Origin: an uncultured Gemmatimonadota bacterium | GTDB taxonomy: Bacteria > JAAXHH01 | Direction of reading: 5' to 3' | Length of the DNA stretch: 64,000 nucleotides | NCBI GenBank assembly: GCA_951812955.1 | Contig: OX638340.1 | Location: 2,752,001-2,816,000 of the forward strand | Part shown: one piece after another, positions 1-64,000 of the stretch | How the letters are laid out: each line of letters begins with the position of its first letter | Numbering within the stretch: the stretch's first letter is position 1 | The notes under the pieces: model-generated | Told to the model about the DNA's origin: nothing | What the model saw: the letters and a program-made list of their open reading frames with translations, nothing else | The model's database searches: none | Position numbers and translations under genes: made by a program

Positions 1-172
1 AGCCTGTTGCGGGTCGTACAGGCCGCCGTCCGTCCCGTGTCTCGTCCCGTATTTCAACTTGACAGTACGCCCCGAAGCCGGGATATTTAACGTAGTAAAT
101 GGACAGGCCTTCCGTTTCCCATTCAACCAGGAATGGCTTGTCAACCAACCAAACCGATCCCGCCCTGGTCTT

Positions 173-2686
173 ATGTCCGCCCAGTCTTCGCGACCGCACC
201 GGTGTCGTACCATCCTCGCCGGAATACTCCTGTCCTGCTGCCTGCTGAGTTCCACGGCAGTCACGATGACGTCTGACGCGCAGCCGGAATCCAGGCCTGT
301 CGACACCCTGGATGCACTGCTCGCGGAAGGCATATCCCTCTACGATCAGCAGAAATTCGAGGAAGCGAAAGGGGTCTTCCAGGAAGCGGTGCGCCTGAAG
401 AGCAGGTCAGGGGAAGCCCGCTACTGGCTGGGTGTCGCCCATTATGAACTGGGCGACGACAGGGAAGCGGCGAAACAACTGCGAATCGCCGTTCGGCACG
501 AGCGGAAGAACCCGGATGTGCACTTTGCGCTGGGCCGGACGTATATGCGCATGAAGAACCGCATGGTCGACGCGCGCAAAAGCTTTAAGCAGGCCCTCCG
601 GTACGATCCGGCACACTCTGAGGTGCACTACTTTCTCGGGATCGCGTACCTGACGCAGAGCAAGCGGGATCCCGCGGCTCCGCTTTACGTCCTGCAGGCC
701 CGGAGATCATTCAGCCAGGCGGCTGCGGCGAATCCGCTGCACCCGGACGCCTACTACCGGTTGGGACTGTCCTACGAAAACCCTTCACGGGATTACAAGA
801 AGGCGCTGGCCTTGTTCTACCGGCAGCTCATGGTAAAGCCCGATCACCGGGATGCGCTTTATCACCTGGAGAGATGCAGCTACCTGCTCAAGCAGTATCA
901 GCAAGGCATCGATCTGCTGATGCAGGTGGTCGAAATCCACGGCGGCGACGTGCCGGACTACGTTCACACGTTGATCAACAAACTCAAGGCCACGATGCTG
1001 CAGTCCCAGAACCGGTTTGCCGAAGCGGATCAGGCCTACGAGGAATTCCTGGCGAAGGCAGAGCCGGAGGTACGCGTACACTACATGGACCTGGCCTACG
1101 TGGCGTCGGAGGAGGAATACCGGCAATACCGGGCTTTGGAAACGCAGGAAGACAAAGCGGAATTCAGACGCAGGTTCTGGGCGGCCCGCGATCCGAAGCC
1201 GGCCACCGCCGTGAACGAACGGCTGGTCGAACACTACCGGCGGGTCATGCATGCGCGTGAGCATTTCTCGGCGGGGCAGCAGCCATGGGATCGCCGCGGC
1301 GGAATCTACATTCGTTACGGGGAACCCGACGATCAGCAGCATTTCATCATGCAGACCGGCGAGAATGCCCTGAAGAACTACCAGCCGACCGGAGACGCCC
1401 GTATCGATGCGATCCGGGAGCGCAACTTCATGTGGAGATACCGTCTGAAGGTCGACAACGCCGGTTCGGAGTGGAGTGATCCGGCATTGCGCAGCACCCG
1501 CGATCCCGAAGCGGGAAATTACCTGCCCGAACTGGAGGAACAGCGCGTTTCAAGCTTCAACTACTTTCCGCCCAAGTCCGCGAAAACGCAGGCCCTTGGC
1601 TTCCTTGCCGAAAGCTGGGTATACCTCGAGCACGATCTCGAGTTGTTTTTCGTCGACCAGGTAGGGGTAGGCAAGTATGACTACCCGCTGCAGGTGCACG
1701 AGACGAACATCGCCGAAGCCGTCGTCCAGGACAATTATCACCCCAGGCGCCTCGCGGCCGCACTGATCAAGAAGACGCCGGAATCTTACGCCTTCGACTA
1801 CGGCGGCGTTCCGCTGCGGTTAATGTATGACATCGTGTCCTACAAGGGGAGCGGCGACCTGGCCGAAGTGGAAATCGCCTACATGGTTCCTGCCGAACAA
1901 CTGGAAACGGTGAATGACGGGCGGGGAATGCGCACCTGGTTCGACGGACACGTGGTGTTTCAGGATGACGAGTACAACCGCGTAGCCCAGACCTCCAGGC
2001 GTATCGGACCCATTGATCGGCCGCTTGTATCGGAGTCCGGAAGGGACGCGGGAATCGAACTGCACATGGGCATGATGGAGATGGAAGCGCCGCCCGGCAG
2101 CTACCGCGCCGCCATAGAGGTGCAGGACGAGGCCACCCGGCGTATCGGTATATTCGAACAGGCGTACGCCGTTCCGGAATATGACGGCGAAGCGCTGATG
2201 ATGAGCGATATCAAGCTGGCGGTGTCCATCGCGCCGGTCGACTCGATCCACGGCCCCTTCATACGCAACGGGCTTGAAATCGTACCGAATCCGGCGCGCA
2301 TGTACCAGCGCAGCGATCCCGTTCACTTCTACTACGAGATATACAATCTTACCCAGGCGGAATCCGGGCGAACGGCTTACCGGGTGGAGCTGGAAGTCAA
2401 GAACAAGGACCGGCCGCAGAACGTCTTCTGGCGTTTTCTGAAGGGTATAGACCGGCTGGTGCGGCGTTCGGACAACGAACAGTCCGTGCTCATGGTATTC
2501 GAAAACGAAGGAGACCGTCCGGACGAGTACAGTTACACCTCCATAGATACGGGCGCGACACCCACCGGCGCCTACGAAATGACGGTTCGTGTTCGGGACC
2601 TGCATTCCGGACAAACCGCCACACGGACGAAAGTCTTCGTCGTGACCAATGACCGGGTTTCGAAATCCGAGGCGCGCTCGGAATAA
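173..2686 (+). CDS. Secreted TPR-repeat protein with GWxTD domain (paralog 1)
   Basis: ORF 59..2686 has an internal Met at 173 followed by a hydrophobic signal-like segment (ILAGILLSCCLLSSTAV). TPR-like repeats (ARYWLGVAHYELGD...). GWxTD-like motif WDRRGGIYIRYGEPDD. Conserved C-terminal block shared with the downstream paralog (MSDIKLAVSIAP...FYYEIYNL). Confidence 0.75.
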   Translation: MSAQSSRPHRCRTILAGILLSCCLLSSTAVTMTSDAQPESRPVDTLDALLAEGISLYDQQKFEEAKGVFQEAVRLKSRSGEARYWLGVAHYELGDDREAAKQLRIAVRHERKNPDVHFALGRTYMRMKNRMVDARKSFKQALRYDPAHSEVHYFLGIAYLTQSKRDPAAPLYVLQARRSFSQAAAANPLHPDAYYRLGLSYENPSRDYKKALALFYRQLMVKPDHRDALYHLERCSYLLKQYQQGIDLLMQVVEIHGGDVPDYVHTLINKLKATMLQSQNRFAEADQAYEEFLAKAEPEVRVHYMDLAYVASEEEYRQYRALETQEDKAEFRRRFWAARDPKPATAVNERLVEHYRRVMHAREHFSAGQQPWDRRGGIYIRYGEPDDQQHFIMQTGENALKNYQPTGDARIDAIRERNFMWRYRLKVDNAGSEWSDPALRSTRDPEAGNYLPELEEQRVSSFNYFPPKSAKTQALGFLAESWVYLEHDLELFFVDQVGVGKYDYPLQVHETNIAEAVVQDNYHPRRLAAALIKKTPESYAFDYGGVPLRLMYDIVSYKGSGDLAEVEIAYMVPAEQLETVNDGRGMRTWFDGHVVFQDDEYNRVAQTSRRIGPIDRPLVSESGRDAGIELHMGMMEMEAPPGSYRAAIEVQDEATRRIGIFEQAYAVPEYDGEALMMSDIKLAVSIAPVDSIHGPFIRNGLEIVPNPARMYQRSDPVHFYYEIYNLTQAESGRTAYRVELEVKNKDRPQNVFWRFLKGIDRLVRRSDNEQSVLMVFENEGDRPDEYSYTSIDTGATPTGAYEMTVRVRDLHSGQTATRTKVFVVTNDRVSKSEARSE

Positions 2687-2724
2687 TACTCGTCTTCATC
2701 CGCGCGCTTCAAGGACGGCGCAAC

Positions 2725-5097
2725 ATGTCCAGCTTGAGCATACTACCCCCCCTGCTTGTCCTGCTACTGCACGTAACGTGGTTGCCGCCCGTCGCCGCCC
2801 AGGAAGCGGAATCCCTCCTGGATCGGGCAAGGACACTGTATGGCGAAGGCGAATACCGGCGGGCGGAGTCCACACTGAGAGGCCTGCTCGAACGGCAACC
2901 CGGATCGCCGCAGGCCTTGCTGTGGCTGAGTCGCACGCTCGACCGGCTGGAACGGTATGACGAGGCCGAGCACGCCGTCAAGGAAGCGCTGAGGGCCGAC
3001 AGCGCTTCCCCGGAACCCCTCATACAACTTGCACGGGTCTACATGCTCAAAGACAAGAATAAAGAAGCGCGGAAGGTCCTGGACGAGGCCGAGAAGCTGG
3101 CGCCTGACAACGCGGACGTATTCTACTATCGCGGGCGCACCTATGGAAAGGTCAGGCTCTCGTTTTTCCGGCCCGGGACGGCCGAGCGGGAATCCCGGAT
3201 CCGGGACGCGTCCTTTCGGCGCGCCATCGAGTTGAACCCGATGCATCCCGATGCTTTATTTCAATTGGGATACGACATCGAAGAGAACAGAAACGATCCG
3301 GCAACCGCGATTGACTGGTATTTAAAGCAGGCGTCCGTAAATCCAGGACATGACGAAGCGGTCAAACGCCTGGCCATCTGTGCCATAAAGGCGAAGGACT
3401 ACCTGCAGGGATACCTGCTGCTGCAGCAGGTCGCCACGGCACAGGGTTCGGCCGTCAACCCCCTGATCGAAGGACTTGCGGGACAGCTCGAAGCCTACCA
3501 CTACCATACCCTCGACCAGCACGAACGAGCTTTCGTGGCCATGCGGCGATACGTCGCGGTCCTGTCGGAAGCCTATCCCGAAGAAGCGGCCGAGTTCAAG
3601 GATCTCTCTCTGGTGGCATCCTCGAAGGAAGCCGAAGCCTTTCGCGAAGCGTCGGAACAGGAAAGGACAGCGTTGTGGCGGACTTACTGGGCAGCCCGCG
3701 ATCCTGATCCGACCACGCGCATCAACGAACGGCTGGTGGAACACTACCGGCGGATGATCTATTCCAGGCTGCAGTTTTCAGGGGGCAAGGATCCCTGGGA
3801 CCGCCGAGGCGAGATCTATGTCCGGTTCGGTCATCCGGACGACCGTCAACAGTTCATCCTGAAATCCGGGGAGGACGTGATCCAGGCGATTTTCCCGACG
3901 GGGATCCGGGACGTGGACATGATCCGCGAACTCAGTCGGCAGCGACTCAATATGCAAGTCAGCACCGGGGCTCCGATCCAGGATTTCGGCGAATTCAGCG
4001 CGCGGGCCGGACGCGAGACCAAATCGGTCGCTTTCCCGACGGAAAGCTGGGTTTACGTCCCCTTCGGCCTGGAGATATTCTTCACCGACCAGCGTAATTC
4101 ACAGGTCTTCGACTACCCGCTCCAGGTGATTGACCTGCCTGACCTGGCGGGTAATTTCGGCACGACGGACCGACTGGCGTACAACTTCCTGAATACGCCG
4201 CGAAAACAGGCGGAGGAATTGGTCAGAAAGGTGTCCGAATACCATCGCCACGACTACGGCGGAGATCCACTCAACTTCGTATACTACCTCGCGTCATTCA
4301 AGGGCACCGATGGCGGGGTGGAGGTGGAAGTGGCCTACAGCGTTCCCTCGGTCCAGCTTGGCAACGTAGAAGATGGTCTCGGAGAACGGACCTGGCTGTC
4401 CGGGCGCCTCGCTCTCCAGGACATGGACTTCAACTTCGTTCAGGGGTTGCCTTTCAAGATGGGACCGCTTCGCCGCCCCGTGTCTGAGCAGGAAAATCTG
4501 CAACTCAGTACAGGAGCGTTCCGGTTCAGCGCGCGGCCCGGGGAGTACCGGTCCGCGGTTTCTCTGCGGGATTCGATTTCGCAGAAGTACGGCATCTTCA
4601 CGTCGCCGCTTCAAATTTCGGATTACAGCGCCAATCAGATGCTGCTGAGCGACATAAAGCTCGCCGCATCCATCGTTCCCACAGATGGAACGGGACTGCT
4701 CGTTCGCAACGGCCTTTCCATTACCCCTCACCCGGCACGCATCTATTCCCACGCGACGCCGGTGTACTTCTACTACGAGATCTACAATCTGGAACGGAAT
4801 GCCGACGGCCGGACAAGATTTCGTACGGAGCTGGAGATTGCCGCCAGGGAACCCAGACGGAACCTCGTATTCAGGCTCTTGACCAACCTGGGCCGGCTGG
4901 TCGGCCAGAGTTCCGATGACCAAACGACCTACACGACCTTCGAAGACGAGGGCACGTGGGTAGACGACTTCAAATACACGTCGATCGAAACGGAGGAACT
5001 GGATCCGGGAACCTACACCCTTACGCTGACCGTCACGGATCTCCATACCGGAGAGAAGGACATGAAGATGGTTGAATTCATAGTGGTCCGGGGATGA
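2725..5097 (+). CDS. Secreted TPR-repeat protein with GWxTD domain (paralog 2)
   Basis: Signal peptide MSSLSILPPLLVLLLHVTWLPPVAAQ. TPR repeats. Motif WDRRGEIYVRFGHPDD. C-terminal region colinear with the upstream paralog. Confidence 0.8.
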   Translation: MSSLSILPPLLVLLLHVTWLPPVAAQEAESLLDRARTLYGEGEYRRAESTLRGLLERQPGSPQALLWLSRTLDRLERYDEAEHAVKEALRADSASPEPLIQLARVYMLKDKNKEARKVLDEAEKLAPDNADVFYYRGRTYGKVRLSFFRPGTAERESRIRDASFRRAIELNPMHPDALFQLGYDIEENRNDPATAIDWYLKQASVNPGHDEAVKRLAICAIKAKDYLQGYLLLQQVATAQGSAVNPLIEGLAGQLEAYHYHTLDQHERAFVAMRRYVAVLSEAYPEEAAEFKDLSLVASSKEAEAFREASEQERTALWRTYWAARDPDPTTRINERLVEHYRRMIYSRLQFSGGKDPWDRRGEIYVRFGHPDDRQQFILKSGEDVIQAIFPTGIRDVDMIRELSRQRLNMQVSTGAPIQDFGEFSARAGRETKSVAFPTESWVYVPFGLEIFFTDQRNSQVFDYPLQVIDLPDLAGNFGTTDRLAYNFLNTPRKQAEELVRKVSEYHRHDYGGDPLNFVYYLASFKGTDGGVEVEVAYSVPSVQLGNVEDGLGERTWLSGRLALQDMDFNFVQGLPFKMGPLRRPVSEQENLQLSTGAFRFSARPGEYRSAVSLRDSISQKYGIFTSPLQISDYSANQMLLSDIKLAASIVPTDGTGLLVRNGLSITPHPARIYSHATPVYFYYEIYNLERNADGRTRFRTELEIAAREPRRNLVFRLLTNLGRLVGQSSDDQTTYTTFEDEGTWVDDFKYTSIETEELDPGTYTLTLTVTDLHTGEKDMKMVEFIVVRG

Positions 5098-5211
5098 GGG
5101 GTTCGAGGTGGCCGATCACGTTCGCGGGATCATTACGTTTGGTTTTCTGATGCGCAGGACGGCCGGCAATCAGCCGGTACGCTTGGCTGATGTTACAAGC
5201 GGGTCGCGGCA

Positions 5212-8200
5212 TCAGGCTCGCTTCTGGCGAACTCCAGGTGCGATCAGGCGGTAGAGCGCGGGGGTTACGAACAGGACGAGAACCGTGGATATTGCAAGGC
5301 CGCTGAGGCCGGTGTAGGACAGGCTGGTCCAGAGATCCCGCGTGGAGGGATGTCCGGTGATGAGCAGCGGTGTGAGCCCCACGAGCGTCGTCAGGGACGT
5401 GATCAGGATGGGACGCAGGCGCTGTCCGGCCGCGGTTATGATCGCCTCATCGAGGAGCATGCCGCTTCGCTGAAGGCGGGCCATGCAGTCCACGAGCAGG
5501 ATCGCGTTGTTGACCACGATGCCGATCATGAAGACGGTGCCGAGATAGGCGCCGCGGTCGAAACTCAGATCGAAATACCAGAAAACAAGGAAAATGCCGG
5601 TCAGCCCCATGGGAACCGTCATCAGAACGACCAGGGCTCGACGGAACGATTCGAACAGGGCCGAGGTAATCAGTAAAACAAGCGCGACGGCCAAGCCTAG
5701 GGCGAAGTTCATTTCACCTCGGTCAGCCTGATCGAAATCCGACCAGTTTGGCACGTCGATGCGGTAGCCCGGCGGTAGATCGACCGACGCGAGAAATGAT
5801 CGGCGGTAGCGGTCGGCCAGGCGGATAGTTCCGACGAACTCATAAGATATCCATCGCTCGTACTGTTGCTCGCTGCGCAGAATGTCCGTCGAAACGCGCT
5901 TGAATGCCAGTACGCCGGCGTCCCCGGCGTTAATTCGGCGATCCGCGCCGCCTAGCGGGATGCGTTCGAAGCCGGTGGTTTGCTCCTTGCGGGCGACAAG
6001 CATTCGATAGGGCACGCGACGACCCTCGATCAGGAGTTCGCCGTCCGGCTGGTGTCGGTCGGTGTACGGGAACAACGCCGTGCTCAAGTCGTTCAGTCTC
6101 ATGCCGGCCCGCGCCAAGACCCGTTGCGACGGTTTCAACTGTAGCTCGTAGTATGGACCGCCGCTCCCGAACCCCCCACGGGGCGAATGGGTGATTTCGA
6201 CGTTACGCACGCGGCGGTGTCTGCCCAGTTTCAAGGCGAGGCGCTCGGCGTGATTCCGCAGGTCGTCGAAATTGTACCCCCGAAGCCGGTAGTTGATAGA
6301 AACGGCCCTTTCGCCACCCGTTGAAAACCCCTGGCCGTAACCGTAAACGCCGATATCCAACCCTCCGAACCGGGTGGCCATGTTCTCCATCTCCGCTTCC
6401 ATGGCGTAGGGCAATGGCGACCGGGCGGTCCTGTCGATGAAGAGGGTGTGCACTCTGGCCCGCGTTTCCTGTACCGTTGCGGTCACCTGGACGCCTTTGC
6501 CCCCCACCGCCAGTGCATATCGTTCGAAAGCTACCGCCACCGAATCCACGGTGGCGGTTTCCATCCCCGGGGGGCCATATATGACGACATCGATATAGGT
6601 GTAGGCGCCGCCCCAGGAGAACGACGGTCCTTTCCACACGTCTGTAATGAAGAGATACACGCTGAGACCGAAGCCGGTCACGATAGCGACCGCGATCGGC
6701 CATCGCCACCGGATCATTCGAGCGACGACGCCTTTGTACCACCGGCCGATGCGCGTTGATTTCCGCGATCCGGCCTGCAAAGTGGCACCTCGGTCCAGGA
6801 GGCGCCCGATCACGGGCACCCAGATGCCGGCGACTGCCACGGAAGCCAGGAGCGTCAGTCCGAGACCGAGCGCGAAGGGACCGATGTGTTGCTTCAACTC
6901 GTTTGAGAGATAGATGATGGGGACGAGGGCGACGACGGTCGTCAGCGTCGTCGCTGCGACGGGTATCAACATTTCCGTCGTGCCCTGCACCGTCGCACTG
7001 TCTCGATCCTCGCCTTCCTCGCGTCGACGTCGGATGTTCTCATACACGACCACCGCGTTGTCCACGAGTATACCGAAAGCCAGGGCGAGACCCGATATGG
7101 TCAACAGATCGAGACCCAATCCGAGTGCCTTGAAGCAGATCATCGCGCCAAGCGCGGAGAGGGCAATGGTGGAGAGGAGTATGACAACCGTCCGCAACTG
7201 ACGCAAAAACAGCAGCAGTAACAGGACGATAGCGATCAGGGCGACGGACACGCGCAGGGCGATGTCCCGCAATGCCAGGCGCACGTCGTCGCTGCGGTCG
7301 ACGATCAACGACAGGACGACGCCCGAAGGCAATAGATCGCCCAGGGTCTCCATTTGATTTTTTACGCGGTCGGCCACGTTGAGCATGTTGGTACCGGGTT
7401 GCCTGGCGATCTCTACGGTGATCGCCGGCAGCCCGTTCACCCGGGACACGCCCTGGGGAGTCGAGAGGGTCCACCGCGTCTCGGCTAGATCGCCAAGACG
7501 CAGGACGCGATCGCCGTCCGAGGTAACGGGCAGTCGGGCCAGGTCGTGTATCCCGACCGCCAAGGGCGCCGTCCACAAAGGGACCGACGCGCCACGTCGA
7601 CGGAGGGTGCCGGCGGCGTGGGATTCGACGCCCAGGCGCAGGGCCCTGTGGAAATCCGCAGGAGACAAGCCGGTATTTTCCATGCGGCTCGCGTCGAGCA
7701 GCAAGTGCAGTTCCTCTTCTCTGCCTCCGATGACCTCGACGTCCGAAACGCCATCGACGGCCAGCAGCGCAGGGCGGATATCCTCCAGCGCCAGTCGACG
7801 TAGCGCATGATCGGTCACAGGACCGGACAAACGATAGCTCATGAAACCATCCAGATCTCGGAAAATCTCGGGCGGTGCCTCGGATACGCGCGGCCGAACG
7901 TGGGGTGGCAGGTCTGGACGCAGGACGGCAAGCCGGTCCACGACGAGGGCGCGCGTGACGGCGACAGGAGCAGCCGGGTCGCAGCCCGCCTGAACGCGCG
8001 CGTTTCCTTCCCTGGAAACAGAGCGGACTTCGACGATGCCGGGAACGGAGGCCAACTCCGCTTCAATAGGCGCCGTCACGTGCTTGACGACGGCTTCGGA
8101 AGAAGCGCCGGGCCAGTCCGCCGAGATGACGAGGGTTGGGTAGTCTATGTCGGGCTGCAACGACAGGGGCAGTTGCGCTAAGGAAGCGACGCCCAGCGCC

Positions 8201-8268
8201 AGGACGACGAGGCCCGCCGCGCCGACGGCGATGGGACGATGAATTGCAGAGGAGAGAAATCTATCCAT
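5212..8268 (-). CDS. RND family efflux transporter permease (AcrB/CzcA superfamily), subunit 2
   Basis: 1018 aa. 12-TM RND architecture with large periplasmic loops; typical N-terminus (IHRPIAVGAAGLVVLALGVASLAQLPLSLQPDIDYP) and many RND consensus blocks. Confidence 0.9.
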   Translation of the reverse strand: MDRFLSSAIHRPIAVGAAGLVVLALGVASLAQLPLSLQPDIDYPTLVISADWPGASSEAVVKHVTAPIEAELASVPGIVEVRSVSREGNARVQAGCDPAAPVAVTRALVVDRLAVLRPDLPPHVRPRVSEAPPEIFRDLDGFMSYRLSGPVTDHALRRLALEDIRPALLAVDGVSDVEVIGGREEELHLLLDASRMENTGLSPADFHRALRLGVESHAAGTLRRRGASVPLWTAPLAVGIHDLARLPVTSDGDRVLRLGDLAETRWTLSTPQGVSRVNGLPAITVEIARQPGTNMLNVADRVKNQMETLGDLLPSGVVLSLIVDRSDDVRLALRDIALRVSVALIAIVLLLLLFLRQLRTVVILLSTIALSALGAMICFKALGLGLDLLTISGLALAFGILVDNAVVVYENIRRRREEGEDRDSATVQGTTEMLIPVAATTLTTVVALVPIIYLSNELKQHIGPFALGLGLTLLASVAVAGIWVPVIGRLLDRGATLQAGSRKSTRIGRWYKGVVARMIRWRWPIAVAIVTGFGLSVYLFITDVWKGPSFSWGGAYTYIDVVIYGPPGMETATVDSVAVAFERYALAVGGKGVQVTATVQETRARVHTLFIDRTARSPLPYAMEAEMENMATRFGGLDIGVYGYGQGFSTGGERAVSINYRLRGYNFDDLRNHAERLALKLGRHRRVRNVEITHSPRGGFGSGGPYYELQLKPSQRVLARAGMRLNDLSTALFPYTDRHQPDGELLIEGRRVPYRMLVARKEQTTGFERIPLGGADRRINAGDAGVLAFKRVSTDILRSEQQYERWISYEFVGTIRLADRYRRSFLASVDLPPGYRIDVPNWSDFDQADRGEMNFALGLAVALVLLITSALFESFRRALVVLMTVPMGLTGIFLVFWYFDLSFDRGAYLGTVFMIGIVVNNAILLVDCMARLQRSGMLLDEAIITAAGQRLRPILITSLTTLVGLTPLLITGHPSTRDLWTSLSYTGLSGLAISTVLVLFVTPALYRLIAPGVRQKRA

Positions 8269-8274
8269 GGACGG

Positions 8275-11200
8275 TCAGTTCTCATTGGCGGCGCGGACCG
8301 GTCCGGCCAGCAGTCGGTAAGCGAGGGGTACTACGAACAGGGTCAGCGCGGAACCTATGATCAATCCGCCGATGAGTGTACGCGCCAGTGGCGCGCCCAG
8401 TTCACCGCCCGCGCCGAACCCTGCGGCCAGCGGCGCGACACCGCAGACCGTGGTCACGGTCGTCATTAGAATCGGACGCAATCGGCGCCGGCCTGCCTCG
8501 TGAATGGCCTCCCTGCGGGAAAGTCCTTCTCTTTCGGCACGCACGATGAAATCGACTTTCAGGATCGCATCGTTCACGACGATACCGACAAGGACGATAG
8601 CGCCGATCCAGGTGATGACGTTGACGCTCGCCCCCCACAGGCTAAGGACGACGACAGCGCCCGCCAGCGCCAGGGGAACGACGGCGATGATGATCCACGG
8701 AAGGCGTAGCGATTCGAACTGGGCCGCCAGGATCAGGAGTACGATCAGAATCGAGAACGCCAGCGAGATCAGCATGGACCGATAGGCTGTTCGCAACGTC
8801 GACTGGGCGCCGCCGATATCGACTTCCAGACCGTCCGCCCGGTTGCTCGTCCATCCCGCGTCCGCCAGCAGGCCCCGTATGCGATCGGATACACCGATCA
8901 GGTCGTCACTGTCGATATCCGCGTTTACGATCGCTACGGGCGTCTGGTCGACGCGATACAGTTCGCCTGCGACTTCGACTGGTTCGACCGTTGCCAACGT
9001 GCGTATGGGAACCCGGCCCACGGCCGTATCGATGGGTTCGTCCAGAATGGCCTGCAACCCGGGCTGTTCCTCCTGGCTTCCCCGCACCACGATGGGTATG
9101 CGTTCATCGGTTCGGTTGAACATGGTCGCCGTCCGTCCATCCATGTAGGTACGCAACGCGTCGGCGATCTTCGCGGGCTCCACGCCGAGTTGCGCGGCGC
9201 GGCGTTCATCCACCACGACGCGATAGCCCGGTCGTCCTTCGACCCCCTGAAGGACGACATCAGCCAGCGGCAACCCGGACGCACTCAACAACGACCGCAG
9301 GACTTCCGCAACGTTTCCGGACGTGTTTTGATCGTCGCGTCCGTCGCTTCTGCGCGTGAGCACCTTGATGGATACGTCGGGTTGGTTTCCGATCAGCGCT
9401 GTCGACATGGCGGTGACCGGCGGTTTCATTTCGACCGCGGTTCCCAGGTGAACCGGAATCTGCCTCCTCAAGGTCGCCATGGCCGTTTGGACGTCGGTCG
9501 CGGTTTCATCGAGATAAACCTGTATCTGCGCCTGTTCAAGTCTCATGGCCCCCGGCGCCGACCCCGGCACGAAGGAAGACACGGCTGCGCCCGCCGTGGT
9601 CAGCGTGCCGCGCACCCCCGGGAGGGAGCGAGCGATGTCGGACAGTTCGCGTGCGGATTCCAGGGTGGCTTCCAACGAAGAACCCTGCGACAGCGAAAGT
9701 TCCATCCAGAACGCACCTTCATCGACTTTCGGAAAGAATGCCCGGGGAAGGGACCGACCCAGGTGCGCAGCGGCTGCCAAGAAAACCAGCAACAGGACCG
9801 AAGTCCGTATCGGATGATCGATGATTGCGTCCACGGCGCGGCGATACATATCATGGAACCTGGAGGACCGCGACGATACGCGGGTGGCGTCGCGCCGCGT
9901 CCATCGGGCCACGAGGGTAGGGAGCAGGGTCAGCGCCACGACCCACGCGAGCAGGAGCGTCACGGTGACGGCCAGCGCCTGATCCCGGAATAACTGTCCC
10001 GCGACGCCCGGCGTCAAGGCCATCGGCAGGAATACCGAGACGGTGGTGAGCGTAGATGCGGCCATGGGCAGTGCCACCTCCGTGGCGCCGCGTCCCGCAG
10101 CCGAATTCGCGTCGAGGCCGGTCTCCCGGTGCCGCGCGATGTTCTCGACGGAGATGATGGCGTTGTCCACCAGCATGCCGACGCCGAGTGCCAGGCCACC
10201 AATGGACATGACGTTCAATCCCACGTCTAGCGTGTCGAAAACGAAGAAGGAAGCGATAACGGCCACCGGCATGGCGATTGCTACGGGGATAGCGTAACGG
10301 ACGTTCCGGAACCAGAGAAGCAGGGCTAGGAACGCCAGCACGCCGCCGCCGGCCAGTGCCGTCAGCGCACCCCGGATGGACCGCCGGACGAAGTCGGCCT
10401 GATCGAATGCCGAGGTCAGCGCGATATCCGGATATTCGGCGTAGAATCCCACTATCACCCGATTAACATCGTCGCTGGTCGTCAGCAGATTTGCGTCCGC
10501 GGTCTTCTGGATCAGGACACCGACGGCGGGCATCCCGTCGAACAGTACGGCCCCCAGCCGCTCGCGTTCGCCCATCTCCACCTCCGCCACGTCGCGTAAA
10601 CGTATCGGTGCGGCCCCGGGTTCGCGGATCAGCACGGCTTCGCGCATATCCTCCAGGGACCGGAATGCGCCGTCAATCCTCAGGGCGTAGCGGTAGTTTC
10701 CGCGACGAAGGAGACCGGCGGGCTTGTCCTGATTATATGCCGCCAGCATTGCGTGTACGGCGTCCAGGGTCAGATCGTACGCGGAGAGACGGGTGGGGTC
10801 TATCGTGATCCGTACCTCCGGCCCGGCGCCGCCGATCACCCTGGCGCGGGCGACGCCCGGCGTCTGTTCCAGCCGGGGTCGCAGTATACGCTCTCCCATC
10901 TGTTGCAACGTAGCCAGGGAAGGTCCATCCTCCCCTGATCCGGATCTGAGCGCCAGGCCCATCATGGGCGCGTTGTCGGGATCAGTATCCAGAACCACGG
11001 GACGGTCGCTGTCCTCGGGCAGGTTAAACCGTTGCGCGTCCAGCCTTTCGCGCACGATCTGGACCGTGTTTCGAAGATCGGAGCTCCAGGCCAGTTCGAC
11101 GGTCACGAGGGATTCGCCCTCCCTGGAGATGGACCGCACCCGTTGTGCGCCGGGCAGGTTCCGCAGGGTTGATTCTATGGGTTCGGTGATCTCCCGGACG

Positions 11201-11376
11201 ACCAGACCCGGCGGGGCGTTGGCCCAGGTCGTCCACACGGTGACGGCGGGGATCTCAAGGGGCGGAAGCAGATTGACGGGAAGACGGGTCAGGGCGATGA
11301 GTCCTACGAGTACGGCGGCGCCCATAAGGCAACAAGTGGCGACAGGCCGTTGAACGGCAAGGCGGGAGAGATTCAT
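8275..11376 (-). CDS. RND family efflux transporter permease, subunit 1
   Basis: 1033 aa. N-terminus MNLSRLAVQRPVATCCLMGAAVLVGLIALTRLPVNLLPPLEIP is typical of RND permeases. Lies 7 bp upstream of the second permease. Confidence 0.9.
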   Translation of the reverse strand: MNLSRLAVQRPVATCCLMGAAVLVGLIALTRLPVNLLPPLEIPAVTVWTTWANAPPGLVVREITEPIESTLRNLPGAQRVRSISREGESLVTVELAWSSDLRNTVQIVRERLDAQRFNLPEDSDRPVVLDTDPDNAPMMGLALRSGSGEDGPSLATLQQMGERILRPRLEQTPGVARARVIGGAGPEVRITIDPTRLSAYDLTLDAVHAMLAAYNQDKPAGLLRRGNYRYALRIDGAFRSLEDMREAVLIREPGAAPIRLRDVAEVEMGERERLGAVLFDGMPAVGVLIQKTADANLLTTSDDVNRVIVGFYAEYPDIALTSAFDQADFVRRSIRGALTALAGGGVLAFLALLLWFRNVRYAIPVAIAMPVAVIASFFVFDTLDVGLNVMSIGGLALGVGMLVDNAIISVENIARHRETGLDANSAAGRGATEVALPMAASTLTTVSVFLPMALTPGVAGQLFRDQALAVTVTLLLAWVVALTLLPTLVARWTRRDATRVSSRSSRFHDMYRRAVDAIIDHPIRTSVLLLVFLAAAAHLGRSLPRAFFPKVDEGAFWMELSLSQGSSLEATLESARELSDIARSLPGVRGTLTTAGAAVSSFVPGSAPGAMRLEQAQIQVYLDETATDVQTAMATLRRQIPVHLGTAVEMKPPVTAMSTALIGNQPDVSIKVLTRRSDGRDDQNTSGNVAEVLRSLLSASGLPLADVVLQGVEGRPGYRVVVDERRAAQLGVEPAKIADALRTYMDGRTATMFNRTDERIPIVVRGSQEEQPGLQAILDEPIDTAVGRVPIRTLATVEPVEVAGELYRVDQTPVAIVNADIDSDDLIGVSDRIRGLLADAGWTSNRADGLEVDIGGAQSTLRTAYRSMLISLAFSILIVLLILAAQFESLRLPWIIIAVVPLALAGAVVVLSLWGASVNVITWIGAIVLVGIVVNDAILKVDFIVRAEREGLSRREAIHEAGRRRLRPILMTTVTTVCGVAPLAAGFGAGGELGAPLARTLIGGLIIGSALTLFVVPLAYRLLAGPVRAANEN

Positions 11377-11612
11377 GATCGCTCAGGTATAGTGGCCGTC
11401 CGCGATACGATAGACCGCGATTCGGGGGTTGGGCTCGCCGTCCTCAACGGGCGCCATATCGACCCGTACATTTCGTCGTCGAGATCAGGCGGCGTGTCGC
11501 GTACCCACTCCAGGTTGGAATCCCGCGCGGTGGCGGGGTCGGAAGATACAACCAGAAGGGCGAAGATCATCACGGGGATAACGAGTTTCAACACGTTGTC
11601 TCCTCTCGTCAC
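11373..11612 (-). CDS. Small hypothetical protein (signal/TM-anchored) inside the RND operon
   Basis: 79-aa ORF that overlaps the adaptor stop and the permease start with ATGA overlaps at both ends. GAGGAG sits upstream of an in-frame GTG. Hydrophobic N-terminus LKLVIPVMIFALLVVSS; the rest is low complexity. Unconfirmed. Confidence 0.25.
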   Translation of the reverse strand: MTRGDNVLKLVIPVMIFALLVVSSDPATARDSNLEWVRDTPPDLDDEMYGSIWRPLRTASPTPESRSIVSRTATIPERS

Positions 11613-12820
11613 TCCATCATGCTCACGCTCACCGGGACGTCATGGGCCAGCGTGACGTTTCCGGTAACGGCCACTGTATCGCCTTCGGCGAGTCCGGAGG
11701 TGATTTCTCGCCAGTCGTCTGCCTCCCGGCCCAAGGCGACGTAGGTCCACTGGGCCCGTCCATCCCGTATTCGAAAGACCAGGGGGCGCTCGTCGCGGAC
11801 GACGATGGCGCCGGCGGGCACGGCCAACCGGTTCTCGTAGAGCGTACCCTCGATTCGGATCTCGGCGTACATGCCCGGTTTCAGCCGGCCGTCGGCGTTG
11901 GGCAGGTCGGCCTCAACGTAGCCCGTGCCCCTTTCCTCGTCCACAGCGGGGTAGATACGGGCGATGCGGCCTTCGAAGGATTCTTCCGGCCAGGCGACAA
12001 CCCGAATCCGTATGCCGCGGCCGATGTCGACTGCGCCTAAGTCGCTTTCCAACACGGCGGCCTTGACGCGGATACGGGACACATCCATGATCGTGAGGCA
12101 GGTTTCCCCGGCGGCGACCTGTTGACCTTCTTCGACGAGTCGTTCTGCGATGATGCCGGAATAGGGGGCGTTGATGGCGGTTTGTTCCAGGTCCAACACG
12201 GCGCGAGCATGAGCGATCTCCGCTCCGGTAAGGCCGGTATTCTGCGCGATGAGATCATACCTGTGATCCCCGGAGAGTAACTGCACGGCTTCGTAGTCTC
12301 TGCGGGCGGTCTGAAGCGCCGCCTGATCGATTTCCTCCCGCTCGATGGCAGCTTGCGCCTTGCGCCAGGCGTTTCTCTTGGTGTGTGTCCAGGTCGTATC
12401 GGGCGCCGTGACTTCGGTAGTGTCGGTGATGAATAGCGCGTACCTGTACCGGGCGTCCATGAGCGCCGAACGGGCTTCGTCCACCTGGATGCGGAACCGT
12501 TCTTCTTCCAGTCGTGCCAGGAGTTGGCCCTCATTGACAGTTTCGCCCTCGCGTACCAGGACGCTTTGGATTCTGCCGCCTACCCCCGCGCTCAGATCGG
12601 TCCGTCGTCCGGCCAGGAGACGACCGGAGGCCACGATCGTCCTCGTCAGCGTCCTTTGGGTTGCTACCGCGGCTTCCACGGGGAAGGGCTGCGGCTCGGT
12701 TTCCACCGGGACGGCACCCATAGGCTCGTTCGAAGTACCGGTCGGTTCGGGTCGCAGGAATATGACCGCCGCGACAATGGCGAGGATGACGATAATGAGG
12801 ATGGGAATGATCGTTTTCAT
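11609..12820 (-). CDS. Efflux RND transporter periplasmic adaptor subunit (membrane fusion protein, HlyD family)
   Basis: N-terminal TM anchor (MKTIIPILIIVILAIVAAVIFL); biotinyl-lipoyl-like and beta-barrel regions; C-terminus RIRDGRAQWTYVALG...GDTVAVTGNVTLAH typical of MFPs. Confidence 0.88.
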   Translation of the reverse strand: MKTIIPILIIVILAIVAAVIFLRPEPTGTSNEPMGAVPVETEPQPFPVEAAVATQRTLTRTIVASGRLLAGRRTDLSAGVGGRIQSVLVREGETVNEGQLLARLEEERFRIQVDEARSALMDARYRYALFITDTTEVTAPDTTWTHTKRNAWRKAQAAIEREEIDQAALQTARRDYEAVQLLSGDHRYDLIAQNTGLTGAEIAHARAVLDLEQTAINAPYSGIIAERLVEEGQQVAAGETCLTIMDVSRIRVKAAVLESDLGAVDIGRGIRIRVVAWPEESFEGRIARIYPAVDEERGTGYVEADLPNADGRLKPGMYAEIRIEGTLYENRLAVPAGAIVVRDERPLVFRIRDGRAQWTYVALGREADDWREITSGLAEGDTVAVTGNVTLAHDVPVSVSMME

Positions 12821-12823
12821 GGA

Positions 12824-13273
12824 TTATCCTGAATGATTGGCATTCCCCATGAATATCATACGATGCTCGAGAATCAACTTCCGACGTATGGGTTTGCCGG
12901 GTGAATAGCTCAGATACCCCCCGAAGCCTCTTTCTCTTGCGTACACGTGCGCGACGGGTTGGAATTGTGCTCGATACACACTGTAATAGAACACCATTTG
13001 AATGGGACGGATCAGTCTGACCAACAAACTGGCCTTGATTGTGCGTCGAGGGAAATGTACGTCGCCGTCGTCATTGGTTGTCCTATCCTGGCTGCTATAG
13101 GTTTTTTCAAGGGCGAAGTGCCGCCAATACTGGTGTACGTCAACACCTTTCAGCGGGTAACCGTCCCTGTCGAACACAGTAACGCTCCAGGCAGGTACTA
13201 CGGTGGACTCTACAGGATAGCCTATTACAACTGCTGTGACAAGAATGATCACTGTCACAAAGTATTTGCGCAT
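12824..13273 (-). CDS. Hypothetical secreted protein
   Basis: 149 aa with a signal peptide (MRKYFVTVIILVTAVVIGYP). Sits in a locally AT-richer patch. Its stop lies 4 bp from the adaptor start and it overlaps the MauE gene end. No recognisable family. Confidence 0.4.
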   Translation of the reverse strand: MRKYFVTVIILVTAVVIGYPVESTVVPAWSVTVFDRDGYPLKGVDVHQYWRHFALEKTYSSQDRTTNDDGDVHFPRRTIKASLLVRLIRPIQMVFYYSVYRAQFQPVAHVYARERGFGGYLSYSPGKPIRRKLILEHRMIFMGNANHSG

Positions 13274-13731
13274 TTAAACGCCTCCCTTATTGAAAATGGA
13301 ACGTGACGCGCGTAGACAAGACTTGAAGCGGCCGCCAATATGAACGTATTCCGAACCAGCACTTCGGCAATGGAGACGTTTCTTAAGTCATCGCCTAATC
13401 CGAAACAACCGCACGGCAGGTCTGCCCCGTAATACAGCCCCCAGGCCAGCGCGCCCATAAAGGACAACATCAGCAGCACAACGATCATCGCGCTATATCG
13501 GATCCATACCCCAATCACGAGACATAAACCGGTTGAGATTTCGATCCAGGGCAACGCAAGGGCGAAAGGGACTGCCAGCGGCTCGGGTACAATGTCATAC
13601 GACCGCACGATCTGCGCGAAGAGTTCGAGCTCCGGCATCTTGGCCAACCCTGCCCAGATAAAGATACCCCCTACCACTAAACGCAGCGCCAGGAGACCGA
13701 AGGGAACTATACGATCGTGTCCGCTTGCCAT
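13255..13731 (-). CDS. MauE/DoxX family membrane protein
   Basis: Four predicted TM helices and the CGCFG motif (DLPCGCFGLGDD) characteristic of methylamine-utilisation MauE-like / DoxX proteins. Confidence 0.7.
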   Translation of the reverse strand: MASGHDRIVPFGLLALRLVVGGIFIWAGLAKMPELELFAQIVRSYDIVPEPLAVPFALALPWIEISTGLCLVIGVWIRYSAMIVVLLMLSFMGALAWGLYYGADLPCGCFGLGDDLRNVSIAEVLVRNTFILAAASSLVYARHVPFSIREAFKCANTL

Positions 13732-13755
13732 GATTCATTTACCCCCGATGCATTT

Positions 13756-14844
13756 CTACAATGTGTCGAGAGGTTGCCTGAGCGTGTATGTCACTACGGC
13801 GGGATTGGATGACTCGTCGGCGGGTTCCACCAACATGTACAGACGATCTTCCCGTGTGAAGAGCGCGTCCGGACCTCCCATGAAATCCGGCATCTGGAGA
13901 CTGCTCGCGATCTGGTTCAGATCGGCATCGTACAGATCCATGAAGACGCGGGACCCTTGCGGGTCGGCGAATACTGCGCCCAGCCACCGATCGCCGATTC
14001 TAAGGAGTTGATAGAACTGGCTCCATGAACGCATATACTCCTGCCGTTTCCGCATGTCGTCCAGGACCATCGCGTCGGGCGGGTCCCGCGGAGGCACGTA
14101 GAAGGGCGATCGACCCTGCGCGGTTTTCACGAGTTCGCCATCGGGCGTGTATTTCCTCACGGTATATTCGTACGGGGTCGCGACGTAGAGAAACCGCCCG
14201 ACCGATACAATCCCTCCACCCCGTGAAGCCGCGGCGACATTGTAGTTCTCGGACTGAGGGGCGAATTCATTGAGCGTATCGCCCTGATCGTTCAATTCGT
14301 GCACCACGTGAATTGCGCCGCTGGTATTCACGTATCCGAAAACCCGACCCTCGGCAGTTACGTGTATATCTTCCAATCGCGGCGAAGGCGAGAAGCTGTT
14401 CCTGAAAACATAGTCGTTCCCGTAGATTGAAATGCGTGACAGCGTCATGTCGTAAAGTAAAAAAACTCCATCTCGCGTAGCCGCCAATGCAAGGGGATAG
14501 CGATACTCGCCGGGACCATCGCCCGGAGCGCCGAGGTGTTTTTTGCCTCGTCCCTTCCCATCGAATACGTCGACGCGAGTGGTAACGAAGTCCAGCACGA
14601 TGCAATCACCGTTGGACGCCACGGCGCCGATCTTGGGCAAAGGACCGAGCAGGAACTCATCGCTCGAATCGAGATTGATCCTCGATTCCACCCGGTAGAC
14701 ATCGTCGAATGTCAACGGTCGCTCCTGGCTCGCGCATGCCAACGGTCCGCACAGTCCGCATAGTATGAACAGCGCAATGGCAGAACGCGAAGCGGGACAC
14801 CATCTTGTAACGGGTGTAAAGGAACTGAGGTTTTTCGTGCTCAC
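13756..14844 (-). CDS. 6-bladed beta-propeller lipoprotein, TolB-like/NHL-like (paralog A)
   Basis: Signal peptide plus lipobox-like LAC. Repeated beta-strand blades (GDCIVLDFVTTRVDVFDGKG, LYVATPYEYTVRKYTPDGELV). Clear paralog of 15566..16717. Confidence 0.7.
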   Translation of the reverse strand: MSTKNLSSFTPVTRWCPASRSAIALFILCGLCGPLACASQERPLTFDDVYRVESRINLDSSDEFLLGPLPKIGAVASNGDCIVLDFVTTRVDVFDGKGRGKKHLGAPGDGPGEYRYPLALAATRDGVFLLYDMTLSRISIYGNDYVFRNSFSPSPRLEDIHVTAEGRVFGYVNTSGAIHVVHELNDQGDTLNEFAPQSENYNVAAASRGGGIVSVGRFLYVATPYEYTVRKYTPDGELVKTAQGRSPFYVPPRDPPDAMVLDDMRKRQEYMRSWSQFYQLLRIGDRWLGAVFADPQGSRVFMDLYDADLNQIASSLQMPDFMGGPDALFTREDRLYMLVEPADESSNPAVVTYTLRQPLDTL

Positions 14845-14889
14845 GGTGCGTATCCTTTCTATGTCGCGTTGTGCTTCGCCGTCGTGGAA

Positions 14890-15531
14890 TCAACCTTGTG
14901 CCGCGATGGTATTGATGTAGACGCCAAGCTTCTCATAGAAAGTGACGGTTCCCTGTTCGTCCTGATAATCCGAGTAATTCGCCAGTAGAACTCGATTGTC
15001 ACGTCCCAGAAACACGATCAAGGGGTATCTGTTGTAATCGAACCTCTTTAACAGATGTGATTCGGCGTCCATTACGGCAACGTCTTGAATCCGGTATTGT
15101 TTCAGATGAGAGAGAAAATGGGTCTCTTGAAAATCGGAAAAAACCATAATGGCGTCTATGTTTCTTTCCCTCAAGCGACTACGATACTCGTTGAACAACC
15201 GAAGCTCCATGTCCAGACAGCGGTTGCAGTTCGTTCCCGCAAAATGGTAGATCAGCTTATAACCGCCCGTATCCGAAAACAGGTCTCTGAACCTGGTGTT
15301 GGCGCGCTGCAATCGAGCTAGATCCGGTCCCAGACCAGCGCCTTCAAGCGCATGTTCATGGATGGTCAATTGTTCGCCTATGCTCATGGTCACCTTGTTC
15401 TTCCACGTGCCGTTTTCGGCGGTTAACTCCGATACTCTTTGGAACAGCACGATATTCAATGTGAGCAAGGAAACAATTCCGGCTAAAAGCCATTTTCGAG
15501 GTATGTCGAGACTAACCGCATTCGATGACAT
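14890..15531 (-). CDS. Thioredoxin-fold protein with CxxC motif (TlpA/MauD-like redoxin)
   Basis: N-terminal TM/signal anchor (WLLAGIVSLLTLNIVLF). Redox motif GTNCNRCL (C-x-x-C) in a thioredoxin-like context. Confidence 0.6.
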   Translation of the reverse strand: MSSNAVSLDIPRKWLLAGIVSLLTLNIVLFQRVSELTAENGTWKNKVTMSIGEQLTIHEHALEGAGLGPDLARLQRANTRFRDLFSDTGGYKLIYHFAGTNCNRCLDMELRLFNEYRSRLRERNIDAIMVFSDFQETHFLSHLKQYRIQDVAVMDAESHLLKRFDYNRYPLIVFLGRDNRVLLANYSDYQDEQGTVTFYEKLGVYINTIAAQG

Positions 15532-15565
15532 GCGGACACCTCCTACGGGCTTTACTGTAATACGC

Positions 15566-16717
15566 TTAACCCGATGATTTGAGTTCGTAGACGACTACAG
15601 TTGGATTGGGCAGATTCTTAACGTCCTGCGACAACACGACGGGTGCTTCTGAACGCAGCAGATAGAGTCGGTCACCCCTGGAGACGATCCCCTGCGAACC
15701 ACCGCCAATGTGCTCGGGCAATTGCAGGTCGCCGGTAACGTAATTGAGATCTGTGTCGTAGAGATCCAAAAACACGCGACGCTCATTTGGTTCGGCCAGG
15801 ACCACTCCTATCATCTCGTCTCCTATCTTCAACAGTTGTCTTATGTGGCTCCACGTGGCGTGGTACGCTTGTCGTTTGCGGAGATCGCTCGAAATTTCGT
15901 GCTCATCAAAGTCTGTCGAAGGCGGCACATAGTGCGACGATCTGCCCCGTACCGTTCGAATCAGTTTTCCACCAAGATCGTACTTCCGAAGTTCGTACTC
16001 ATAGGGGGTGATTACATAAAGGTGTGAACCAAGCAGCAAGATACCTCCCCCTCTGGATTCTCCCACGGTACTGAACTCCTCGTATTGATCGGCGAAACTG
16101 TTCTTGATCTCTCCTGACCTAGTGCACTCGTAGACTACCCTATCGGCCCCCTTCCTGCTAGCGACACCACTCGTATAGCAAAAGAAGCGATCGTCGGCTG
16201 TCACGATAATCTGACCCAGGAAAAGAGGAAGATCGACACTGCTGTTGAACGTAAAATCTTCGCTGTACTCCTGGATTCGCAGAAGATCTCCATCGTATAC
16301 GTAGTACCTGTGTGTTTGATCGCTATAGTAAAGGTTATCGGGGTAGAGGTATTGGTCCGCATTCGTCCCAAGACTTCCAATCTTCGCCTTGCTTCCGCCC
16401 TTGGAGTCGAATACAAGTATCTGTCGAACCCCGAAGTTATCCAACACAATGAAATCGCCCTGTTCGTTTATCGCGCTGAACCAGGGCAAAGCGCTCAGCG
16501 TGAAGCCCGAATCATTGGCAAGCGGGATCTGACGTATTTCTGTATACACTTCCAAGAAAGACTGTTTATCTCCATAGGAATCGGCGAGATGAGCAATGGA
16601 TGTATTGCGGGCTTCTTCCATCGAACCATGAGTACTCTGACACGCCATTGCTCCCATGAAAAACACCATTAGCGAAAAGGACAGCAACCGTAGCGTTTCA
16701 TTCGTTCGCTCTGACAT
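15566..16717 (-). CDS. 6-bladed beta-propeller lipoprotein, TolB-like/NHL-like (paralog B)
   Basis: Signal peptide plus AMAC lipobox-like. Blades GDFIVLDNFGVRQILVFDSKG and LYVITPYEYELRKYDLGGKLI are colinear with paralog A. AGGAGG lies 9 nt upstream of the ATG. Confidence 0.7.
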   Translation of the reverse strand: MSERTNETLRLLSFSLMVFFMGAMACQSTHGSMEEARNTSIAHLADSYGDKQSFLEVYTEIRQIPLANDSGFTLSALPWFSAINEQGDFIVLDNFGVRQILVFDSKGGSKAKIGSLGTNADQYLYPDNLYYSDQTHRYYVYDGDLLRIQEYSEDFTFNSSVDLPLFLGQIIVTADDRFFCYTSGVASRKGADRVVYECTRSGEIKNSFADQYEEFSTVGESRGGGILLLGSHLYVITPYEYELRKYDLGGKLIRTVRGRSSHYVPPSTDFDEHEISSDLRKRQAYHATWSHIRQLLKIGDEMIGVVLAEPNERRVFLDLYDTDLNYVTGDLQLPEHIGGGSQGIVSRGDRLYLLRSEAPVVLSQDVKNLPNPTVVVYELKSSG

Positions 16718-16750
16718 GGTTGGATTCCCTCCTCATTAGCTTGCCTTTAA

Positions 16751-17087
16751 CAGTACAACCGGAAAGTGCTCGCTTCTTAAGTTGACGCTTATCGTGAATC
16801 GAACCACCACAATCCTATCGGTCAGGCTTGACTACGCTCAAGGCCAGGTATGAGCGCTAAATGGAGAACAATGATGAGATGTCGAGGGCTGGCAGTGGTA
16901 CACGTTATTTGCTACATGTACCCAATTGTATACTTGATTGGCTCCTGCCGGCTCCGTGGACAACGCCAGCATGCTCATTGCGCCGGCCATCGTCAATGCA
17001 CCGACGAACATTACACGAGTGAAGATGCTTCTGATTGAAGTTTTGATGACCGTGCTCCTTTCATTGTGCCTTTCCGGTTGTACTGTG
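16751..17087. repeat. Perfect 16-bp inverted repeat (cagtacaaccggaaag / ctttccggttgtactg) flanking a 305-bp AT-richer segment
   Basis: Read directly from the sequence. Left arm 16751-16766, right arm 17072-17087. The IR extends to 17 bp with one more matching base. Confidence 0.8.
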
Positions 17088-17170
17088 CAATGAATAAAAT
17101 GACACCTGACCGATAGTCATCAACAGATACATATTGGAAGTGGAAACGGCTGGATATTTAGGGTAAAACC

Positions 17171-17692
17171 CTACACCTCCATAATCTCCACCAGTTCGTC
17201 TTCAGGATACGGGAAATGCCCCTGGGTACCCCGGTTGACCCGGGCCATGCGCTCCCCGAACACCATGTCTTCTCTGATCAATTCCGAAGTCCTGTGAATG
17301 CACTCCAACGTTGGGATTCCTCCTGTCGCGATCGCTGCTTCGGCTTCCTCCAGAAGAGCCGTCATGTCGTAAAACATCTTGATATTCGGCGACAGCATCT
17401 TGCGAGCCTGTTCCGGCAGTGAGGCGCGTAACTCCAGACAGAGATCGAGGGCTTTCAGAAGATGTTCCCTCGCGATTCGAAAGCACTTCCGTGCTTTACT
17501 CAGTGAAGCGCGATACGGCAGGATATTTCCCGCCAGGCAGGCGCCCAGATCTTCTATTTCCTCCAGGGCGCCAAGTCCCATGAAATAGTGGCCCCATCCC
17601 GTAAGTGTGAGCGGATAGATCCGGTGTTCGAAGGCTTCTTTGAGCTCCACATTGTCTGGCATCGGCGGAAGTGGGCAGGTCCAATCAGACAT
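17171..17692 (-). CDS. Hypothetical protein (173 aa)
   Basis: Clean ORF with no family recognised. First gene downstream of the palindromic operator-like site at 17793-17809. Confidence 0.5.
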   Translation of the reverse strand: MSDWTCPLPPMPDNVELKEAFEHRIYPLTLTGWGHYFMGLGALEEIEDLGACLAGNILPYRASLSKARKCFRIAREHLLKALDLCLELRASLPEQARKMLSPNIKMFYDMTALLEEAEAAIATGGIPTLECIHRTSELIREDMVFGERMARVNRGTQGHFPYPEDELVEIMEV

Positions 17693-17792
17693 TGTAGGCC
17701 TCCTTCAGTACATCAATTGGTGAAGAGACTCGCGGAGATGGAACACTGGAACGATCTACCCATTAAAGAAAGGAAAGCCGGACCGGTTATCT

Positions 17793-17809
17793 ATAGGGTG
17801 TATCCCTAT
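17793..17809. promoter_or_regulatory. Palindromic operator-like site ATAGGGTGTATCCCTAT, copy 1
   Basis: Perfect 6-bp arms with a 5-bp spacer. About 100 bp upstream of the start codon of 17171..17692 (minus strand). A near-identical copy lies at 18612-18628. Confidence 0.45.
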
Positions 17810-17890
17810 TTGCTCGTTTTTTTTCACCGGAATCGAAAAAACCTGATTCCGGTCTTGAAGGAGTAGAGCGTCTCCTTTAAACGAACGTGT

Positions 17891-18526
17891 TCATTCTTCC
17901 ATTTTGATCAGACCAAGTTTGATCGCCGCTCGGATCAGATCGGGAAGGCTGTGCGTGTCTAGTTTCGCCATCAGATTTATGCGATGATTCTGCACGGTTT
18001 TTATACTGATTCGCATGGTTTCGGCTATCTGGCGATTGGATCGCCCCGATACGATCAGTCGAAGGATTTCGCGCTCACGGGGAGTAAGCCGGGGCGGTGT
18101 GCCATGGGGGTACTCCTCATACAGGTAATCGGCATGATCCATGGCCCGGGATTGGTACGTAACGCCCCTGCAAACGGTGCGTATCGCTTTGACCAACTCT
18201 TCGCCCGCTGATTTCTTGAGCACGTAGCCCCTGGCGCCGTTGTCCAGCGCTTTCCGGATCAGTGCGGGATCGGAATGCATCGACAGCATGACCACCCGGA
18301 CCTCGGAAAACGACGCGCGAATCCGCCTCGTCGCTTCGATACCGTTGATACCGGGCATCTCGACGTCCATCACTATGACGTCCGTTCGGACTCGATGCAC
18401 GGCATCGATCGCCTCCCGGCCATCCACGGCCTCGGCGACTATTCGAATATCGGACTCTTTTTCGAGCAGGTCCCGCAGCCCCTGCCGAATCAGATGATGA
18501 TCGTCTGCAATCACTACGCGTATCAT
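17891..18526 (-). CDS. LuxR/NarL-family response regulator (REC + HTH)
   Basis: MIRVVIADDHHLIRQGLRDLL...DVIVMDVEMPGINGIEA... C-terminal LuxR HTH (LTPREREILRLIVSGRSNRQIAETMRISIKTVQNHR). Confidence 0.9.
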   Translation of the reverse strand: MIRVVIADDHHLIRQGLRDLLEKESDIRIVAEAVDGREAIDAVHRVRTDVIVMDVEMPGINGIEATRRIRASFSEVRVVMLSMHSDPALIRKALDNGARGYVLKKSAGEELVKAIRTVCRGVTYQSRAMDHADYLYEEYPHGTPPRLTPREREILRLIVSGRSNRQIAETMRISIKTVQNHRINLMAKLDTHSLPDLIRAAIKLGLIKMEE

Positions 18527-18611
18527 ATGATGTTCGCGATCTCCTCTTCTGGTCGTTACATGACGAAATCCGTCGTTTGCTCAATACTAACAACAAAAAG
18601 GGGGACTATCC

Positions 18612-18628
18612 ATAGGGTGTTTCCCTAT
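18612..18628. promoter_or_regulatory. Palindromic operator-like site ATAGGGTGTTTCCCTAT, copy 2
   Basis: Located in the 196-bp gap between the two response-regulator genes, about 85-100 bp upstream of the 17891..18526 start codon. Confidence 0.45.
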
Positions 18629-18722
18629 GTTCCGCTTTTTCTTACGGTATTGGGGGGCTGAAGTGGCGAGAGAGATAGACTGCGGCCAACCGGATTGCTA
18701 CCAAGCGGGGAAAGACGACGGT

Positions 18723-19376
18723 TCATTCATCCAGGAAAGCGAGACGGTGCTTGAGGGCCAGGAGTATGAGATCCGGCAGATTGTGGACTTTCAACTTCTT
18801 CATCAGGATCGCGCGGTGTTTTTCCACGGTCTTGTCGCTGATGTTCAGGACCTCCGCCGCGGCCTGATTGGTATGTCCCTCGACGATGAGCTGAAGTATC
18901 TCCCGTTCGCGGGATGAAAGCTGCTCCAGAACGGCCTTTGACTCATTCGCCGATTCCGTCTGCAGGAATCCCGATAGCACGGTTTGAGCAATCGAAGGTG
19001 AAAGATAGATTTCGCCCTTGTTGGCGGACCGGATGGCGATCAGGAGTTCCTCCACGACGGATCTCTTGAGGAGATACCCGCTGGCCCCGCATCTGAGCGC
19101 CTGGCGCACCACGTCCTCATCCGAATGCATGGATAGTATGACGACGCGGGTATCGACGGACAGCGTCTGAATCCGCCGCGTGGTCTCGATACCGTTCAGC
19201 AAAGGCATGGCGATATCCAACATGGCGACGTCCGGTCTCTTCCGTTGTACCAGGTTCAGGGTCTCGTGACCATCGGCCGCTTCGCCGACAACTTCCATAT
19301 CCTCGGCCTTTTCGATTAGAGACACGATGCTTTGACGGACCAGTTGGTGATCGTCGGCAATAACGATCCTGATCAT
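18723..19376 (-). CDS. LuxR/NarL-family response regulator (REC + HTH), paralog
   Basis: MIRIVIADDHQLVRQSIVSLIE... LSSREREILQLIVEGHTNQAAAEVLNISDKTVEKHR. Its start overlaps the kinase stop (ATGA). Confidence 0.9.
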   Translation of the reverse strand: MIRIVIADDHQLVRQSIVSLIEKAEDMEVVGEAADGHETLNLVQRKRPDVAMLDIAMPLLNGIETTRRIQTLSVDTRVVILSMHSDEDVVRQALRCGASGYLLKRSVVEELLIAIRSANKGEIYLSPSIAQTVLSGFLQTESANESKAVLEQLSSREREILQLIVEGHTNQAAAEVLNISDKTVEKHRAILMKKLKVHNLPDLILLALKHRLAFLDE

Positions 19377-22159
19377 TTCTCCTCCAAAGGAATTGTAGCG
19401 ACCAGACGGGCTCCCGCGCCTGGTTTCGAGTAAACATTCATGCGGCCATTCAGCGATTCAAGGCGTTCCTGCATATCTATCAAACCGATTCCTGTTTCAT
19501 TCTGATCCGAAAGTGTATCTGCAAGATCAAAACCCTGGCCGTTATCCTGTATCGATAGTTGTACGACTTCGCCATTGCGTTTCAAGCTAACTTCCACATG
19601 AGAGGCTTGTCCGTGTTTGACGCAGTTCGTCAGCCCTTCCTGCAGTATACGATACAGGCAGATATCGATTGGATTGGAGATTTCCGTAGTATCCATGCCA
19701 ACGTATGAGACCGGCATTTGAGTTCGTTGTGTTAAACTCTTGCATAGTCCTTCCAATGCTGTATTCAGCCCGACTGTATCCAGTGTCGGGGGACGGAGAT
19801 TATGGGAGATCGCACGTAGTTTCTCCAGCGTCTCGTCGGTTAGCGCCACGGCGTCGCTCAGCCGTTCTGCCGTATGATCGGAGACCCCGGACAACTCGTT
19901 CCGGGTTATTTCAAGGCTCATCTTCAGCGCCGTGAGCGCTTGTCCCGTATCGTCATGGAGATCCCGCGCCAGCCGGCTTCTTTCCGATTCCTGAATGTCG
20001 ATGAGTCGTCTGGAGAGTCTCTTCAATCCCAGGGCCTGATGCCGTAGCGATGTTGCCATATCGAGGTTCTTCAACGCCAATTCCAATTCGGCCGACAGGA
20101 CCAGCAACTGTTCTTTTTCATCGCTGTTGAACGGTTCTTCGCTGAGTTTTGCACCCAGTGCAATACATCCTTGACGGTCAGATCCTTGTCCGAGTACGAC
20201 CATGAGTTCGCACCCGGTGTCTCTCATACTTTCATTTGCGTACAGTTCGCGATACTCGACCAACGATTGCTCGGGGGGTATCGATCGCAGAAGGCCTTCG
20301 ACCTTGCCGGCTGCTTCAGTGAAGAACGTTTCATTTCTCTTGAGATCCTGCTCCGGCTTCTCACGCACTGCGTACCATCGGACCGAAAGCGATTCCTGAG
20401 GACTTTCTGCAAGGTATATCGCCAGATAGCAAACGTCCAATCCCTCCAGCAACTCTTGCCCGGTGGCGCTCAAAAGCGCATTACGATCCTGGTATTGCGT
20501 TAAGGATTGCTCGAGTCTGAAAAGGCGTTGTCGGTTTTCATATTCATCACGCAAAAGATATTGATTCAGTAAGCGGATGACGGGCGTCTTCACCCAGGTC
20601 CACCCTCCGACGAGTATCAAGGTGAATCCAGCGGCAGCGCTGGCGATCAGAAGATCGGAGGTTTCCATACCGGTCGGCCACACGGATATCAGTTCAAATA
20701 GTGCGATTAACGTCCAGAAGCTGAATATGAGATATATGCTCTTGGCATTGGCCAGGTAACGCAGACCACTTCCGAAGACGAACTTCAGGCCGAACACTCG
20801 GTGTGCCAGAATGGTATAGACAAAGGCGAGCGGCAGTCCACACTGCAGTACTACGTGGATGATCCGATCGAAGAGCCAGACTAATACCGGCAGGGCGGCC
20901 CCCCTTATTGGAATCAGGTCCCAACTGGCCAGAAGTGTACCAGGTTGCGTAATAGTCCACACGGGAGCCAAAATGAGGGCCGAGATGAATCCTGCCTTGA
21001 TGATATGCAGTCGCGTGCGTTGCTGATGCCGCGCGACGGAACGTTGGGCTATCATAAGACATCCCGCGGCGATGACAACGAGGGTGGGCAGCGCGGGAAC
21101 GGGCACTGGTTCAACGATTTCCGTGATGATACCAACTCCTGCGTGGTCCCACCCATAGGTCAGACTCAGCAAATAGATCAGACGGCACGATAGCCAGACA
21201 ATCAGGGGCGTCAGGATGAACCACCGGTTTTTGAGCAGCCATGATCCGAAAGCCGTCGCACTGGGGAAGACGGCAAGAATCCGAAACATGAGAACGATTT
21301 CCAGTAAGGATGCCGCGACGATGGCGAATATGCTGAGGAACAGTACCCAGTCCGGCCATCCGGCTATCATGGGATGGAAAGCGGGCGAGGAGGAAAGCGC
21401 CATAGCGAGGAAGAGCAACGCGCATCGAAAGGCAAGGGGACTGTGCGGACTCCTGAACCCCATCCAGGTTCCGAAGACCAGCAGGACCATCGGTAAAATC
21501 AGATACGGCCCCCGTTGGAACCACGTCATCGCGCCTACGCCCAGTACGAGTTCCTCCTGATTGACCTCGACTGCGTATCGTACCTGTTCCGTGGCCTCAA
21601 GCGTGAGTATACCAGCGTGCATGCTGCCGTCGCGAAGCCAGGCAAGATTGAAACGTTCACCGGGCTTGCTCCGCAAACGCGCCTGGAAATAGGCTTCGGG
21701 ACGTGTCCCGAGATCCGTGCCATCAATAGAGATCACCAGGTCACCCGGTCGCAATCCGGCTTTGTCCGCAGGGCTGTCCGCGTCTACTTGCGTGACGGTA
21801 ATACCGCCGTCCTCGCGTATGCGAACGAGGTGGAACCACGTGCCCTCCTGCAGATTGCTCACCGCACTTTTCGTGAGTCCCTTCGTCTGTATCATTTCAT
21901 TTCCGAAGAACTGGATACCCGGTGACCAGTGCTCGATTTGCGTGAACCGTACCAGCGTCCACGTGACCAGTCCTAAATGCATACACGTGAACATGACCAG
22001 TGCGCTGAGTGCGACGTATCGGCGGATGAGTGTCTTCAACCGAGAGCTACTCAATTGCGAGGGAATTGTATTTGAAGAGTCATTCATGTCAACATACAGA
22101 TTGCTTTTCGAGAAGCATCCTGAAGCAATTTCGGAAAACAGGTGGACTTGACTCAACAA
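19373..22159 (-). CDS. Membrane sensor histidine kinase with N-terminal PDZ domain, multi-TM region, GAF-like and HisKA_3/HATPase_c domains
   Basis: PDZ-like segment VTQVDADSPADKAGLRPGDLVISIDGTDL after TM1. About 8-10 hydrophobic helices. H-box ERSRLARDLHDDTGQALTAL (NarL-type HisKA_3). Then N/G boxes (DNGQGFD, GIGLIDMQERL). Confidence 0.85.
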   Translation of the reverse strand: MLSQVHLFSEIASGCFSKSNLYVDMNDSSNTIPSQLSSSRLKTLIRRYVALSALVMFTCMHLGLVTWTLVRFTQIEHWSPGIQFFGNEMIQTKGLTKSAVSNLQEGTWFHLVRIREDGGITVTQVDADSPADKAGLRPGDLVISIDGTDLGTRPEAYFQARLRSKPGERFNLAWLRDGSMHAGILTLEATEQVRYAVEVNQEELVLGVGAMTWFQRGPYLILPMVLLVFGTWMGFRSPHSPLAFRCALLFLAMALSSSPAFHPMIAGWPDWVLFLSIFAIVAASLLEIVLMFRILAVFPSATAFGSWLLKNRWFILTPLIVWLSCRLIYLLSLTYGWDHAGVGIITEIVEPVPVPALPTLVVIAAGCLMIAQRSVARHQQRTRLHIIKAGFISALILAPVWTITQPGTLLASWDLIPIRGAALPVLVWLFDRIIHVVLQCGLPLAFVYTILAHRVFGLKFVFGSGLRYLANAKSIYLIFSFWTLIALFELISVWPTGMETSDLLIASAAAGFTLILVGGWTWVKTPVIRLLNQYLLRDEYENRQRLFRLEQSLTQYQDRNALLSATGQELLEGLDVCYLAIYLAESPQESLSVRWYAVREKPEQDLKRNETFFTEAAGKVEGLLRSIPPEQSLVEYRELYANESMRDTGCELMVVLGQGSDRQGCIALGAKLSEEPFNSDEKEQLLVLSAELELALKNLDMATSLRHQALGLKRLSRRLIDIQESERSRLARDLHDDTGQALTALKMSLEITRNELSGVSDHTAERLSDAVALTDETLEKLRAISHNLRPPTLDTVGLNTALEGLCKSLTQRTQMPVSYVGMDTTEISNPIDICLYRILQEGLTNCVKHGQASHVEVSLKRNGEVVQLSIQDNGQGFDLADTLSDQNETGIGLIDMQERLESLNGRMNVYSKPGAGARLVATIPLEEK

Positions 22160-22307
22160 GCAAGTTTACTCGATCCAGGCCCGATACACCACCGGCGGTT
22201 TTCCCCGATCTCTGTACGACGACATGACCGCTTACATACAGCGGCCGGAACAGTGGCGTCACGTTCATGGGGTCGGTACGAGGTCGGGGCATGTCAGGGA
22301 AGGGATA

Positions 22308-22703
22308 TTAGCCGTCCGGTTCGGCGACATAGGTGTAGAGGATCGTTCCATCCCGGTCAAGCTGGAAGACCTCGTACCGCTTGGAGGGCGAGTATAGAAT
22401 ACGGCCATCAGGTGTTTGCGACAGATGGTTAAAGTTGGTTCGCACAGGTATGGTTGGTTTGCCGCCTATCACGAACTTACCGATTCCGTAACGAAGATTA
22501 CCGCCCATTTCGTAAACGGCGAAAATCGGTTCGTCCCATACGGAATTCACGGCGATCTCTCCGTCGTTCCCGGCCAGGATTCCGCTGGGAGGCAACAGAT
22601 TCTCGATGCGAAAATCCGAGAGGTGCGCGCCGTTCATCGTAAAGACCGTAATACGATTGTTTCCCGAGTCAAGAACAATGACTTTCTCATTGGATATGGC
22701 CAC
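22308..22703 (-). pseudogene. Fragment of a 6-bladed beta-propeller protein (same family as 13756..14844)
   Basis: VIVLDSGNNRITVFTMNGAHL...YEVFQLDRDG aligns to internal blades of the intact paralogs. It lacks the N-terminal signal and the C-terminal third, and flanking frames are broken. Confidence 0.55.
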
Positions 22704-23032
22704 ACCTAGAGGTCGATTCAGCTCTCCGGGACCAGACCTCCCATACTATTCCGATGAGAAACCGCCCCTGATGATTCGACCACCCAGATCGTGTGATGCC
22801 GGTCGTCAGCCAGAAAGAAACGGCCATCCGCGTCCATGTTTTCATGATGTCTGTGACCGATAGTATCTGGGCATTGGGCGGATAGTTAAGCTTGCCGTAA
22901 CCTGGGGCAATCGGCCTCGTAAGTCGCGATGACGGTACCGTCCCACTTCATTCTGAATACGGGGTATTCCTTGACCGCAGAATATAGAATATGACCCTCA
23001 GGCGTCTGGTTGAAATGCTGATCGCCCTGGTC

Positions 23033-23566
23033 CTATCCAACAGTCTGGTCTGGCACTCTTTCACCTCGGCTTCCTACAACGCTACCACACAAATCGTAGA
23101 CCGTAAAAAGTGTTTGCCCCCAGAGAGAATTGACCGCGATCTGGCCGTTCTTGCTCGCCAGTATTCCGGATGTCATTTGAAATTCCAACCGGAAGTCGTC
23201 TAAATACATACCATCCATCTTGAATATCATTACCCGGCTATTGCCGGAATCGTTCACGATGACTTTGTTTTCAAATACAGCTGCTCCTCCTGGACGCAGC
23301 AGTTCACCGGGGCCGGCCCCGTCCCGGCCAATGCGGCTGATCAGTTTGCCCTCTGAGTCACAAATCCAGACTGTATTCTGCTGCCCGTCCGTCAGGTAAA
23401 ACCGGCCGTCGTTGTCCCGTATCAGGTCTCCGATTTTTCCAGCAATCTCATCTTCAAGATCCAGCGGAATTGCACTGACTTTCTCGACTGCGAATGGCTG
23501 GGCATTTGCGGAACCCAAAAGTAACCACCATGATACAGGTTGATACAACCATGATAAGAACGGCAA
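23033..23566 (-). pseudogene. N-terminal fragment of a 6-bladed beta-propeller protein (signal peptide retained)
   Basis: Signal peptide, then VIVNDSGNSRVMIFKMDGMYLDDFRLEF...QIAVNSLWGQTLFTVYDL, highly similar to fragment 22308..22703 and to the intact paralogs. Truncated after about 177 aa. Confidence 0.55.
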
Positions 23567-23619
23567 AGTCGTTTACGCCTTTCTTCAAGAATTCACGTGT
23601 AAGGCGCCTCATTCCCACA

Positions 23620-23796
23620 ACCGTACCCGGACCGGCACGTGTGGGCCAGTGTAGTGTTGCCGGTGTCGGCCACCGTGTCGCCCTCGCTGATCCCTGAGGT
23701 CACTTCCCGCCAATTGTCGCCTTCCTTACCCAGGTTGACGTACGTCCACTGGGCCCTTCCACTACGAATTGAAGTAAGAATACCCGGGAATCCCAC
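23620..23796 (-). pseudogene. C-terminal fragment of an RND adaptor (MFP) gene
   Basis: IRSGRAQWTYVNLGKEGDNWREVTSGISEGDTVADTGNTTLAH versus the intact adaptor C-terminus IRDGRAQWTYVALGREADDWREITSGLAEGDTVAVTGNVTLAH. Nothing upstream of it is adaptor-like. Confidence 0.6.
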
Positions 23797-25289
23797 TACA
23801 ACCCCGGCCGCTCCACGTCCTCAGCCGCCGGTCCCTGCAGGTTGACGTTGTCCGTGGTGGGCCAGCGCACGGTATACTGTGCGGAGCGGTCCCGCTTGTA
23901 TCCGGCGTGCCAGTAGTTGCTGGCGGCCAGCCACTCCAGCAGGTCTTCCTTCATCTTCGTCTTGATCCCCGCATACGCATCGTCGTCCCACCGGTTCCAC
24001 AGCTCCCCGGGATCGCCTTCCAGGTCGTATAGCTCGCCCTCCTCCTGGCCGATGTAGTAGACCATCTTGTGGGTCGGGCCGCGCATCATGATCTGGTAGT
24101 TGTCCTCGCAGAAGACATAATCCCGCGGAACGACCGCTCCATCCGGGTCGGCGTAGGGCATGAGGGAACGCCCTTCCAGGTAAGTGGGGACCGGAACGCC
24201 CGCCGCTTCGAGGATGGTGGGGCCCAGATCCATGAGGGAAACCAGGTCGCTTACGTGGTCGCCCCGGCGCCGGCGGTCCGGGTAGCGGATGATGAGCGGA
24301 ATGTGGGTGATGGTGTCGTACATGAGCCACTTGTAGGCCATGGCGTGGTCGCCTAGATTCTCGCCGTGGTCCGAACAAAAGACGACCAGCGTGTTGTCCA
24401 GGTAGCCTCTTGCCTCCAGGGCGTCCATGATTTCGCCCATCTTCTCGTCCACCGTGGTGACTTTCGCGTAATAGTGGCGGCGCATGCTATCGATGCGGTC
24501 GTCGTTCGCCAGGTACATGTTGATGCCGGATTCGTGGCCGGCCGTGGAGAACATCTTCTTCAGCGCTTCATGCTGTCGCGGTTTCTCCGCCAGTTCGTTC
24601 TCCCGGGTTACCGGCCGGGGTATCTCCACTCCGTCGTACTGGCTCAGATGGCGGGGCAGCGGGTCCCAGGGTTCGTGGGGACCCGTAAAGCCGATTTCGA
24701 GGAAGAAGGGTTTGTCGCCGCGGTGGTTGCGGATCCAGTTGAGCGCCGAATTGCCGATGAAGACGTCGCTGTGGAACCGCTCTTCCTCGTGCCACGGCAC
24801 GCCCTGCAGTTTCGTCCACCAGTCCGGGTCGGTCTTGTGCCGGTCGTTGGGCCGTTCCACCCCGTGGAAGGTCATGTACCGGCCCCAGTCGTCGTCCGCG
24901 CCGCCGCCGGCCAGGTTCATGTTGGTCGGATTCTCGACGACGACCCGTTCGTGGAACCCGCCGGGCATGTCCCGAGGCATGAAATGCATCTTGCCGATGC
25001 TGGCGCACCAGTAGCCGTTATCCGCGAGGTCCTGCACCCAGTTGCGGTGGAGTCCCCAGGGCTGGAAACTGTAGACGCCCGTGTTATGGGGGTACATGCC
25101 GGTGAAGATGGCGGCCCGCGAGGCAACGCAGGTGGCGCCAGGACAGTAGGCCTGCCGGAAGGAAACCCCTTCCCGGACGAGCCTGTCGTGGGCCGGGGTG
25201 GTCATGTGGGGATTGTCCCAGCCGCGGATCGTATCGACGCGCTGCTGGTCGGTCATGATGAGGATGATATTCGGGCGATCCGAGGGCAT
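23796..25289 (-). CDS. Sulfatase family protein (arylsulfatase-like)
   Basis: PNIILIMTDQQRVD N-terminus, metal-binding Asp cluster, and the formylglycine motif region AYCPGATCVASRAAIFTG (C-V-A-S-R). Length 497 aa. Confidence 0.85.
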   Translation of the reverse strand: MPSDRPNIILIMTDQQRVDTIRGWDNPHMTTPAHDRLVREGVSFRQAYCPGATCVASRAAIFTGMYPHNTGVYSFQPWGLHRNWVQDLADNGYWCASIGKMHFMPRDMPGGFHERVVVENPTNMNLAGGGADDDWGRYMTFHGVERPNDRHKTDPDWWTKLQGVPWHEEERFHSDVFIGNSALNWIRNHRGDKPFFLEIGFTGPHEPWDPLPRHLSQYDGVEIPRPVTRENELAEKPRQHEALKKMFSTAGHESGINMYLANDDRIDSMRRHYYAKVTTVDEKMGEIMDALEARGYLDNTLVVFCSDHGENLGDHAMAYKWLMYDTITHIPLIIRYPDRRRRGDHVSDLVSLMDLGPTILEAAGVPVPTYLEGRSLMPYADPDGAVVPRDYVFCEDNYQIMMRGPTHKMVYYIGQEEGELYDLEGDPGELWNRWDDDAYAGIKTKMKEDLLEWLAASNYWHAGYKRDRSAQYTVRWPTTDNVNLQGPAAEDVERPGL

Positions 25290-25386
25290 CCGCGGGCTCC
25301 ATGGTGAAAATGATCAGGGAAGAAGCGCGATTTACGAAGGACGGGCCCCGGTGTGGTCGGCCCGACCCGAACGTCGACAGACCGGG

Positions 25387-26757
25387 CTATGCCACTCGGT
25401 CCTCCATCGCGCCGTTTTCGCCCGCTTCTGACCGGGGATGCAGCCTGTTCACCTCGGCCTTGATGATACGTTGCCCTTCGACTTCGCGTACCACGATTCT
25501 GGCATTTCTGAATGGCACTTCCTCACCGGATTCGGGCACCCGGCCGAGTTCATTGAAAATCAGGCCGCCTACGGTTTCGAACCCGTCCGGCGTGATATCG
25601 AGATCCAGGATGTCGTTCAGCGTATCGATATTGAGCCGGGCATGCACGATGTACGAGCCGTCGGGCATCGCCTCATACATGGGGTCCTCGTCGTCGTATT
25701 CGTCCTGTATCTCGCCGACGATCTCCTCGAGCAGGTCCTCCAGGGTCACCAGCCCCGCGGTGGTCCCGTGTTCGTCGACGACGATGGCCAGATGGATCTT
25801 GTCCTGCTGGAACTCCTTCAACAACTCGGCGGCTTTCTTGGTCTCCGGCACGACATAGGGCGGACGGAGCAACGCATCCAGATCCTTCTCTCCTTCCGGA
25901 TCTTCGCTGAGTTGAAGCAGATCCTTGGCGTAGACGACCCCCACTATATCATCGACGGAATCGCCGTAGATTGGAATCCGCGAGTGTCCCATCTCACGGA
26001 TGAGTTCCAGCAGTTCCGGTACGGGCCTGGACCTTTCGGCGCATACCATATCCACTCTCGGGACCATCACCTCGCGCACGCTGGTGTCGTGCAATTCGAT
26101 GATGCTGCTGATCATCTCCTTGTCGTCGGGTTTCAGCTCGCGGGTTTCTTCCAGCTCGAGTACCCGGTGCAGTTCGTCGTCTAACCAGTAAGGATTGCGT
26201 CCGCTGCTGAAAAGCCCCGCGCGTGCCATGCGCCGGTTGAGTAACAGCAGCGGCGTAATCAGTGGCCAGAACAGCCAGTAGCTGATGAGTACGAGTACGG
26301 CCGAGACGCGAACGGTCGGCTCGGAGTAGCGCGACACGATCAATCTCGGCAGCCATTCGATGAGCACCAGCAGCAGCCCGATGGCGAACAGTCCCGAGAA
26401 GGTCAATGTGAGTGCCGATCCGATTGATTCGGTGAGCGGCGGGGTCAGGAAAAGGGCTACCACGGAGATCACGACACCGGCCGTGGTAATGATTTTCCCG
26501 ATCAGCAAGGTAGTGAAAAGGCGTTCCTGATTGTCCAGCCACCGGGTAACGCGGTTGGACTGTCCACCCTCGTGGGCGGCCTTAAGTTCCTGGAGCGTAT
26601 TTTTGGGCAGGCTGGAAAACGCGGATTCCGCTCCGGTCAGGAGCATGGCGTAGATGGTGCACCCTGTGAGGACAAGCCATTCGACCAATAGGGGAATGTC
26701 GTCATCCACAACATTTTTCTCCCATGTGACCTTCCGGAATCCCGCTGGCGGCCGCAT
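25387..26757 (-). CDS. HlyC/CorC family transporter (DUF21-CBS-CorC_HlyC)
   Basis: N-terminal DUF21 4-TM domain, a tandem CBS pair, and a C-terminal CorC_HlyC transporter-associated domain (TLEDLLEEIVGEIQDEYD). Confidence 0.85.
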   Translation of the reverse strand: MRPPAGFRKVTWEKNVVDDDIPLLVEWLVLTGCTIYAMLLTGAESAFSSLPKNTLQELKAAHEGGQSNRVTRWLDNQERLFTTLLIGKIITTAGVVISVVALFLTPPLTESIGSALTLTFSGLFAIGLLLVLIEWLPRLIVSRYSEPTVRVSAVLVLISYWLFWPLITPLLLLNRRMARAGLFSSGRNPYWLDDELHRVLELEETRELKPDDKEMISSIIELHDTSVREVMVPRVDMVCAERSRPVPELLELIREMGHSRIPIYGDSVDDIVGVVYAKDLLQLSEDPEGEKDLDALLRPPYVVPETKKAAELLKEFQQDKIHLAIVVDEHGTTAGLVTLEDLLEEIVGEIQDEYDDEDPMYEAMPDGSYIVHARLNIDTLNDILDLDITPDGFETVGGLIFNELGRVPESGEEVPFRNARIVVREVEGQRIIKAEVNRLHPRSEAGENGAMEDRVA

Positions 26758-27172
26758 CCGCCGAATAGACCCGTTCCTTCTCCCGCATCACTTTGCGCTG
26801 TGACGCGTTGTGGTGGTCATATCCGAGCAGATGCAGGCACCCATGGACCACGAGCCGATGCAACTCGTCGTCCAGGGACACATGATAACGGTCGGCCTGG
26901 TCCCGGGCCCGGTCGACGGAGATGTACACGTCGCCCAGGGTTTCCTCTTCCGACCCGGGTTCGTCGTCCATTTTGAACGACAGCACGTCCGTTGCGCGAT
27001 CCAGATGGCGGTACCTGTGATTCAACTGCCGGATATAAGGGTCATCGACCAGTACAACGGTCACGGCCGCATGGTCTCGGCCCTCGCCCCGAAGTACCCG
27101 GCAAGCTGCACTCCAAAGCGCCTCGCGCCGAACGTCCGGCGCGGGCAGCACGGTCTCGATATCGATATTCAA
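26702..27172 (-). CDS. ybeY: rRNA maturation RNase YbeY
   Basis: Signature HGCLHLLGYDH zinc-binding motif; 156 aa. Confidence 0.9.
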   Translation of the reverse strand: MNIDIETVLPAPDVRREALWSAACRVLRGEGRDHAAVTVVLVDDPYIRQLNHRYRHLDRATDVLSFKMDDEPGSEEETLGDVYISVDRARDQADRYHVSLDDELHRLVVHGCLHLLGYDHHNASQRKVMREKERVYSADAAASGIPEGHMGEKCCG

Positions 27173-27190
27173 GCGTCGTCGCGGGTGGAA

Positions 27191-28153
27191 TTACAGATTT
27201 TCACAGCGTTCGTAGGCCTTGATGATGTCCTGCACGAGCCGATGCCTGACCACGTCCGTTTCCGTCAGATAGACGAAGGAGATACCCCGTATGTCCGCGA
27301 GCACATCCTGCACGTGTACCAGTCCGGAAACTTTGTCCTTGGGCAAATCGATCTGGGTTATATCGCCCGTGATGATCGCCTTTGAGTTCGCTCCCAGACG
27401 GGTCAGGAACATTTTCATCTGCGCCGTCGTCGTGTTCTGGGCTTCGTCGAGTATGACGAAGGCGCTGTTCAGCGTACGGCCGCGCATATACGCCATGGCG
27501 ATGATTTCAATGGTCCCGTCTTCGATGAGGCGCCCGGCCTTGTGGTTCGGGATCATGTCGTGCAGCGCGTCATAGAGCGGCTTCAGGTACGGGTCCACTT
27601 TTTCCCGTGGATCGCCGGGAAGAAACCCGAGACTCTCTCCCGCTTCCACGGCCGGCCGCGCCAGCACGATCCGGTCGACTTCTCCCCTGCGGAGGGCCGA
27701 GATGGCCATCGCGACGGCCAGGTAGGTCTTCCCCGTGCCCGCGGGTCCTATGGAGAATACGATATCACATTTCCGAACCTGGTCCACGTACTGCTGCTGA
27801 TTGGGACTCCGCGCGTGGATCCGTTCCTTCCGGGAAAGCACTTCGATGCCATCTCCGGCAGGCGGACCCTGATCTCCTCCGTTTTTCTTTCCCAATCGCG
27901 TTGCCCGGATAATGTCGTCCACTTCCTGTGTCCTGCCCTGCTGGACGGACTTGATCATTTCGCGCAGCACGCTGGTGATCTGCCTTACCTCTTCCGCTCT
28001 GCCCGTGATCACGACTTCTTCGCCCCGGGCCGTGATTTTCGCGTCGAATTCGCTTTCGATGGCACGCAGCCTGGAATCGTACTGGCCGTAGAGCGCGAGG
28101 GGATCGATACCCTTGGCCGATAATCGATGCGTAACCGTGTTTTTCAATGATGG
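27191..28153 (-). CDS. phoH: PhoH family protein (PhoH/YbeZ ATPase)
   Basis: Walker A GPAGTGKTYLAVAMA and conserved RPAVEAGESLGFLPGD. ORF 27191..28342 has an unlikely N-terminal extension; the probable start is Met at 28153 (MPSLKNTV...). Confidence 0.85.
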   Translation of the reverse strand, partial: PSLKNTVTHRLSAKGIDPLALYGQYDSRLRAIESEFDAKITARGEEVVITGRAEEVRQITSVLREMIKSVQQGRTQEVDDIIRATRLGKKNGGDQGPPAGDGIEVLSRKERIHARSPNQQQYVDQVRKCDIVFSIGPAGTGKTYLAVAMAISALRRGEVDRIVLARPAVEAGESLGFLPGDPREKVDPYLKPLYDALHDMIPNHKAGRLIEDGTIEIIAMAYMRGRTLNSAFVILDEAQNTTTAQMKMFLTRLGANSKAIITGDITQIDLPKDKVSGLVHVQDVLADIRGISFVYLTETDVVRHRLVQDIIKAYERCENL

Positions 28154-28347
28154 CATAGATTGGCAGGTCAATACATGTACGGTGCGACTCGCCTGCCTGT
28201 TCCCATTAGCCCTGAACAGGCAACGCCTTTCGCCTCGTTTCTGTAACTGAAATCTACGGGAAAAGCCGGCCGGTGTCAAGCGGATTCCGCCTGCCTTGCC
28301 GGCGATGGACCACCACCTGTCGGCGGGACCGGCGTGATGCACCGGGG

Positions 28348-28854
28348 TCAGCCGGAATGCGTCCCGATCCCAAGGCTGGCGAGCAACCCGTCGAAATTCG
28401 TCACGATCCCGTGTATTTCGCCCATGACCTCCGCGGCGGATGTCCGTACGCGATCCGCCGTCCGCCGGTCGATCAGTCCCTTGTCGCAGGCCTGGCGCAG
28501 TTCATCTTCGTCCAGTATCCGGCTGTCGCCGTCCGGGAAGAACCACAGGTCCAGCAACTGGTCGTCGTATTCCACGCGGTCAGGTCCGATTCTGACCCGG
28601 TCGCAGAGGTGGACGTAGTGCCCCGCGAGGTTCCCGTCCGGCCCGATCATCTTCCAGAGTACGTAGGGAAGCCCTTCCTCGTAGTAGGCCAGGGTCAGCG
28701 TGCCGGAAGGTATCCGGATGTCCCTGTGGCGGTACGCCCGGTCGGAACGGTAGGAAATGACCATGCGGTTGCCGCCGTGGTGGAGCAGGTCGCACGGGAA
28801 GGACTGGTCGGGCTTGCCGAGGTTGTGCTTGATCTCCGTAACGGTGGCGGTCAT
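28348..28854 (-). CDS. DUF402 (FomD/YgaC-like) domain protein
   Basis: About 170 aa. Acidic cluster DLWFFPDGDSRILDEDEL resembles DUF402 nucleotide-phosphatase-like proteins. Assignment is tentative. Confidence 0.45.
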   Translation of the reverse strand: MTATVTEIKHNLGKPDQSFPCDLLHHGGNRMVISYRSDRAYRHRDIRIPSGTLTLAYYEEGLPYVLWKMIGPDGNLAGHYVHLCDRVRIGPDRVEYDDQLLDLWFFPDGDSRILDEDELRQACDKGLIDRRTADRVRTSAAEVMGEIHGIVTNFDGLLASLGIGTHSG

Positions 28855-28861
28855 GGAGGGA

Positions 28862-29389
28862 TTACGCGATCCGTTCAAGGACTTCCCGCATTTCCTTCAC
28901 GAGGGGGCCGTTTCCGTTCTGCCTGTACCAGGTGCGGATGCGGGGGTAGATTTCTTCCATGGGGATCTTGCCCTTGTTGTCCCGCATGATCGCCTGGCAC
29001 TCCTCCGGCCGCGGTCCCCAGCGGGCCAGTTCGTTCAGGCCGTCGTCCATGAAGATGAGATAGGGAATGGCCCGCGAACCGTCGGTGAGGTACCTGTCCA
29101 TGATATCGAGGTTCTCGTCCCTGCGGAAGATCCTGTACGCGATGGAGGGACTGCGCTCCAGCAAGCGGATGATGGGCGGGAGGCTCTGTACCACGTCGCC
29201 GCACCAGTCCTCCCCGAGGATGAGCACCTTCAGGGGCGTGGCAAAGCCGGCAAAGAAACCCGCATCCTCCGGATCCAGCGACATCTCCCGGTAATTCTCG
29301 TTGAATCTCTCGAGATTCTTCTCGCTGTTCCGCATGTAGTCTTCCCAGCTGAATCCCGCGGCGAATCGATCGTCGGAAACTACGGACAT
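28862..29389 (-). CDS. Thioredoxin-like fold protein (single-Cys WCGDV motif)
   Basis: LILGEDWCGDVVQSLP in a thioredoxin-like context; 175 aa. Confidence 0.5.
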   Translation of the reverse strand: MSVVSDDRFAAGFSWEDYMRNSEKNLERFNENYREMSLDPEDAGFFAGFATPLKVLILGEDWCGDVVQSLPPIIRLLERSPSIAYRIFRRDENLDIMDRYLTDGSRAIPYLIFMDDGLNELARWGPRPEECQAIMRDNKGKIPMEEIYPRIRTWYRQNGNGPLVKEMREVLERIA

Positions 29390-29438
29390 GGCAACTCCAG
29401 GCTGTTTACAGGTTGAAATGAAGCGGGGTGCATATACA

Positions 29439-30005
29439 TCAAATGAACCACTCGGTGCGTTCCGAGGCGGGTACTCTTTTCTGCGCGGGGACCTGCGAAG
29501 GATAGCCGGTGTAGAGGAAACCGATGATTTCTTCCACCTGGGGATCGATATTCAGTAGCCTCAGTGTATCGGGATCCCGTATCAGCCCTCCCGTGCTCCA
29601 CTGCATGCCGATGCCTTCCTCCCAGGCGGCCAGCGAGATGTTATGGATCGCGCAGCAGGTGGCGGCGTAATCCTCCCGCGCCCGGAAGTCGTCCTCGTCC
29701 TTCTTGCAGACCACGCCGATGACGACAGGCTTGGACATGATCTTGGCATACCCCTTCTCGGTGGCCTTACGCAGTATGCCGGTATCGTCCGACTTGGTTT
29801 TCTTCCGCTGGATCTTGCAGTAAATTTCTGCCAGGTACTCCTTGGTTTTCCCCGTGACGACCAGGAAGCGCCAGGGTTCCGTCAACTTGTGGTTCGGCGC
29901 CCACACGGCCGTTTCAAGTACCCGGGCGATCGCCTCGCGGGGGACCGGTTCGGACTTGAACTCGTATATAGACCTTCTGTTGCGGATTGTGTCGAATACG
30001 GTCAT
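29439..30005 (-). CDS. Nitroreductase family protein
   Basis: RRSIYEFKSEPVPREAIARVLETAVWAPNHKLTEPWRF is a classic nitroreductase N-terminus; 188 aa. Confidence 0.85.
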   Translation of the reverse strand: MTVFDTIRNRRSIYEFKSEPVPREAIARVLETAVWAPNHKLTEPWRFLVVTGKTKEYLAEIYCKIQRKKTKSDDTGILRKATEKGYAKIMSKPVVIGVVCKKDEDDFRAREDYAATCCAIHNISLAAWEEGIGMQWSTGGLIRDPDTLRLLNIDPQVEEIIGFLYTGYPSQVPAQKRVPASERTEWFI

Positions 30006-30026
30006 TTGGTTCCCGGTCCATTGAAG

Positions 30027-30224
30027 CTACTTCGGGACCGAATCCTCCACCTGGATCGACTCCACCTGGATCAGATCGCCTTCTTGCTGCGCGCCGGAGC
30101 CGCCGTGGGCGCAACTCGAGCATCCTTTCCTGCCCCGGGACGTGAACTGCCGCGTGAAGGTGCGGACGACAAAGGCAGCCGCGAGTCCAACGGTTATGGC
30201 GACGATCAGGGTTTGAAGATCCAT
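30027..30224 (-). CDS. FeoB-associated Cys-rich membrane protein
   Basis: 65 aa: one TM helix (LIVAITVGLAAAFVV) followed by GCSSCAHGG. Lies immediately downstream of feoB. Confidence 0.7.
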   Translation of the reverse strand: MDLQTLIVAITVGLAAAFVVRTFTRQFTSRGRKGCSSCAHGGSGAQQEGDLIQVESIQVEDSVPK

Positions 30225-30303
30225 GATTATAAGATAACGGGGAAATGGTTATATGCCAAATGGTCCAGGGGCGGGTTACCCGTGCCCAATGGTCCAAGGT
30301 GGG

Positions 30304-32592
30304 TTACCCGTACCCCAGGAGACGTCCCCCCTGGTAGACAATAAAGGACCCCACATAGGCCAGGGCCGTCATGTACAGGACCATGACGATGGGCCATTTC
30401 CAGCCTTTGGTCTCTCGCTTCACGATGGCGACCGTGGCCATGCACTGGCAGGCCAGGGCGAAGAAGACCATGAGGGCGACCGCGACCAGCGGCGTGTAAA
30501 CCCGTTCGCCCGTTTCCGGGTCCACCTCGTTCTGCAGGGCCGACCTGAGATCGACCGAAGTCTCGTCGGCCTCCTCCACGTTGTAGATCGTGGCCATGGT
30601 GCTGACCAGCACTTCCCGGGCCACGAAGGAAGTGATCAGCCCGATGCCCACCTTCCAGTCGAACCCCAGGGGTTCGATGGCCGGTTCGATGAGTTGACCG
30701 AGCTGGCCGGCGTAACTCTGTTGTATGCGCGACCTGGACGACATGGAGTCGAAGTCGTCGGGTTGTGGGTAGGAGGCGAGGAACCAGAGGACGACCGATA
30801 TGGCGAGTATGATCTGGCCTGCTTCCGTCACGAAGACCTTCGCCCGTTCGAACATCTGCAGCAGAACCCACTTGAGAGAGGGACGCCGGTAGGGCGGCAG
30901 TTCCATGACGAAACTGGTGGAAACGGCATCCTTCATAAAAAACCGCTTGAACACCAGCGCGGCGCCGATGGCGACGACGATCCCGAATATATACATGGCG
31001 AACAGCATGAGCCCCTGGAGCGTAAACACGCCTAAGATCGTCATGGATGGGAAGAACGCGCCGATCAGCAGGATATACACGGGCAGGCGGGCGCTGCAGC
31101 TCATCAGCGGCGCGATCATGATCGTGATGAGGCGGTCCTTCCAGTTCGAGATCGTCCGGGTCGCCATGATGCCCGGTATCGCGCAGGCGAAGGACGAAAG
31201 CAGCGGCATGACCGAATGGCCGGACAGTCCCATGCTCTTCATGAAACGGTCCATGAGAAATGCGACACGGGCCATGTAGCCCGTGTCTTCGAGCAGGGCC
31301 AGGAAGAAGAATAGAAAGAGAATCTGGGGAAGAAAGACCAGCACGGCGCCGACACCCGCTATGACGCCGTCCACGAGCAGGTTACGCAGCAGGCCTTCAG
31401 GCAGGAATTGGTAGACAAAGGCGCCCAGGGCGCCGATCCCGTCCTCGATCAACGCCATGGGCGCTTCGGCCCAGGAAAAAACAGACTGGAAGACCAGCGC
31501 GAACACCATCAGCACGATGGCGGGGCCGGCGGCACGGTGGGTGAACACCCGGTCCAGCCGGACGCTCAGGCTGGCCTGGGCGTTTCGTTCTTCCCGAACG
31601 ACCTTCGAATACAGTTCGTCGATCTGGTCATACCGGAGTATGGTCTCCAGCATCCGCCAGGGCACCTGCATCTCGTCCAGCCTGCCCCGCGTCTGCTCCA
31701 CGATGCGTTTCAGGTCTTCCTTGCAGGAGGGATCCTGGCGGCCTTCCATCCACGTCTGAAGCGCCTGGTCGCTTGAAGTCACGCGCAGCGCTTCCGAAGT
31801 CTGCGCCACTTCGTTCAGGTTCGTATGTTCTGCAAACCAGGCCGCCGCCGGGGAGAGCGCTTCGTCGAGCAGGCCGCCCAGCAGGCGCCGCCTCGGAAAC
31901 CGTTCGGCGAAGGAGACGTTGGCCCTGCCTGATTCCGAACCGGTTGGCGCCGGTCCGGCATCCATCGGTGATCCGGGCGTGGTTTCTTCCGGCGATCCGG
32001 ATAAACCGGGCGTGGCTTCTACCGGCGATCCGGATGATCGCGTATTCGACCCCACCTGGTCGAACATCATCTGGCGCAGTTCGTCGATTCCCTGCTGCCG
32101 GGAGGCGATTACGGGGACGATCGGGACCTTAAGTTGATCGGAGAGCGCGTCCAGGTCGATGTGGACGCCGCTGCTGACGGCGTTGTCCATCATGTTCATG
32201 GCCACGGCGACGGGGATTCCGAGGTCGATGAGCTGAGTGACCAGGTAGAGGTTACGGTTGAGATTCGAGGCGTCCGCCACGACCACGATGAGCCGGACGT
32301 CCAGGTCCTCGTCCGCTTCTCCGATCAGCACCTCCCGGGCGATGGAATCGTCGAGGGACTTCGGGGTAAGGCTGTACATTCCCGGCATGTCGTGCAGACG
32401 TAGCGAGCCGCCGTCAGGACCCGTTACGATGCCCGTCTTCTTTTCCACGGTCACGCCGGGATAGTTGCCGGTTTTCTGGCGGAGTCCGGTCAGTGAATTG
32501 AACACGGACGTCTTGCCGGTATTCGGATTACCGACAAGGAGCACGTCGATGACGGATTCACGGGCTGCGAATGTATCGGTTGTTTCGGCCAT
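30304..32592 (-). CDS. feoB: Ferrous iron transporter FeoB
   Basis: G-domain VLLVGNPNTGKTSVFNSLTG and a large polytopic membrane domain. ORF extends to 32787, but the conserved start is MAETTD at 32592. Contains a low-complexity insert (SSGSPVEATPGLSGSPEETTPGSP). Confidence 0.9.
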   Translation of the reverse strand: MAETTDTFAARESVIDVLLVGNPNTGKTSVFNSLTGLRQKTGNYPGVTVEKKTGIVTGPDGGSLRLHDMPGMYSLTPKSLDDSIAREVLIGEADEDLDVRLIVVVADASNLNRNLYLVTQLIDLGIPVAVAMNMMDNAVSSGVHIDLDALSDQLKVPIVPVIASRQQGIDELRQMMFDQVGSNTRSSGSPVEATPGLSGSPEETTPGSPMDAGPAPTGSESGRANVSFAERFPRRRLLGGLLDEALSPAAAWFAEHTNLNEVAQTSEALRVTSSDQALQTWMEGRQDPSCKEDLKRIVEQTRGRLDEMQVPWRMLETILRYDQIDELYSKVVREERNAQASLSVRLDRVFTHRAAGPAIVLMVFALVFQSVFSWAEAPMALIEDGIGALGAFVYQFLPEGLLRNLLVDGVIAGVGAVLVFLPQILFLFFFLALLEDTGYMARVAFLMDRFMKSMGLSGHSVMPLLSSFACAIPGIMATRTISNWKDRLITIMIAPLMSCSARLPVYILLIGAFFPSMTILGVFTLQGLMLFAMYIFGIVVAIGAALVFKRFFMKDAVSTSFVMELPPYRRPSLKWVLLQMFERAKVFVTEAGQIILAISVVLWFLASYPQPDDFDSMSSRSRIQQSYAGQLGQLIEPAIEPLGFDWKVGIGLITSFVAREVLVSTMATIYNVEEADETSVDLRSALQNEVDPETGERVYTPLVAVALMVFFALACQCMATVAIVKRETKGWKWPIVMVLYMTALAYVGSFIVYQGGRLLGYG
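31964..32050. repeat. Short imperfect tandem repeat (about 33-36 bp x about 2.5) inside feoB
   Basis: Repeated cggcgatccgg...ccgggcgtgg(t/c)ttct(t/a)c units, read from the sequence. Encodes a Ser/Gly/Pro/Thr/Glu-rich insert. Confidence 0.5.
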
Positions 32593-32807
32593 GGCCAGGG
32601 TTTGGATCAGAATGGAACGGTGTCGCGATCGGATGTGGAAACCCGATGCGTCCGGATCGGACCAATATAACGCGGTACAATCAAAAAGGGAACAAAAAGC
32701 AGTCCAGGAGCTCGCGAAACTCACCCGTCGATAAGGCGATATTGGTACGCCGGTAAATAACATGGACGTGGCCGGACTGGCAGGCAAATACCCGTGTCTG
32801 ATTGTCT

Positions 32808-34067
32808 TTATCCTGGGCGAGCAAGGTGTGGCTCTTCATCGAATGCTCCCGTTGTATCGAATTCCTCCGTCGAATCAAATTCTTCTGTCGTATCGAATAC
32901 CCTCGTTGGATACCGGGTTTCCTGCTCCTCCTGGCGTCGAGAGGCTTTGAATCTCCGAAATCGTCTCCATGCCAGGGAAAGACCGGTCCATACCAGGACC
33001 ACGGCGCCGGCTGACGCCACGCCCGCGATGAGCTGACCGAACCATCCGGCCGCTTCGCCCGTGTGTATCCAGCGCAGCCAGGTGCGGATCTGCCGTCCCA
33101 TGTTCAAGCTGGTGAAGGGTATCCATTCGACCACCCCTGCATCGCTCGTGGATACGGTGAGCGTCGATCGAGTCAGCGGAATGCGGTTGTCCATTTCAGA
33201 AACGGTCAGCGTGGTGGTTTCCGCGCCTTCTTTCGGCAGGTTCAGCGTGATGTACGCCCATTCCGGTACCTGCCTGCGCGCCGCGTCCAGAAAAGATTCG
33301 GAGGGAGCGACCGGCAACGGCGTGGTTTCATCCCCGGGCGTTGCCGGTTCAGACGCGGTTTGCGCTGCCCGTTGGGGCGGTTCCGTACCCGTAAGCGTGT
33401 AGACCAGGTCGCCCGCCCAACGATAGGAAATGACGACCCCGCTCAGCGAGATCAGGAAGAGGGCGGGAAGACACCAGAATCCGAAGGAATTGTGCCAGTT
33501 GAAATCCCGGTTTTTCCCCTTGATTTTGAAGTTCGGTACGAAGACTGCCTTGAACGCCGCCCATGTCCACCGGCGGGGCCACCAGATGTACAGACCCGTG
33601 ATGGTCAACAGGCAGAACGCCAGGTTGCAGGCACCCGTAACCGCGCGGGCGACCGCCCGGTTTTCGCCTTCCGCGCCGAACCAGCGGTGCCAGTACATGA
33701 TCTCCCGGAGGAAATCGCGGACGGCAATGTTTCCTTCGCCCCGAACATCCCCGGTATAGGGATCGACGAAGACGGTTTTCGCGCGGCCGTACCGCACGAC
33801 GTACGCCTCGGCCGGATCCGGACGTATGGTAACGGAGGCTGGCTCCGCTTCGGGATCGGCGTTCCGGACCGACGTGAGCACTGCGTCCATATCCATCCGC
33901 GCGGCGCCGGGATGGGGAGGATGGACCGTGGCGTAATTCCGGTTGGCGTAATCGACGATCTGACTCTGGAATGTGAGCAGCACGCCGGTTACCGACATGA
34001 ACAGGATGACGACGCCGGTGACGACGCCCGACGAGAGGTGGATCCAGAAGATGGTTTTTCGAATCAT
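32808..34067 (-). CDS. PepSY-associated TM helix domain protein (PiuB-like)
   Basis: MIRKTIFWIHLSSGVVTGVVILFMSVTGVLLTF typical N-terminus; 4 TM helices with periplasmic loops; 419 aa. Confidence 0.75.
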   Translation of the reverse strand: MIRKTIFWIHLSSGVVTGVVILFMSVTGVLLTFQSQIVDYANRNYATVHPPHPGAARMDMDAVLTSVRNADPEAEPASVTIRPDPAEAYVVRYGRAKTVFVDPYTGDVRGEGNIAVRDFLREIMYWHRWFGAEGENRAVARAVTGACNLAFCLLTITGLYIWWPRRWTWAAFKAVFVPNFKIKGKNRDFNWHNSFGFWCLPALFLISLSGVVISYRWAGDLVYTLTGTEPPQRAAQTASEPATPGDETTPLPVAPSESFLDAARRQVPEWAYITLNLPKEGAETTTLTVSEMDNRIPLTRSTLTVSTSDAGVVEWIPFTSLNMGRQIRTWLRWIHTGEAAGWFGQLIAGVASAGAVVLVWTGLSLAWRRFRRFKASRRQEEQETRYPTRVFDTTEEFDSTEEFDTTGAFDEEPHLARPG

Positions 34068-34237
34068 AATGCCCCGCGGTTATTCGATGGAATTGACACC
34101 GAGAACCAGGGGGCTTATATTCAAATACAGGCCGGGACCGGATTGTACTCGCCAAACGTACGTATCCCCCTGGTCCAGGGACTATCGGGGAGAGCCGGCC
34201 AGCCGAACCGATAGTCCTTTTTTTATTACCCTTCAGT

Positions 34238-34501
34238 TCAGATTCTTTCCACCAAAACCGAACGAGCCTCCGCGCATCGAATAGACAGGTGATAGTTCCG
34301 TACGCGTATCTCGATAGGGTCACCCATCGGTGCACGCTTGATCAATTCTACGGTCGTGCCCGGAAGCAGCCCCAGTTCCATCAGGTGCACTTCTTCCCCC
34401 GCCGTGCCCTTGATCTGCCTGATCGTTCCTTTTTCGCCAGGCTTCAGTTCATCCAGGCGAATCGTCTGCGCCGTTGTACTGGTAAAGAGTTCGGAGTGCA
34501 T
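34238..34501 (-). CDS. feoA: FeoA family protein
   Basis: 87 aa; SH3-like FeoA motif (LDELKPGEKGTIRQIKG...LGLLPGTTVELI). Confidence 0.8.
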   Translation of the reverse strand: MHSELFTSTTAQTIRLDELKPGEKGTIRQIKGTAGEEVHLMELGLLPGTTVELIKRAPMGDPIEIRVRNYHLSIRCAEARSVLVERI

Positions 34502-34671
34502 GGGTTATCTCGTGTCAGAGGGTCCTATGCCGGTACTAGCTACGGAACTGAAAGGTGTTATCCGAATAGGCAGGATCTCCTGTCGGTGGAATCGATCCGT
34601 TATAGTATGAATTTGACCTGACACGACGGTCTCCTTAAAACCCGCCGCCGGTCTACCGAATACCTCGTTCC

Positions 34672-35202
34672 TCACGCAGACTCCGATCGGATTACCAGGC
34701 ATTCACCCACTTCCTCGCATACCGCGCAGGAATCGAAATCGCAGATTGACAGCACGTTGGCGTCCCAGTAGGACTTGAGGAACGCCTTGCCGTGGGGGTC
34801 GTCCGAAAGGAGGAACTGCAGGAAGAGCAGTAACCGTTCCCCCGTCTTCGTACTGATCAGGTGCTCGATCTTGCACGCGTCGATTTCCGCCTGATCCGCG
34901 TCGATATGCAGGACGCCCTTGAGAAAGGCGATGAGGATCTGCCGGTGCGACCAGACCGACTGCGCCAGCCGGTTTCCCTCTTCCGACAGCAGGAGAAACC
35001 GGTTCCGGTCTTCCTCGAGATATCCCTTCTCCCGGAGCGACTTGATCATGATCGACGCGCTGCCGGGCGTGATGTGCATTTCCCGGGCGACATCCGACAC
35101 GCGGGCGTATCCCTGGTCCTCGATCAACTGCTGGACCGTCATCAGGTAGTGCGCGCCGCTGTGCGTGATCTCGTTGTGCTCGAATTCTCTCCAGACATCC
35201 AT
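34672..35202 (-). CDS. DtxR/MntR family metal-dependent transcriptional regulator with Cys-rich C-terminal tail
   Basis: HTH SGAHYLMTVQQLIEDQGYARVSDVAREMHITPGSASIMIKSL and dimerisation/metal-site region (HRQILIAFL...DACKIEH). C-terminal tail ICDFDSCAVCEEVGEC. ORF runs to 35247; start chosen at the internal Met. Confidence 0.75.
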   Translation of the reverse strand: MDVWREFEHNEITHSGAHYLMTVQQLIEDQGYARVSDVAREMHITPGSASIMIKSLREKGYLEEDRNRFLLLSEEGNRLAQSVWSHRQILIAFLKGVLHIDADQAEIDACKIEHLISTKTGERLLLFLQFLLSDDPHGKAFLKSYWDANVLSICDFDSCAVCEEVGECLVIRSESA

Positions 35203-35355
35203 AATCCTGTTCGATTCGTTATGGCAACCATCGTGTTGCCGTCGCATAGAAATGTTTGGCTACTCAAATATGACTTTGCATTATATAACCTTCCGTTGGG
35301 GTGTCAAGAAAAAAGAAGGCGAGCAGTGTTTTTTTCGCAATGACAAGTTTTGTAC

Positions 35356-35384
35356 TTGACGGGCGGACCGGGCCATGGTATATT
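35356..35384 (+). promoter_or_regulatory. Sigma70-like promoter candidate (TTGACG-N17-TATATT)
   Basis: Near-consensus -35/-10 hexamers with 17-nt spacing, 47 bp upstream of the transposase ATG, in an AT-richer patch. Confidence 0.35.
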
Positions 35385-35431
35385 GAGGGTAGATAAGGAC
35401 AACAAACCATTTACCCTGTTGGAGTTATACC

Positions 35432-36307
35432 ATGAACTTGCACGAAGTGTTTACCCGATTCCCCGATCAGAAAGCCTGTATCGACCACCTGGAAGCGATC
35501 CGTTTTGCAAACGGCGCATATTGCCCGTTGTGCGGGAGCATGGAGAACGTCCGCCGGTCCAACCTGAAAAGCCGTGTCGGACGCTGGAACTGCCATGACT
35601 GCAAATCCTCGTTTAACGTCCTATCCGGTACGCCGTTATCCGGTACGCATATCCCGTTGCCCCGATGGTTCGCGGTCATGGCCCTGATGGTCAATGCCAA
35701 GAAGTCGCTGTCGAGCCACCAGTTGGCGCGGGATCTCGGATTGACCCAGCCTACGGCCCTGTACATGCAGGAACGCCTACGGGCGGTTATGGCATCCGAT
35801 CAAGCCGGTATGCTGGCCGGCATCATCGAAGCGGACGAAACCTACGTGGGCGGACGCCCGCGCAAGCAGAACAAGCGCGACGATTCCCCGACCGGCGGAC
35901 AGGGTAAATCGGACAAGACCCCGGTAATCGGCGCAGTCGAACGAGATGGCAAGGTCGTGGCGAAGATCGCCGATGACATGACCGGCAAGGGCGTGCTGAA
36001 CTTCATCCAGACCGCCGTAAGTCCGGCGGCTCAGATACTGGTTACCGATGAGAACAAGGCATATCGGGCGGTACGCGGCATGATGGCGCACAGCGTGATC
36101 AATCACCGTTACGAGTACGTCAACGGGCCGGTACACACGAACACGATTGAAGGGTTTTGGAGCCTGTTAAAACGGGCGTGGTACGGCAGTCATCACAAGT
36201 ACACGGTCGGACGTATGCCGTTGTTTATCGCGGAAGCGGCTTGGAAGTACAACCACCGGAAAGACGGATGCGCGTGGGACAGTTTCACGCGTGCATTGTT
36301 CGCGTAG
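35432..36307 (+). mobile_element. IS1595-family transposase gene (IS ends not defined)
   Basis: 291 aa. N-terminal zinc-finger (CPLCGS...CHDCKS) and DDE region (ADETYVGG...DENKAY...NTIEGFWSLLKR) typical of the IS1595/ISXO2-like family. Local GC drop. Confidence 0.8.
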
Positions 36308-36325
36308 ACAGGAACTCGTTTTCGC

Positions 36326-37576
36326 TTAGACGGGCGATAAGATACTCCATAGGCCGGTCGCCCTTGATCTTGTTGCAATGACCACATAGCAGTTGCAGGT
36401 TGCCGATATGACCCCCCCCCCCTTCGACTGTGGCACGACATGATCGACCTCGAAATGCCGGTAATCGAACGAGTATTTACACCCGTTGCATTGCCCCTCT
36501 TGCTCTCCGAACAGGATATGCTTCGTCTCCCTGTTCTTGTACATCACGTCCAGCACGCCCTCTTGCTTCGGTATATCCTTCCGGTGGATGATATCCCCGA
36601 ACAGCCCGTGATGATCCCGTAGACGATGCTCCACGAGTTCCACGGCCTTCTCCGACAGGTCGATCCCCGCCCATTGCCTCAAGTGCGTTTCAGCCGAAAC
36701 ACACGCGGTAGCGCATCCACAGAACGGATCCAAGACCACGTCGCCCTCGTTGCTGGATGCAAGGATGATGCGTTCCAACAACGCAAGGGGCTTCTGGGTT
36801 TTGAACCCCGTATATTCCTTACCTCTGAGGAAGGGTATATGCGTAATCCAATCTTCAGGAAACTTGCCATTTGGGTTTAGTTCGCAAATCCCTGAAGATG
36901 GTCTCCCAGAACCCAAAGACGATTTAGCGTAGCCCGACCGATTTCGGGATGATTCAGCGTATGGAAGACGTATCGGATCGACGTTGAACGTCCACTGGTC
37001 GGTCTTAGCGTAGAAAAGTATAGTATCGTGCGCCCTCGACAATTGCCGTTGCCTGTTACCGGCCATTCGAGAATAACACCATACAATCTCGTTTCGGAAG
37101 CCAGACCGCCCGAAAACTACATCCATGAGCGTTTTAAGGTAGTGGCTGGCCGTCGGGTCGCAATGCAGATATATCGACCCCGTAGACTTCAATACGCGGC
37201 GCATCTCGATCAAACGCACGGCCATCATGCACAGATACGATTGTGTGTGTTTCCCATGCGCCAAGCCCGCCGTTTCCACTACTCGATACAATGCCGGTTC
37301 CGTGTCTGCGATCAGTCCCATCCAGGCCACATCCAGGTCGGAGAGGGTCCATGTATCCTTGAACGCGGCCCCGGCCGCCTTGCTGCCGATGGGCGCCGCA
37401 TAGTTCCGGTTCGAGTTGAACGGCGGATCAAGGTATATCAGGTCCACGGATTCGGAGTTCATGCCGCGTAGAATGTGCAGGTTGTCGCCCGTCCATATGG
37501 TACGGTTGACCCAGTTAGGAGCAGCCATAGACGCCCTTTCGACAACGGCCCCGAAGTTCCCCCCGGAGCCGTTCAC
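36326..37576 (-). CDS. Beta-class DNA amino-methyltransferase (N6A or N4C) fused to a C-terminal HNH nuclease domain; HNH frame disrupted at a G11 homopolymer
   Basis: Motif IV DPPF (DLIYLDPPFNSNRNY) precedes motif I (VVLDPFCGCATACV). C-terminal CNGCKYSF...VDHVVPQSKGG starts an HNH motif. The as-read frame then gives VISATCNCYVV. A +1/-2 shift at the homopolymer restores GNLQLLCGHCNKIKG. Confidence 0.75.
   Translation of the reverse strand: MNGSGGNFGAVVERASMAAPNWVNRTIWTGDNLHILRGMNSESVDLIYLDPPFNSNRNYAAPIGSKAAGAAFKDTWTLSDLDVAWMGLIADTEPALYRVVETAGLAHGKHTQSYLCMMAVRLIEMRRVLKSTGSIYLHCDPTASHYLKTLMDVVFGRSGFRNEIVWCYSRMAGNRQRQLSRAHDTILFYAKTDQWTFNVDPIRLPYAESSRNRSGYAKSSLGSGRPSSGICELNPNGKFPEDWITHIPFLRGKEYTGFKTQKPLALLERIILASSNEGDVVLDPFCGCATACVSAETHLRQWAGIDLSEKAVELVEHRLRDHHGLFGDIIHRKDIPKQEGVLDVMYKNRETKHILFGEQEGQCNGCKYSFDYRHFEVDHVVPQSKGGGVISATCNCYVVIATRSRATGLWSILSPV
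36412..36422. repeat. C11 (G11 on coding strand) homopolymer tract inside the HNH-coding region
   Basis: Eleven consecutive C residues counted from the sequence. Confidence 0.9.
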
Positions 37577-37966
37577 CGCGTGATTGTGGATTGTTTGTGA
37601 ATAAATCGGGGTTGCGCTGCCCTGTCAAGCGTAACGTACACGGTAGTCGGGTTCGTGCCTAATCTCATACATAGTTAAAGGACCGGAGATCATGCACGAT
37701 CCCCGGTCCTTTAACTATAGTCCTCTGCGATCTAACCGTCAATCGGCTCTATCAGTCCGGACGGCGATACTTTCCTGCATCAACCACGGCCCATACCATG
37801 ACTACGAGCGGAACGGCGTACCGTCAACATTACGGGCGGAGGGTTGCGCGGTAAGTACAAAACTTGTCATTGCGGTTTTTTTTCGCGGGGCGGGTGCGAG
37901 GTGGGTACGTACGCGCACAAGCGTGCGCGCGTTCCGTAGTTGTGCTAAAAAGGAGTTGAATGTATT

Positions 37967-40321
37967 TTGTATCATAGGAGTTCTATGCCCCGTAAACTAC
38001 ACCGGGACCTCGGCATGACGAATACGATACCTTTTGCGGAACTTTCGGACCGGCTCAAGGACGACGATTTGCCGGAGATCCTGGTTCGGGATCATCTCGA
38101 CAGGATGGAGCCGGCCTATTTCGAGCGTTACGAGCCCGGGGTGATCCGTAGCCACATCGCGATGATCAGCCGGCTGGGACCTGAGAACGCCGCGGAGATC
38201 GAGGTAGAACCCCTGGGCGATTCGACGTGGCGGCTAACCGTCGTCGCTTTCGACAACCTGTCGGTGATGTCCATCCTGTCGGGACTCCTGGCGACCAGCG
38301 GATTGAGCATTCGCCGCGGGGACGTATTCACCTACGTGGACGCGGAACCGGCAAGCGATGCTCGCAAGCGGTCCCGTCGCCCTCAACGGCGGCGGCGCGT
38401 CGGTTCGGGCGCTCCGGCCGCTCCGCAGGGCATCACCTCGTCGTCGTTGCGTTCCCAGCGAAAGATCGTAGACGTATTCCGCGTGCACGCGCCATCGGAG
38501 TCGCCGTCGGACTGGCCCGCCGTTACGCGGGAAATCAAGGACGCCATGGGCAACCTGCGGTCGAACAGCGCCGGGGCGTTGCAGAGAAGGCTCAACGAGC
38601 GCGTCGTGGATTACCTCCGTCACGAGCGGGACGCGGAGCACTCCTCCATGTTCCCGGTGCATGTGGGGATCGACAATGATACCGTGTCCGGGGCGACCCG
38701 GCTCGACATCACGGGGCAGGACACGCCGGCGTTTCTGTACGCCCTTTCTACCGCCCTGGCCCTGCGCAATATTAACATTCGACGAATCGATATCGCGGCC
38801 GCCGGGATACAAGTGCAGGATACGCTCGAGGTGACCGACCGGCGGGGATCGAAAATCACCGATCCGCGGAAACTTCAGGAACTGCGATTCGTTATCACGC
38901 TCATCAAGCAGTTCACCCACCTGCTGACCCGGGCGCCGAATCCCGCCCAGGCCCTGGAACACTTCAATCAATTGATCGACCAGGTCCTGGCCAACGTACA
39001 GTCCGGCCGGGCGATGGAGGAGATGTTCGACCAGTTGGAGAAGCAGGAAGTAATCAGCGCGATGGCAAAGATTTTCGGCACGAGCGATTTCCTGTGGAAG
39101 GACTTCCTCAGGATGCAATACAAGAACCTGTTCCCCGTGCTGCAGGACATCAGGGTGGTGGGTATCGTAAGGTCGAGGGAGCAGATGGAAAGCGAACTGG
39201 CCGCGCGGTTGTCCAGGGTCGGAAGTTACGCCCGCCGCAAGGAACTGTTGAACCGGTACAAGGATAAGGAGATGCTGCGGATCAGCATGCGCCAGATCCT
39301 GGAGAATAACGAGGACATCCAGGCCTTTTCCCATGAACTCACCACGCTGGCCGAGGTGGTCCTGGAATCGGCCTTCGAGATCTGCGACCGGGAGCAGCGC
39401 CTTCAGTACGGTGGCCCGCTTTTGCCGTCCGGCGAGCCCTGCGTCTTCAGTATCTGCGCGCTGGGAAAATGCGGCGGCCGGGAACTGGGCTGGGCTTCAG
39501 ATATAGAACTGATGTTCGTTTACGCGGGACAGGGCACTACGCAAGGCCCCCAGGCCGTGTTGAATTCGGAGTATTACGAGCGTCTCGCGCGCATGATCTG
39601 CGGCACGATCGAATCACGGCGAGAGGGCCTGTTCGAGATCGACCTCAGGTTGCGGCCCTATGGCGACAAGGGTGCGCTGGCGTCGTCCCTGGAGAAGTTC
39701 AACGCGTATTTCAACGAAAAGGGAGGCGCTTTGCCCTACGAGCGCCACGCCCTGATCAAGCTGCGCGCCATCGGAGGCGATCCGGTCCTGGGCGCCGCCG
39801 TGGAAACAGCCCGCGATACATTCGTGTACAACGACGCCCCGGTCGACGGCAGGTCGTGGACCCACCTTCGCGAGCGTCAGAACGACGAACTGGTCGAAAC
39901 CGGCGCCATCAACGTCAAATACAGTTACGGTGGATTGATCGACATCGAGTATTACGTACAGGATCTGCAGATCCTCTACGGTGCTACGAACCCCTCTGTG
40001 CGCGGTCCGACGACCCTGGAGGCCATGGACGCCCTCAGCCGGGCCGGATACCTTGCAGACGAAGCGCGCAGCATGCTGGAACGGGCGTACGGGTTCCTTG
40101 TCAGGCTGATCAACGCCCTACGCATGGTACGCGGAAACGCAAAAGACCTGGTCCTTCCGGAAAAGTCGTCCCAGGAATTCCTGTTTCTCGCCCGTCGCCT
40201 CGGATACGAGGAGGGGAGCGGACCGGGACCGGACGAACAACTGCGGCAGGACATTGAACGGAACATGGAATGGGCGGCCATGGCGATGAGAACACGGTTC
40301 GTCCATAAGCTGTTCGACTGA
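37967..40321 (+). CDS. GlnE/GlnD-family nucleotidyltransferase with two N-terminal ACT-like domains
   Basis: NTase motif GKCGGRELGWASDIELMFVY and GlnE-domain signature FEIDLRLRPYGDKGALAS in the C-terminal half. Two ACT-like segments in the N-terminal half (LTVVAFDNLSVMSILSGLLATSGLSI; TPAFLYALSTALALRNINIRRIDI). Confidence 0.65.
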   Translation: MYHRSSMPRKLHRDLGMTNTIPFAELSDRLKDDDLPEILVRDHLDRMEPAYFERYEPGVIRSHIAMISRLGPENAAEIEVEPLGDSTWRLTVVAFDNLSVMSILSGLLATSGLSIRRGDVFTYVDAEPASDARKRSRRPQRRRRVGSGAPAAPQGITSSSLRSQRKIVDVFRVHAPSESPSDWPAVTREIKDAMGNLRSNSAGALQRRLNERVVDYLRHERDAEHSSMFPVHVGIDNDTVSGATRLDITGQDTPAFLYALSTALALRNINIRRIDIAAAGIQVQDTLEVTDRRGSKITDPRKLQELRFVITLIKQFTHLLTRAPNPAQALEHFNQLIDQVLANVQSGRAMEEMFDQLEKQEVISAMAKIFGTSDFLWKDFLRMQYKNLFPVLQDIRVVGIVRSREQMESELAARLSRVGSYARRKELLNRYKDKEMLRISMRQILENNEDIQAFSHELTTLAEVVLESAFEICDREQRLQYGGPLLPSGEPCVFSICALGKCGGRELGWASDIELMFVYAGQGTTQGPQAVLNSEYYERLARMICGTIESRREGLFEIDLRLRPYGDKGALASSLEKFNAYFNEKGGALPYERHALIKLRAIGGDPVLGAAVETARDTFVYNDAPVDGRSWTHLRERQNDELVETGAINVKYSYGGLIDIEYYVQDLQILYGATNPSVRGPTTLEAMDALSRAGYLADEARSMLERAYGFLVRLINALRMVRGNAKDLVLPEKSSQEFLFLARRLGYEEGSGPGPDEQLRQDIERNMEWAAMAMRTRFVHKLFD

Positions 40322-40406
40322 TATGCTCGACGGACGACTTTCAACAGACGCTTACGACTGAGGCTTTCGACGGACGGCTCTGATTTTCACTACCTGGAAT
40401 GGCACA

Positions 40407-43400
40407 ATGAATCTGCGGCAAAACAAAATGAAGGTGGCATTGGTCCTGTCGGCCTCGTTGATCATGGCCGCGAGTCTTGCCGTCCTCATCCTGCTGAGTA
40501 CCGGCTGGGGCATGAACCTGGTCCGCCAGGCCGTGTTGCGGAATGTCCAGGAACGGCTCAACGGGCAGATTACGATCGAACGGATCGAGCTTGGTTTGAA
40601 GACGCACCTGGCGGTGCGGGGCGTATCTCTAGCCCTGGCGGAAAACCAGGGCGGCACGGAAGTCATGGGAGCGGATGAAATCCGGATTGGCTTCAACGCC
40701 TGGGACGCCCTGGTCGATGATGCGCCTCTCTACAGCGTCGATATCGACGGATTCCGCATGGCCTACTTCGAAGATGCCGCGGGGAGCGGGAAGAATACTC
40801 TGGACCTGCTGCTGGAGAGTCCGGCGCGCGGCGCGGAAGCGGCCGGGTCGTCTGAGGGAGAACAGTCCGGCCTGCCGATCGATCTGCGCGACCTGCGGAT
40901 CCGGAACGGACAGTTCCGCTATTTCGACCCCGCGGATTCCACGGCGGTGAGCGCCGGGGAAGTCGGTTTCCGCGGTGCCCTGCTCCAGCCGTTCAAGGTG
41001 GATGGCGAAATAGCCGCGGGGCATGTGGCTTTCAATATAGGAGGCTATGAAGACGCCGTCACGAATATGGAAGCGGCCGTTTACTTCGAAGAGGATGCCC
41101 TGACCATTCACGATCTGACGATGGAATTCGCCTATGGCCCCCCGATAGCGTTCCACGCGACCGGCGAGATCTCGACAGCGCGCGGGAATCCCGCCACACT
41201 GGATTTCGCCGCGAACGGACAGGTAGGCGCCATTCTGCGCGTCATAGGTTTTGAGAACGACATGCCCGGGATTTTCAGCATGACCGGGTCGCTGCGAAAC
41301 AGCCTTTCCGACCCCGACGTGAAGACCAGATTCATCTCGCCGGTGGTGCGAACGGAGTACGGCCCGTTCAATCTGGCCGCGGTGGACATGGCATATGGGC
41401 AGCATGTACTCACGGTAAGCCGGTTCCGGGGTAAGCATGAGGCCGGATGGATATCGGGAAGGGGCCTGCTCGATTTTAGCGGGGAATCAACCGGATACCG
41501 CCTGCAGTTGGAGTCTCCCGGAATCGCACTCCACGCATTGCCGCCGGTCCTCGCCGACAGCGGGAGCGAATTGGAGGGAGACGTGGGTCTGGCCTTCGAA
41601 ATGGAAGGAAGAGGGTTCGACGGCCCGCCTCGCCGGGCGGATCTGAACGCTTCTTCCTCCCTGGTGAGCATAAACGGCCTGCCGTTGCGGGAAGTCACGG
41701 CAATGGCCGAGTACCGCCGCGGACTGCTCTGGGCCGACCTTAGGGAAGCGTCTTTCCGGGCCGACGCCGAAGGCCGGCTCGGTACGGATGGAGAACTCCA
41801 GCTGACCGGTTCGGTCGACGTGAATGACATTGGAAACCTGCCCCCTCCGCTGGACATCGCCGGGCTTCGAGGTACGGCCAGACTGGATACCTACCTGCTG
41901 GGCACGCTGCGGCGGCCGACCGTCCGACTGGCCGGTTGGGTCAGCGAAATGGCCTATGGCGATGTCCCGTTCGGTGAGACGAAGATCGAGGGATTCCTCG
42001 ACGAAGTACGCAACCTGACGATCAATGCCGTGCTGGACAGGCTGGAGATCTATGCCAGGACGAGCCTGGCCGGGGACCCGGCCGTCACCGGTTATTTCAA
42101 CCTGCATGATCTCAGACTCGGCGATTACCTCTGGGACGATCCCGGCTGGGGGCTGGATGCCATCCTTCGCATGCAGGGCGATATTTCCGGTACCGTTCAG
42201 CAGCCTGTCGTTACCGGAAAGGGTACTGTACGGAGCCTGGTGATCCGAAACGAAGACCTGGGCGGCACCGATCTGGACATGACGATTACCAGGGACCGCC
42301 TGGAATTCTCCATGACGCGAAACCCAGGACCTACTGTTTCGGCGGAAGGGTCCATCGAGCTGACCGGGCAATACCCCTACGATTTGCGGCTCGAACTTCT
42401 TCAGACTTCGCTGTCTCCGCTCCTCTCCATACTCTCCAAAAAACCGATTGAGGGCGGCACCGGCACGTTCAGCGGGAACATACATGCCGTGGGACTGGCC
42501 GGATATCCGGACCGGTCCACCGTAACGGTCTCCCTCGATTCGCTGGGTATCCTGATGGACGGCCGCGAACTGCATTTCGCCGCTCCCTCCACCGTGAAAC
42601 TCGAGAACCAGGTCGTTACCGTGGACGAATTCAGACTGACGGGTGATTTCGGCGAGGTAACGGTCAACGGTACGGCGAGTCTGGCCGCCGAAGGCCGGGT
42701 CGACCTCGAAACCGTTCTGGAGGGCGTACGGCTGGAGTTTTTCTCGCCTTTCCTTGTGTCCGACGGTACGTTCAGCGGCTCCACGGATGGGGTGATCTCC
42801 CTGAGTGGGACCCCGGCCGTCCCCAGGATCAACGGCCTGTTTACTATTTCGGACGTGAGTTACACATTGAACGAAAAAACGAACCTCCTGGGTACGGTGA
42901 CCGGATCGGTGCTCTACTCAGACCGGTCGATCAAGGTCCCCGTCCTGTCCCTGCATACCCTGCTGGGATTGTCGGAGATCAATCTGACCTATCCCATCGA
43001 TCTCGGGTGGGCGCCGGGCGGTCAGCCGGAATCACCTCCGCCCGGTGACAGATACGCGGCCGCCCTGGTCATGGATAACCTGGCCGTAGCGCCCCTGAGG
43101 GAGTTCTTCGAGGTGGTGCCGGCCGATCTGGACGGATACATCAAGGGCAGGATCGACATGAACGGCTCGGTCCGGGACCGGAGCGATCTGGCGGGGAACG
43201 TGGCACTGGATTCACTGAAGCTGTTCGGCCTGCAAAACGAGTTCGTCAATACCCATCCGGTCAGTCTGCAATTCGACGGGACCCATATCCATATGGATTC
43301 GCTGTCCGCCGTGATACGCAATAAAAACCAGCCCGATGACGAGCGGGGCCGCCTTACGTTGAACGGCCGCCTGGCGTACGGCATCGGCGGGACCGAAACG

Positions 43401-45119
43401 GGTGAGTCCGATTTCACCATCCGGGGCGAGGCCTTCCGTATGGACGCCGTCATGGCGCTTACGAATCTCGACCTGCCTCTGGGGGGTAACGTGAATACCC
43501 GGATCGAAGTCACCGGACCGGCATCCGCCCAGGTCATTGACGCCCGCGTTTCCGTGGATCAACTGAGATACAACGAGGCCGTCCTGGACAGCGTAGCCGC
43601 CCATATGGTGCATAGCGGTGGGGAAATCGACATCCGGGATCTGCGAATCCGCAAGGGGGACGATACCATCACCGCCCACGGCATCATACCCTTGGACACC
43701 GGCCGCGACGAACGGACAGGTAATGCGGCCGGATCGGGGGATATCGCCCTGACCGTGGAAGGAGAGGACGTCGACCTGTCGTTCCTGAGTGGTATTGTCT
43801 ACGATCTCGAACGCATCGAGGGTAAGGCCGACATCCGCCTGTCCATCGGTGGAACGCCATCTGCTCCACGGTCGGTTGGCCGGATTTCCGTGCGAAACGC
43901 GGCGCTGCGGTTCCGTGAGATCGAGCCGATGTTCCGGGCCGGCGAACTCGAGATTGAAGTCGACGGAAGTGCTTTCAAGTTAAATCCGGTTGCGATCCGC
44001 GCGGGTGACGGCACGGTCCGTTTGTCCGGCGACATCATGACGGATAATCTGTCCTTTGCCGAAATCAAAGCATATGCCGATTTCAGTCAGGCTGAAGTGG
44101 AGCGCCTCGGTTCGGCATTGCTCGTAATCGACGGATCGCTGGCCTGGACCGGAACCCGGGATCGTTCACGGGTTTACAACGTGGCCGACCCGCTCGTCAT
44201 AAGCGGAGTGGTCATGCATCCGCTTAATCTGGGTGAATTACTGCTCGACAACGCGATCATACGTCCGCAGGACGCGCCCGACCCATTCCTGGAAAGCATC
44301 GCGTTGGACATCGCCGTGGACGTGACCAATCTGGATGTCGAGAACAACGTCGCCCAATTGACCGTCGAAGGGGGCGTGGCCTTCGGCAATACGGCGCAGA
44401 ATCCCCTGGTGACCGGAAATGCCATCGCCAGGGAAGACGGACTGATCAAGTACCTCGGTACCACCTTCGAACTGGATGCCGGCCGGATCGACCTGACCAG
44501 GCGTGTGCCGCTGGAGAGCTTCACCGCGTTGATCGAGTACCCTGTGGCACAGCTCGACCCGGTGCTCACCATACAAGCCCGAGCCCCCCGCGTGCGGGAC
44601 ATATATGGGACCGATTACGAAGTGGAACTGCTCGCGTCAGGACCGGTATCGACGGTAACGCCTCAGTTACGGGCGGTGCCGTTCGACGAATCCAGTCCGA
44701 CCTACTGGGCTTCCGGGCCGCTGGCCGGTCCCGAGGTCATATCCCTGTTGACTTTCGGCATGGCCGGACTCACCTCCCTGGGCACGCCGGATGCGATGGC
44801 CGGTATGGGAAGCAGGGCTATTTTGATGGCCACCGGGGCATCGGCGGAGCGGTTTTTGAAAATCGACCAGGTCCAGATCGAGGGTGATCTTTTCTCGGGA
44901 GGCGGCGACGAAACCGGATCGCCCGCGCAGATTACACTAAGCAAGCGGATCAACCGGCGCGCCCGGGTCAGCTACACCCGTCTGTTCGAATCTTCGGAAT
45001 ACACGTTGCGGGTAGGATACCAGTTGACGGATTTCGTGTTCATCGAGACCTTTTCCGAACAACTGGGCGAACATCCTCAGAATGGGATAGACCTCCGAGT
45101 TAAATTCCGATTTCGCTAA
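40407..45119 (+). CDS. tamB: Translocation and assembly module protein TamB (DUF490/AsmA-like)
   Basis: 1570 aa. N-terminal TM anchor, long beta-rich periplasmic region, and a C-terminal DUF490-like block (RINRRARVSYTRLFESSEYTLRVGYQLTDFVFIETFSEQ...LRVKFRFR). Confidence 0.8.
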   Translation: MNLRQNKMKVALVLSASLIMAASLAVLILLSTGWGMNLVRQAVLRNVQERLNGQITIERIELGLKTHLAVRGVSLALAENQGGTEVMGADEIRIGFNAWDALVDDAPLYSVDIDGFRMAYFEDAAGSGKNTLDLLLESPARGAEAAGSSEGEQSGLPIDLRDLRIRNGQFRYFDPADSTAVSAGEVGFRGALLQPFKVDGEIAAGHVAFNIGGYEDAVTNMEAAVYFEEDALTIHDLTMEFAYGPPIAFHATGEISTARGNPATLDFAANGQVGAILRVIGFENDMPGIFSMTGSLRNSLSDPDVKTRFISPVVRTEYGPFNLAAVDMAYGQHVLTVSRFRGKHEAGWISGRGLLDFSGESTGYRLQLESPGIALHALPPVLADSGSELEGDVGLAFEMEGRGFDGPPRRADLNASSSLVSINGLPLREVTAMAEYRRGLLWADLREASFRADAEGRLGTDGELQLTGSVDVNDIGNLPPPLDIAGLRGTARLDTYLLGTLRRPTVRLAGWVSEMAYGDVPFGETKIEGFLDEVRNLTINAVLDRLEIYARTSLAGDPAVTGYFNLHDLRLGDYLWDDPGWGLDAILRMQGDISGTVQQPVVTGKGTVRSLVIRNEDLGGTDLDMTITRDRLEFSMTRNPGPTVSAEGSIELTGQYPYDLRLELLQTSLSPLLSILSKKPIEGGTGTFSGNIHAVGLAGYPDRSTVTVSLDSLGILMDGRELHFAAPSTVKLENQVVTVDEFRLTGDFGEVTVNGTASLAAEGRVDLETVLEGVRLEFFSPFLVSDGTFSGSTDGVISLSGTPAVPRINGLFTISDVSYTLNEKTNLLGTVTGSVLYSDRSIKVPVLSLHTLLGLSEINLTYPIDLGWAPGGQPESPPPGDRYAAALVMDNLAVAPLREFFEVVPADLDGYIKGRIDMNGSVRDRSDLAGNVALDSLKLFGLQNEFVNTHPVSLQFDGTHIHMDSLSAVIRNKNQPDDERGRLTLNGRLAYGIGGTETGESDFTIRGEAFRMDAVMALTNLDLPLGGNVNTRIEVTGPASAQVIDARVSVDQLRYNEAVLDSVAAHMVHSGGEIDIRDLRIRKGDDTITAHGIIPLDTGRDERTGNAAGSGDIALTVEGEDVDLSFLSGIVYDLERIEGKADIRLSIGGTPSAPRSVGRISVRNAALRFREIEPMFRAGELEIEVDGSAFKLNPVAIRAGDGTVRLSGDIMTDNLSFAEIKAYADFSQAEVERLGSALLVIDGSLAWTGTRDRSRVYNVADPLVISGVVMHPLNLGELLLDNAIIRPQDAPDPFLESIALDIAVDVTNLDVENNVAQLTVEGGVAFGNTAQNPLVTGNAIAREDGLIKYLGTTFELDAGRIDLTRRVPLESFTALIEYPVAQLDPVLTIQARAPRVRDIYGTDYEVELLASGPVSTVTPQLRAVPFDESSPTYWASGPLAGPEVISLLTFGMAGLTSLGTPDAMAGMGSRAILMATGASAERFLKIDQVQIEGDLFSGGGDETGSPAQITLSKRINRRARVSYTRLFESSEYTLRVGYQLTDFVFIETFSEQLGEHPQNGIDLRVKFRFR

Positions 45120-45242
45120 ACCTCTATCTTTGCTTGAAGAAACGACAGGGCACCAGACGGTCAGGCGATTCACATGGTAGAAGGTATGCGTCTTTCCTCG
45201 AAGTCATCCGGTTCCACACGGTGCGGGCCCAATCCATACTGG

Positions 45243-47048
45243 ATGAGGTACCTGGTTGCGGCCTGTCCGCTCCTGGTCCTGTCGATCCTGGTCGCCGCTC
45301 CGGCGCATCCCCAACAGTCCCTCATCGTCGACCGCATCCTGATCGAAGGCAATGCGGCCATCCCGGAAGACCGGATTCTCGATCTGATCGAGACCAGAAC
45401 GGACGGGATACTGCGCAGCGGAAGGATGAACAACGCCGTATGGCGGACCGACCTGGACGCGATCGGGAGTTTCTACATGAACAGCGGATTTCTGGAAGCC
45501 CGGATCCGGTACATTCGCGAGCGTATTGAAGCGGATCGGATCGAGTTGAGGATCGTTATCGACGAGGGCCCCAGATACACCGTGCGCGCGGTCAATCTGC
45601 ATGGCTTCGGATTCCTTGCCGAGGATGAGATCAGGCAAAGCCTTCTGACGAGGGAAGGCCAGGTATTCTACCGGCTGTTCACCGCGACGGACAAGCGCTA
45701 TATCCAGCGTCTCGGCGACCGCAGGGCATTGCTCGACATGACGGTTGACTATCAAGTCGTGCAGCATCCGGAAGATCATACGGTGACGGTCAATTTCCTG
45801 GTCGTCGAAGGCCATCCGATCCGTGTGGGCGACATAAGGGTCGGGGGTCTGAGGAAGACGCAGCGAAACGTGGTGATCCGTGAATTGGAGATCGAATCGG
45901 GAGAGCTGTACGATAACGGGAAAATATCTTTGAGCCAGACCCGGCTCTTCCAGACGGGATTGTTCCGAAGCGTGCGCCTGTCACCCGTGGAAAGCGACAC
46001 CGCCGCCAACGTGCGGGACCTGGTGGTGGAGGTTACCGAACTGCCCGGGGGGGAGGTGAGCTTCGGCGCCGGGTTCGCCTCGGCCGAACACTTCAGGGGC
46101 AGCTTCAGCGTCGCCTACCGGAACTGGCTGGGGCAGGGGATCACCATCGGCTCCAACGGTCAGATCAGCTCGCTATTGCAGCAAGTGGACACCGGAATCA
46201 CGCAGCCGTGGTTGTTCAGGACCCGGACGACGGGCATACTGCGGGCGTTTTACCGTCGTGAGGACCGGACCAGCCACTCCGAGCGCGAAGTAGGAATGTC
46301 CGTAGCGGTCAACCGCGAACTCTCCCGCACGTACCAGAGTCAACTGATCTATACCCTGAAAAACATCGAAGTTTCATCGCTCAGCGAGGAATTGACCGAA
46401 CTGCTTCGAAGCGGTTCGGAACCGGACAGCCTCCGGACCAGGCGCGAGGGCAGTCTGACCGGGGTCGTTACCTACGACACCCGGGACGATATCCTGAACC
46501 CGACGAGGGGATTCTACGGACAATTCCAAAGCAGCCTGGCCAGTCCGCTGCTCGGCAGTTCCACCCAGAATCGCAACTCGGTACTGACGATTATTGCCGT
46601 AGCCCGCAAATACCTGTCCGTTCCCAACGCCCCGGATTTCTCCACTTCCCTGACGTTCAGCTACGTGAAGGCGCTGGACGATAACCGGGTGCCCCTCGAT
46701 CGGAAACTCTTTATCGGCGGCGACCGGTCGGTGCGGGGTTTCAGGATCAACCAGATCGGCCAGCCCGATGGCGGACTGATCGCCATCAGCGCACAGAATG
46801 AAGTCCGTATTCCATTTCCCCTGTTTAGCCTGGCCGTGTTCGCGGACTGGGGCGGAGTTGGAAAGACAGTGGACACTTTCAGCTTCGACGATCTCCTCCT
46901 GGGCTACGGCGGCGGAATAAGGGTAAATTCGCCGATCGGGCTGATTCGAGGCGACGTGGGATTTCACAATCAAAGCAAGATCGACGTGCCAAATTCGAGA
47001 AAGTACGACCGGACCTTCTTCTACTTCGGCCTCGGCCAGGCGTTTTGA
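45243..47048 (+). CDS. tamA: Omp85-family outer membrane protein assembly factor (TamA/BamA-like; POTRA + beta-barrel)
   Basis: Signal peptide MRYLVAACPLLVLSILVAAPAHP. POTRA-like repeats. C-terminal beta-barrel ending ...DRTFFYFGLGQAF (aromatic terminus). Adjacent to tamB. ORF begins at 45174; an internal Met was chosen. Confidence 0.75.
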   Translation: MRYLVAACPLLVLSILVAAPAHPQQSLIVDRILIEGNAAIPEDRILDLIETRTDGILRSGRMNNAVWRTDLDAIGSFYMNSGFLEARIRYIRERIEADRIELRIVIDEGPRYTVRAVNLHGFGFLAEDEIRQSLLTREGQVFYRLFTATDKRYIQRLGDRRALLDMTVDYQVVQHPEDHTVTVNFLVVEGHPIRVGDIRVGGLRKTQRNVVIRELEIESGELYDNGKISLSQTRLFQTGLFRSVRLSPVESDTAANVRDLVVEVTELPGGEVSFGAGFASAEHFRGSFSVAYRNWLGQGITIGSNGQISSLLQQVDTGITQPWLFRTRTTGILRAFYRREDRTSHSEREVGMSVAVNRELSRTYQSQLIYTLKNIEVSSLSEELTELLRSGSEPDSLRTRREGSLTGVVTYDTRDDILNPTRGFYGQFQSSLASPLLGSSTQNRNSVLTIIAVARKYLSVPNAPDFSTSLTFSYVKALDDNRVPLDRKLFIGGDRSVRGFRINQIGQPDGGLIAISAQNEVRIPFPLFSLAVFADWGGVGKTVDTFSFDDLLLGYGGGIRVNSPIGLIRGDVGFHNQSKIDVPNSRKYDRTFFYFGLGQAF

Positions 47049-47108
47049 ACGGCGTAACCGGTCAAGTTTCCAAAATCGAGATGCCGCGAAGTCGCTGGGA
47101 GATGGGGC

Positions 47109-47699
47109 TTATTCGAGATTGGCATGGCGATCGAACATGTCGCCTTCGGTTTCATCGAGCCGCGCCATGATCAGCAGGACGCCGGCATCGAGAACCACAC
47201 CGAGGCTCTGTTCGAACAGCGTGCCCATCGGCTGGCGGGACTGGAGTTCCCGGTCGCCCGACACTTTCGTAGATTTCGGCGTAGGCGCTGGTATGACGAC
47301 GACGATGTCCGCCATCCGGGCGACGGGAGACGCGGAATCCGCGGTCGCTAACGCAACGCGCGCGCCGGCCTCGGCGGCTTTACCGGCATAGTGGACCAGC
47401 CGTTCCGTCACGCCCGATCCCGATCCGATCAGCAGCAAATCTCCCGATCCGATCGCCGGCGTGGTTGTTTCGCCCACCACGTGGACGGGCAGACCGAGTT
47501 GAGCAAGCCGCATGGCGAAGCTCCTCATGACCAGCCCGGAACGTCCCGCTCCTGCGACAAAGACCCGCCGGGCCTCGGTGACTTCCCGTGCCAGCGCTTC
47601 GACCTCTTCGCAGGAGACCTGGTTCAGAGTCCGCCGTATCTCGTCGAGAACTGTCCGCCGGATGTCGTCAAATGGGGAAGGGGATTTCTGGTTATTCAT
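47109..47699 (-). CDS. hxlB: 6-phospho-3-hexuloisomerase (SIS domain)
   Basis: SIS motifs VFVAGAGRSGLVMRSFAMRL and LLLIGSGSGVT; 196 aa. Overlaps the HPS gene. Confidence 0.75.
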   Translation of the reverse strand: MNNQKSPSPFDDIRRTVLDEIRRTLNQVSCEEVEALAREVTEARRVFVAGAGRSGLVMRSFAMRLAQLGLPVHVVGETTTPAIGSGDLLLIGSGSGVTERLVHYAGKAAEAGARVALATADSASPVARMADIVVVIPAPTPKSTKVSGDRELQSRQPMGTLFEQSLGVVLDAGVLLIMARLDETEGDMFDRHANLE

Positions 47700-48345
47700 C
47701 GATTCGATCCATGACCTCCCTGATCCGTCGGATAGCTTGGCCGGGATCGGCGTTTCCGGTAACGTAACCTCCTACGATCACGATATCCGGTTCATGGGGA
47801 ACCAGGCGCTCGATCATCCTGGGATTCAGTCCACCCGCGACGGCCCGCCCCGCCCGTTCAACAACCGCGTTGACCCGGTCGAAACCTTCCAGGGTCCGCT
47901 CGGGATCGCTCTGCCCCTGGTTGTCAAAAGCCGTGTGCACACAGATGTAGTCCAGCCCGGACAGATCCAATTCGCGGGCCAGGAAGACGGCCTCGTCCAC
48001 TTCGCGTGCGGCGATCAGGTCGGCCATGATCTGGCCGCCGGACCGCTTCGCCCGTTCACAGGATTCTCGAAGCGTAGCCTGGTGGGCCGTCCCAAGCACG
48101 GTAACGATATCCGCTCCCGCATCGAATGCGAGGCCCGCTTCCATAGCGCCGGCATCCACGATCTTGAGATCCGCCAGCAACTTCCTGTCGGGATATTCCC
48201 GCTTGATCTCGGAGATGATGTCGATCCCGTAACGGATCAGCAGGGGGGTTCCGAGCTCGATGATGTCCACGTGGACGGCGGTCTGCTCCAACAGGCGGCG
48301 AACCGCCCCCGCTTGAGGCTTGTCCAGGGCGAGTTGGAGCAACAT
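47692..48345 (-). CDS. hxlA: 3-hexulose-6-phosphate synthase (OMP-decarboxylase fold)
   Basis: MLLQLALDKP...VDIIELGTPLLIRYG...KLLADLKIVDAG is characteristic of HPS/KGPDC family members; 217 aa. Confidence 0.75.
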   Translation of the reverse strand: MLLQLALDKPQAGAVRRLLEQTAVHVDIIELGTPLLIRYGIDIISEIKREYPDRKLLADLKIVDAGAMEAGLAFDAGADIVTVLGTAHQATLRESCERAKRSGGQIMADLIAAREVDEAVFLARELDLSGLDYICVHTAFDNQGQSDPERTLEGFDRVNAVVERAGRAVAGGLNPRMIERLVPHEPDIVIVGGYVTGNADPGQAIRRIREVMDRIDE

Positions 48346-48401
48346 GATGGCCGGGCTCGCTTGGAGGAGGCGGACTTCGCATCCTGTCCGCCTGACCTGA
48401 T

Positions 48402-49178
48402 TTATTCCGGGTGGTCGCCGATACAGACCCGGAGCAGGTTAGGGTGTCCCGGTATATCCTTCGTACCGGCGCCGTAACCGATTTTTCTCAACACCATCTT
48501 TGGCGGAACACCGTGCCCGTCGGCCGTGGCTTTAAGAAACGCGGCGCCGGTCGGAGTGACCAACTCACCCTCGATACCGGTGTGGTAAACTGGCATGTCC
48601 CGCATCAGTTCCAGCGCGCCCGGGGCGGGTACCGGCATAAGACCGTGTGCACAATGGATAAAGCCCCTTCCCATCGGCAGCGCCGAGGCGTACACCATTT
48701 CTATGTCAAGCAGGGCCAGGCCTATGCATGCGCCCACGATGTCGACGATGGCATCGACCCCGCTGACTTCGTGCAGGTGGACCTCCCGTTTCGAAATGCC
48801 GTGTACCTTGCTTTCCGCCGTCGCCAGATGATCGAATACCTGGATCGCCCGCCGCCTGACAGCTCCGTCAATCGTGCTGCCTTCGATTATGGAAGTCAGA
48901 TCTTCGAGGTGCCTTGCTTCTCCGTGGTCGTGGTAAGGCCCGTCCTCGCCGGGTCCCTCGATGATTTCACGACCCTCCGCGGTCTGGACGATGACGTCGA
49001 CCTTGGTCCCGGCGATGTATTGCCGGGTCACTGTTTTCCGGGTGAGCCGATAACCGTCGAGAGGAAGTTTTTGCAGTTCGCCGCTCAGCGCGTCGAAATC
49101 CAGGCCGGCGTCCACCAGTGCGCCGAGGATCATATCGCCGCTGATTCCGGAGAAACAGTCGAAGTACGCTATGGCCAT
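48402..49178 (-). CDS. larC: LarC-like (DUF111) nickel-insertion protein, N-terminal domain only
   Basis: MAIAYFDCFSGISGDMILGALVDAGLDFDAL is the hallmark DUF111 N-terminus. 258 aa, so only the LarC1-like part. No LarC2 is evident nearby. Confidence 0.6.
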   Translation of the reverse strand: MAIAYFDCFSGISGDMILGALVDAGLDFDALSGELQKLPLDGYRLTRKTVTRQYIAGTKVDVIVQTAEGREIIEGPGEDGPYHDHGEARHLEDLTSIIEGSTIDGAVRRRAIQVFDHLATAESKVHGISKREVHLHEVSGVDAIVDIVGACIGLALLDIEMVYASALPMGRGFIHCAHGLMPVPAPGALELMRDMPVYHTGIEGELVTPTGAAFLKATADGHGVPPKMVLRKIGYGAGTKDIPGHPNLLRVCIGDHPE

Positions 49179-49258
49179 GCATCCGCCCCATACATAAATG
49201 ACCGGACGATCTGAGTAAATCGTCCGGCCATGAGAAACTACAGAATAGGCTGGTCCGG

Positions 49259-49996
49259 CTACCTGCGGGAGTCGCCGTCGGCATTCGTTTCACCGCCCGT
49301 TTCCCCGGCGTCGCCCGCGTCACCCGCGTCCGCACCGCCGTCGGCATTCGCTTCACCGCCAGCGTTCCCGGTGTCGCCCATGCCACCCGTGTCCGCGCCG
49401 CCGTCGGCATTCGCTTCACCGCCAGCGTTCCCGGCGTCGCCCATGCCACCCGTGTCCGCGCCGCCGTCGGCGTTCGCTTCACCGTCAGCGTTCCCGGCGT
49501 CACCATCATCGCCAACCCCTTCGGTCATTTCCTCTTCGGTCATTTCGGCTTCTTTCAATTCCAGGGCGACGAGCAGTTCATCCACGTCTTCGGGCCAGGC
49601 TTCGTTCATTTCCAGCGCGATCGTCAGTTGATCGGCAACGAGTTCCATGGCCTCTTCCGCGATGCCCATTTCTCCCAGGCTTTCCTTAAAACTCTTCCCG
49701 TCGTACTCGATCTCACCCCCGGCGACCAATGTGAATTGGGCCAGCAGGTCCGCTTTCCACGCATCCTGGTCGACCCCTTCGAGTTGGCCCTTCAACTGCT
49801 CTTCTTCCACGGCCGCGTCGACGAAATCATCGATCACGCCCATAATCATTTCTTCACCGCCCAGGCGGTCATAGAGGGGACCGTCCATCACCCATTCCAT
49901 GTTCGGGTCGTCATGCTGGGCATGCAGGGGTGCGGCGGTACCGATCAGCAGGAATAGCGCGGGAAGCGCCACGGAAGTCAAAGCCATGCGAATCAT
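49259..49996 (-). CDS. Secreted truncated-hemoglobin (group I trHb) homolog lacking the proximal His, with acidic Gly/Asp/Asn tandem-repeat tail
   Basis: Signal peptide MIRMALTSVALPALFLLIGTAAPLHAQ. LYDRLGGEEMIMGVIDDF...FTLVAGGE colinear with HbN-type trHbs, but Leu replaces the expected F8 His and FV replaces the B10 FY. C-terminal about 21-aa repeats GGMGDAGNAGGEANADGGADT. Confidence 0.55.
   Translation of the reverse strand: MIRMALTSVALPALFLLIGTAAPLHAQHDDPNMEWVMDGPLYDRLGGEEMIMGVIDDFVDAAVEEEQLKGQLEGVDQDAWKADLLAQFTLVAGGEIEYDGKSFKESLGEMGIAEEAMELVADQLTIALEMNEAWPEDVDELLVALELKEAEMTEEEMTEGVGDDGDAGNADGEANADGGADTGGMGDAGNAGGEANADGGADTGGMGDTGNAGGEANADGGADAGDAGDAGETGGETNADGDSRR
49270..49505. repeat. 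About 63-bp tandem repeat x about 3.5 (coding the acidic tail of the trHb-like protein)
   Basis: Repeated unit ccgccgtcggcattcgcttcaccgccagcgttcccgg(t/c)gtcgcccatgccacccgtgtccgcg, read from the sequence. Confidence 0.8.
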
Positions 49997-50159
49997 TTGG
50001 TATTCTCCTTGTTCCCCGGTCGGGGCGCGTTGTTTCAATCCAGACCCAGTTACTCGCCGTATTTCGTCGTACACGTCAACGGGGTTTTACCGGAAGATAG
50101 TGGTAAACCTTTAAAAAATCAACGAATTCTCCCCTGGGCCGACTGGATCGGGTACGCGT

Positions 50160-50990
50160 TTACAGGAGACAGGTGTCGATTACATGAGCGACACCGTCCG
50201 CGTCGTTGGTCGGCGCGACCAGGTCCGCCGCGCGCCGAACCGTGTCCGGCGCGTTCCCCATGGCGACGCCGAGTCCGGCGTATTCGATCATGTCCAGGTC
50301 ATTGAAGTTGTCGCCGATGCTGATCATTCGCTCGGATCCGATACCGTAGCGTTCGCCGAGGAATGCGAGGGACTTCGCCTTGGACACGCCGGCAGGTACG
50401 ATTTCCATGCACCAGTAGTCGCCCACCAGGGTGCTTCGCGACAGGATAATGCCGATCCGGTCGCCGAATTCAGCCAGTTCCGCCTTCAGCTCATGCATGG
50501 ACGATCCCCTTCCGGCCACGGCGATCTGCGCAGGGTCCCGGCTGAGCACCTGTTCCAGGCCGTCCACCTGAAAGACCTTGTCTGCGTTGGCCTCCAGGTA
50601 GCGTTCCCGCCAGCCGTTCGCCGAGCGGGGCAGTTCAACCCAGATGTACCGGCTTTCCGGTACCGGTTCGTAAACGAGGGGATCGTGTCCGCGCCGTTTG
50701 CAGAAATCAACCAGGTCGACTGCCAGTGCCCGCGGCATGTTTACCGCCCTGAGCAAAGGACCGTCGAGGGATTCGAGTATGAGCGCGCCGCTGTGGAAGA
50801 TCAGCGTCGTGGAAGGCGGTACCTTTTCCGCCGCGGCCCGGCCGGAGTTGAGGCTTCTCCCGGTGCAGAGCGCCACGCGCTTTCCCGCCGAGACGGCTCT
50901 TCGAAGGGCCTGGAGCGTTCCGGCGGAGATCTCGCGCCGGGACGTCAGCAGCGTGCCGTCGATGTCGATGGCGATCAGGTCGTAGGACAT
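50160..50990 (-). CDS. Cof-type HAD-IIB family hydrolase (sugar-phosphatase-like)
   Basis: MSYDLIAIDIDGTLL motif I, CTGR motif II region, and GDNFNDLDM motif IV; 276 aa. Confidence 0.8.
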   Translation of the reverse strand: MSYDLIAIDIDGTLLTSRREISAGTLQALRRAVSAGKRVALCTGRSLNSGRAAAEKVPPSTTLIFHSGALILESLDGPLLRAVNMPRALAVDLVDFCKRRGHDPLVYEPVPESRYIWVELPRSANGWRERYLEANADKVFQVDGLEQVLSRDPAQIAVAGRGSSMHELKAELAEFGDRIGIILSRSTLVGDYWCMEIVPAGVSKAKSLAFLGERYGIGSERMISIGDNFNDLDMIEYAGLGVAMGNAPDTVRRAADLVAPTNDADGVAHVIDTCLL

Positions 50991-51008
50991 TTCCGAGGTT
51001 CTTTCGGG

Positions 51009-51838
51009 TCAGGGTATGAAGCGCTCGATAGCCCGGGCGACGCCGTCGTCGTCCACGGAAGCCGTGACATGGTCCGCAAGGGCGCGGACTTCGGGTGGTC
51101 CGTTTCCCATGGCCACGCCCAGGCCCGCCACGTCGAGCATTTCCAGGTCGTTCAGGTTGTCTCCCACCGCCATGACCTCGGTGAGATCGATCCCGAGTAG
51201 CTGGGCCAGTCTGCGCAGTCCGTCGCCCTTGGACACGCCAAAAGGCATGACCGTGATGACACTGTAGCAACGATCCCATGGACTGATTTCGAAGACCACG
51301 CTCGTGTTCGGAAGATGTGCCCTGATGTGTGATTCCCGGCATCTGACCCGTTCGTTGCGCTCGGCGACCGTTATGCAGGTGACGTCCTGCCCGAGATAGT
51401 CGCACAGGTCGTCCACCCGGTGAACGCGGTCGGCGTTCTGCGCGGCGTAGTCGATAAACGCGTGGTTGTCCGGATCTAAGGAATCATAGTAGAAGTATCG
51501 CACTTCAGGTAGCGGGCCGTACACGATGGGATGAAACCCGATGCTGCGAAACACGCGCACGGAATCCATCGCGAGATGATTCGAAAGGTGTCGCAAATAC
51601 CTGGCGCGACGATTGGGGGCGTCGTAAATCATGGCGCCGTTGTTCAGCACGTACGGTACGTTCAACGGTAGATGCCGCACGGCCTCTTCAGCGGATGGCA
51701 GGCTACGCCCCGTGCATACCGTGACGAAGACGCCGCGGCCGACCGCGTGCCGCACCGCGTCCGCCGTGGCGACGGTCATGACCTTTCTTCCGTCGATCAG
51801 CGTGCCGTCGATGTCCAGGGCGAGGAGACGATACATGA
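51009..51838 (-). CDS. Cof-type HAD-IIB family hydrolase (paralog)
   Basis: MYRLLALDIDGTLI...VCTGRSL...GDNLNDLEM. ORF extends upstream through the tRNA genes; start set at the conserved Met (276 aa, same length as its neighbour). Confidence 0.8.
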
Positions 51839-51906
51839 TATAACGGATTAAAAAAAACGGAGACTTATGGAAAGCCTCCGCCTTTCGTTTCAGACCTTGT
51901 ACCCGA

Positions 51907-51980
51907 TGGGCGCTAGTGGACTCGAACCACTGACCTCCACGATGTGAGCGTGGCACTCTAACCGGCTGAGCTAAGCGCCC
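51907..51980 (-). tRNA. tRNA-Val (anticodon CAC)
   Basis: Manual fold of the reverse complement: acceptor GGGCGCT/AGCGCCC; D-arm GCTC...GAGT; anticodon stem CCACG/CGTGG with loop CTCACAT; T-arm AGTGG TTCGAGT CCACT; discriminator A. Confidence 0.7.
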
Positions 51981-51986
51981 GGCAAA

Positions 51987-52060
51987 TGGGCCCGCCAGGA
52001 CTCGAACCTGGGACCGTCCGATTATGAGTCGGATGCTCTAACCAACTGAGCTACAGGCCC
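51987..52060 (-). tRNA. tRNA-Met (anticodon CAT; elongator type, tRNA-Ile2/lysidine not excluded)
   Basis: Reverse complement GGGCCTGTAGCTCAGTTGGTTAGAGCATCCGACTCATAATCGGACGGTCCCAGGTTCGAGTCCTGGCGGGCCCA. G1:C72 is paired, so not an initiator. Loop CTCATAA. Confidence 0.7.
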
Positions 52061-52148
52061 ATGTTTGCGACCCAGTCAGCCTACCCGACAGATTGGATCA
52101 ATATAGGCGAACGGGGGGGCATCGTCAAGCAAAAGATGGGGGTGAAGC

Positions 52149-53915
52149 TCAATCTCCCCGGGCCGATTGCAGCAGGACTTTTTCCTGTTGCTTGAGCTCC
52201 ATGTAAGTGGCCATGGCGTCGTTCAATTCGTCGCTTCGCCCACCCTTTTCCATCTGCTTTATCTGTTCCATGAGTCGGGCCATGCTTTCCTTGAGCCGTT
52301 TCTGTTTTATCCGGATGATATGGTCCCGGGCTCTTTGTTCAAGGTTTACGCCGGAGTCCGATGCATTGATCAGTTCCGTCATCATCCGTGCGGCCTCGTC
52401 ATCGCCGATGGTATCGATCAGGCCGGAAAGGTCGTACGTTCCCTCGCCGCCCAGTCTCGCGAAACACAGCTCGACGATCCGGCGGTACAGGGGGTGCTTG
52501 AAATCCCGAGGTTCCAGTTGGTTTTCGACGAGTTCGGCTATGGCCCGGCCGTCGAGCATGAGTTGCACCAGGTCCCGTTCCACCATCGCGTCGCCGTCCG
52601 GCGCCCCCTCGGCTCGAGGCGCTCGGCGATCGCGTTGCACGGCGCCCGGGCTGCGCAGTTCGGAGGCCAGCAATCCCTGCAGTGCCGGAAACCGGCGTTC
52701 GGCTTCTTCCCGGTACGTTTCCCGGTGGACCAGGTTCGTTGTTTTTCGGATGAGTTCGGTCAGCGTACGAAACACTTCCTCCCGGTCGCCCGAACCCTGG
52801 AGGTTGGCGTGGTGTCCCATGAAATCGGCGATGGAATCGGCGCTGTCGACGAGTTTCATGAACCCGTCCGGCCCGTGTTCTCTCACGTAGGAATCGGGAT
52901 CGTAGTCTTCCGGCAGGCGTACGATCCGGGTCCACAGCCCCGATTCCACGAGGGGTTCGATCGCGCGCCAGGTCGCCCTCACCCCGGCCTGGTCGGAGTC
53001 GTAGACCAGAAACGCCTGCTGTCCGTACCGCGCCAGGAGCCGGGCCTGTTCCCGCGTCAACGCCGTTCCGCAAAGGGCGACCGCCCCGTGGATGCCCTGC
53101 TCGTACAGGCCGAGCAGGTCCATGTATCCCTCCACGACGAGTACCCGTCCCCGTTGCCGCAGCGCATCCCGGGCCTGGTACAGTCCGTAAAGCACCTGGC
53201 TCTTGCGGTAGATGGGGGATTCCGACGAATTCAGATACTTGGGCTGGTCCTCGTCGGAAAGCGCTCTCCCGCCGAATCCGACCACGCGGCCACTGGGCGC
53301 CTGAATGGGAAAGATGAGCCGTTTCCTGAAGGCATCGTAGGTACGCTGCTCGCCGGTCTTGGCCAGTCCGGCCTTAACGAGCAAGGCCGCGTCGATGCCC
53401 TGATTCCGGGCCGCGTTCAGAAGGTCGTTCCATGAATCGGGCGCGTAACCGAGCCCAAAGGACTTGACCGTCTCTTCGGATAGCCCGCGTCGTTCGGTGT
53501 AACGCCGGACGATCGAATCGCGGCCGGCGTTGAGCAGGCGTTCGTGGAAGAACCGGGCGGCGAACCGGGTTACCTGCGCGAGGCTTTCCGCCTCGCTTCC
53601 GGCCTCGCGCTGCCGGTACGTATCGGGTATGGTGATATTGAGGCGGCGGGCGATGTGGCGGACCGCTTCCACGAACGTGACGTTTTCGTGCTCCATGAGG
53701 AAGGAGAATACGTTGCCGCCCTTGCCGCATCCGAAACAGTGGTAAATCTGCCGTTCCGGGTTGACGCTGAAGGAAGGGGTCTTCTCGTCGTGAAACGGAC
53801 AGAGTCCCTTGTAGTTTTTACCCGCTTTTCGCAGCGTGACGTAGTCGGAGACGACGTCCACGATGTCCGCTTGCGACCGGATCGAATCGATGAGCTCTTC
53901 CGGTATCCGCGCCAA
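52149..53915 (-). CDS. dnaG: DNA primase DnaG
   Basis: Zinc-binding CPFHDEKTPSFSV...YHCFGCGKGGNVFSFLME, TOPRIM region (VLVVEGYMDLL), and a C-terminal helicase-interaction domain; 588 aa. Confidence 0.92.
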   Translation of the reverse strand: MARIPEELIDSIRSQADIVDVVSDYVTLRKAGKNYKGLCPFHDEKTPSFSVNPERQIYHCFGCGKGGNVFSFLMEHENVTFVEAVRHIARRLNITIPDTYRQREAGSEAESLAQVTRFAARFFHERLLNAGRDSIVRRYTERRGLSEETVKSFGLGYAPDSWNDLLNAARNQGIDAALLVKAGLAKTGEQRTYDAFRKRLIFPIQAPSGRVVGFGGRALSDEDQPKYLNSSESPIYRKSQVLYGLYQARDALRQRGRVLVVEGYMDLLGLYEQGIHGAVALCGTALTREQARLLARYGQQAFLVYDSDQAGVRATWRAIEPLVESGLWTRIVRLPEDYDPDSYVREHGPDGFMKLVDSADSIADFMGHHANLQGSGDREEVFRTLTELIRKTTNLVHRETYREEAERRFPALQGLLASELRSPGAVQRDRRAPRAEGAPDGDAMVERDLVQLMLDGRAIAELVENQLEPRDFKHPLYRRIVELCFARLGGEGTYDLSGLIDTIGDDEAARMMTELINASDSGVNLEQRARDHIIRIKQKRLKESMARLMEQIKQMEKGGRSDELNDAMATYMELKQQEKVLLQSARGD

Positions 53916-53966
53916 GGCGCTCCCCCGCGTTCCCCCGCCGGTTCCGGGCGGGACTGTTCAAGGTCC

Positions 53967-54548
53967 TCACACCAGGTCGCACGCCTCGGGCGGCATCCAG
54001 TGCGCGTCCCGGTTCTCCCATTTGACGTTGCACCCGATGGGATTGGTGAGCGGCGTCCTGACCGGACGCCCCGCCGTCACGTCGTCAAGGGCTGCTTCCA
54101 GGTCGTTCGCCGTTATGCCGTCCGCGTCTCTGGGACTGTCGACGCCGCGGCCGGTATAGACCAGGCTGCGGTCCGGGTCGAATACATAGAAGTGGGGTGT
54201 TCTGAGGGCGCCATACGCCCGCGCGACATCCTGGGACGCGTCGCGCACGTAGACCCAGGGGAAGCGATGGACATTCATCCGGGAGACCATATGATCGAAA
54301 TCGTCGTCGGGATGCGTGACCTCGCTGTTGGAATTGATCCCGACGAACCGGACTCCGCGGGAGGCATACCTTTCCGCGGAAACGCGGGTGACCTCGTCGG
54401 AACCGGTTACGAAGGGACAGTGGTTGCAGGTGAAAAACACCACCAGCGTCTCCGCGGCGGAGAAATCGTCCAGGCTGTAGGTCCTGCCGTCCGTCGCCGG
54501 AAGCGAGAACCCCGGCGCGGTTTCACCCAATTGCAGCGTAAAGGCCAT
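53967..54548 (-). CDS. Thioredoxin-family protein (AhpC/TSA-like, CNHC motif)
   Basis: [13 protein letters not shown] redox motif. Start set at [14 protein letters not shown] (ORF runs to 54596). Confidence 0.7.
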
Positions 54549-54649
54549 GATCACCCTCCTGTCGAAACGATGTAACGCAATAACGAAGACGCACACCCCG
54601 GCTTGCGCGGTTCGAACCGGTTCGCCGCGGCGTCATCCCGCGAAAGCGC

Positions 54650-57130
54650 TTAATCTCTCATCTCCACGATGGTTACCCCGGTCCCCCCATCGCGCTCTTC
54701 GGCGAAATGGGACGATTTGACCAGGGGATGGTGTTGCAGAAACTCCCGGATCGCGCTGCTCAGGGCCCCGGTACCCTTTCCGTGCAGGATTCGGATTTCG
54801 TTGAGGTCATCGAGGGCGGTCCGGTCGATGCAGCGGTCCACGGCGTCGATGGCCTCCCTGGCGCGATAACCCCTCACGTCCAGTTCCGACAGGGGATCGC
54901 GGGGACGGTCCACCTGTACTTTGACGCGATTCGCGGTAGTCCCGGTTGAGGCCGCCGGATCGGGTTTGTGGAGACTGACTTCGGACCTCCGCGCCGTGAT
55001 CTCCATCCTGCCGGTCTGGATGCGCAGGCGGTCTCCCTGGTCCTGGAGTACCCTGCCCGCCTGCCGCAATGACTCCAGCCATACCTCGTCGCCCGCCGAG
55101 ATCACCTCCCCACCTGTGCGTTCGGGAACGGTATCCCTGGAATCCCCTCCGGCGCGTTTTGGAACCCGGTCCCCGGTATCCGCGTCCGCCGCGGCCGTAT
55201 CGGTATCAATGGCATCGAGCATGCTCTGAAGCAGAACGCGCTGGTCCCTGACCGCCTTGTGTGATTCCTCGACAGCCCCGGACGCGGCCTGTTCCCTGCG
55301 GACCTCGGCCACTGCCCGGTCGATGGCGGCCTGGGCGTCTTTCAGCATCCGGTCCATCTTCTCGCGGCTGGAATCGATCACGTCGCGTTCTTTCTGCTTG
55401 TATGAAGCGATCCGGTCTTCGTAGGACCGTTTCAAGGCATCGAGTTCAACGCGAAGCCGGTCCGCCTGCTCCTGCGCGGCGACGAGCTGTTCGTGCTTCC
55501 GGTCCACGTCCGTGATCAATTCGTCCAGCCGCCGTTCGGGGGTCCCCATGTACCGGGCGGACCGCACGAGGACTTCTTCGGGCATGCCGAGCCGGCGTCC
55601 GATCTCGATGGCGTAGCTGGCCCCCGGGATGCCCTGCCGGAACTGGTAGGTCGGCGCGAGGGTTTCGACGTGGAAGACCATCGATCCGTTTTCCACCCGA
55701 CCGGTCCGGTTGGCGAAGGCCTTGAGCGCGTCAAGGTGGGTCGTCGCCGCCGTGACGGTCCCCCGCAGGGTAAGCGATTCCAGGATGGACATGCCCATGG
55801 CCGCCCCCGCTGAAGGGTCCGTGCCGGCCCCCAGCTCATCGAGGAGCACCAGGGTGTGTTCGTCGGCGTCTTCCAGGATGGTGCGTATATGCCCCATGTG
55901 GGCCGAAAAGGTACTCAGATTCGCCTCGATCGACTGCTCATCCCCGATGTCCGCGAAGATGGAATCGAACACGGCGATATCCGTGTCGTCGTCAGCGGGT
56001 ATGTGCAAACCGGCCTGCGCCATCATGGTCAGGATTCCGATGGACTTCAGGGCGACCGTCTTGCCGCCCATGTTGGGACCGGTAATCACGAGCGTTCGCA
56101 TGGCTTCGCCGATTTCCAGGTTCAGCGGAACGACCGCCTCGCACTGGTCCGCCTGTTGAAGGATGGGATGCCGTGCGTTGCGCAGGATAACGCGGCCGTC
56201 GGAATTCAGCCTCGGCGGTGCTGCCCGCAGGTCAATCGAAAGCACGGCGGCCGCGTGATAGAAGTCGAGCTGGCCCAGGAGGCCGTAGGAAACGGCTATG
56301 GAATCCGCCTGACGGTGTATCTGGTCGGTCAGGGTTAACAGAACGCGTTCGATTTCGCGGCCTTCCTCCACGATCAGTTCGCGCAGCCGGTTGTTGAATT
56401 CGACGACACCCATGGGTTCGATGAATACCGTGGCGCCGCTCGCGGACTGGTCATGGACCACGCCCTGGACCTGGCCGCGGTGATCCATGCGTACCGGGAC
56501 CACGTACCGCCCGTCCCGCATGGTGATGACCGGGTCCTGCAGCGCCCGGGCTCCTGTTTCGGACTGAACGAACCGCTGAAGCCAGTTTCGCGCGCGTTCC
56601 CGCATGGTCTGTTGATCCGCGCGGATCCGGCGCAGCGCGGGACTGGCGTGATCGCGTACGTTGCCGTCGGCGTCGATCGCTTGCCCGATCGACGTTTCGA
56701 TCTCCTGGAAATCTCCCAGCCCGGATGTGAGGGACCGGACATGGGGCTCGGTGGAACGACTCCTCAACCGCAGGCCGAATGCCCGCATGAGGCGGCTTAC
56801 ACGGAGGGTGTCCGCCACGTCCAGCAGGACCTTCGGATCCAACATGGCACCGGCCGCGCCGGCCTGTTCCAGGGCCTGGCCAATGTCTTTGATGCCTCGC
56901 AGGGGAACGGTTTCCCGCTTGTCGAGGAATCCCCGCATCTCGGTGACGGTCTGGAGGTTCTTCCGGATTACGCCGATCTCGTTTGCCGGATCCAGGGACA
57001 TCGCCCGGCGATGACCCTGAACGGAGACCGTCCTTTCCGATACCATCGTCCTGACGGCGTCGAATTCCAGGACCTGCAGCGTGTGGGGAGGTATTCCGGG
57101 TTTCATGTTCGGTCGTTGGTGATTCGCCAC
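54650..57130 (-). CDS. mutS2: Endonuclease MutS2 (MutS domain III/V + Smr)
   Basis: Walker A ITGPNMGGKTVALKSIGIL; DELGAGTDP; C-terminal Smr (RILHGKGTGALSSAIREFL); 826 aa. Confidence 0.9.
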   Translation of the reverse strand: MANHQRPNMKPGIPPHTLQVLEFDAVRTMVSERTVSVQGHRRAMSLDPANEIGVIRKNLQTVTEMRGFLDKRETVPLRGIKDIGQALEQAGAAGAMLDPKVLLDVADTLRVSRLMRAFGLRLRSRSTEPHVRSLTSGLGDFQEIETSIGQAIDADGNVRDHASPALRRIRADQQTMRERARNWLQRFVQSETGARALQDPVITMRDGRYVVPVRMDHRGQVQGVVHDQSASGATVFIEPMGVVEFNNRLRELIVEEGREIERVLLTLTDQIHRQADSIAVSYGLLGQLDFYHAAAVLSIDLRAAPPRLNSDGRVILRNARHPILQQADQCEAVVPLNLEIGEAMRTLVITGPNMGGKTVALKSIGILTMMAQAGLHIPADDDTDIAVFDSIFADIGDEQSIEANLSTFSAHMGHIRTILEDADEHTLVLLDELGAGTDPSAGAAMGMSILESLTLRGTVTAATTHLDALKAFANRTGRVENGSMVFHVETLAPTYQFRQGIPGASYAIEIGRRLGMPEEVLVRSARYMGTPERRLDELITDVDRKHEQLVAAQEQADRLRVELDALKRSYEDRIASYKQKERDVIDSSREKMDRMLKDAQAAIDRAVAEVRREQAASGAVEESHKAVRDQRVLLQSMLDAIDTDTAAADADTGDRVPKRAGGDSRDTVPERTGGEVISAGDEVWLESLRQAGRVLQDQGDRLRIQTGRMEITARRSEVSLHKPDPAASTGTTANRVKVQVDRPRDPLSELDVRGYRAREAIDAVDRCIDRTALDDLNEIRILHGKGTGALSSAIREFLQHHPLVKSSHFAEERDGGTGVTIVEMRD

Positions 57131-57139
57131 CGGCCAAAG

Positions 57140-57754
57140 TTAACCGCTTCGGACCGGTAGCGCGGGACGTTCGTCCGACAATGCGCGCGGTTGACCGGGG
57201 TCGGCCGGCGCGGGGGGTGCCTGGGTGGAACGCAGATATCGCTCCAGTTCCTCCATGAAAGGCGGGGAACCGGGTTCCAGTCGGTCCATTACGGAATCGA
57301 TGATGGTCGGGATGATGGTCATGGCCTCCGGGGCAAGGGACGATCGGTCAATCTCCGCCCTGGCCGTACCGGTGAACGGCATGAATGCATAGAGGATCAA
57401 CAAAAGGCTCGAGATGACATATCCCCGCGCACCCCCGATCAACATGCCGGCCAGGCGGCTGAGCAGGGACCTGGAACCGGCCCGGAAAGACCGGCCGGCC
57501 GCGCCGGTTACAGCGTTGGCCAGCGCGAGCGACAGTATCAGGCAGGCGAACAGGCTGAACCAGTGCAGCCAGCCGGGGGGTAAGCCCGTCAGGCGGCCGA
57601 GGAGACCGGACACGAGACCGAACTGGGTCAGGGCGATGACCAGGGCCGAGACGATCCCCGCCAGGTCCAGCAGGCTCCTGGCAGGACCCTTGCGGAAGCC
57701 GGTAGCCGCCTGGTAAAGGACGAGGATCACGATGGCGATATCGATCCAGTTCAT
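57140..57754 (-). CDS. cvpA: CvpA family membrane protein
   Basis: MNWIDIAIVILVLYQAATGFRKG N-terminus; 4 TM helices; 204 aa. Confidence 0.75.
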   Translation of the reverse strand: MNWIDIAIVILVLYQAATGFRKGPARSLLDLAGIVSALVIALTQFGLVSGLLGRLTGLPPGWLHWFSLFACLILSLALANAVTGAAGRSFRAGSRSLLSRLAGMLIGGARGYVISSLLLILYAFMPFTGTARAEIDRSSLAPEAMTIIPTIIDSVMDRLEPGSPPFMEELERYLRSTQAPPAPADPGQPRALSDERPALPVRSG

Positions 57755-57835
57755 GGCATCAAAACACGGAAAGCCTCTCCGGGGTTTCGGAGAGGCTTCG
57801 CAAGAGGACCGGCGCTGACCGCAATCAGAAAGGGA

Positions 57836-58318
57836 CTATACCGTCCGCTCGGTCTGCCCGGTCTGCGTGGTTCCCATGGTCAGGCATTCCCGCACGATGT
57901 GGTTGACGAGCCTGCCGTCCGCCCGGCCCTTGACTCGAGGCATGACCGCCCCCATGATCCTGCCCAGGTCTCCCGGCCCCGCGGGGCCGGCCCGGTCGAT
58001 GACATCCCTTACCACGGATCTGATCTCTTCTTCGGACAACTGATCCGGCAGGTAGGACGCGAGGATCTCGAGTTCTTCATCGGCCTGTGCGATCAGGTCC
58101 TTACGATCGCCCTTGACGGCGAACTCCCGCGCTTCTCTCCGAGACTTGATCAGGGAGGAGATCACTTCGACCGTTTCCTCGTCCGGCAAATCTTTGCCCT
58201 TTGCGATCTCCCGGTTCTTGATCTGAGCGCGTATCATGCGGATCAGACCGAGACGTACGGTCTCCCGGTTCCTGAGCGCGGATTTCATATCTTCCGCCAA
58301 ACGCTCTGTTAGCGCCAT
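57836..58318 (-). CDS. GatB/YqeY domain protein
   Basis: MALTERLAEDMKSALRNRETVRLGLIRMIRAQIKNREI is the canonical YqeY N-terminus; 160 aa. Confidence 0.85.
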   Translation of the reverse strand: MALTERLAEDMKSALRNRETVRLGLIRMIRAQIKNREIAKGKDLPDEETVEVISSLIKSRREAREFAVKGDRKDLIAQADEELEILASYLPDQLSEEEIRSVVRDVIDRAGPAGPGDLGRIMGAVMPRVKGRADGRLVNHIVRECLTMGTTQTGQTERTV

Positions 58319-58335
58319 GACCCGCTCCGGTTTGA

Positions 58336-58533
58336 TCAGTATCTTTCCTGCTGGAGCCGCTTCTGATTCTTCCGCTTCGCCGCGTTCAGCTTGCGCTTGC
58401 GTTTCGCGCTCGGTTTCTCAAAATGCTGATGCTTGCGTATTTCAGACATGATGCCGACTTTCTCGCAAGTCTTGGTAAAACGACGCAGGGCCTTTTCGAA
58501 CGGTTCTCCTTCCCTGACACGAATACCTGGCAT
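58336..58533 (-). CDS. rpsU: 30S ribosomal protein S21
   Basis: [42 protein letters not shown]... is near-consensus S21. Confidence 0.92.
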
Positions 58534-58688
58534 CCTCACACCCCCTCTCTCGCCACTCGAATCGGGTGAACCAAGTCTTACTCTCCGTCTCTATTCCAAC
58601 CTTTCCAATATGCCATGGGCCGGTTGAAATAGCAAGGAGTTTAATTCGTTCGATCCCGGTACCCACCCTTCGTCCGGCCCATCGCCGT

Positions 58689-59048
58689 TCAAGCGGCCAG
58701 TTCGGGCATTTGGCGTCCCCCGAGCAGATGCATATGGAGATGAAATACGGTCTGTCCCCCGTCCCGGCCGCAATTGACGATCAGCCGGTACCCGCCGTTG
58801 TGAATTCCGGCGTCCCGGGCGATCCGGTTCGCCGCCGCGGTGAGCCGGCTCATGATCCCGGCCGTATCGCCGCCCAGGTCGGCGACCGTTTCGATATGCG
58901 CTCGCGGTACGACAAGCACGTGCACCGGCGCCGCGGGATTTATGTCCCGAAAGGCCACGACGTGTTCGTCCTCGTAGACGAATTCGGTCGGGAGCGTTCC
59001 GGCAATTATGCGGCAGAACAGACACTCGGACATGGTATCGTCCTCCAA
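58689..59048 (-). CDS. HIT family protein (histidine triad nucleotide-binding)
   Basis: CLFCRIIAG...VHVLVVPRAHI...HLHMHLLGG histidine triad. Confidence 0.88.
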   Translation of the reverse strand: MEDDTMSECLFCRIIAGTLPTEFVYEDEHVVAFRDINPAAPVHVLVVPRAHIETVADLGGDTAGIMSRLTAAANRIARDAGIHNGGYRLIVNCGRDGGQTVFHLHMHLLGGRQMPELAA

Positions 59049-59091
59049 TGCTTGGCGCGCGACGCGGTACGGTGACGCCCACCGGCCGTTT

Positions 59092-59838
59092 TCACGCGGA
59101 ATCGAGGGCCGCCATAAGCAGAGCCAACCCCGCGATGGAGGCCGTATCGGCCCGTAGGCGCGAGCGTCCCAGCGAAACCGATTGCATGCCGGCTTCCCGG
59201 GCCATATCGAGCTCCTCCCGGGCGAAACCCCCTTCGGGACCGATCATCAACAGGATGCGCCTTGCTTCCACGACCAGGCACGATGTGAGCGCCGGCCCCG
59301 TTCCCCTTTCTTCTTCCGAGGCGATCAGGGCCAGGTCGTAGGATGACGCGGTGCCCACGACTTCCTGCAGGCTCATGACCGGGACAATCAGCGGCAGCCG
59401 GGCGCGCAGCGACTGTTTCATTGCGCTCAGGGCGATACGCCGCCAGCGTTCCAGCCGTTGTCCGCCCGGTTCGCCTCCGCCCGCCACCGTGCGGGAACTG
59501 CGCATGGGTATGATGCCGGCAACGCCCAGTTCCGTCGCTTTCTCGACGACCGTGTCCAACCGCGGCCCCTTGAGCAGCGACGGGACGAGCGTCACTTCGG
59601 CCGATCCCCCCTCGCCGTCTCTCCGGCGGTCGAGAATCTCGATTTCCACCTCGGGTTTCATGCGGACGAGCACGCCTTCGTAGATCCAGCCTTCGCCGTC
59701 CACGAAATGCACGGAGTCCCCTGGTTTCTTGCGCAGTGCGCGCGCCAGGTGATTCCGTTCGTCCCCGTCCGGAACGAAAGCCGAGTTCCCCACGATCTGG
59801 TCCGGAGGTACATAACTGAATTCCATCATATCCGCCAT
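59092..59838 (-). CDS. rsmE: 16S rRNA (uracil1498-N3)-methyltransferase RsmE
   Basis: N-terminal PUA-like region (MEFSYVPPDQIVG...HLARALRKKPGDSVHFVDGEGWIYEGVLV) and a C-terminal SPOUT region (LMIGPEGGFAREEL). Start set at the internal Met. Confidence 0.8.
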   Translation of the reverse strand: MADMMEFSYVPPDQIVGNSAFVPDGDERNHLARALRKKPGDSVHFVDGEGWIYEGVLVRMKPEVEIEILDRRRDGEGGSAEVTLVPSLLKGPRLDTVVEKATELGVAGIIPMRSSRTVAGGGEPGGQRLERWRRIALSAMKQSLRARLPLIVPVMSLQEVVGTASSYDLALIASEEERGTGPALTSCLVVEARRILLMIGPEGGFAREELDMAREAGMQSVSLGRSRLRADTASIAGLALLMAALDSA

Positions 59839-59855
59839 TCGCCCGGGCCGCCGGG

Positions 59856-60743
59856 TTAACCGGGCGGCCTGCCGGCCGCGCCGGCCCACCAGACTCCCAG
59901 GGTCTCCCGCTCCAGCAACGCGAAACCATGGTCTTCCAGCGCCGTTTCAAATGCCCTGGCTTCCTCGATGAGCAAACCGGAGAGGATCAACTCGCCGTCG
60001 GGGTGAAGAAGGGCTTTGAAGCCGGGAAGCATGGCGGTCAGACTGGATGCGCCGATGTTGGAGACGATGATCCGGTATTGTCCGCCGACCGAGGGATGGT
60101 CCAAGCGGCCGGCATAGGTATCGACCCGGCCGGCCATCCCGTTCAGCCCGGCGTTTTCCAGCGCGTTTCCGATGGTCTCGGGATCGATGTCGATGCCCGT
60201 TGCCCTGGAGGCGCCCAGGAGCGCCGCGGTGATGGAAAGTACGCCGGATCCCGATCCCACGTCGAGCACCCGGTCGCCCGGCCGTATCCGTTTTTCCAGT
60301 TGCCGAAGGCAAAGCTGCGTGGTTTCGTGCCCGCCCGTACCGAATCCGGCGCCCGGGTTGATCCGGACTACGAGAAGGCCATCGGAACGGGTCACCTCGG
60401 ACCAGGGCGGAGCGACCAGGAGCCGTTCCGATACCCGCACGGGCCCCAGCTGTGTTTTCCATTGCCCGGCCCAGTCGGCTTCGGACACCCTGCGCGTGGC
60501 GATCCGGCATTCTCCGTCCACCATGCCCAGTTCGCGAAGCGCATCCCAGAGGCGGGAGATCCGGTCGATCTTTTCGTTCACGCCGGGCCGGTCGGGCCAG
60601 AACCCGGTAAGGCATTCCGATCCGGTGGCGGGCGGACCCGCGGACTGAACGACCCCGGTGGCGCCCAGTTCCCAGAACGCGTTGGCGATCGCCTCTTCGG
60701 ATTCGGGCGTGGTGGCTATGGTTATTTCGACCCAGTGACGCAT
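59856..60743 (-). CDS. prmA: Ribosomal protein L11 methyltransferase PrmA
   Basis: MRHWVEITIATTPESEEAIANAFWELGATGV... and SAM-binding VLDVGSGSGVLSI. Confidence 0.85.
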   Translation of the reverse strand: MRHWVEITIATTPESEEAIANAFWELGATGVVQSAGPPATGSECLTGFWPDRPGVNEKIDRISRLWDALRELGMVDGECRIATRRVSEADWAGQWKTQLGPVRVSERLLVAPPWSEVTRSDGLLVVRINPGAGFGTGGHETTQLCLRQLEKRIRPGDRVLDVGSGSGVLSITAALLGASRATGIDIDPETIGNALENAGLNGMAGRVDTYAGRLDHPSVGGQYRIIVSNIGASSLTAMLPGFKALLHPDGELILSGLLIEEARAFETALEDHGFALLERETLGVWWAGAAGRPPG

Positions 60744-60792
60744 AGGCGAGGGATGGGCGGCATTCGAACCGGGTCCGCGTTCCCGCAGCGGT

Positions 60793-61944
60793 TCAGTCGC
60801 CGAACAACTCTTCCCTGATCCGGTTGAAGAATCCCCGGTCGTTCTCCGGCGTCTTAGTCCTCCCGCTGTCCAACCCGGACAACTCCCGGTACAGTTCCTT
60901 TTCCCTGCCGGACAGTTCGGTGGGCGTCCAGACGATGACTTTCACGAGCTGGTCGCCCTGGCCGTACCCGTTCAGGTGGGGCATGCCCTTGGCGCGCAAC
61001 CGGAAGACCTTGCCGAACTGGGTGCCGGGAGGAATGGTAAGGCGTACCTTGCCCGTAAGGGTCGGGACCTCCGCCTGGTCGCCCAGGGCCGCCTGGCTGA
61101 AACTGAGGGGCAACACGTAAACGATGTCGTCGTCCTGGCGTTCGAAGAACTCGTGGGGTTCCTGTTCGATGACGACGAGCACGTCTCCGGCCGCTCCGCC
61201 GCGGACACCGGCGTGGCCCTGTCCCTGGAGGCGCATGTAGTTCCCGTCGCCGGCGCCGACCGGGATATCCACCTTGACCGTGACCGTCTTCATCTGCCGC
61301 CCCTGTCCCTCGCACGTGCCGCAGGGCCGGTCGATCGTCTTTCCCTGGCCCTGGCAGTTCGGACAGGTCGTGACGTTCATCACGACACCGAAGAGGGAGG
61401 ACGCGCGTTGCTGGACCTGTCCCTGCCCGTGGCAGGTCGGACAGATTCGCACGCTGTTAGGTTCGGCGGCGCCGCTGCCGTCGCACGGCTCGCAGGGCAT
61501 ATACCGCTTGATGCGGATCGTCTTGCTGACGCCCCGGGCCAATTCCTCCAGGGTCAGCTTCAGGTTTACCCGGAGATCCGTGCCCCGGTTGCTTGCCCTT
61601 CCACGGGTCCGACCGCCGAAGAAGTCACCGAAAATACCGCCCAGGTTTCCCAGAATGTCTTCGAAATCCCCCGCGTGGGAGAAATCCGTCCACTGGAAAC
61701 CGCCCGATCCGAAGTCGCCCGCCACGCCCTGGTGGCCGAACTGGTCGTATCGCGTGCGCTTTTCCGGATCGCTGAGTACCTCGTAGGCTTCGGCGGCCGT
61801 CCTGAATTTCTCTTCGGCCGCCTCGTCGCCCGGGTTCCGGTCCGGATGAAACTGCATGGCCAGCTTCCGGTACGCCTTCTTGATCTCGTCCTCGGATGCC
61901 GAGCGCGCAACGCCCAGGGTATCGTAGTAGTCCCGTTTATTCAT
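60793..61944 (-). CDS. dnaJ: Molecular chaperone DnaJ
   Basis: J-domain with HPD ([10 protein letters not shown]...AMQFHPDRN); G/F region; four CxxCxGxG zinc-finger repeats; 383 aa. Confidence 0.93.
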
Positions 61945-62749
61945 CTTCAGCGGAATCCCGTATCCGACCGTTGTCCCGGTCCGGCGTTTTCGCCGGCGTG
62001 CGCGTCACGATGACCTTGGCCGCGCGAAGGACCTTTTCGTTGAGTGTGTAGCCCTTTTCGACCACGTTGATTACCGTGTCGGCCGGATGTTCTTCGTTAT
62101 CGACGGCCATGACGGCTTCGTGCAGCGTGGGATCGAAGGGCGCGCCTTCAGCGGTGATCTCCTTCATGCCCGCCTTCACCAGTTTTTCCAGGAACTGCTG
62201 GCGGATCATCTCGAAACCCTGGGCGAAGGACCGGGTTTCATCGGATGTCTGCGGCGCCTGGAGGGCCCGTTCTATGTTGTCCAGTATGGGCAGCAACTCG
62301 GTGATCAGCGATTCCCCGGCGTTTTTAACCAGCGCGGTGAATTCGCGCCCGGTGCGCTTCTTGTAGTTGTCGAACTCGGCGGCCAGGCGCACCAGACGAT
62401 CCTTGTAGCGCAGGGCCTCCTCGGCCAGTCTGGCCTGTTCATCCCCGGGCGCGTCCTCGGAGGCGCCGACAGGCTTCTCCCCGGGGGCGGCTGCTCCTTC
62501 AGGCGCGTCCTCGGAGGCGCCGACAGGCTTCTCTCCGGGGGCCGCTTCTCCTACTGGTGCGTCCTCGGCGGTCCGCCTTGCCCGGTCCTCCGCCGCGGTC
62601 GCCGGTCCATTTCCCGGTCCGGCGCGACGGTCCGTCCCCGGTCCGGAATCCGACCCGGCTCCGGATTCGCTCTCGTGCGCGGTAGTCTCCGTCGCTTCGA
62701 CTGCTTCTTCCTGTGTACCTGCGACTTCGACTTCTTGCTCCTTGCTCAT
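61937..62749 (-). CDS. grpE: Nucleotide exchange factor GrpE (with N-terminal low-complexity repeat)
   Basis: Conserved C-terminal block [11 protein letters not shown]...[16 protein letters not shown]-terminal 18-aa tandem repeats [18 protein letters not shown]. Confidence 0.9.
62450..62575. repeat. 54-bp tandem repeat x about 2.3 inside the grpE 5' region
   Basis: gcgcgtcctcggaggcgccgacaggcttctc(c/t)ccgggggc... repeated, read from the sequence. Confidence 0.8.
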
Positions 62750-62879
62750 GACTCGAATTTCCCCTTACAGGATGAAAGGCCCGTTCCTTTGCCGGCGTGT
62801 CCCGTCCGGTACCAAAAGGAAGCGGGCGTGATCACTCACGTCCGCTGGAATACCGATCCGGGGCGAAAACAGACCTGTT

Positions 62880-63911
62880 TCACGCGAACTTCATATTCAG
62901 ATACCGCGCCGTATACCCGACGACGGACATCAGGCGCGCATAGGGCATGCGGGTCGGTCCGATGACCCCGATAATGCCAGCCATGTCGCCAATTCGATAG
63001 GTCGAAGTCACCACGCTGCAGGACTTTACTTCGTTCTGTCCGTTCTCCCGTCCGATGGTGACGGCGATCCGGTTTTCGTGATGGCGCTCGCTCAGCCAGT
63101 GGGCCACCGTACGCTTGTGCTCGAGGAACTGAAGCAGCGACGAGAGCTTCGTGTAATCCGTCACGAACTCCGGCTGAGAAACGATATAGGTCGTACCCCC
63201 GATATGGGTTTTCTCGTTCTCCTCGAAATCGAAGAGGTAATCGCTGTACTGGATGAACAGCTGGACGATCTTCCGCTTGGACTGCGGCGCGTCCTCCAGG
63301 CGTTCATCGAGCTGCCCCTTGATCTCCCTGAGGGAGCAGCCGTTCAATCGCTCGTTCAGGAACCAGGTGGCATCGGCGAGCCGGTCCGCGGGAATTTCCG
63401 CGTCGAGTTCGGCGACGATGCTCCTGACCAGTCCGGAAGTGAGGGTCAGCACCAGCAGCACCTTCCGGTGGGCCACCGGTATGAATTCCACGCGTTCGAG
63501 TCTGCCGTCATACAACTTCGGCGCCAGCGCCACACCGACTTCCCTGCATACCAGTCCGAGTATGTGCGCGGTATGGCTCAGAAGCTCCTGGACGCTCAAC
63601 CAGTCGTTTTCAAGCTCGAGATGGATCCGTTCCCTATCCCGCTTGGCGATGGGGCGCACGCGGAGGAGGGTGTCCACGTAATACCTGTAGCCCTTGTCCG
63701 TCGGAACACCGCCGGACGAGGGATGAGGGCGGGCGATGTACCCGGCGTCTTCGAGGTTCACCATGGCATTGCGCACCGTCGCCGGACTGACGGCGTGGGG
63801 CGACTGGCTGGCTATCGACTTGGAACCAACGGGCTGGCCCGTGGAAACATGGTGTTCAACCAGGCTTCGGAGAATATCCTTGTCCCGGTCGGTCTGAAGT
63901 GTATACGCCAT
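62880..63911 (-). CDS. hrcA: Heat-inducible transcriptional repressor HrcA
   Basis: MAYTLQTDRDKDILRSLVEHHVSTGQPVGSKSIA winged-helix N-terminus. hrcA-grpE-dnaJ gene order. Start set at the internal Met (ORF runs to 63992). Confidence 0.88.
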   Translation of the reverse strand: MAYTLQTDRDKDILRSLVEHHVSTGQPVGSKSIASQSPHAVSPATVRNAMVNLEDAGYIARPHPSSGGVPTDKGYRYYVDTLLRVRPIAKRDRERIHLELENDWLSVQELLSHTAHILGLVCREVGVALAPKLYDGRLERVEFIPVAHRKVLLVLTLTSGLVRSIVAELDAEIPADRLADATWFLNERLNGCSLREIKGQLDERLEDAPQSKRKIVQLFIQYSDYLFDFEENEKTHIGGTTYIVSQPEFVTDYTKLSSLLQFLEHKRTVAHWLSERHHENRIAVTIGRENGQNEVKSCSVVTSTYRIGDMAGIIGVIGPTRMPYARLMSVVGYTARYLNMKFA

Positions 63912-64000
63912 GACGATCCTGAAACCTGTATTGGGAAGTGCCATGCACGGCGAAGGTTCGGCAGTGGGATGAACCTCGTCCGGACCACGCAACGCAAATC

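What the first reader, a model, noticed from the sequence alone, without database searches (positions are those of the whole stretch)
5212..22159. About 17-kb co-directional supercluster: PDZ sensor kinase + two LuxR regulators, hypothetical, beta-propeller/redoxin/MauE module, then MFP + two RND permeases
Every gene from 22159 down to 5212 is on the minus strand with short gaps or overlaps. Several junctions are ATGA overlaps (kinase/RR2, adaptor/small ORF, small ORF/permease 1). The order is HK, RR, RR, 173-aa hypothetical, IR-flanked element, propeller lipoprotein, CxxC thioredoxin-fold protein, propeller lipoprotein, MauE/DoxX, 149-aa secreted protein (stop 4 bp from the adaptor start), adaptor, 79-aa ORF, RND permease, RND permease. 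Near-identical palindromes sit about 100 bp upstream of RR1 and of the 173-aa gene, linking the two-component system to the downstream genes. A periplasmic thiol-redox module physically joined to a two-permease RND pump under a PDZ-kinase is not a described system that I recognise. It may be an envelope-stress or redox-coupled export or detoxification locus.
Basis: partly seen in the sequence, partly recalled or inferred. Interest (0 to 1): 0.8.

Follow-up and report, generated by a model that had tools for sequence, protein, structure and literature searches.

The report
Regulated secreted-peptide cassette joined to RND pump

Summary
The layout and domain calls are confirmed: a PDZ histidine kinase, two LuxR-type regulators, two DUF5128 propellers, a CxxC TlpA/ResA-like protein, MauE, an adaptor and two RND permeases.

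Three corrections:
- The "IR-flanked element" is a 57/69-codon gene for a Sec-signal peptide ending [FWY]-H-C-x7-C-x3-S-x-x-x-[WY].
- The 79-aa ORF is a deletion relic of a third propeller gene.
- 22160-23796 is a mosaic of decayed copies.

The cluster is not conserved as a unit. The core found across phyla is peptide + propeller + Trx-like + propeller, in Gemmatimonadota, Acidobacteriota and Nitrospirota MAGs. It is rare and unnamed. MauE, the pump and the two-component system appear only in this Gemmatimonadota clade. There, propeller genes lie inside the adaptor-RND operon in every genome examined.

The palindrome TAGGG-N5-CCCTA occurs exactly three times in 64 kb: before RR1, before the 173-aa gene and before the peptide gene. 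It also precedes the propeller-pump operon in relatives with no adjacent kinase. Paralogous kinase-regulator cassettes with the same box sit beside radical-SAM peptide clusters and ABC/MacB exporters.

Best reading (inferred): a regulator-controlled secreted-peptide locus with periplasmic handling and pump-mediated export or self-protection. The chemistry of the propellers, the pump substrate and the kinase signal are unknown.

The parts
19373..22159 (-). Sensor histidine kinase. Likely start is Met25 at 22087 or later. Order: TM1, extracytoplasmic PDZ, about 9-10 TM helices, cytoplasmic linker, HisKA_3, HATPase.
   Evidence: Pfam. Hydropathy. AF2 model of the sensor: pLDDT 73, with helix, PDZ strands, then about 10 helices. 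The PDZ matches CtpB, DegP, DegS and AlgW PDZ domains. The family is named Gemmatimonadetes by NCBI sources.
18723..19376 (-). Response regulator RR2 (REC + LuxR/GerE HTH). ATGA overlap with the kinase.
   Evidence: It is 94% identical to the RR of a paralogous cassette in L025.
18613..18627 (.). Box 1: palindrome TAGGGTGTTTCCCTA, centred 94 bp upstream of the RR1 start.
   Evidence: The same box lies between RR2 and RR1 in paralogous cassettes L024-L026.
17891..18526 (-). Response regulator RR1 (REC + LuxR/GerE HTH).
17794..17808 (.). Box 2: palindrome TAGGGTGTATCCCTA, centred 109 bp upstream of the 173-aa gene. It is part of a roughly 60-bp box-plus-promoter module.
   Evidence: The same module lies upstream of an ABC transporter and of an S41/radical-SAM peptide cluster in L025.
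17171..17692 (-). 173-aa cytoplasmic protein of unknown function. No TM segment and no family hit.
   Evidence: Homologues were found only in the closest relatives L001-L003 and L010.
17159..17173 (.). Box 3: palindrome TAGGGTAAAACCCTA. It overlaps the stop of the 173-aa gene and is centred about 119 bp upstream of the peptide gene's ancestral start.
   Evidence: A perfect box is kept at the same place in L004, which has no adjacent kinase, and a one-mismatch copy (CAGGGGTTTACCCTA) in L001. A homologous box-plus-promoter lies before the propeller-pump operon of L012.
17070..17086 (-). 5' arm of a 17-nt perfect inverted repeat that closes a stem around the peptide gene.
   Evidence: The stem is present in both the MFE and the centroid RNA fold, z = -4.6. 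L004 keeps it through two double (compensatory) changes and one G-U. Distant L005 has its own perfect 14-nt flanking repeat.
16838..17047 (-). Small secreted peptide gene: 57 codons from the ATG at 17011, or 69 codons from 17047. Relatives have ATG at 17047 where this genome has ATC. The predicted mature peptide is NQVYNWVHVANNVYHCQPSTSHHCSPFSAHTWP.
   Evidence: The family comprises 12 protein clusters plus uncalled ORFs. It always lies directly upstream of the first propeller. Invariant residues are H-C...C...S.
16750..16766 (-). 3' arm of the 17-nt inverted repeat, about 25 nt before the Shine-Dalgarno sequence of the first propeller gene.
15566..16717 (-). Propeller 1: a DUF5128/NHL-type six-bladed beta-propeller. 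Probable lipoprotein.
   Evidence: Pfam. AF2 pLDDT 87.7. Best Foldseek match is 4RAA, the BF0058 exported protein, followed by NHL domains.
14890..15531 (-). Membrane-anchored thioredoxin-fold protein: one N-terminal TM segment and a conserved CxxC (CNRC).
   Evidence: The family is rare: 40 clusters among 1.84 billion representatives.
13756..14844 (-). Propeller 2: a DUF5128 six-bladed beta-propeller with a lipobox-like PLAC.
13255..13731 (-). MauE/DoxX-family integral membrane protein.
   Evidence: Present only in the Gemmatimonadota versions of the cassette (window, L001-L003, L004; L010 and L011 are the same genomes as L001 and L004), not in the distant ones.
12824..13273 (-). 149-aa protein with an N-terminal signal or anchor. 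Weak DUF6795/Ig-like match. Its stop is 3 nt before the adaptor start.
   Evidence: Conserved in L001 and L004, absent from L012 and L013.
11609..12820 (-). RND periplasmic adaptor (MFP).
11373..11612 (-). 79-aa ORF: a relic of a third (prop3-type) propeller gene with an internal deletion. Not a functional gene.
   Evidence: blastn against L004 and L001. Only the N-terminal ~50 residues (signal peptide and start of the mature protein) align with the L004 propeller. L001 has a clean adaptor/permease junction.
8275..11376 (-). RND permease 1.
   Evidence: ACR_tran, 678 bits. Below every NCBIfam equivalog cutoff.
5212..8268 (-). RND permease 2, about 30% identical to permease 1.
22160..23796 (-). 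Mosaic of decayed duplicates: a copy of the adaptor 3' end (23625-23761) and two overlapping prop3-type propeller fragments (23033-23566 and 22308-22703). The whole segment is absent from L001.

Best explanation
The locus is a composite of three separable modules. They were assembled in one Gemmatimonadota lineage and are wired together by one operator.

Module A is a rare cassette found in several phyla:
- a Sec-signal peptide whose roughly 33-residue mature part ends in an H-C-x7-C loop and an aromatic C-terminus;
- two NHL/DUF5128 propeller (lipo)proteins;
- a membrane-anchored CxxC thioredoxin-fold protein.
- In this clade only, a MauE/DoxX membrane protein and a 149-aa exported protein as well.

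Module B is an adaptor plus two RND permeases. In this clade its operon habitually carries DUF5128 propeller genes inside it.

Module C is a kinase (PDZ, multi-TM bundle, HisKA_3) plus two NarL/LuxR-type regulators. It is one copy of a paralogous cassette family.

Proposed working, all inferred:
1. The regulators bind TAGGG-N5-CCCTA and activate three promoters, for RR1, for the 173-aa gene, and for the peptide gene with everything downstream.
2. The peptide mRNA segment is enclosed by a long-range stem. This may allow processing or stabilisation, and so more peptide than enzymes.
3. The pre-peptide is exported by Sec and cleaved.
4. Its two cysteines are handled by the anchored Trx-like protein, with MauE as the membrane redox partner.
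5. The propellers bind or modify the peptide in the periplasm.
6. The pump, transcribed from the same promoter, expels the product or keeps it out of the producer's envelope.
7. The kinase closes the loop by sensing the peptide or its effect on the envelope.

Shown: the gene content, the conserved peptide family and its synteny, the operator distribution, the RNA stem, and the modularity. Not shown: any chemistry, the pump substrate, or the kinase ligand.
For: **Peptide and cassette**
- A homologous small ORF with a signal peptide and the [FWY]-H-C-x7/8-C-x3-S-x-x-x-[WY] C-terminus lies directly upstream of a DUF5128 propeller (propeller-Trx-propeller wherever the contig continues) in L001-L006, L008/L009, L014-L016 and L017-L022.
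- A profile search returns only 12 clusters, all unnamed, from Gemmatimonadota-like, Acidobacteriota and Nitrospirota MAGs.
- The Trx-like protein keeps its N-terminal anchor and its CxxC across these lineages. It matches ResA/TlpA structures at the active site.

**Link between propellers and pump**
- In L004 a propeller gene sits between the adaptor and permease 1.
- In L012 and L013, six and four called propeller genes sit there (L013 also keeps a partial fifth copy), and a prop2-like gene directly precedes the adaptor.
- In the window, the 79-aa ORF is the remnant of such a gene.
- Gaps from the first propeller to permease 2 are at most 45 nt, apart from that relic.

**Regulatory link**
- There are three exact boxes in 64 kb, all in this locus.
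- A perfect box is kept in front of the peptide gene in L004, and in front of the propeller-adaptor-propeller-RND operon in L012. Both lack a local kinase.
- The same box lies in paralogous cassettes before RR1, before an ABC transporter and before the S41/small-peptide/radical-SAM/S8/MacB clusters.

**RNA stem**
-.

**Kinase architecture**
- TM1, then a PDZ of the CtpB/DegS/AlgW type, then a multi-TM bundle, then HisKA_3, with a LuxR-type partner.
- This is the architecture modelled for the ComX-pheromone receptor ComP (PMC9620489).
Against: - No enzyme of a recognised peptide-modifying class is in the cassette.
- The propeller fold alone gives no function.
- Outside this clade the cassette has no dedicated exporter and no kinase. 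Export by the pump and sensing by the kinase therefore cannot be general properties of the cassette.
- L012 and L013 have propellers plus the pump but no peptide and no Trx. The propeller-pump partnership does not need this peptide.
- The PDZ is one of the better conserved parts among paralogous kinases: 85-88% identity, against 55-75% for the TM bundle and linker. That argues against the PDZ being a peptide-specific receptor.
- No outer-membrane factor gene is in the operon or among the large ORFs of the window.
- In this genome the peptide gene has ATC where relatives have ATG, and the locus carries several relics. This copy may be eroding.
- The GC step at the orf149/adaptor junction is compatible with a secondary juxtaposition.
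- The flanking stem was found only in the window clade and in L005/L017. It was not found in L008, L014 or L016.
Confidence: 0.45

Rival explanations
1. Envelope-stress or detoxification locus. The PDZ kinase senses envelope damage, for example exposed C-termini of misfolded envelope proteins as the DegS PDZ does, or an external toxic compound or peptide. It then induces a two-permease RND pump and periplasmic redox and repair proteins. In this reading the small peptide is an accessory or regulatory product, not the point of the system.
For: - The PDZ is of the HtrA/DegS/Ctp class.
- The PDZ is conserved among paralogous kinases, as expected for a common stress ligand.
- Paralogous cassettes sit directly upstream of MacB/FtsX and ABC2 transporters. 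From established knowledge, this resembles the Bce-type peptide-antibiotic sensing and detoxification modules, and mdtABCD-baeSR.
- L012 and L013 keep the box, the propellers and the pump without the peptide or the Trx-like protein.
Against: - The propeller-Trx-propeller triad is tied to the peptide gene across phyla and occurs there without any pump or kinase.
- The peptide gene has its own box and a conserved enclosing stem.
- Other paralogous cassettes flank radical-SAM clusters that produce peptides, not only transporters.
Confidence: 0.25
2. A periplasmic hetero-oligomeric protein in which the small peptide is a subunit. This is the methylamine-dehydrogenase analogy. In MADH a beta-propeller heavy subunit holds a small Cys- and Trp-containing light subunit, whose maturation needs MauE and the thioredoxin-like MauD. 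Here propellers 1 and 2 would bind the disulfide-looped peptide stoichiometrically as a subunit, cofactor carrier or lid.
For: - MauE is a confident call, alongside a TlpA/ResA-like CxxC protein, beta-propellers and a small exported peptide with invariant Cys residues and a conserved C-terminal aromatic residue.
- The parallel with the mau gene set rests on established knowledge of MADH. It was not tested here.
Against: - There is no MauG-like haem protein, flavoprotein or other cofactor-forming enzyme, and no electron acceptor gene.
- The propellers are six-bladed NHL-type, not the seven-bladed MADH/QHNDH type.
- The mature peptide, about 33 aa, is far smaller than MauA or QhpC.
- MauE is missing from the cassette in all distant lineages.
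- The stem-enclosed peptide mRNA suggests excess peptide rather than 1:1 subunits, though this is only an inference.
Confidence: 0.12
3. Juxtaposition without shared function. A horizontally acquired low-GC island, made up of the kinase cassette and the peptide cassette, landed upstream of a resident housekeeping RND operon. The co-directionality and short gaps are incidental.
For: - A sharp GC and GC3 step lies exactly at the orf149/adaptor junction.
- The cassette is found elsewhere next to recombinase, phage, toxin-antitoxin and HEPN genes.
- The region shows insertion, deletion and duplication scars.
- The kinase cassette is present in some clade members and absent in others.
Against: - Low-GC propeller genes are interleaved inside the high-GC adaptor-RND operon in L004, L012 and L013. 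The association therefore recurs and is not a single boundary.
- Only 3 nt separate orf149 from the adaptor gene.
- The box-plus-promoter precedes the operon in all four arrangements.
- The scan found no near-consensus (10 or more of 12) promoter and no terminator-like site on the coding strand between the peptide gene and permease 1. This is weak evidence.
Confidence: 0.13

Closest known systems
ComQXPA-type peptide pheromone circuits (Bacillus) and plnABCD-type bacteriocin regulation (Lactobacillus plantarum)
   Same: - The kinase has TM1, a PDZ-like extracytoplasmic domain, a multi-TM bundle and a HisKA_3 core, with a LuxR/NarL-type regulator partner. This is the architecture modelled for ComP (PMC9620489).
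- Two paralogous regulators follow one kinase, as in plnBCD (from my own knowledge).
- A small peptide gene lies behind the regulators' operator.
- Several paralogous kinase cassettes per genome are each paired with a peptide or exporter cluster.
   Different: - The organism is diderm: TamB and Omp85 genes are in the window.
- The peptide carries an ordinary Sec signal, not a double-glycine leader.
- There is no ComQ-like prenyltransferase and no C39 ABC exporter.
- Sequence homology to ComP was not tested.
- The ligand is unknown, and the PDZ is not the variable part among paralogs.
MdtABC(D)-BaeSR / MuxABC-type heteromultimeric RND pumps
   Same: - One adaptor gene is followed by two tandem RND permease genes about 30% identical to each other.
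- A two-component system lies in the same gene string.
   Different: - The permeases fall far below the MdtB and MdtC equivalog cutoffs: 382 against 1584 bits and 362 against 1774 bits.
- The regulators are NarL-type, not OmpR-type.
- No outer-membrane factor gene was found.
- In related genomes the operon carries one to six propeller genes between the adaptor and the permease. This is not a feature of mdt or mux operons.
MauE/MauD maturation pair of methylamine dehydrogenase, and ResA/TlpA-type extracytoplasmic thiol-disulfide oxidoreductases
   Same: - A MauE-family membrane protein lies next to a membrane-anchored CxxC thioredoxin-fold protein.
- A small exported Cys-containing polypeptide is the plausible client.
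   Different: - There are no mauA, mauB or mauG genes.
- The Trx-like protein scores below the Pfam and NCBIfam cutoffs.
- MauE is absent from most copies of the cassette.
- The redox direction, oxidase or reductase, is unknown.
DUF5128 / BF0058-type six-bladed propeller proteins of Bacteroides (PDB 4RAA) and NHL-repeat propellers
   Same: - Pfam match above the cutoff.
- The best structural match is 4RAA, followed by NHL domains.
   Different: - No function is known for that family.
- The present proteins form a distinct pair, prop1 and prop2, flanking a Trx-like gene and following a specific peptide gene.
CusF in cusCFBA: a periplasmic substrate chaperone encoded inside an RND operon
   Same: The idea is the same: a soluble or lipid-anchored periplasmic protein is encoded within the pump operon (prop3 in L004, L012 and L013).
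   Different: - The fold is unrelated.
- The resemblance is recalled from knowledge of the Cus system and was not tested.
- No metal-binding signature is conserved in the peptide. The second His is replaced by Tyr or Leu in some members.

Membership tests
RND efflux pump (adaptor + permease) | Full-length ACR_tran permease with 12 TM segments and two large periplasmic loops | tested here: met
   PF00873 matches end to end: 678 and 467 bits against a cutoff of 28.
RND efflux pump (adaptor + permease) | Periplasmic adaptor gene immediately upstream | tested here: met
   HlyD_D23, 108 bits. TIGR01730 RND_mfp, 204 bits against a cutoff of 94.9.
RND efflux pump (adaptor + permease) | Cognate outer-membrane factor (TolC/OprM family) for a tripartite pump | tested here: not met
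   None in the operon. Ten further large ORFs outside the locus were scanned with Pfam and none hit OEP; the remaining ORFs of 260 aa or more were not scanned. One could be encoded elsewhere in the genome.
MdtB/MdtC (MuxB/MuxC) orthologues | Score above the NCBIfam equivalog cutoffs | tested here: not met
   382 against 1584 bits (MdtB/MuxB) and 362 against 1774 bits (MdtC). Only the two-permease arrangement is shared.
NarL/LuxR-type two-component system | HisKA_3 + HATPase kinase core with the H-box; REC + GerE regulators | tested here: met
   Pfam, all above cutoffs. The H-box LHDD is visible in the translation.
ComP-like peptide-pheromone receptor kinases | TM1, PDZ-like extracytoplasmic domain, multi-TM bundle, HisKA_3 core and a LuxR-type partner | tested here: met
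   compared with the published ComP model (PMC9620489). This is an architecture match only.
ComP-like peptide-pheromone receptor kinases | Sequence or structure homology of the sensor to ComP, and an adjacent comQ/comX-type pheromone pair | tested here: inconclusive
   No ComQ-like gene is present. The afdb50 library needed to compare the model with ComP was unavailable. No ComP family appeared in NCBIfam.
mau (methylamine dehydrogenase) cluster | MauE-family membrane protein | tested here: met
   PF07291, 93.6 bits against a cutoff of 27.
mau (methylamine dehydrogenase) cluster | Structural genes mauA and mauB, and the cofactor-forming mauG | tested here: not met
   No such domains in any ORF of the locus. 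The propellers are DUF5128/NHL six-bladed.
TlpA/ResA-type thiol-disulfide oxidoreductase | Thioredoxin fold with the CxxC at the active-site position, facing the extracytoplasmic side | tested here: inconclusive
   Pfam Thioredoxin_8 gives 20.4 bits, below the cutoff of 27, and NCBIfam ResA gives 18 bits against 170. The family profile hits 3HCZ and ResA at E 2e-4 to 2e-3 with the CxxC aligned. There is a single N-terminal TM segment. No structure model was made.
DUF5128 six-bladed beta-propeller | Pfam match above the cutoff and a six-bladed fold | tested here: met
   AF2 pLDDT 87.7. Foldseek top hit is 4RAA at E 1.7e-14.
Known RiPP classes | Precursor peptide plus a class-defining maturase (radical SAM, YcaO, LanM/LanB, and so on) and a leader recognised by it | tested here: not met
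   A candidate precursor exists. No known maturase domain is in the cassette. The N-terminus is a Sec-type signal peptide. The radical-SAM clusters seen in L024-L026 are separate loci.
Known anti-phage defence systems | Match to a PADLOC model | tested here: not met
   No hits for seven proteins of the locus.

The most novel reading that the evidence does not exclude
Gemmatimonadota carry a family of peptide signalling or bacteriocin circuits for a diderm envelope. Multiple paralogous kinase/LuxR cassettes (PDZ, multi-TM bundle, HisKA_3) share one operator, TAGGG-N5-CCCTA. Each governs a different secreted-peptide factory: radical-SAM peptides with S41/S8 peptidases and MacB exporters, or the peptide described here.

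Here the peptide is Sec-exported and matured entirely in the periplasm by a previously unrecognised machinery: two NHL-type propellers plus an anchored thioredoxin, with or without MauE. It is then expelled across the outer membrane by an RND pump. The kinase senses the released peptide.
Probability: 0.2. Interest if true: 0.85.

Novelty: new variant of a known kind. Interest (0 to 1): 0.62.

Why it matters
- **A partner for DUF5128.** The work defines a conserved, unnamed small-peptide family and shows that it is the fixed partner of a propeller-thioredoxin-propeller triad in several poorly studied phyla. This gives DUF5128 propellers, a family with solved structures but no function, a concrete candidate ligand or substrate to test.
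- **A candidate regulon.** A candidate operator and regulon are identified for a multi-copy kinase family in Gemmatimonadota, a phylum with almost no experimentally characterised regulation.
- **An unusual pump arrangement.** RND pump operons carrying arrays of periplasmic propeller genes are unusual. They could point to protein-assisted substrate delivery, or to peptide export across the outer membrane by an RND pump.
- **Limits.** None of the chemistry is established, so the value lies in a well-framed, testable hypothesis rather than a demonstrated mechanism.

Tried and rejected
- **Exact-sequence look-up** of propeller 1 found nothing. The homologue search opened the comparison.
- **Genome scan.** The single genome-contig scan with the Trx-like alignment found only the two closest MAGs, titled merely 'bacterium'. 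Taxonomy came instead from the source names of kinase homologues.
- **Literature.** Searches for DUF5128, NVEALA, and propeller/MauE/RiPP combinations returned nothing relevant. My recollection that Bacteroides DUF5128 genes neighbour NVEALA peptides could not be checked. The present peptide does not match that Pfam family.
- **Defence-system reading.** Rejected: no PADLOC hits.
- **Rfam.** Nothing in the locus, only two tRNAs elsewhere.
- **Promoter and terminator consensus scan.** Not above chance, so not used as evidence for operon boundaries.
- **The 12-nt inverted repeat** (16815-16826 / 17105-17116) is not conserved in L004 and is not claimed as functional.
- **Invertible DNA switch** around the peptide gene. 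Considered, and less likely than an RNA stem. All recovered relatives have the same orientation. L004 keeps the pairing through a G-U-compatible change. No invertase gene is adjacent. Without reads it is not excluded.
- **Metal-binding (chalkophore or CusF-like) peptide.** Considered. The second His is not conserved, so it is not favoured.
- **Flanking-stem search by duplex folding** in L008, L014, L016 and L018 gave only uninformative long duplexes.
- **Fold comparison of the kinase sensor with AlphaFold models.** Impossible, because the library was absent. The PDB search recovered only the PDZ.
- **Propeller fold search.** It gave a fold but no function.

Full report

Yes.

Pfam supports these calls:
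- two full-length ACR_tran permeases;
- an HlyD-type adaptor;
- MauE/DoxX;
- two DUF5128 six-bladed propellers;
- two REC+GerE regulators;
- a kinase with PDZ, HisKA_3 and HATPase domains.

The thioredoxin call is below the Pfam and NCBIfam cutoffs. A profile of the family nevertheless matches ResA/TlpA-type structures, with its conserved CxxC on their active site.

The junctions are as tight as described. One correction: the adaptor/79-aa junction is GTGA rather than ATGA.

The two palindromes exist, and there is a third. TAGGG-N5-CCCTA occurs exactly three times in the 64-kb window, with no mismatch, at 18613, 17794 and 17159. These sit 94, 109 and about 119 bp upstream of RR1, the 173-aa gene and the small peptide gene described next.

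**2.

(a) *The 'IR-flanked element' is a gene.*
- An ORF at 16838-17011 continues upstream in frame to 17047. Close relatives have ATG there, where this genome has ATC.
- The relatives' product is 69 aa. It has a typical signal peptide (MKTSIRSIFTRV-hydrophobic-AGA).
- The mature part is NQVYNWVHVANNVYHCQPSTSHHCSPFSAHTWP.

(b) *The 79-aa ORF is a relic.*
- blastn against two related chromosomes shows that in L004 a 333-aa DUF5128/NHL propeller gene lies between the adaptor and permease 1.
- The window keeps only that gene's two ends, about 230 bp. L001 has lost it cleanly.
- Only the N-terminal ~50 residues of the 79-aa ORF align with that propeller.

(c) *The 1.6 kb between the sulfatase gene and the kinase (22160-23796) is absent from L001.*
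- It consists of a diverged copy of the adaptor's 3' end and two overlapping propeller fragments.

(d) *Base composition changes exactly at the orf149/adaptor junction.*
- Genes in 12824-23566 are 48-57% GC.
- The adaptor, the permeases and the flanking genes are 62-64% GC.

**3. Which organism**

- Kinase homologues at 55-65% identity are named Gemmatimonadetes/Gemmatimonadota by NCBI sources.
- A 100%-identical kinase lies on a 3.81-Mb contig.
- The window also encodes TamB and an Omp85 protein, so the cell is diderm.

**4. Is the supercluster conserved?**

Not as a unit. I recovered the neighbourhoods of propeller-1, Trx-like and kinase homologues.

*Within the clade.* All genomes share the same sulfatase flank.

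| Genome | Gene order after the sulfatase gene |
|---|---|
| L001 | kinase, RR, RR, 179 aa, peptide, prop1, Trx, prop2, MauE, 149 aa, adaptor, RND, RND |
| L004 | no kinase or RRs; peptide, prop1, Trx, prop2, MauE, 149 aa, adaptor, prop3, RND, RND |
| L012, L013 | no kinase, peptide, Trx or MauE; prop2-like, adaptor, six (L012) or four (L013) tandem prop3 genes, RND, RND |

*Outside the clade.*
- The loci come from Candidatus Saccharicenans and other Acidobacteriota, Nitrospirota and unassigned metagenome contigs.
- Where the contig extends far enough, they have peptide, propeller, Trx-like and propeller, and nothing else in common.
- Their neighbours are unrelated or mobile-type genes:
  - a serine recombinase, HEPN and a phage capsid gene in L014;
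  - an AAA_14/DUF4143 gene and an MNT/HepT pair in L018-L022.

*Conclusion.* The conserved core is a four-gene cassette. MauE, the 149-aa gene, the pump and the kinase cassette are lineage-specific additions.

*The cassette is rare.*
- The Trx-like protein has only 40 relatives at E ≤ 1e-3 among 1.84 billion cluster representatives.
- The peptide profile finds 12 clusters among 5.8 billion. All are unnamed.

**5. The peptide family**

All members share:
- a charged N-terminus;
- a hydrophobic core;
- an Ala-x-Ala-type cleavage site, often followed by Pro-Pro;
- a C-terminus of [FWY]-H-C-x7(8)-C-x3-S-[AS]-x-[STV]-[WY], with up to one extra residue.

H, both Cys and one Ser are invariant. No Pfam family matches.

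**6. The enclosing stem**

- In the window and in L001, a perfect 17-nt inverted repeat brackets the peptide ORF with its ribosome-binding site.
- L004 keeps the pairing through two double substitutions (A-T to G-C and C-G to T-A) and one A-T to G-T change.
- The distant L005 and L017 loci have their own perfect 14-nt repeat in the same position. Its sequence is related but different.
- RNA folding places this stem in both the MFE and the centroid structures. The z-scores are -4.6 (window) and -3.6 (L005) against dinucleotide shuffles.
- No equivalent repeat was found in L008, L014 or L016, so the feature is not universal.
- I read it as an RNA-level element for processing or stabilising the peptide message. 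That is an inference. An invertible DNA segment is not excluded.

**7. The link between propellers and pump**

- In every genome of the clade examined, DUF5128 genes lie inside or directly against the adaptor-RND operon.
- They do so as low-GC genes (50-54%) interleaved with high-GC pump genes (61-63%).
- The association is therefore recurrent rather than a single insertion boundary.
- Prop3 proteins have cleavable signal peptides without a lipobox Cys. Prop1 and prop2 have lipobox-like Cys residues.
- The AF2 model of prop1 is confident (pLDDT 87.7). Its best matches are the Bacteroides exported protein BF0058 (4RAA) and NHL domains. Enzymes such as PAL and virginiamycin lyase rank far lower.
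- The fold therefore does not reveal a function.

**8. The regulatory link**

The kinase-RR-RR cassette belongs to a paralogous family with several copies per genome.

In related genomes, paralogous cassettes lie directly upstream of:
- a MacB/FtsX permease;
- an ABC/ABC2 transporter;
- clusters made of an S41 peptidase, a 56-58-aa Cys-rich acidic ORF, a radical-SAM enzyme, (a pentapeptide protein), an S8 peptidase and MacB.

The same TAGGG-N5-CCCTA box occurs in these cassettes, between RR2 and RR1 and in front of the downstream target genes. A box-plus-promoter stretch of about 60 bp is nearly identical between the window's 173-aa gene and L025's ABC transporter and S41 cluster.

A perfect box is also kept in front of the peptide gene in L004, and in front of the prop2-adaptor-prop3-RND operon in L012. 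Both lack an adjacent kinase.

The regulators are highly conserved between paralogous cassettes: RR2 94% and RR1 87%.

So the propeller-pump operon is very probably a target of this regulator family throughout the clade, in cis or in trans. Binding itself was not tested.

**9. The kinase**

- Hydropathy and an AF2 model (pLDDT 73) give one TM helix, a PDZ domain on the outer side, about ten further helices, and then the cytoplasmic part.
- The PDZ matches those of CtpB, DegP, CtpA, AlgW and DegS, which bind C-terminal peptides.
- A modelling paper reports the same hits for the extracellular loop of the ComX receptor ComP. ComP has the same overall architecture and a LuxR-type partner (PMC9620489).
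- This is an architectural resemblance only.
- Against a simple 'PDZ reads the peptide's C-terminus' model: the PDZ is 85-88% identical among several paralogs, while the TM bundle and linker are 55-75% identical.
- The kinase core is mosaic. It is 93-96% identical to some paralogs but only 70% identical to the positional orthologue. This indicates exchange between cassettes.

**10. Most likely working**

*Shown:* the modules, their synteny, the operator distribution and the stem.

*Inferred:*
1. The regulators activate three box promoters.
2. The peptide is exported by Sec.
3. Its Cys pair is handled by the anchored Trx-like protein, with MauE as membrane partner in this clade.
4. The propellers bind or modify the peptide.
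5. The co-transcribed pump exports it or protects the producer.
6. The kinase responds to the peptide or to envelope perturbation.

I put 0.45 on this composite picture. Sub-claims are much lower: that the pump exports the peptide (about 0.25), and that the kinase senses the peptide (about 0.2).

*Rivals:*
- an envelope-stress or detoxification locus (0.25);
- a MADH-like peptide-subunit complex (0.12);
- functionally unrelated neighbours (0.13).

**11. State of this particular copy**

- The ancestral start codon of the peptide gene is ATC.
- The third propeller gene is deleted.
- Decayed duplicates lie upstream of the kinase.
- All other genes are intact.
- The locus may be partly eroding in this genome, or the ATC may be a sequencing or assembly error. 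I cannot tell which.

**12. Novelty**

- The two-component system and the RND pump are ordinary kinds.
- The four-gene cassette with its peptide, and the habit of placing propeller genes inside an RND operon, have no described counterpart that I could find.
- No family model names them.
- I rate the whole as a new variant of a known kind, namely a regulated secreted-peptide locus with an exporter. There is a 0.2 chance that it represents a new periplasmic peptide-maturation and RND-export pathway with cognate sensing.

Noticed in passing
window 17045-17047 (minus strand): The start codon of the peptide gene is ATC here. The closest relatives (L001-L003, P0144, P0147) have ATG. An internal codon that is Ile in L001 is ATG here, as it also is in P0144 and P0147, giving the 57-aa ORF. 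This could be a real mutation, a non-canonical start or a sequencing error.
   Followed up: partly
window 19373-22087 compared with P0028, P0034, P0059, P0097: The kinase is mosaic. Its HisKA_3/ATPase core is 93-96% identical to paralogs from other loci, but only 70% identical to the positional orthologue, whose sensor part is 91% identical. This suggests gene conversion between paralogous kinase cassettes.
   Followed up: partly
L024 14569-22628; L025 20211-22640; L026 13703-22667: RiPP-like clusters lie next to paralogous kinase cassettes. They comprise an S41 peptidase, a 56-58-aa ORF (MKVLIKP..., acidic, 5-6 Cys, ending DILF), a radical-SAM enzyme, a pentapeptide protein, an S8 peptidase, an 88-aa acidic ORF and a MacB/FtsX permease. 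They are preceded by the same TAGGG-N5-CCCTA box.
   Followed up: partly
L012 12399-18701; L013 12421-16588: Tandem arrays of six (L012) or four (L013) paralogous DUF5128/NHL propeller genes, 40-48% identical to L004's prop3, lie between the adaptor and the first RND permease. They are low-GC genes inside a high-GC operon.
   Followed up: partly
L008 9027-9278 and 7488-7976: In the Saccharicenans locus, a second Cys-rich secreted 83-aa ORF (8 Cys) lies between the extra upstream propeller and the peptide gene. A 162-aa ORF with an N-terminal hydrophobic stretch and a CC motif precedes that propeller. Neither has a Pfam hit.
   Followed up: no
window 34000-38000 (35432-36307, 36326-37576): A second low-GC patch (54-56%) carries an IS1595-family transposase and an N6/N4 DNA methylase.
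   Followed up: no
window 59-5097: Two large TPR proteins on the plus strand lie downstream of the pump: 875 aa with a GWxTD domain, and 790 aa with a weak Y_Y_Y match. They converge on the end of the operon.
   Followed up: no
L005 4318-4509: A 63-aa ORF about 490 bp after propeller 2 looks by eye like the C-terminal fragment of an ABC-transporter ATPase. This may be a trace of a lost exporter next to the cassette in that lineage (not profile-tested).
   Followed up: no
window 17840-17880 (minus strand): An 8-bp GC-containing hairpin, CCGGAATC-N9-GATTCCGG, follows the RR1 stop. It has a T-rich loop and is followed by an A-run. The same hairpin is conserved upstream of box 2 in L025. Its role is unknown. 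It is not a canonical terminator on the coding strand.
   Followed up: no

Follow-up and report, generated by a model that had tools for sequence, protein, structure and literature searches.

CusF is a periplasmic accessory protein encoded inside the RND operon cusCFBA. The E. coli operon mdtABC relies on tolC, which is encoded elsewhere, and acrZ is not known to be encoded within acrAB. AcrZ itself, a small transmembrane protein, binds AcrB (PMC7267776). MdtABC of E. coli and MuxABC-OpmB of Pseudomonas aeruginosa are encoded with two permease genes and form an MdtB2C1 heterotrimer; the paired permeases of such heteromers are ~50% identical to each other, compared with 25 to 30% to other RND paralogues, and the MdtB/MdtC duplication has been placed within Proteobacteria (PMC7015380).

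The locus analyzed here lies in a window of 64,000 nucleotides (the whole stretch of DNA studied) from a Gemmatimonadota lineage and encodes an RND pump with a 79-codon ORF (240 nt, positions 11373 to 11612 in the ORF list) between the adaptor gene and the first permease gene. With a probability of about 0.93, this ORF is a decaying remnant, that is, a frameshifted pseudogene, of a gene for a secreted DUF5128/NHL six-bladed propeller of ~335 amino acids. All four genes of the operon are on the minus strand. The 403-aa RND periplasmic adaptor (membrane fusion protein; 11609 to 12820) matches Pfam HlyD_D23 (3.7e-31) and NCBIfam TIGR01730 RND_mfp (204 bits against a cut-off of 94.9); its N terminus is a hydrophobic anchor that lacks a lipobox cysteine. 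Permease 1 (8275 to 11376, 1,033 aa; ACR_tran 2.7e-203, profile positions 2 to 1020 of 1021) and the more divergent permease 2 (5212 to 8268, 1,018 aa; ACR_tran 1.4e-139) are both intact, and the latter starts six bases past the permease 1 stop. No strong Shine-Dalgarno sequence precedes the permease 1 ATG. These matches, full-length for both permeases, bear out the layout given in an earlier note on this DNA (one adaptor, a 79-aa ORF, and tandem RND permeases at the same coordinates). Apart from the ORF, the operon is an intact RND efflux system of one membrane-anchored adaptor and two diverged, ordered permeases, and a two-permease RND operon is in itself ordinary.

The same note saw no TolC-like gene in the window, and profile searches agree: 29 window ORFs were scanned, among them all those of 350 aa or more that do not shadow a longer gene, and none matches the OEP/TolC family (PF02321). 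No outer membrane factor gene is called in the related loci with tabulated genes (L003 to L017). The outer membrane channel of the pump is presumably encoded elsewhere, and the missing gene is unremarkable: E. coli mdtABC also uses tolC from another locus.

The earlier note took the similar lengths of the tandem permeases as a sign of an MdtBC-like heteromer. The ordered layout holds, as the adaptor and the two permeases keep this order in all relatives with contigs that extend to permease 2, but an orthologous MdtB/MdtC pair does not: permease 1 scores 382 bits with MdtB and 362 with MdtC, permease 2 scores 232 with MdtC and 221 with MdtB, and neither reaches the NCBIfam equivalog cut-offs (1,584 bits for MdtB/MuxB, NF007798; 1,774 bits for MdtC, NF007905). 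Pairwise comparison shows that the permeases are alike in length only: identity is ~30% across the N-terminal half and 40% in the final 160 residues, so that the two resemble each other no more than they do other RND paralogues. Among solved structures, E. coli MdtB (9lyq; 360 bits) is nearest to permease 1. In AcrB, the relay residues are D407, D408, and K940. This Asp-Asp (TM4)/Lys (TM10) relay is absent from both permeases: permease 1 has VDNA in TM4 and VNDA in TM10, identical in six orthologues, and permease 2 has VDNA and, by motif search, VNNA. In the alignment to MdtB, the TM4 motif VDNA corresponds to VDDA and the TM10 motif VNDA of permease 1 to KKNA. All orthologues examined share the residues found at these relay sites, and the arginine of the TM11 motif LRPIL is present. 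Permease 2 is 95% identical to its orthologue in L002, 89% to that in L001, and 61% to that in L005.

Judging from these sequences, the two permeases might form one MdtB2C-like heterotrimer with the single adaptor, rather than two homotrimers sharing it, at somewhat less than even odds. The arrangement of one adaptor gene followed by two permease genes with a 6-nt spacer is consistent with a heterotrimer, as are the retention of order and pairing from 61 to 67% up to 99% identity in all loci that reach permease 2, the conserved TM10 asymmetry (VNDA versus VNNA), and the NCBIfam scores, which lean weakly in the expected direction (permease 1 to MdtB and permease 2 to MdtC). However, ~30% is the identity seen between unrelated RND paralogues and both proteins fall far below the equivalog cut-offs; moreover, any heteromer here would have an independent origin, because the MdtB/MdtC duplication is placed inside Proteobacteria.

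The 79-codon ORF was previously described as having ATGA overlaps at both ends. This is correct for its stop codon, where TGA forms ATGA with the permease 1 ATG; at the other end there is no ATG, and the first start codon is a GTG (11610 to 11612) that overlaps the adaptor TGA (11609 to 11611) in GTGA. The coordinates confirm that the ORF fills the 240-nt space end to end. However, when the 234-nt gap interior is shuffled, a given frame is stop-free in 8% of the cases and any of the three frames in 23%, so that the exact fit is not statistically remarkable. The ORF fills the gap because the relic keeps the start region of the old gene, because the 18 nt from the adaptor stop to the old start contain no stop by chance, and because 6 nt lay between the end of the old gene and the permease 1 ATG; none of these causes implies a function. 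The alternative start noted earlier is indeed present, with GAGGAG at 11600 to 11605 and, after a 5-nt spacer, GTG at 11592 to 11594, directly followed by a TTG (11589 to 11591) that gene callers used as the start for P0001 and P0002. The start region is shared with the intact gene of L001 and with L013 in the form GAGAGGAGACAA(C/T)GTGTT(G/T)AAACTC. This conservation identifies 11592 to 11605 as the translation start of the ancestral propeller gene, GAGGAG-GTG being the start that belongs to the family gene.

Both ends of the relic are recognized by a family profile, an HMM built from 61 secreted DUF5128/NHL six-bladed propellers. The ORF frame matches profile positions 1 to 45 (E value of 9e-8), and another frame of the same gap matches positions 305 to 327 (E value of 8e-9); in P0002 (69 aa), both matches fall in one frame. 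In blastp searches, the same two pieces align with all 16 array copies of L001, L004, L005, and L007, the N-terminal piece with residues 1 to 46 of every copy. This N-terminal relic (11463 to 11594, minus strand, 44 codons) consists of a predicted Sec-type signal peptide, MLKLVIPVMIFALLVVSSDPATA followed by RD, and the first conserved family motif, xEKVRxIPLDLGDE, here LEWVRDTPPDLDDE. The hydrophobic stretch of the ORF, followed by A-T-A, lines up with the propeller family's signal peptides, and the hydrophobic N terminus seen earlier is best read as such a signal peptide. The alignment to L003 places the frameshift in a run of three G (11463 to 11465, minus strand), four in L003. The C-terminal relic, (V)DMAPVEDGEPNPRIAVYRIADGHYT (11383 to 11462, minus strand), is in a frame other than that of the listed ORF and includes a separately listed 24-aa ORF (11383 to 11457). 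It keeps the ancestral TGA (11383 to 11385) six bases before the permease 1 ATG, a spacing also found in L001 and L013.

The gap does not encode a complete six-blade domain in one frame: alignment columns 50 to 340 of 372 are absent, and the retained pieces are in different frames. Of the 23 family columns with conservation of at least 90%, the relic fits 13 and the L001 gene 19, and three of the columns that the relic violates are invariant across the family. The DNA identity of the relic to L001 is 67% in the N-terminal part and 78% in the C-terminal part, compared with 89% for the adaptor and 91% for permease 1. These values indicate that the relic is probably under relaxed constraint.

Related genomes show the gap in a series of states. 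In the near-identical assembly L003, whose adaptor is 100% and permease 1 is 99.9% identical to those of the window, ~340 aligned nt differ solely by GGGG versus GGG, and the extra G yields an in-frame relic of 69 aa. L001 (adaptor 87% identical) has an intact 335-aa gene that matches Pfam DUF5128 (1.2e-8) and NHL (1.7e-6). The AlphaFold2 model of its product (P0004) is a six-bladed propeller (pLDDT of 87.8), and the closest PDB folds are the NHL domains of TRIM71 and Brat, Bacteroides BVU_1028 (DUF4221), BF0058, and BtuG. L013 encodes an in-frame relic of 126 aa in which residues 1 to 29 are fused to residues 237 to 333, the latter 91% identical to L001; these different breakpoints indicate that it probably arose independently of the L003-type relic. 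In L002 (adaptor 91% identical), L008 to L011, and L012, only 1 nt separates the adaptor stop from the permease ATG, and the ORF is absent. More distant Gemmatimonadota with adaptors 62 to 64% identical (L004, L005, and L007) carry 4 to 6 tandem propeller genes at this position, with conserved synteny (PhoH-YbeY-CNNM-sulfatase ... TPR). Overall, secreted periplasmic proteins are encoded between the pump genes in L001, L004 to L007, and L015 to L017, and the propeller copy number varies from 0 to 6 among the loci. Loss of the propeller is taken as the derived state because the outgroups carry arrays here in the same synteny.

These states suggest the following course of decay. The ancestral propeller gene would have been located between the adaptor and the first permease. 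An internal deletion, probably between two short similar stretches (GDEI/GDELYG), would have removed ~260 codons (family profile positions ~46 to 300) and brought the last ~27 codons (..DDEMYGVD..) directly behind the signal peptide and first motif (..DLDDE). In the genome of the window, a further loss of 1 nt in the G run would have shifted the frame, so that translation would overrun the old stop at 11383 to 11385 and end at the TGA within the permease 1 ATGA. The relic product is unable to fold into a propeller and most likely has no function; translating it would at most still bring ribosomes to the permease 1 start.

Several observations run counter to simple decay. The existence of a full-length parent in the lineage of the window is deduced from relatives, and the N-terminal part of the relic, 43% identical to the L001 protein, may stem from another member of a former array. 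The relic retains a good Shine-Dalgarno sequence along with a start codon and a signal peptide, and gene callers annotate it (P0001 and P0002), so that it could still give rise to a short exported peptide. The L003-type deletion and that of L013, both partial and independent of each other, preserve the reading frame, and in every state observed translation ends no more than 6 nt from the permease 1 ATG; this hints at some constraint, probably on coupling. Finally, an assembly error could account for the 1-nt frameshift, and the true product in the window would then be the 69-aa in-frame relic.

The hint of constraint leads to a reading that does not compete with the pseudogene explanation: the relic may be kept for a role in cis, its translation carrying ribosomes to the permease 1 ATG, so that the position of the stop matters and the peptide does not. 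Delivery would occur through the relic's own Shine-Dalgarno sequence or through coupling to the adaptor. In every state, the translated ORF stops 1 to 6 nt before the permease 1 ATG or overlaps it: the intact gene and the L013 and L003 relics stop 6 nt before, the window ORF overlaps in ATGA, and in L002 and L012 the adaptor itself stops 1 nt before. Two independent in-frame deletions fit the same pattern. However, the known relic states number only three, the 3' end is kept by default in internal deletions, a stop-free 29-codon tail past the frameshift is expected in 43% of shuffles, and the permeases are intact in lineages without any relic. Such a role is tentative and, on balance, rather unlikely.

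Less likely still, though conceivable, the propellers could be working periplasmic partners of the pump, for example in substrate capture or handover, and hence a new kind of RND accessory that the sub-clade of the window would be losing after gaining an upstream module. This module comprises a conserved 69-aa secreted Cys/Trp peptide, two more propellers, a thioredoxin-like protein, and a MauE/DoxX protein. Up to six propeller paralogues occur, each individually conserved across genomes, and a lipoprotein paralogue is encoded upstream. The arrangement of adaptor, propeller array, and permease pair was not found in the literature, and the term DUF5128 appears in no paper searched.

A functional AcrZ-like accessory subunit, a short membrane protein binding a permease, as the earlier note had suggested, is very improbable. 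Its hydrophobic N terminus, tight coupling to both neighbors, and good Shine-Dalgarno sequence would suit such a role, but the hydrophobic segment aligns to cleavable signal peptides, and beyond the frameshift the tail is read out of frame and is rich in R, S, P, and T. Neither AcrZ nor any other Pfam family matches either frame version at an E value of ≤10 (79-aa, 73-aa, and in-frame 70-aa forms), nor does any NCBIfam model match the frameshifted 73-aa form at ≤1. The candidate is largely refuted by its lack of conservation in orthologous operons, the outcome that the earlier note had itself named as speaking against it: the ORF is absent from L002 and L008 to L012, even though the L002 permeases are 95 to 97% identical, and its length and sequence differ in L003, L013, and L001. 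A chance ORF in a noncoding spacer or a structured RNA element has hardly any probability, as the two spacer ends show significant homology to the propeller family at the protein level despite the 8% of shuffles that are stop-free per frame, Rfam finds nothing in the gap at gathering thresholds or in 11250 to 11750 at an E value of ≤1, and the gap contains no promoter-like or terminator-like site.

This analysis strikes a supposed new small pump subunit from the list of candidates and otherwise carries little weight. It illustrates how an ORF that fills the space between two genes exactly can be the leftover of a larger gene, and it offers a clear case of stepwise gene loss inside an operon: among close genomes, the gene is found intact, as two independent in-frame relics, as a frameshifted relic, or cleanly deleted. 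The finding is otherwise ordinary, and the propeller arrays embedded in the relatives' operons are an only mildly novel lead. Still, their conserved combination of adaptor, propeller array, and permease pair with noncanonical relay residues is worth keeping in view.

Compared with known systems, the pump resembles MdtABC and MuxABC-OpmB in that two RND permease genes follow a single adaptor gene in fixed order, and E. coli MdtABC in having no outer membrane factor gene in the operon. It differs in that its permeases, at ~30% identity, are below the MdtB/MdtC level and score 382 and 232 bits against equivalog cut-offs of 1,584 and 1,774, in that TM4/TM10 carry D-N/N-D and D-N/N-N instead of DD/K, and in its Gemmatimonadota lineage, which is outside the proteobacterial duplication (PMC7015380). 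The likeness to AcrZ is confined to the idea of a short hydrophobic protein tied to an RND permease; the window ORF has no family match, is not conserved with the pump, and apparently inherited its hydrophobic part from the propeller gene. The ancestral state resembles CusF in that a secreted periplasmic protein is encoded between pump genes, but CusF is a small β-barrel, the propellers vary from 0 to 6 copies, and the observed link to the pump is one of gene position. The two ends of the relic are homologous to the N and C termini of the DUF5128 (PF17170)/NHL propellers; of the ~335 codons of such a gene, the window keeps ~70, spread over two frames, which marks it as a relic and not a foldable member of the family.

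The efflux operon lies on the minus strand and encodes an RND adaptor of 403 residues (positions 11609 to 12820; Pfam HlyD_D23), a 79-codon open reading frame (ORF) with no Pfam match (11373 to 11612), and two permeases of 1,033 and 1,018 residues (8275 to 11376 and 5212 to 8268), both full-length matches to ACR_tran; permease 2 starts 6 bases past the end of permease 1. These coordinates and lengths agree with an earlier note on this DNA, which also described ATGA overlaps at both ends of the small ORF. Such an overlap is found at its stop, with the ATG of permease 1; at its other end the first start codon is a GTG (11610 to 11612) that overlaps the TGA of the adaptor, giving GTGA. The alternative start proposed in the note is present as well, with GAGGAG at 11600 to 11605, a 5-base spacer, and GTG at 11592 to 11594. 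An ORF spanning the adaptor-permease spacer is in itself not unusual. Among shuffles of the 234-nt interior, 8% leave a given frame free of stops and 23% leave at least one of the three frames so. The distance between the two permease genes is 6 nt in the window and in the related loci L002, L003, and L012 and approximately 88 nt in L001 (9099 to 9188) and L013 (9700 to 9789). One metagenome contig with an L002-type locus, L009, has permease 1 split by gene calling into pieces of 824 and 198 residues (6214 to 9311), owing to a frameshift or to faulty assembly.

With a probability of about 0.93, the small ORF is the remnant of a gene for a secreted, six-bladed β-propeller of the DUF5128/NHL type. 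Only two acceptable relatives emerge from a word-indexed search covering 5.8 billion proteins together with a complete phmmer scan of 1.84 billion representative sequences. One of them, P0001 (72 aa), has the sequence of the window product, frameshifted tail included; an exact look-up gives no record for it, and it probably comes from the window's own genome and therefore is not independent evidence. The other, P0002 (69 aa), shares its first 43 residues with the window product and has a different tail, VDMAPVEDGEPNPRIAVYRIADGHYT, which is also encoded in the window, in another frame (a 24-aa ORF at 11383 to 11457). With the 79-aa ORF as query, phmmer retrieved P0002 and, besides it, only a repetitive 352-aa protein, P0003, which matches in five stretches and was judged spurious. 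P0002 is encoded on contig L003, where a stretch of approximately 340 nt differs from the window at a single place, with GGGG for the window's GGG at 11463 to 11465. This makes the window ORF the 69-aa ORF with a shifted frame.

Using permease 1 as the query retrieved two species-level relatives, L001 and L002; a scan of JGI metagenomes with the same query found no relative. In L001 (permease 1 92% identical), the position between adaptor and permease is filled by a 335-aa gene that has the GAGGAG-GTG start seen in the window and likewise stops 6 bases before the permease ATG. In L002 (97% identical), a single base separates the adaptor stop from the permease ATG. The L001 product is a DUF5128/NHL protein whose AlphaFold2 model is a six-bladed propeller (mean pLDDT, 87.8); the nearest solved folds are the NHL domains of TRIM71 and Brat, BVU_1028 and BF0058 from Bacteroides, and BtuG. 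Its family comprises approximately 65 proteins of about 330 aa that are 41 to 49% identical, and the members with named NCBI records are from Gemmatimonadota. As a formal homology test, a profile built from 61 family members matches the window ORF frame at positions 1 to 45 (E value of 9e-8) and a different reading frame within this spacer at positions 305 to 327 (E value of 8e-9); in P0002, both matches fall in one frame. The relic lacks approximately 260 residues (columns 50 to 340 of the 372-column alignment), and the hydrophobic N terminus of the small ORF is the predicted signal peptide of the propeller family. The relic is unable to fold as a propeller, and its protein is taken to be functionless.

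More distant relatives, with adaptors 62 to 64% identical to that of the window (compared to 85 to 100% within the window's sub-clade), share with it the order PhoH, YbeY, CNNM, sulfatase, the operon, and a 790-aa TPR protein on the opposite strand. They carry 4 to 6 tandem propeller genes between the adaptor and permease 1: five in L004 (9001 to 14272) and L005 (4838 to 9990), four in L007 (10001 to 14582), four plus a damaged fifth in L015 (10255 to 15441) and L016, and approximately six, two of them damaged, in L017 (10233 to 16334). Within the sub-clade, L001 (adaptor 87% identical) has the one intact 335-aa gene, and L013 (85%) has a 126-aa in-frame relic with breakpoints 1 to 29 and 237 to 333, the latter stretch being 91% identical to L001. 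A 69-aa in-frame relic is found in L003 (100%), and the window has this same relic with the 1-nt frameshift. The gap is empty in L002 and L008 to L011 (nine contigs; adaptor 91%), with 1 nt from stop to ATG, and also in L012 (85%), where the junction sequence differs from the L002 type. The search of orthologous operons suggested in the earlier note thus finds the small ORF not to be conserved, its place being taken by an intact gene, by differing relics, or by nothing. Because the distant syntenic relatives carry arrays and the states within the sub-clade differ, we infer that loss of the propeller gene is a derived state that would have arisen in at least three independent events. Constraint on the relic's sequence is also relaxed. 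Of the 23 family columns conserved to 90% or more, it agrees at 13 (L001 at 19) and violates three invariant ones; its DNA identity to L001 is 67% in the N-terminal part and 78% in the C-terminal part, where the adaptor reaches 89% and permease 1 reaches 91%.

The exact fit of the ORF between its neighbors is explained mechanically by the relic retaining the old gene's start, the 18-nt stretch from the adaptor stop to this start happening to be stop-free, the old propeller gene having stopped six bases before the permease ATG, and the frameshifted reading running on by chance to the TGA within ATGA. The 29-codon tail past the frameshift is stop-free in 43% of shuffles. In addition, where the stop lies may matter for coupling the translation of permease 1 to that of the gene before it: all observed states have a translated ORF that overlaps the permease 1 ATG or ends no more than 6 bases from it, and the two independent partial deletions are both in frame. 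With relic states numbering three, this idea is only suggestive. The AcrZ-like small subunit envisaged in the earlier note is improbable: the ORF matches no such family and does not stay with the pump in related operons, and its hydrophobic segment is probably a signal peptide rather than the membrane helix of an accessory protein. The searches likewise lend no support to an RNA element in the gap: Rfam has no match at 11250 to 11750 (E value of ≤1) and, at gathering thresholds, identifies in the whole window only two adjacent tRNA genes outside the gap (51907 to 52060, minus strand), and a promoter and terminator scan of 5000 to 18000, with counts at or below shuffle expectation, places no such site in the gap.

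The propeller arrays have paralogues that look conserved by position across genomes, judging by eye from their N- and C-terminal sequences. For example, the C termini of the final copies read VVYRLKN, VVYQLRN, and VVYQLKN. Several copies are truncated or split. A derivation of the relic's N-terminal part from the first copy and its C-terminal part from the last was considered, but no copy stands out by its score. Upstream of the arrays lies a 342- to 343-aa propeller paralogue with a lipobox (L-[ST]-G-C), whose window counterpart is a 362-aa gene (13756 to 14844). A working role for the propellers as partners of the pump in the periplasm seems improbable. The papers searched yielded nothing on a propeller array between an adaptor and RND permeases, and the term DUF5128 was absent from them too; such a secreted NHL-type array, embedded in the operons of related Gemmatimonadota, might be of specialist interest.

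In the distant loci, the lipoprotein propeller and then the adaptor come immediately after the sulfatase gene. The window's sub-clade has an additional module of approximately 10 kb (12824 to 22159, minus strand) that is absent from these loci. It encodes a MauE/DoxX protein (13255 to 13731), a thioredoxin-like protein (14890 to 15531), a 383-aa DUF5128 propeller (15566 to 16717), a 69-aa peptide (16838 to 17047), and a PDZ histidine kinase (19373 to 22159), all on the minus strand, as well as two LuxR-type response regulators, a 149-aa ORF with a weak DUF6795 match, and a 173-aa ORF with no NCBIfam match. From 16717 down to 5212, intergenic spacing does not exceed 45 nt, and these genes and the pump may belong to a single long operon. 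The module's presence coincides with an array cut to one copy or none; the sub-clade that gained the module has apparently lost the array.

The 69-aa peptide ORF precedes the 383-aa propeller gene and is conserved nearly unchanged in six relatives (L003, 546 to 755; L008, 776 to 985; L012, 2777 to 2986; L013, 775 to 984; L014, 1037 to 1246). It has a signal peptide and, from the inferred cleavage site, a predicted mature part of about 33 aa, NQVYNWVH(I/V)ANNVYHCQxSTSxHCSPxSAHTWP, with two Cys and two Trp residues. The window has ATC where L003 has an ATG start codon after AAAGGAG, so that the window copy is without a start; the next ATG, at 17011, yields 57 aa. The peptide has no NCBIfam family and no significant Pfam match, and its gene was not found in the sulfatase-propeller spacers of the more distant clade. 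Elsewhere in the window, a 416-aa ORF (36326 to 37576, minus strand) has an N6/N4 DNA methylase domain and, toward its C terminus, a weak match to HNH_5.

The similar lengths of the permeases had suggested an MdtBC-like heteromer. Their pairwise identity is approximately 30%, the level found between unrelated RND paralogues (PMC7015380). In NCBIfam, permease 1 reaches 382 bits with the MdtB/MuxB equivalog (cutoff, 1,584) and permease 2 reaches 232 bits with that of MdtC (cutoff, 1,774). Given this low identity, scores far under the cutoffs, and the placement of the MdtB/MdtC duplication within Proteobacteria (PMC7015380), the two permeases are not MdtB/MdtC orthologues. Nevertheless, wherever the contig of a related operon extends into permease 2, both permeases occur in this order, at 61-67% to 99% identity. 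TM4 contains VDNA in both permeases (residues 400 to 407 and 399 to 406; VDDA in Escherichia coli MdtB), and TM10 contains VNDA in permease 1 (931 to 939) and VNNA in permease 2 (916 to 924), compared to KKNA in MdtB; this TM10 difference is invariant across the orthologues examined. The arginine of LRPIL in TM11 is present. The putative proton-relay residues of both permeases are accordingly non-canonical but conserved. By analogy, the pair is a candidate for a heteromeric, MdtB2C-like pump, albeit a tentative one.

As the earlier note stated, OEP/TolC genes are absent among the ORFs scanned in the window, and none is found in the related loci with tabulated genes. Genes for a TamB-like protein (1,570 aa) and an Omp85/POTRA protein (624 aa) at 40407 to 47048 on the plus strand indicate an outer membrane and a diderm envelope, and the channel is presumably encoded elsewhere in the genome. 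Its absence from the operon is unremarkable, since tolC is likewise encoded apart from mdtABC in E. coli. Like that of E. coli MdtABC, which has no outer-membrane channel gene within it, this operon is an RND efflux operon of the known two-permease-gene kind, here carrying a pseudogene relic.

Follow-up and report, generated by a model that had tools for sequence, protein, structure and literature searches.

A rare gene cassette uniting a small, putatively exported peptide with NHL-type propellers and an anchored thioredoxin-fold protein

Here we present a rare gene cassette, without earlier description, in which a small peptide is the likely substrate of the proteins encoded beside it. The conserved core consists of the peptide gene, a beta-propeller gene (PROP1) and a gene for a membrane-anchored thioredoxin-fold protein (TRX); a second propeller (PROP2) usually comes next, and a MauE-family membrane protein is accessory. 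The cassette lies in a 64,000-nucleotide stretch of DNA (the window), in which an earlier note had placed four minus-strand open reading frames between 13255 and 16717, a placement that we confirmed. Its observation and its interpretation each hold in part: the general idea of a redox pair dedicated to one substrate remains tenable, and the choice of the propellers as that substrate does not. The cassette genes and their surroundings are as follows.

5212..11376, minus strand: two tandem RND permeases (8275-11376 and 5212-8268; ACR_tran E=2.7e-203 and 1.4e-139)
11609..12820, minus strand: RND periplasmic adaptor, or membrane fusion protein (TIGR01730, 204 bits vs 94.9)
12824..13273, minus strand: lineage-specific signal-anchored protein of 149 aa, overlapping the end of the MauE gene by 19 nt at its start
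13255..13731, minus strand: MauE/DoxX-family membrane protein of 158 aa with about four transmembrane helices (PF07291 E=1.6e-26)
13756..14844, minus strand: PROP2, 362 aa, a paralogue of PROP1 (PF17170 E=1.9e-9 and identity to PROP1)
14890..15531, minus strand: TRX, 213 aa, a ResA/TlpA-fold domain tethered through a helical linker to an N-terminal transmembrane anchor (weak sequence matches, predicted fold and synteny)
15566..16717, minus strand: PROP1, 383 aa, an NHL-type six-bladed beta-propeller of family DUF5128 and probable lipoprotein, Cys26 (PF17170 E=2.2e-7, AlphaFold and PDB matches)
16838..17047, minus strand: small precursor-like gene of 69 codons (open reading frame list, DNA alignment, orthologues and core profile)
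17171..22159, minus strand: lineage-specific genes for a 173-aa protein, two LuxR-type response regulators and a histidine kinase with a PDZ domain (Pfam)

The arrangement is not due to chance: peptide, PROP1 and TRX follow one another in this order in about 19 separate loci. Wherever PROP1 is intact and the upstream DNA sufficient, as in 19 distinct relatives, the peptide gene is its immediate upstream neighbor without exception; four of these relatives were fetched through TRX representatives alone. In two lineages (L009; L004/L007/L013) PROP1 is truncated and the peptide is absent. Across the loci compared the two genes strictly co-occur and are co-inherited, with TRX always after PROP1. 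MauE was found only in the lineage of the window (L001, L005 and L006) and in L012. Most loci lack it, the invariable members being the peptide, PROP1 and TRX. PROP1 homologues fall into 26 clusters, and the TRX family comprises 64 representatives among 1.84 billion proteins.

A gap of 120 nt separates PROP1 from the peptide gene upstream of it, which lies just beyond the span of the earlier note; the statement there that no obvious precursor gene is present was wrong. In the precursor a Sec-type leader, IKTSIRSIFTRVMFVGALTMAGAMSMLALSTEPAGA, precedes a core of 33 aa, NQVYNWVHVANNVYHCQPSTSHHCSPFSAHTWP, with the C-terminal pattern ...YHC-x7-C-SP-x-SAH-x-W. In the window the ancestral start codon, 7 nt after AAAGGAG, is ATC, and the first in-frame ATG, at 17011, opens a 57-aa reading frame; expression of the peptide here is therefore uncertain. 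DNA alignment with the relatives L005 and L001 revealed a Shine-Dalgarno site and start position in common with the window, the start there being ATG. The gene is real, because these signals are shared and because dN/dS values of ~0.1 and 0.08 point to purifying selection, synonymous sites being saturated in the comparison with L001. A profile of the core matched exactly one open reading frame in the window (E=2e-17; next match above 2), and the family is sharply bounded, its matches spanning E=1e-18 to 1.6e-8 before a jump to 2.5. Searches of Pfam, NCBIfam and the PDB with the peptide gave no family match at E up to 1. Across 14 diverse peptide sequences an H, two C and an S are invariant in all 14, the cysteine pair forming H-C-x7-C, and aromatic residues near the cysteines are conserved; the placing of Trp varies. 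An Asn conserved in other leaders is missing from that of this lineage.

Both flanking proteins pass the threshold of PF17170 (37.6 and 30.8 bits vs 22.9) and are paralogous, as the earlier note had proposed, with 40% identity over 328 aa (E=2e-71); PROP2 lies within a clade sister to PROP1. The six blades foreseen for PROP1 were recovered in an AlphaFold model (pLDDT 88.5), each four-stranded, and its best PDB matches were 4raa (BF0058) and NHL domains, the latter also matched by the propeller family profile (E=7e-28). Both by structure and by profile, DUF5128/BF0058 is the closest match and shares the six-bladed NHL-type architecture; 4raa is a function-unassigned protein, and eukaryotic NHL domains bind RNA or protein. 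Several invariant propeller residues (the Asp of blades 1, 2 and 5) are NHL-repeat signature positions, whereas the invariant motifs TPYEY and YH..WSH are peculiar to the family; PROP1 also has a helical insert (residues 272-286). We found no paper naming DUF5128 in a literature search on DUF5128/PF17170, and none of relevance on RiPPs with NHL repeats. The note had called both propellers lipobox-bearing: by our own reading FFMGAMA-C26 of PROP1 fits the PROSITE-type rule, with the cysteine column conserved in 21 of 23 sequences, whereas GPLA-C of PROP2 is non-canonical, with Pro at -3.

Cysteine conservation speaks against the propeller lipoproteins themselves being the substrates of MauE/TRX disulfide chemistry. 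Two observations favor such a role, namely that C180 and C198 sit on neighboring strands of blade 3 in the PROP1 model and that TRX always adjoins PROP1, and there is a parallel in AssT-DsbL-DsbI of uropathogenic E. coli, in which a periplasmic propeller is joined by a dedicated thioredoxin-fold protein and a membrane redox partner. There it is the propeller enzyme that serves as substrate for the disulfide chemistry, for which it needs DsbL/DsbI, and a DsbB-like protein takes the place that MauE would have here. In contrast, the propellers here would make poor disulfide substrates, because no pair of cysteines is conserved in them and PROP2, once mature, retains just one. Among the 26 homologues wide conservation is confined to the lipobox cysteine; C180 is present in 19 and C198 in 14, and several sequences with a CxxC-bearing TRX (e.g. 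L010, L016, L019) have one without the other. We therefore regard this role as very improbable.

The propellers could instead be enzymes that modify the peptide, making the cassette the source of a true post-translationally modified product, for example with a cross-link on the invariant His, Cys or Ser or on a C-terminal aromatic residue, and with TRX/MauE supplying or removing redox equivalents. The strict co-inheritance of peptide and PROP1 and the family-specific PROP1 motifs beyond the NHL signature are in keeping with this, as are more distant cassettes (L029) in which a Cys-rich peptide of another kind accompanies a DUF5128 propeller and an anchored CxxC protein. Enzymes do exist among six-bladed propellers, peptidyl-hydroxyglycine lyase and virginiamycin B lyase being examples, although their structures match only remotely. 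We recognized neither a catalytic constellation nor a metal site in the propellers, however; the closest structures are function-unassigned proteins and NHL binding domains, and the literature search yielded no bacterial NHL propeller acting as a peptide-modifying enzyme. An enzymatic role is accordingly judged unlikely, though not negligible. As in RiPP systems, a short leader-plus-core precursor gene stands beside dedicated partner genes, and no known RiPP enzyme family is present in the conserved core. The absence of a radical-SAM enzyme or peptidase, already remarked upon in the earlier note, was upheld within ~10 kb of the cassette. A PapB-like radical SAM gene was seen near L012 only. 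None of the seven proteins matched a PADLOC model of anti-phage defense at E up to 0.01.

The 213-aa protein had been described as a membrane-anchored, TlpA-like redoxin. Its N-terminal helix (residues 14-31 hydrophobic, with basic residues before them, from reading the sequence), its CNRC motif and its fold sustained that description, but its sequence scores all fell below cutoff: Thioredoxin_8 20.4 bits vs 27, Redoxin 14.5 vs 26.6 and the ResA model 18.3 vs 170 (E=1.7e-3), with a best E of 0.57 in a PDB profile search. The AlphaFold model (pLDDT 72) matches the folds of ResA, TlpA, DsbE and StoA with Foldseek probability 1.0, with target-normalized TM-scores up to 0.68 for the ResA, DsbE and StoA matches. 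TRX thus belongs to the TlpA/ResA class by its predicted fold, by a CxxC at the N-terminus of helix 1 and by an extracytoplasmic location deduced from the anchor, and not by sequence cutoffs. It shares with these proteins the anchor, a thioredoxin fold that has no DsbA insertion, and an active site (C102-N-R-C105) that follows strand 91-98 at the start of helix 1 and has an acidic residue after it, the invariant E109. It differs from them in falling below every curated cutoff, in a C-x-R-C dipeptide without proline, in an additional helical linker in which an EH..EG motif is invariant, and in that many family members are monothiol or cysteine-free. About a third of the close representatives, a large subclade, have C-R-R-S/A/N/T in place of the second cysteine, and two are entirely free of cysteine. 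Even in the loci of these TRX variants the peptide cysteine pair is invariant; classical dithiol oxidase or reductase chemistry is therefore not the universal function of the family.

Assignment of the 158-aa protein to MauE/DoxX was verified by the HMM search that the earlier note had called for, with 93.6 bits vs a cutoff of 27 for PF07291 (profile positions 5-127 of 128) and 37.7 bits vs 23.6 for DoxX (E=3e-9); the HvfX model matched only weakly (24.6 bits vs 80, E=2.4e-5). A PCGCFG motif is predicted to lie in a periplasm-facing loop, the topology being our own reading by the positive-inside rule. MauE occupies different cassette positions in two lineages, with CGCF conserved.

Like the mau cluster, the operon combines a beta-propeller and a small cysteine-containing polypeptide, presumably exported, with a MauE-family protein and a CxxC protein of the TlpA/DsbE type. 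Its logic recalls the mau gene order, mauB-mauE-mauD-mauA, with genes for a propeller, for MauE, for a TlpA-like protein and for a small exported Cys/Trp protein. By this analogy the peptide might be the small subunit of a propeller-based redox enzyme with a cofactor built from its own residues, parallel to methylamine dehydrogenase (MauB propeller and MauA) or quinohemoprotein amine dehydrogenase, and the conserved aromatic residues near its cysteines would suit such a role. We consider this highly improbable. PROP1 and PROP2 have six NHL blades and belong to DUF5128, whereas the heavy-chain family, which they do not match, is seven-bladed; the peptide has ~33 residues, one cysteine pair and Trp positions that vary, and shows no homology to the light chain. 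The cassette carries no MauG, amicyanin or other mau gene, no MauG-like heme protein, flavoprotein or radical-SAM partner is conserved in it, and MauE is absent from most relatives. Furthermore, many cassette hosts are Aminicenantes from metagenomes; these bacteria are mostly anaerobic, and in them an oxygen-dependent quinone cofactor would be unlikely. Identification of the locus as a mau system was rejected, since the propellers match only PF17170 and neither a dehydrogenase subunit nor MauG was found among the neighbors within ~10 kb.

A precedent is offered by candidate RiPP clusters of Streptomyces found with decRiPPter, in which MauE, with or without MauD, adjoins a small Cys-containing, Cys-rich precursor away from any mau pathway (PMC7794033, in its passages on MauE/MauD). 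There, as here, the function is only predicted; the precursors have at least eight cysteines, the host phyla differ, and those passages describe no propeller partner (PMC7794033). Bufferins/HvfA (BufA-BufB-BufC-DoxX) provide a second precedent, their precursors having Sec signal peptides in place of a classical leader and functional cysteines, with an accessory DoxX-family protein beside them in some operons only (PMC11626156). The peptide families are unrelated, however, and propellers and an anchored thioredoxin-fold protein take the place of the bufferin partners; no cassette protein matches MNIO (DUF692), the DUF2063 partner, or a DUF2282-type or EGKCG-type precursor.

The likeness to copper-binding bufferins, which a DoxX-family protein accompanies, raises the question of whether the peptide is a periplasmic Cu or Zn binder acting through His-Cys...His-Cys...His. 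TRX, whose fold is that of the reductive TlpA/ResA proteins, would then maintain the cysteines in reduced form, in the way that TlpA serves ScoI, and the loaded peptide would be handled by the propellers and by the pump encoded after the cassette. Most cores do show aromatic-H-C-x6-H-C followed by S-A-H, but the second His is missing in L008, L010 and L012 and the third in several; moreover, the RND permeases score best with multidrug MdtB/MdtC-type models, above CusA/CzcA and all below their own cutoffs, and no metal-sensing regulator is conserved near the cassette. Metal binding thus seems an improbable role.

Neighboring genes within ~10 kb encode RND components, the proteins of a two-component system and a sulfatase. 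In the window the adaptor and RND pump are coupled by gaps of 3 nt or overlaps, the adaptor starting 3 nt after the gene for the 149-aa protein, which is conserved in L001 and L005 and matches DUF6795 only below cutoff (E=1e-3). In L026, by comparison, an ADOP/MacB-like permease overlaps the TRX stop, and L008/L025 have an unclassified 851-aa multi-pass membrane reading frame at the same place. It counts against a tie to the cassette that a pump adjoins it in particular lineages only and that Acidobacteria carry many ADOP permeases. The upstream genes, from the 173-aa protein, which has no Pfam match, to the histidine kinase, are present in L005 (92% relative) and not in L001 (76% relative).

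We propose, tentatively and with a little less than even confidence, that the cassette is an operon for a small exported peptide, on whose cysteine pair TRX, here the partner of MauE, acts, while the propellers bind or process it and the RND pump may export it. The leader of the 69-codon precursor ends in an AxA signal-peptidase site, and cleavage there would free the ~33-residue peptide outside the cytoplasmic membrane. TRX would then carry out thiol-disulfide exchange on the pair and may form it, reduce it or hold it as a mixed disulfide. MauE, with its CGC motif presumably facing the periplasm, would be the membrane redox partner of TRX in this lineage, a role modeled on that thought to be played by MauE/MauD for the small subunit of methylamine dehydrogenase, for which both are needed (as cited in PMC7794033); the dispensability of the DoxX partner of bufferins (PMC11626156) counts against this coupling. 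The two NHL-type propellers would serve as peptide-specific binding or processing partners. Finally, the translationally coupled adaptor and RND pump, the permeases of which are a possible peptide exporter, may carry the product out of the periplasm.

All four genes described in the earlier note are present on the minus strand, so that its gene-level observation stands:

16717-15566, minus strand: PROP1, first beta-propeller, 383 aa
15531-14890, minus strand: TRX, CNRC protein with a ResA/TlpA-type fold, 213 aa
14844-13756, minus strand: PROP2, second beta-propeller, 362 aa
13731-13255, minus strand: MauE, membrane protein, 158 aa

The intergenic gaps, in this order, are 34, 45 and 24 nt, and the stop codon of MauE is overlapped by 19 nt by a downstream 149-aa ORF, which is separated by 3 nt from the start of an RND adaptor gene followed by two RND permeases. 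The product of this ORF (12824-13273, minus strand) is a signal-anchored, lineage-specific protein, translationally coupled to MauE and with a weak match to DUF6795. Past the RND pumps, on the opposite strand (59-5097, plus strand), are genes for two large TPR-repeat proteins, the first of which also carries a GWxTD domain.

Profile searches matched the 158-aa protein to PF07291 (MauE) with 93.6 bits (E=1.6e-26) and also to DoxX, confirming the MauE/DoxX homology proposed for it, and placed both PROP1 and PROP2 above the cutoff of the DUF5128 six-bladed propeller model. The two propellers are paralogues, with 40% identity (E=2e-71). Thioredoxin-like matches to the TRX sequence were all below threshold; in its AlphaFold model, a helical linker joins an N-terminal helix to a thioredoxin fold, for which the closest PDB structures are ResA, DsbE, StoA and similar extracytoplasmic oxidoreductases. 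The predicted N-terminal helix and ResA-like fold thus agree with the earlier suggestion of an anchored CxxC protein rather than a cytoplasmic peroxiredoxin. The PROP1 model (pLDDT 88.5) has six four-stranded blades and a short helical insert, and its nearest structures are BF0058 (4raa, DUF5128) and NHL domains.

The cassette had been thought to lack a precursor gene; this is contradicted by a small conserved ORF directly upstream of PROP1. Located 120 nt from PROP1 on the same strand, it encodes the core NQVYNWVHVANNVYHCQPSTSHHCSPFSAHTWP behind a hydrophobic leader whose last residues are PAGA. An ORF of this kind precedes PROP1 in every related locus with an intact PROP1 and enough upstream DNA. 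An alignment of 14 diverse sequences revealed an invariant His-Cys, a second Cys eight positions further on and, another four positions along, a Ser. Features shared by most of the peptides are an aromatic residue in front of the His, Pro or Thr at the second position past the second Cys, and a further aromatic residue that is C-terminal or nearly so. In most leaders, a basic N-terminus is followed by a long hydrophobic segment and a cleavage site of the Pro-x-x-A-x-A type. The dN/dS ratio of the gene is ~0.1 against the 92% relative (L005) and ~0.08 against the 76% relative (L001), where synonymous sites are saturated (pS 0.81) and pN is 0.14. When a core-only profile was run on 3,228 ORFs of at least 30 aa from the window and 31 loci, it matched one ORF in each locus retaining the gene and two in L011 (E=1e-18 to 1.6e-8), the next match being at 2.5. 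On this sequence evidence, we consider the peptide ORF a real gene.

Database coverage of the peptide is sparse. Its alignment recovered only 12 clusters from 5.8 billion proteins, the few with any name being "hypothetical protein", the only label under which the gene has been called, in few assemblies; elsewhere it is unnamed. Searches of Pfam, NCBIfam and PDB sequences returned no family for it. One locus, L011 (217-679), has two diverged tandem copies ahead of PROP1, and in the window a lineage-specific 173-aa cytoplasmic protein without a family match is encoded directly upstream of the peptide gene (17171-17692, minus strand).

The codon lying 7 nt past an AAAGGAG Shine-Dalgarno sequence is ATG in relatives and ATC in the window (17045-17047); the next in-frame ATG, at 17011, would yield a leader without the basic N-terminus. 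Possible explanations of the ATC are use of a rare start codon, a genuine defect of the gene and an error in the assembly. In the start region of L001, a one-base difference in a C-run shifts the N-terminal frame of the peptide; for this as for the window ATC, either a genuine change or an error of long-read assembly is conceivable. It is accordingly uncertain that the window genome expresses the peptide. A candidate attenuator between the peptide gene and PROP1 was rejected, its fold being no better than that of shuffled sequence (z=0.58); promoter and terminator scans gave chance-level results, and 11-24 kb of the window had no Rfam match.

We scanned 34 loci, reached through PROP1, TRX or the peptide, with profiles built in this analysis. 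The gene order peptide-PROP1-TRX was constant. L031 to L034, to which TRX representatives alone had led, provide an independent check on it: all four have PROP1 and the peptide gene upstream. Where PROP1 is truncated, as in two lineages (L009; L004/L007/L013), the peptide gene is absent too. The position after TRX is more variable: most lineages have a second propeller there, L026 and L027 an overlapping ADOP/MacB-like permease in its place, and L008 and L025 an unclassified 851-aa multi-pass membrane ORF. The second propellers form two clades, and PROP2 of the window belongs to the sister clade of PROP1. Only two lineages yielded a MauE, each with the CGCF motif kept: that of the window, where the gene is downstream of PROP2, and L012, where it is upstream of the second propeller. 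L012 (121-4175) is also the one locus in which, upstream of the MauE-propeller-peptide-PROP1 set, there are an AraC-type regulator and a PapB-like radical SAM/SPASM gene, the latter with a match below cutoff (E=3e-36) and apparently lacking its N-terminus. Modules of the same design adjoin or stand in for the main cassette in four loci (L002, 5488-7278; L009, 4988-7018; L016, 3851-5952; L029, 2223-4580), each combining a differing secreted Cys-rich small protein (4-8 cysteines), a small protein anchored in the membrane and a distant propeller of the DUF5128 family. The anchored protein of L009 has CPAC and is clearly thioredoxin-like; that of L029 is distantly related to TRX.

The cassette family is rare. 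PROP1 homologues fall into 26 clusters and TRX into 12; at full HMMER sensitivity, 1.84 billion proteins yielded 64 TRX representatives at E<=1e-3 and 24 at E<=1e-30. The hosts are uncultured Aminicenantes and Acidobacteria, and that of the window is probably a member of the Gemmatimonadota. G+C content is 0.50-0.57 in the cassette and its upstream neighbours (12000-24000), against 0.60-0.64 on both sides, which suggests horizontal arrival of the cassette together with the adjacent two-component system. The latter, directly upstream of the cassette (17891-22159, minus strand), comprises two LuxR-type response regulators and a PDZ-domain histidine kinase; the 92% relative has these genes and the 76% relative does not. 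PDZ domains bind peptide C-termini, and it is pure speculation that the kinase senses the peptide through its conserved aromatic C-terminus. Further upstream is a decayed copy of an adaptor C-terminus and a third-type propeller (22308-23796, minus strand): ORF 23593-23796 is similar to the C-terminal end of the window adaptor (11609-12820), and ORFs 23033-23566 (PF17170, E=7e-13) and 22308-22703 are apparent fragments of one propeller. The former of these clusters with the propeller located between adaptor and RND pump in L001, a gene that the corresponding gap in the window (11376-11609) lacks.

The propellers had been put forward as possible substrates of the redox pair, and this rival to a peptide substrate was rejected as improbable on cysteine conservation. 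Among 26 homologues, the only widely conserved propeller cysteine is that of the lipobox; of the PROP1 cysteines, C180 is present in 19 of them and C198 in 14, not always as a pair, and mature PROP2 has one cysteine. The TRX CxxC is kept in lineages whose PROP1 is without the C180/C198 pair. The invariant cysteine pair of the peptide, set against the lack of a conserved pair in the propellers, points to the peptide as the putative dedicated thiol substrate. Two published precedents fit this reading: homologues of MauE and MauD adjoin Cys-rich precursors in clusters predicted to be RiPP clusters, in the decRiPPter paper, which treats the role of MauE as speculative and that of MauD as unclear (PMC7794033), and bufferin precursors have Sec signal peptides and an accessory DoxX that is dispensable (PMC11626156).

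The active site is not the same in all TRX proteins. About a third of the close representatives have another residue in place of the second cysteine (C-R-R-S/A/N/T), and two are devoid of cysteine, while Arg104 and Glu109 stay conserved. Classical dithiol exchange thus cannot be the function that all members share. They may have the binding of the peptide in common, redox activity being kept in the C-x-R-C members, the window TRX included. Apart from those of the window lineage, almost every peptide leader has an Asn within the hydrophobic stretch (LLxN[ILF]xxLF; alignment A6). In comparable surroundings, TRX anchors have one of Asn, Asp and Glu (alignment A5), so that these polar residues may serve recruitment through membrane helix-helix contacts. 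A leader-only profile did not match TRX anchors significantly (E=0.14 to 2.8), nor the peptide of the distant cassette in L029 (E=6.8).

From the observed gene content, folds, co-occurrence and selection we infer the biochemical steps of a tentative picture, to which we give slightly less than an even chance. Sec would export the precursor, which would be cut behind its AxA site, the anchored TRX would engage its cysteine pair, and MauE, where present, would reoxidise or reduce TRX at the membrane; the propellers would bind or process the core peptide, and the coupled RND or MacB-like system may carry the product out of the periplasm. Three further, less likely rivals compete with this picture. 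In one, the propellers catalyse the modification; they are constant partners of the peptide, and a catalytic metal site at the Asp residues that do not vary in PROP1 blades 1, 2 and 5 was rejected, these being NHL-repeat signature positions. Another makes the peptide a metal-binding one; a metal-efflux link of the RND pumps is unsupported, multidrug models scoring best. The last is a quinoprotein-like small subunit; profile searches of the cassette proteins and their neighbours found no dehydrogenase subunits and no MauG.

Functionally, the cassette is closest to the MauE/MauD arrangement, yet it falls outside the mau system. Its proteins are members of the MauE and DUF5128 families, whereas TRX has the fold of the TlpA/ResA family without its sequence signature. 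There is no MNIO enzyme, so the cassette is not a bufferin system, and PADLOC gave no match to a known defence system. Literature searches on DUF5128/PF17170, on RiPPs with NHL repeats, and on MauE with DoxX and a peptide returned nothing relevant. We rate the cassette as belonging to a kind already known, that of extracytoplasmic thiol-redox modules dedicated to a single small exported substrate; the undescribed peptide family and the NHL propellers as constant partners are new.

The function of MauE and MauD has been an open question since the 1990s. Here, MauE and a MauD-like protein stand beside a candidate substrate of ~33 residues with a single cysteine pair, a far simpler object of study than the small subunit of methylamine dehydrogenase, which has multiple disulfides and a tryptophan-derived cofactor, and this conserved precursor-like gene, by offering a testable substrate, makes the finding more than an orphan MauE pair. 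The cassette also provides a first functional context for this clade of propellers in DUF5128, a family known from structural genomics (4raa), and joins bufferins and other small Sec-signal peptides that mature outside the cytoplasm and tend to escape precursor-centred genome mining. In a bolder joint reading, which we regard as unlikely, the NHL propellers are a new peptide-maturing class acting outside the cytoplasm, together with TRX, on a Sec-exported precursor that would be recruited within the membrane through the Asn common to the anchor and most leaders. If true, this would define a hitherto unrecognised peptide family, modified or cross-linked, or, alternatively, a propeller and small-subunit redox protein of uncultured bacteria paralleling the quinoprotein amine dehydrogenases.
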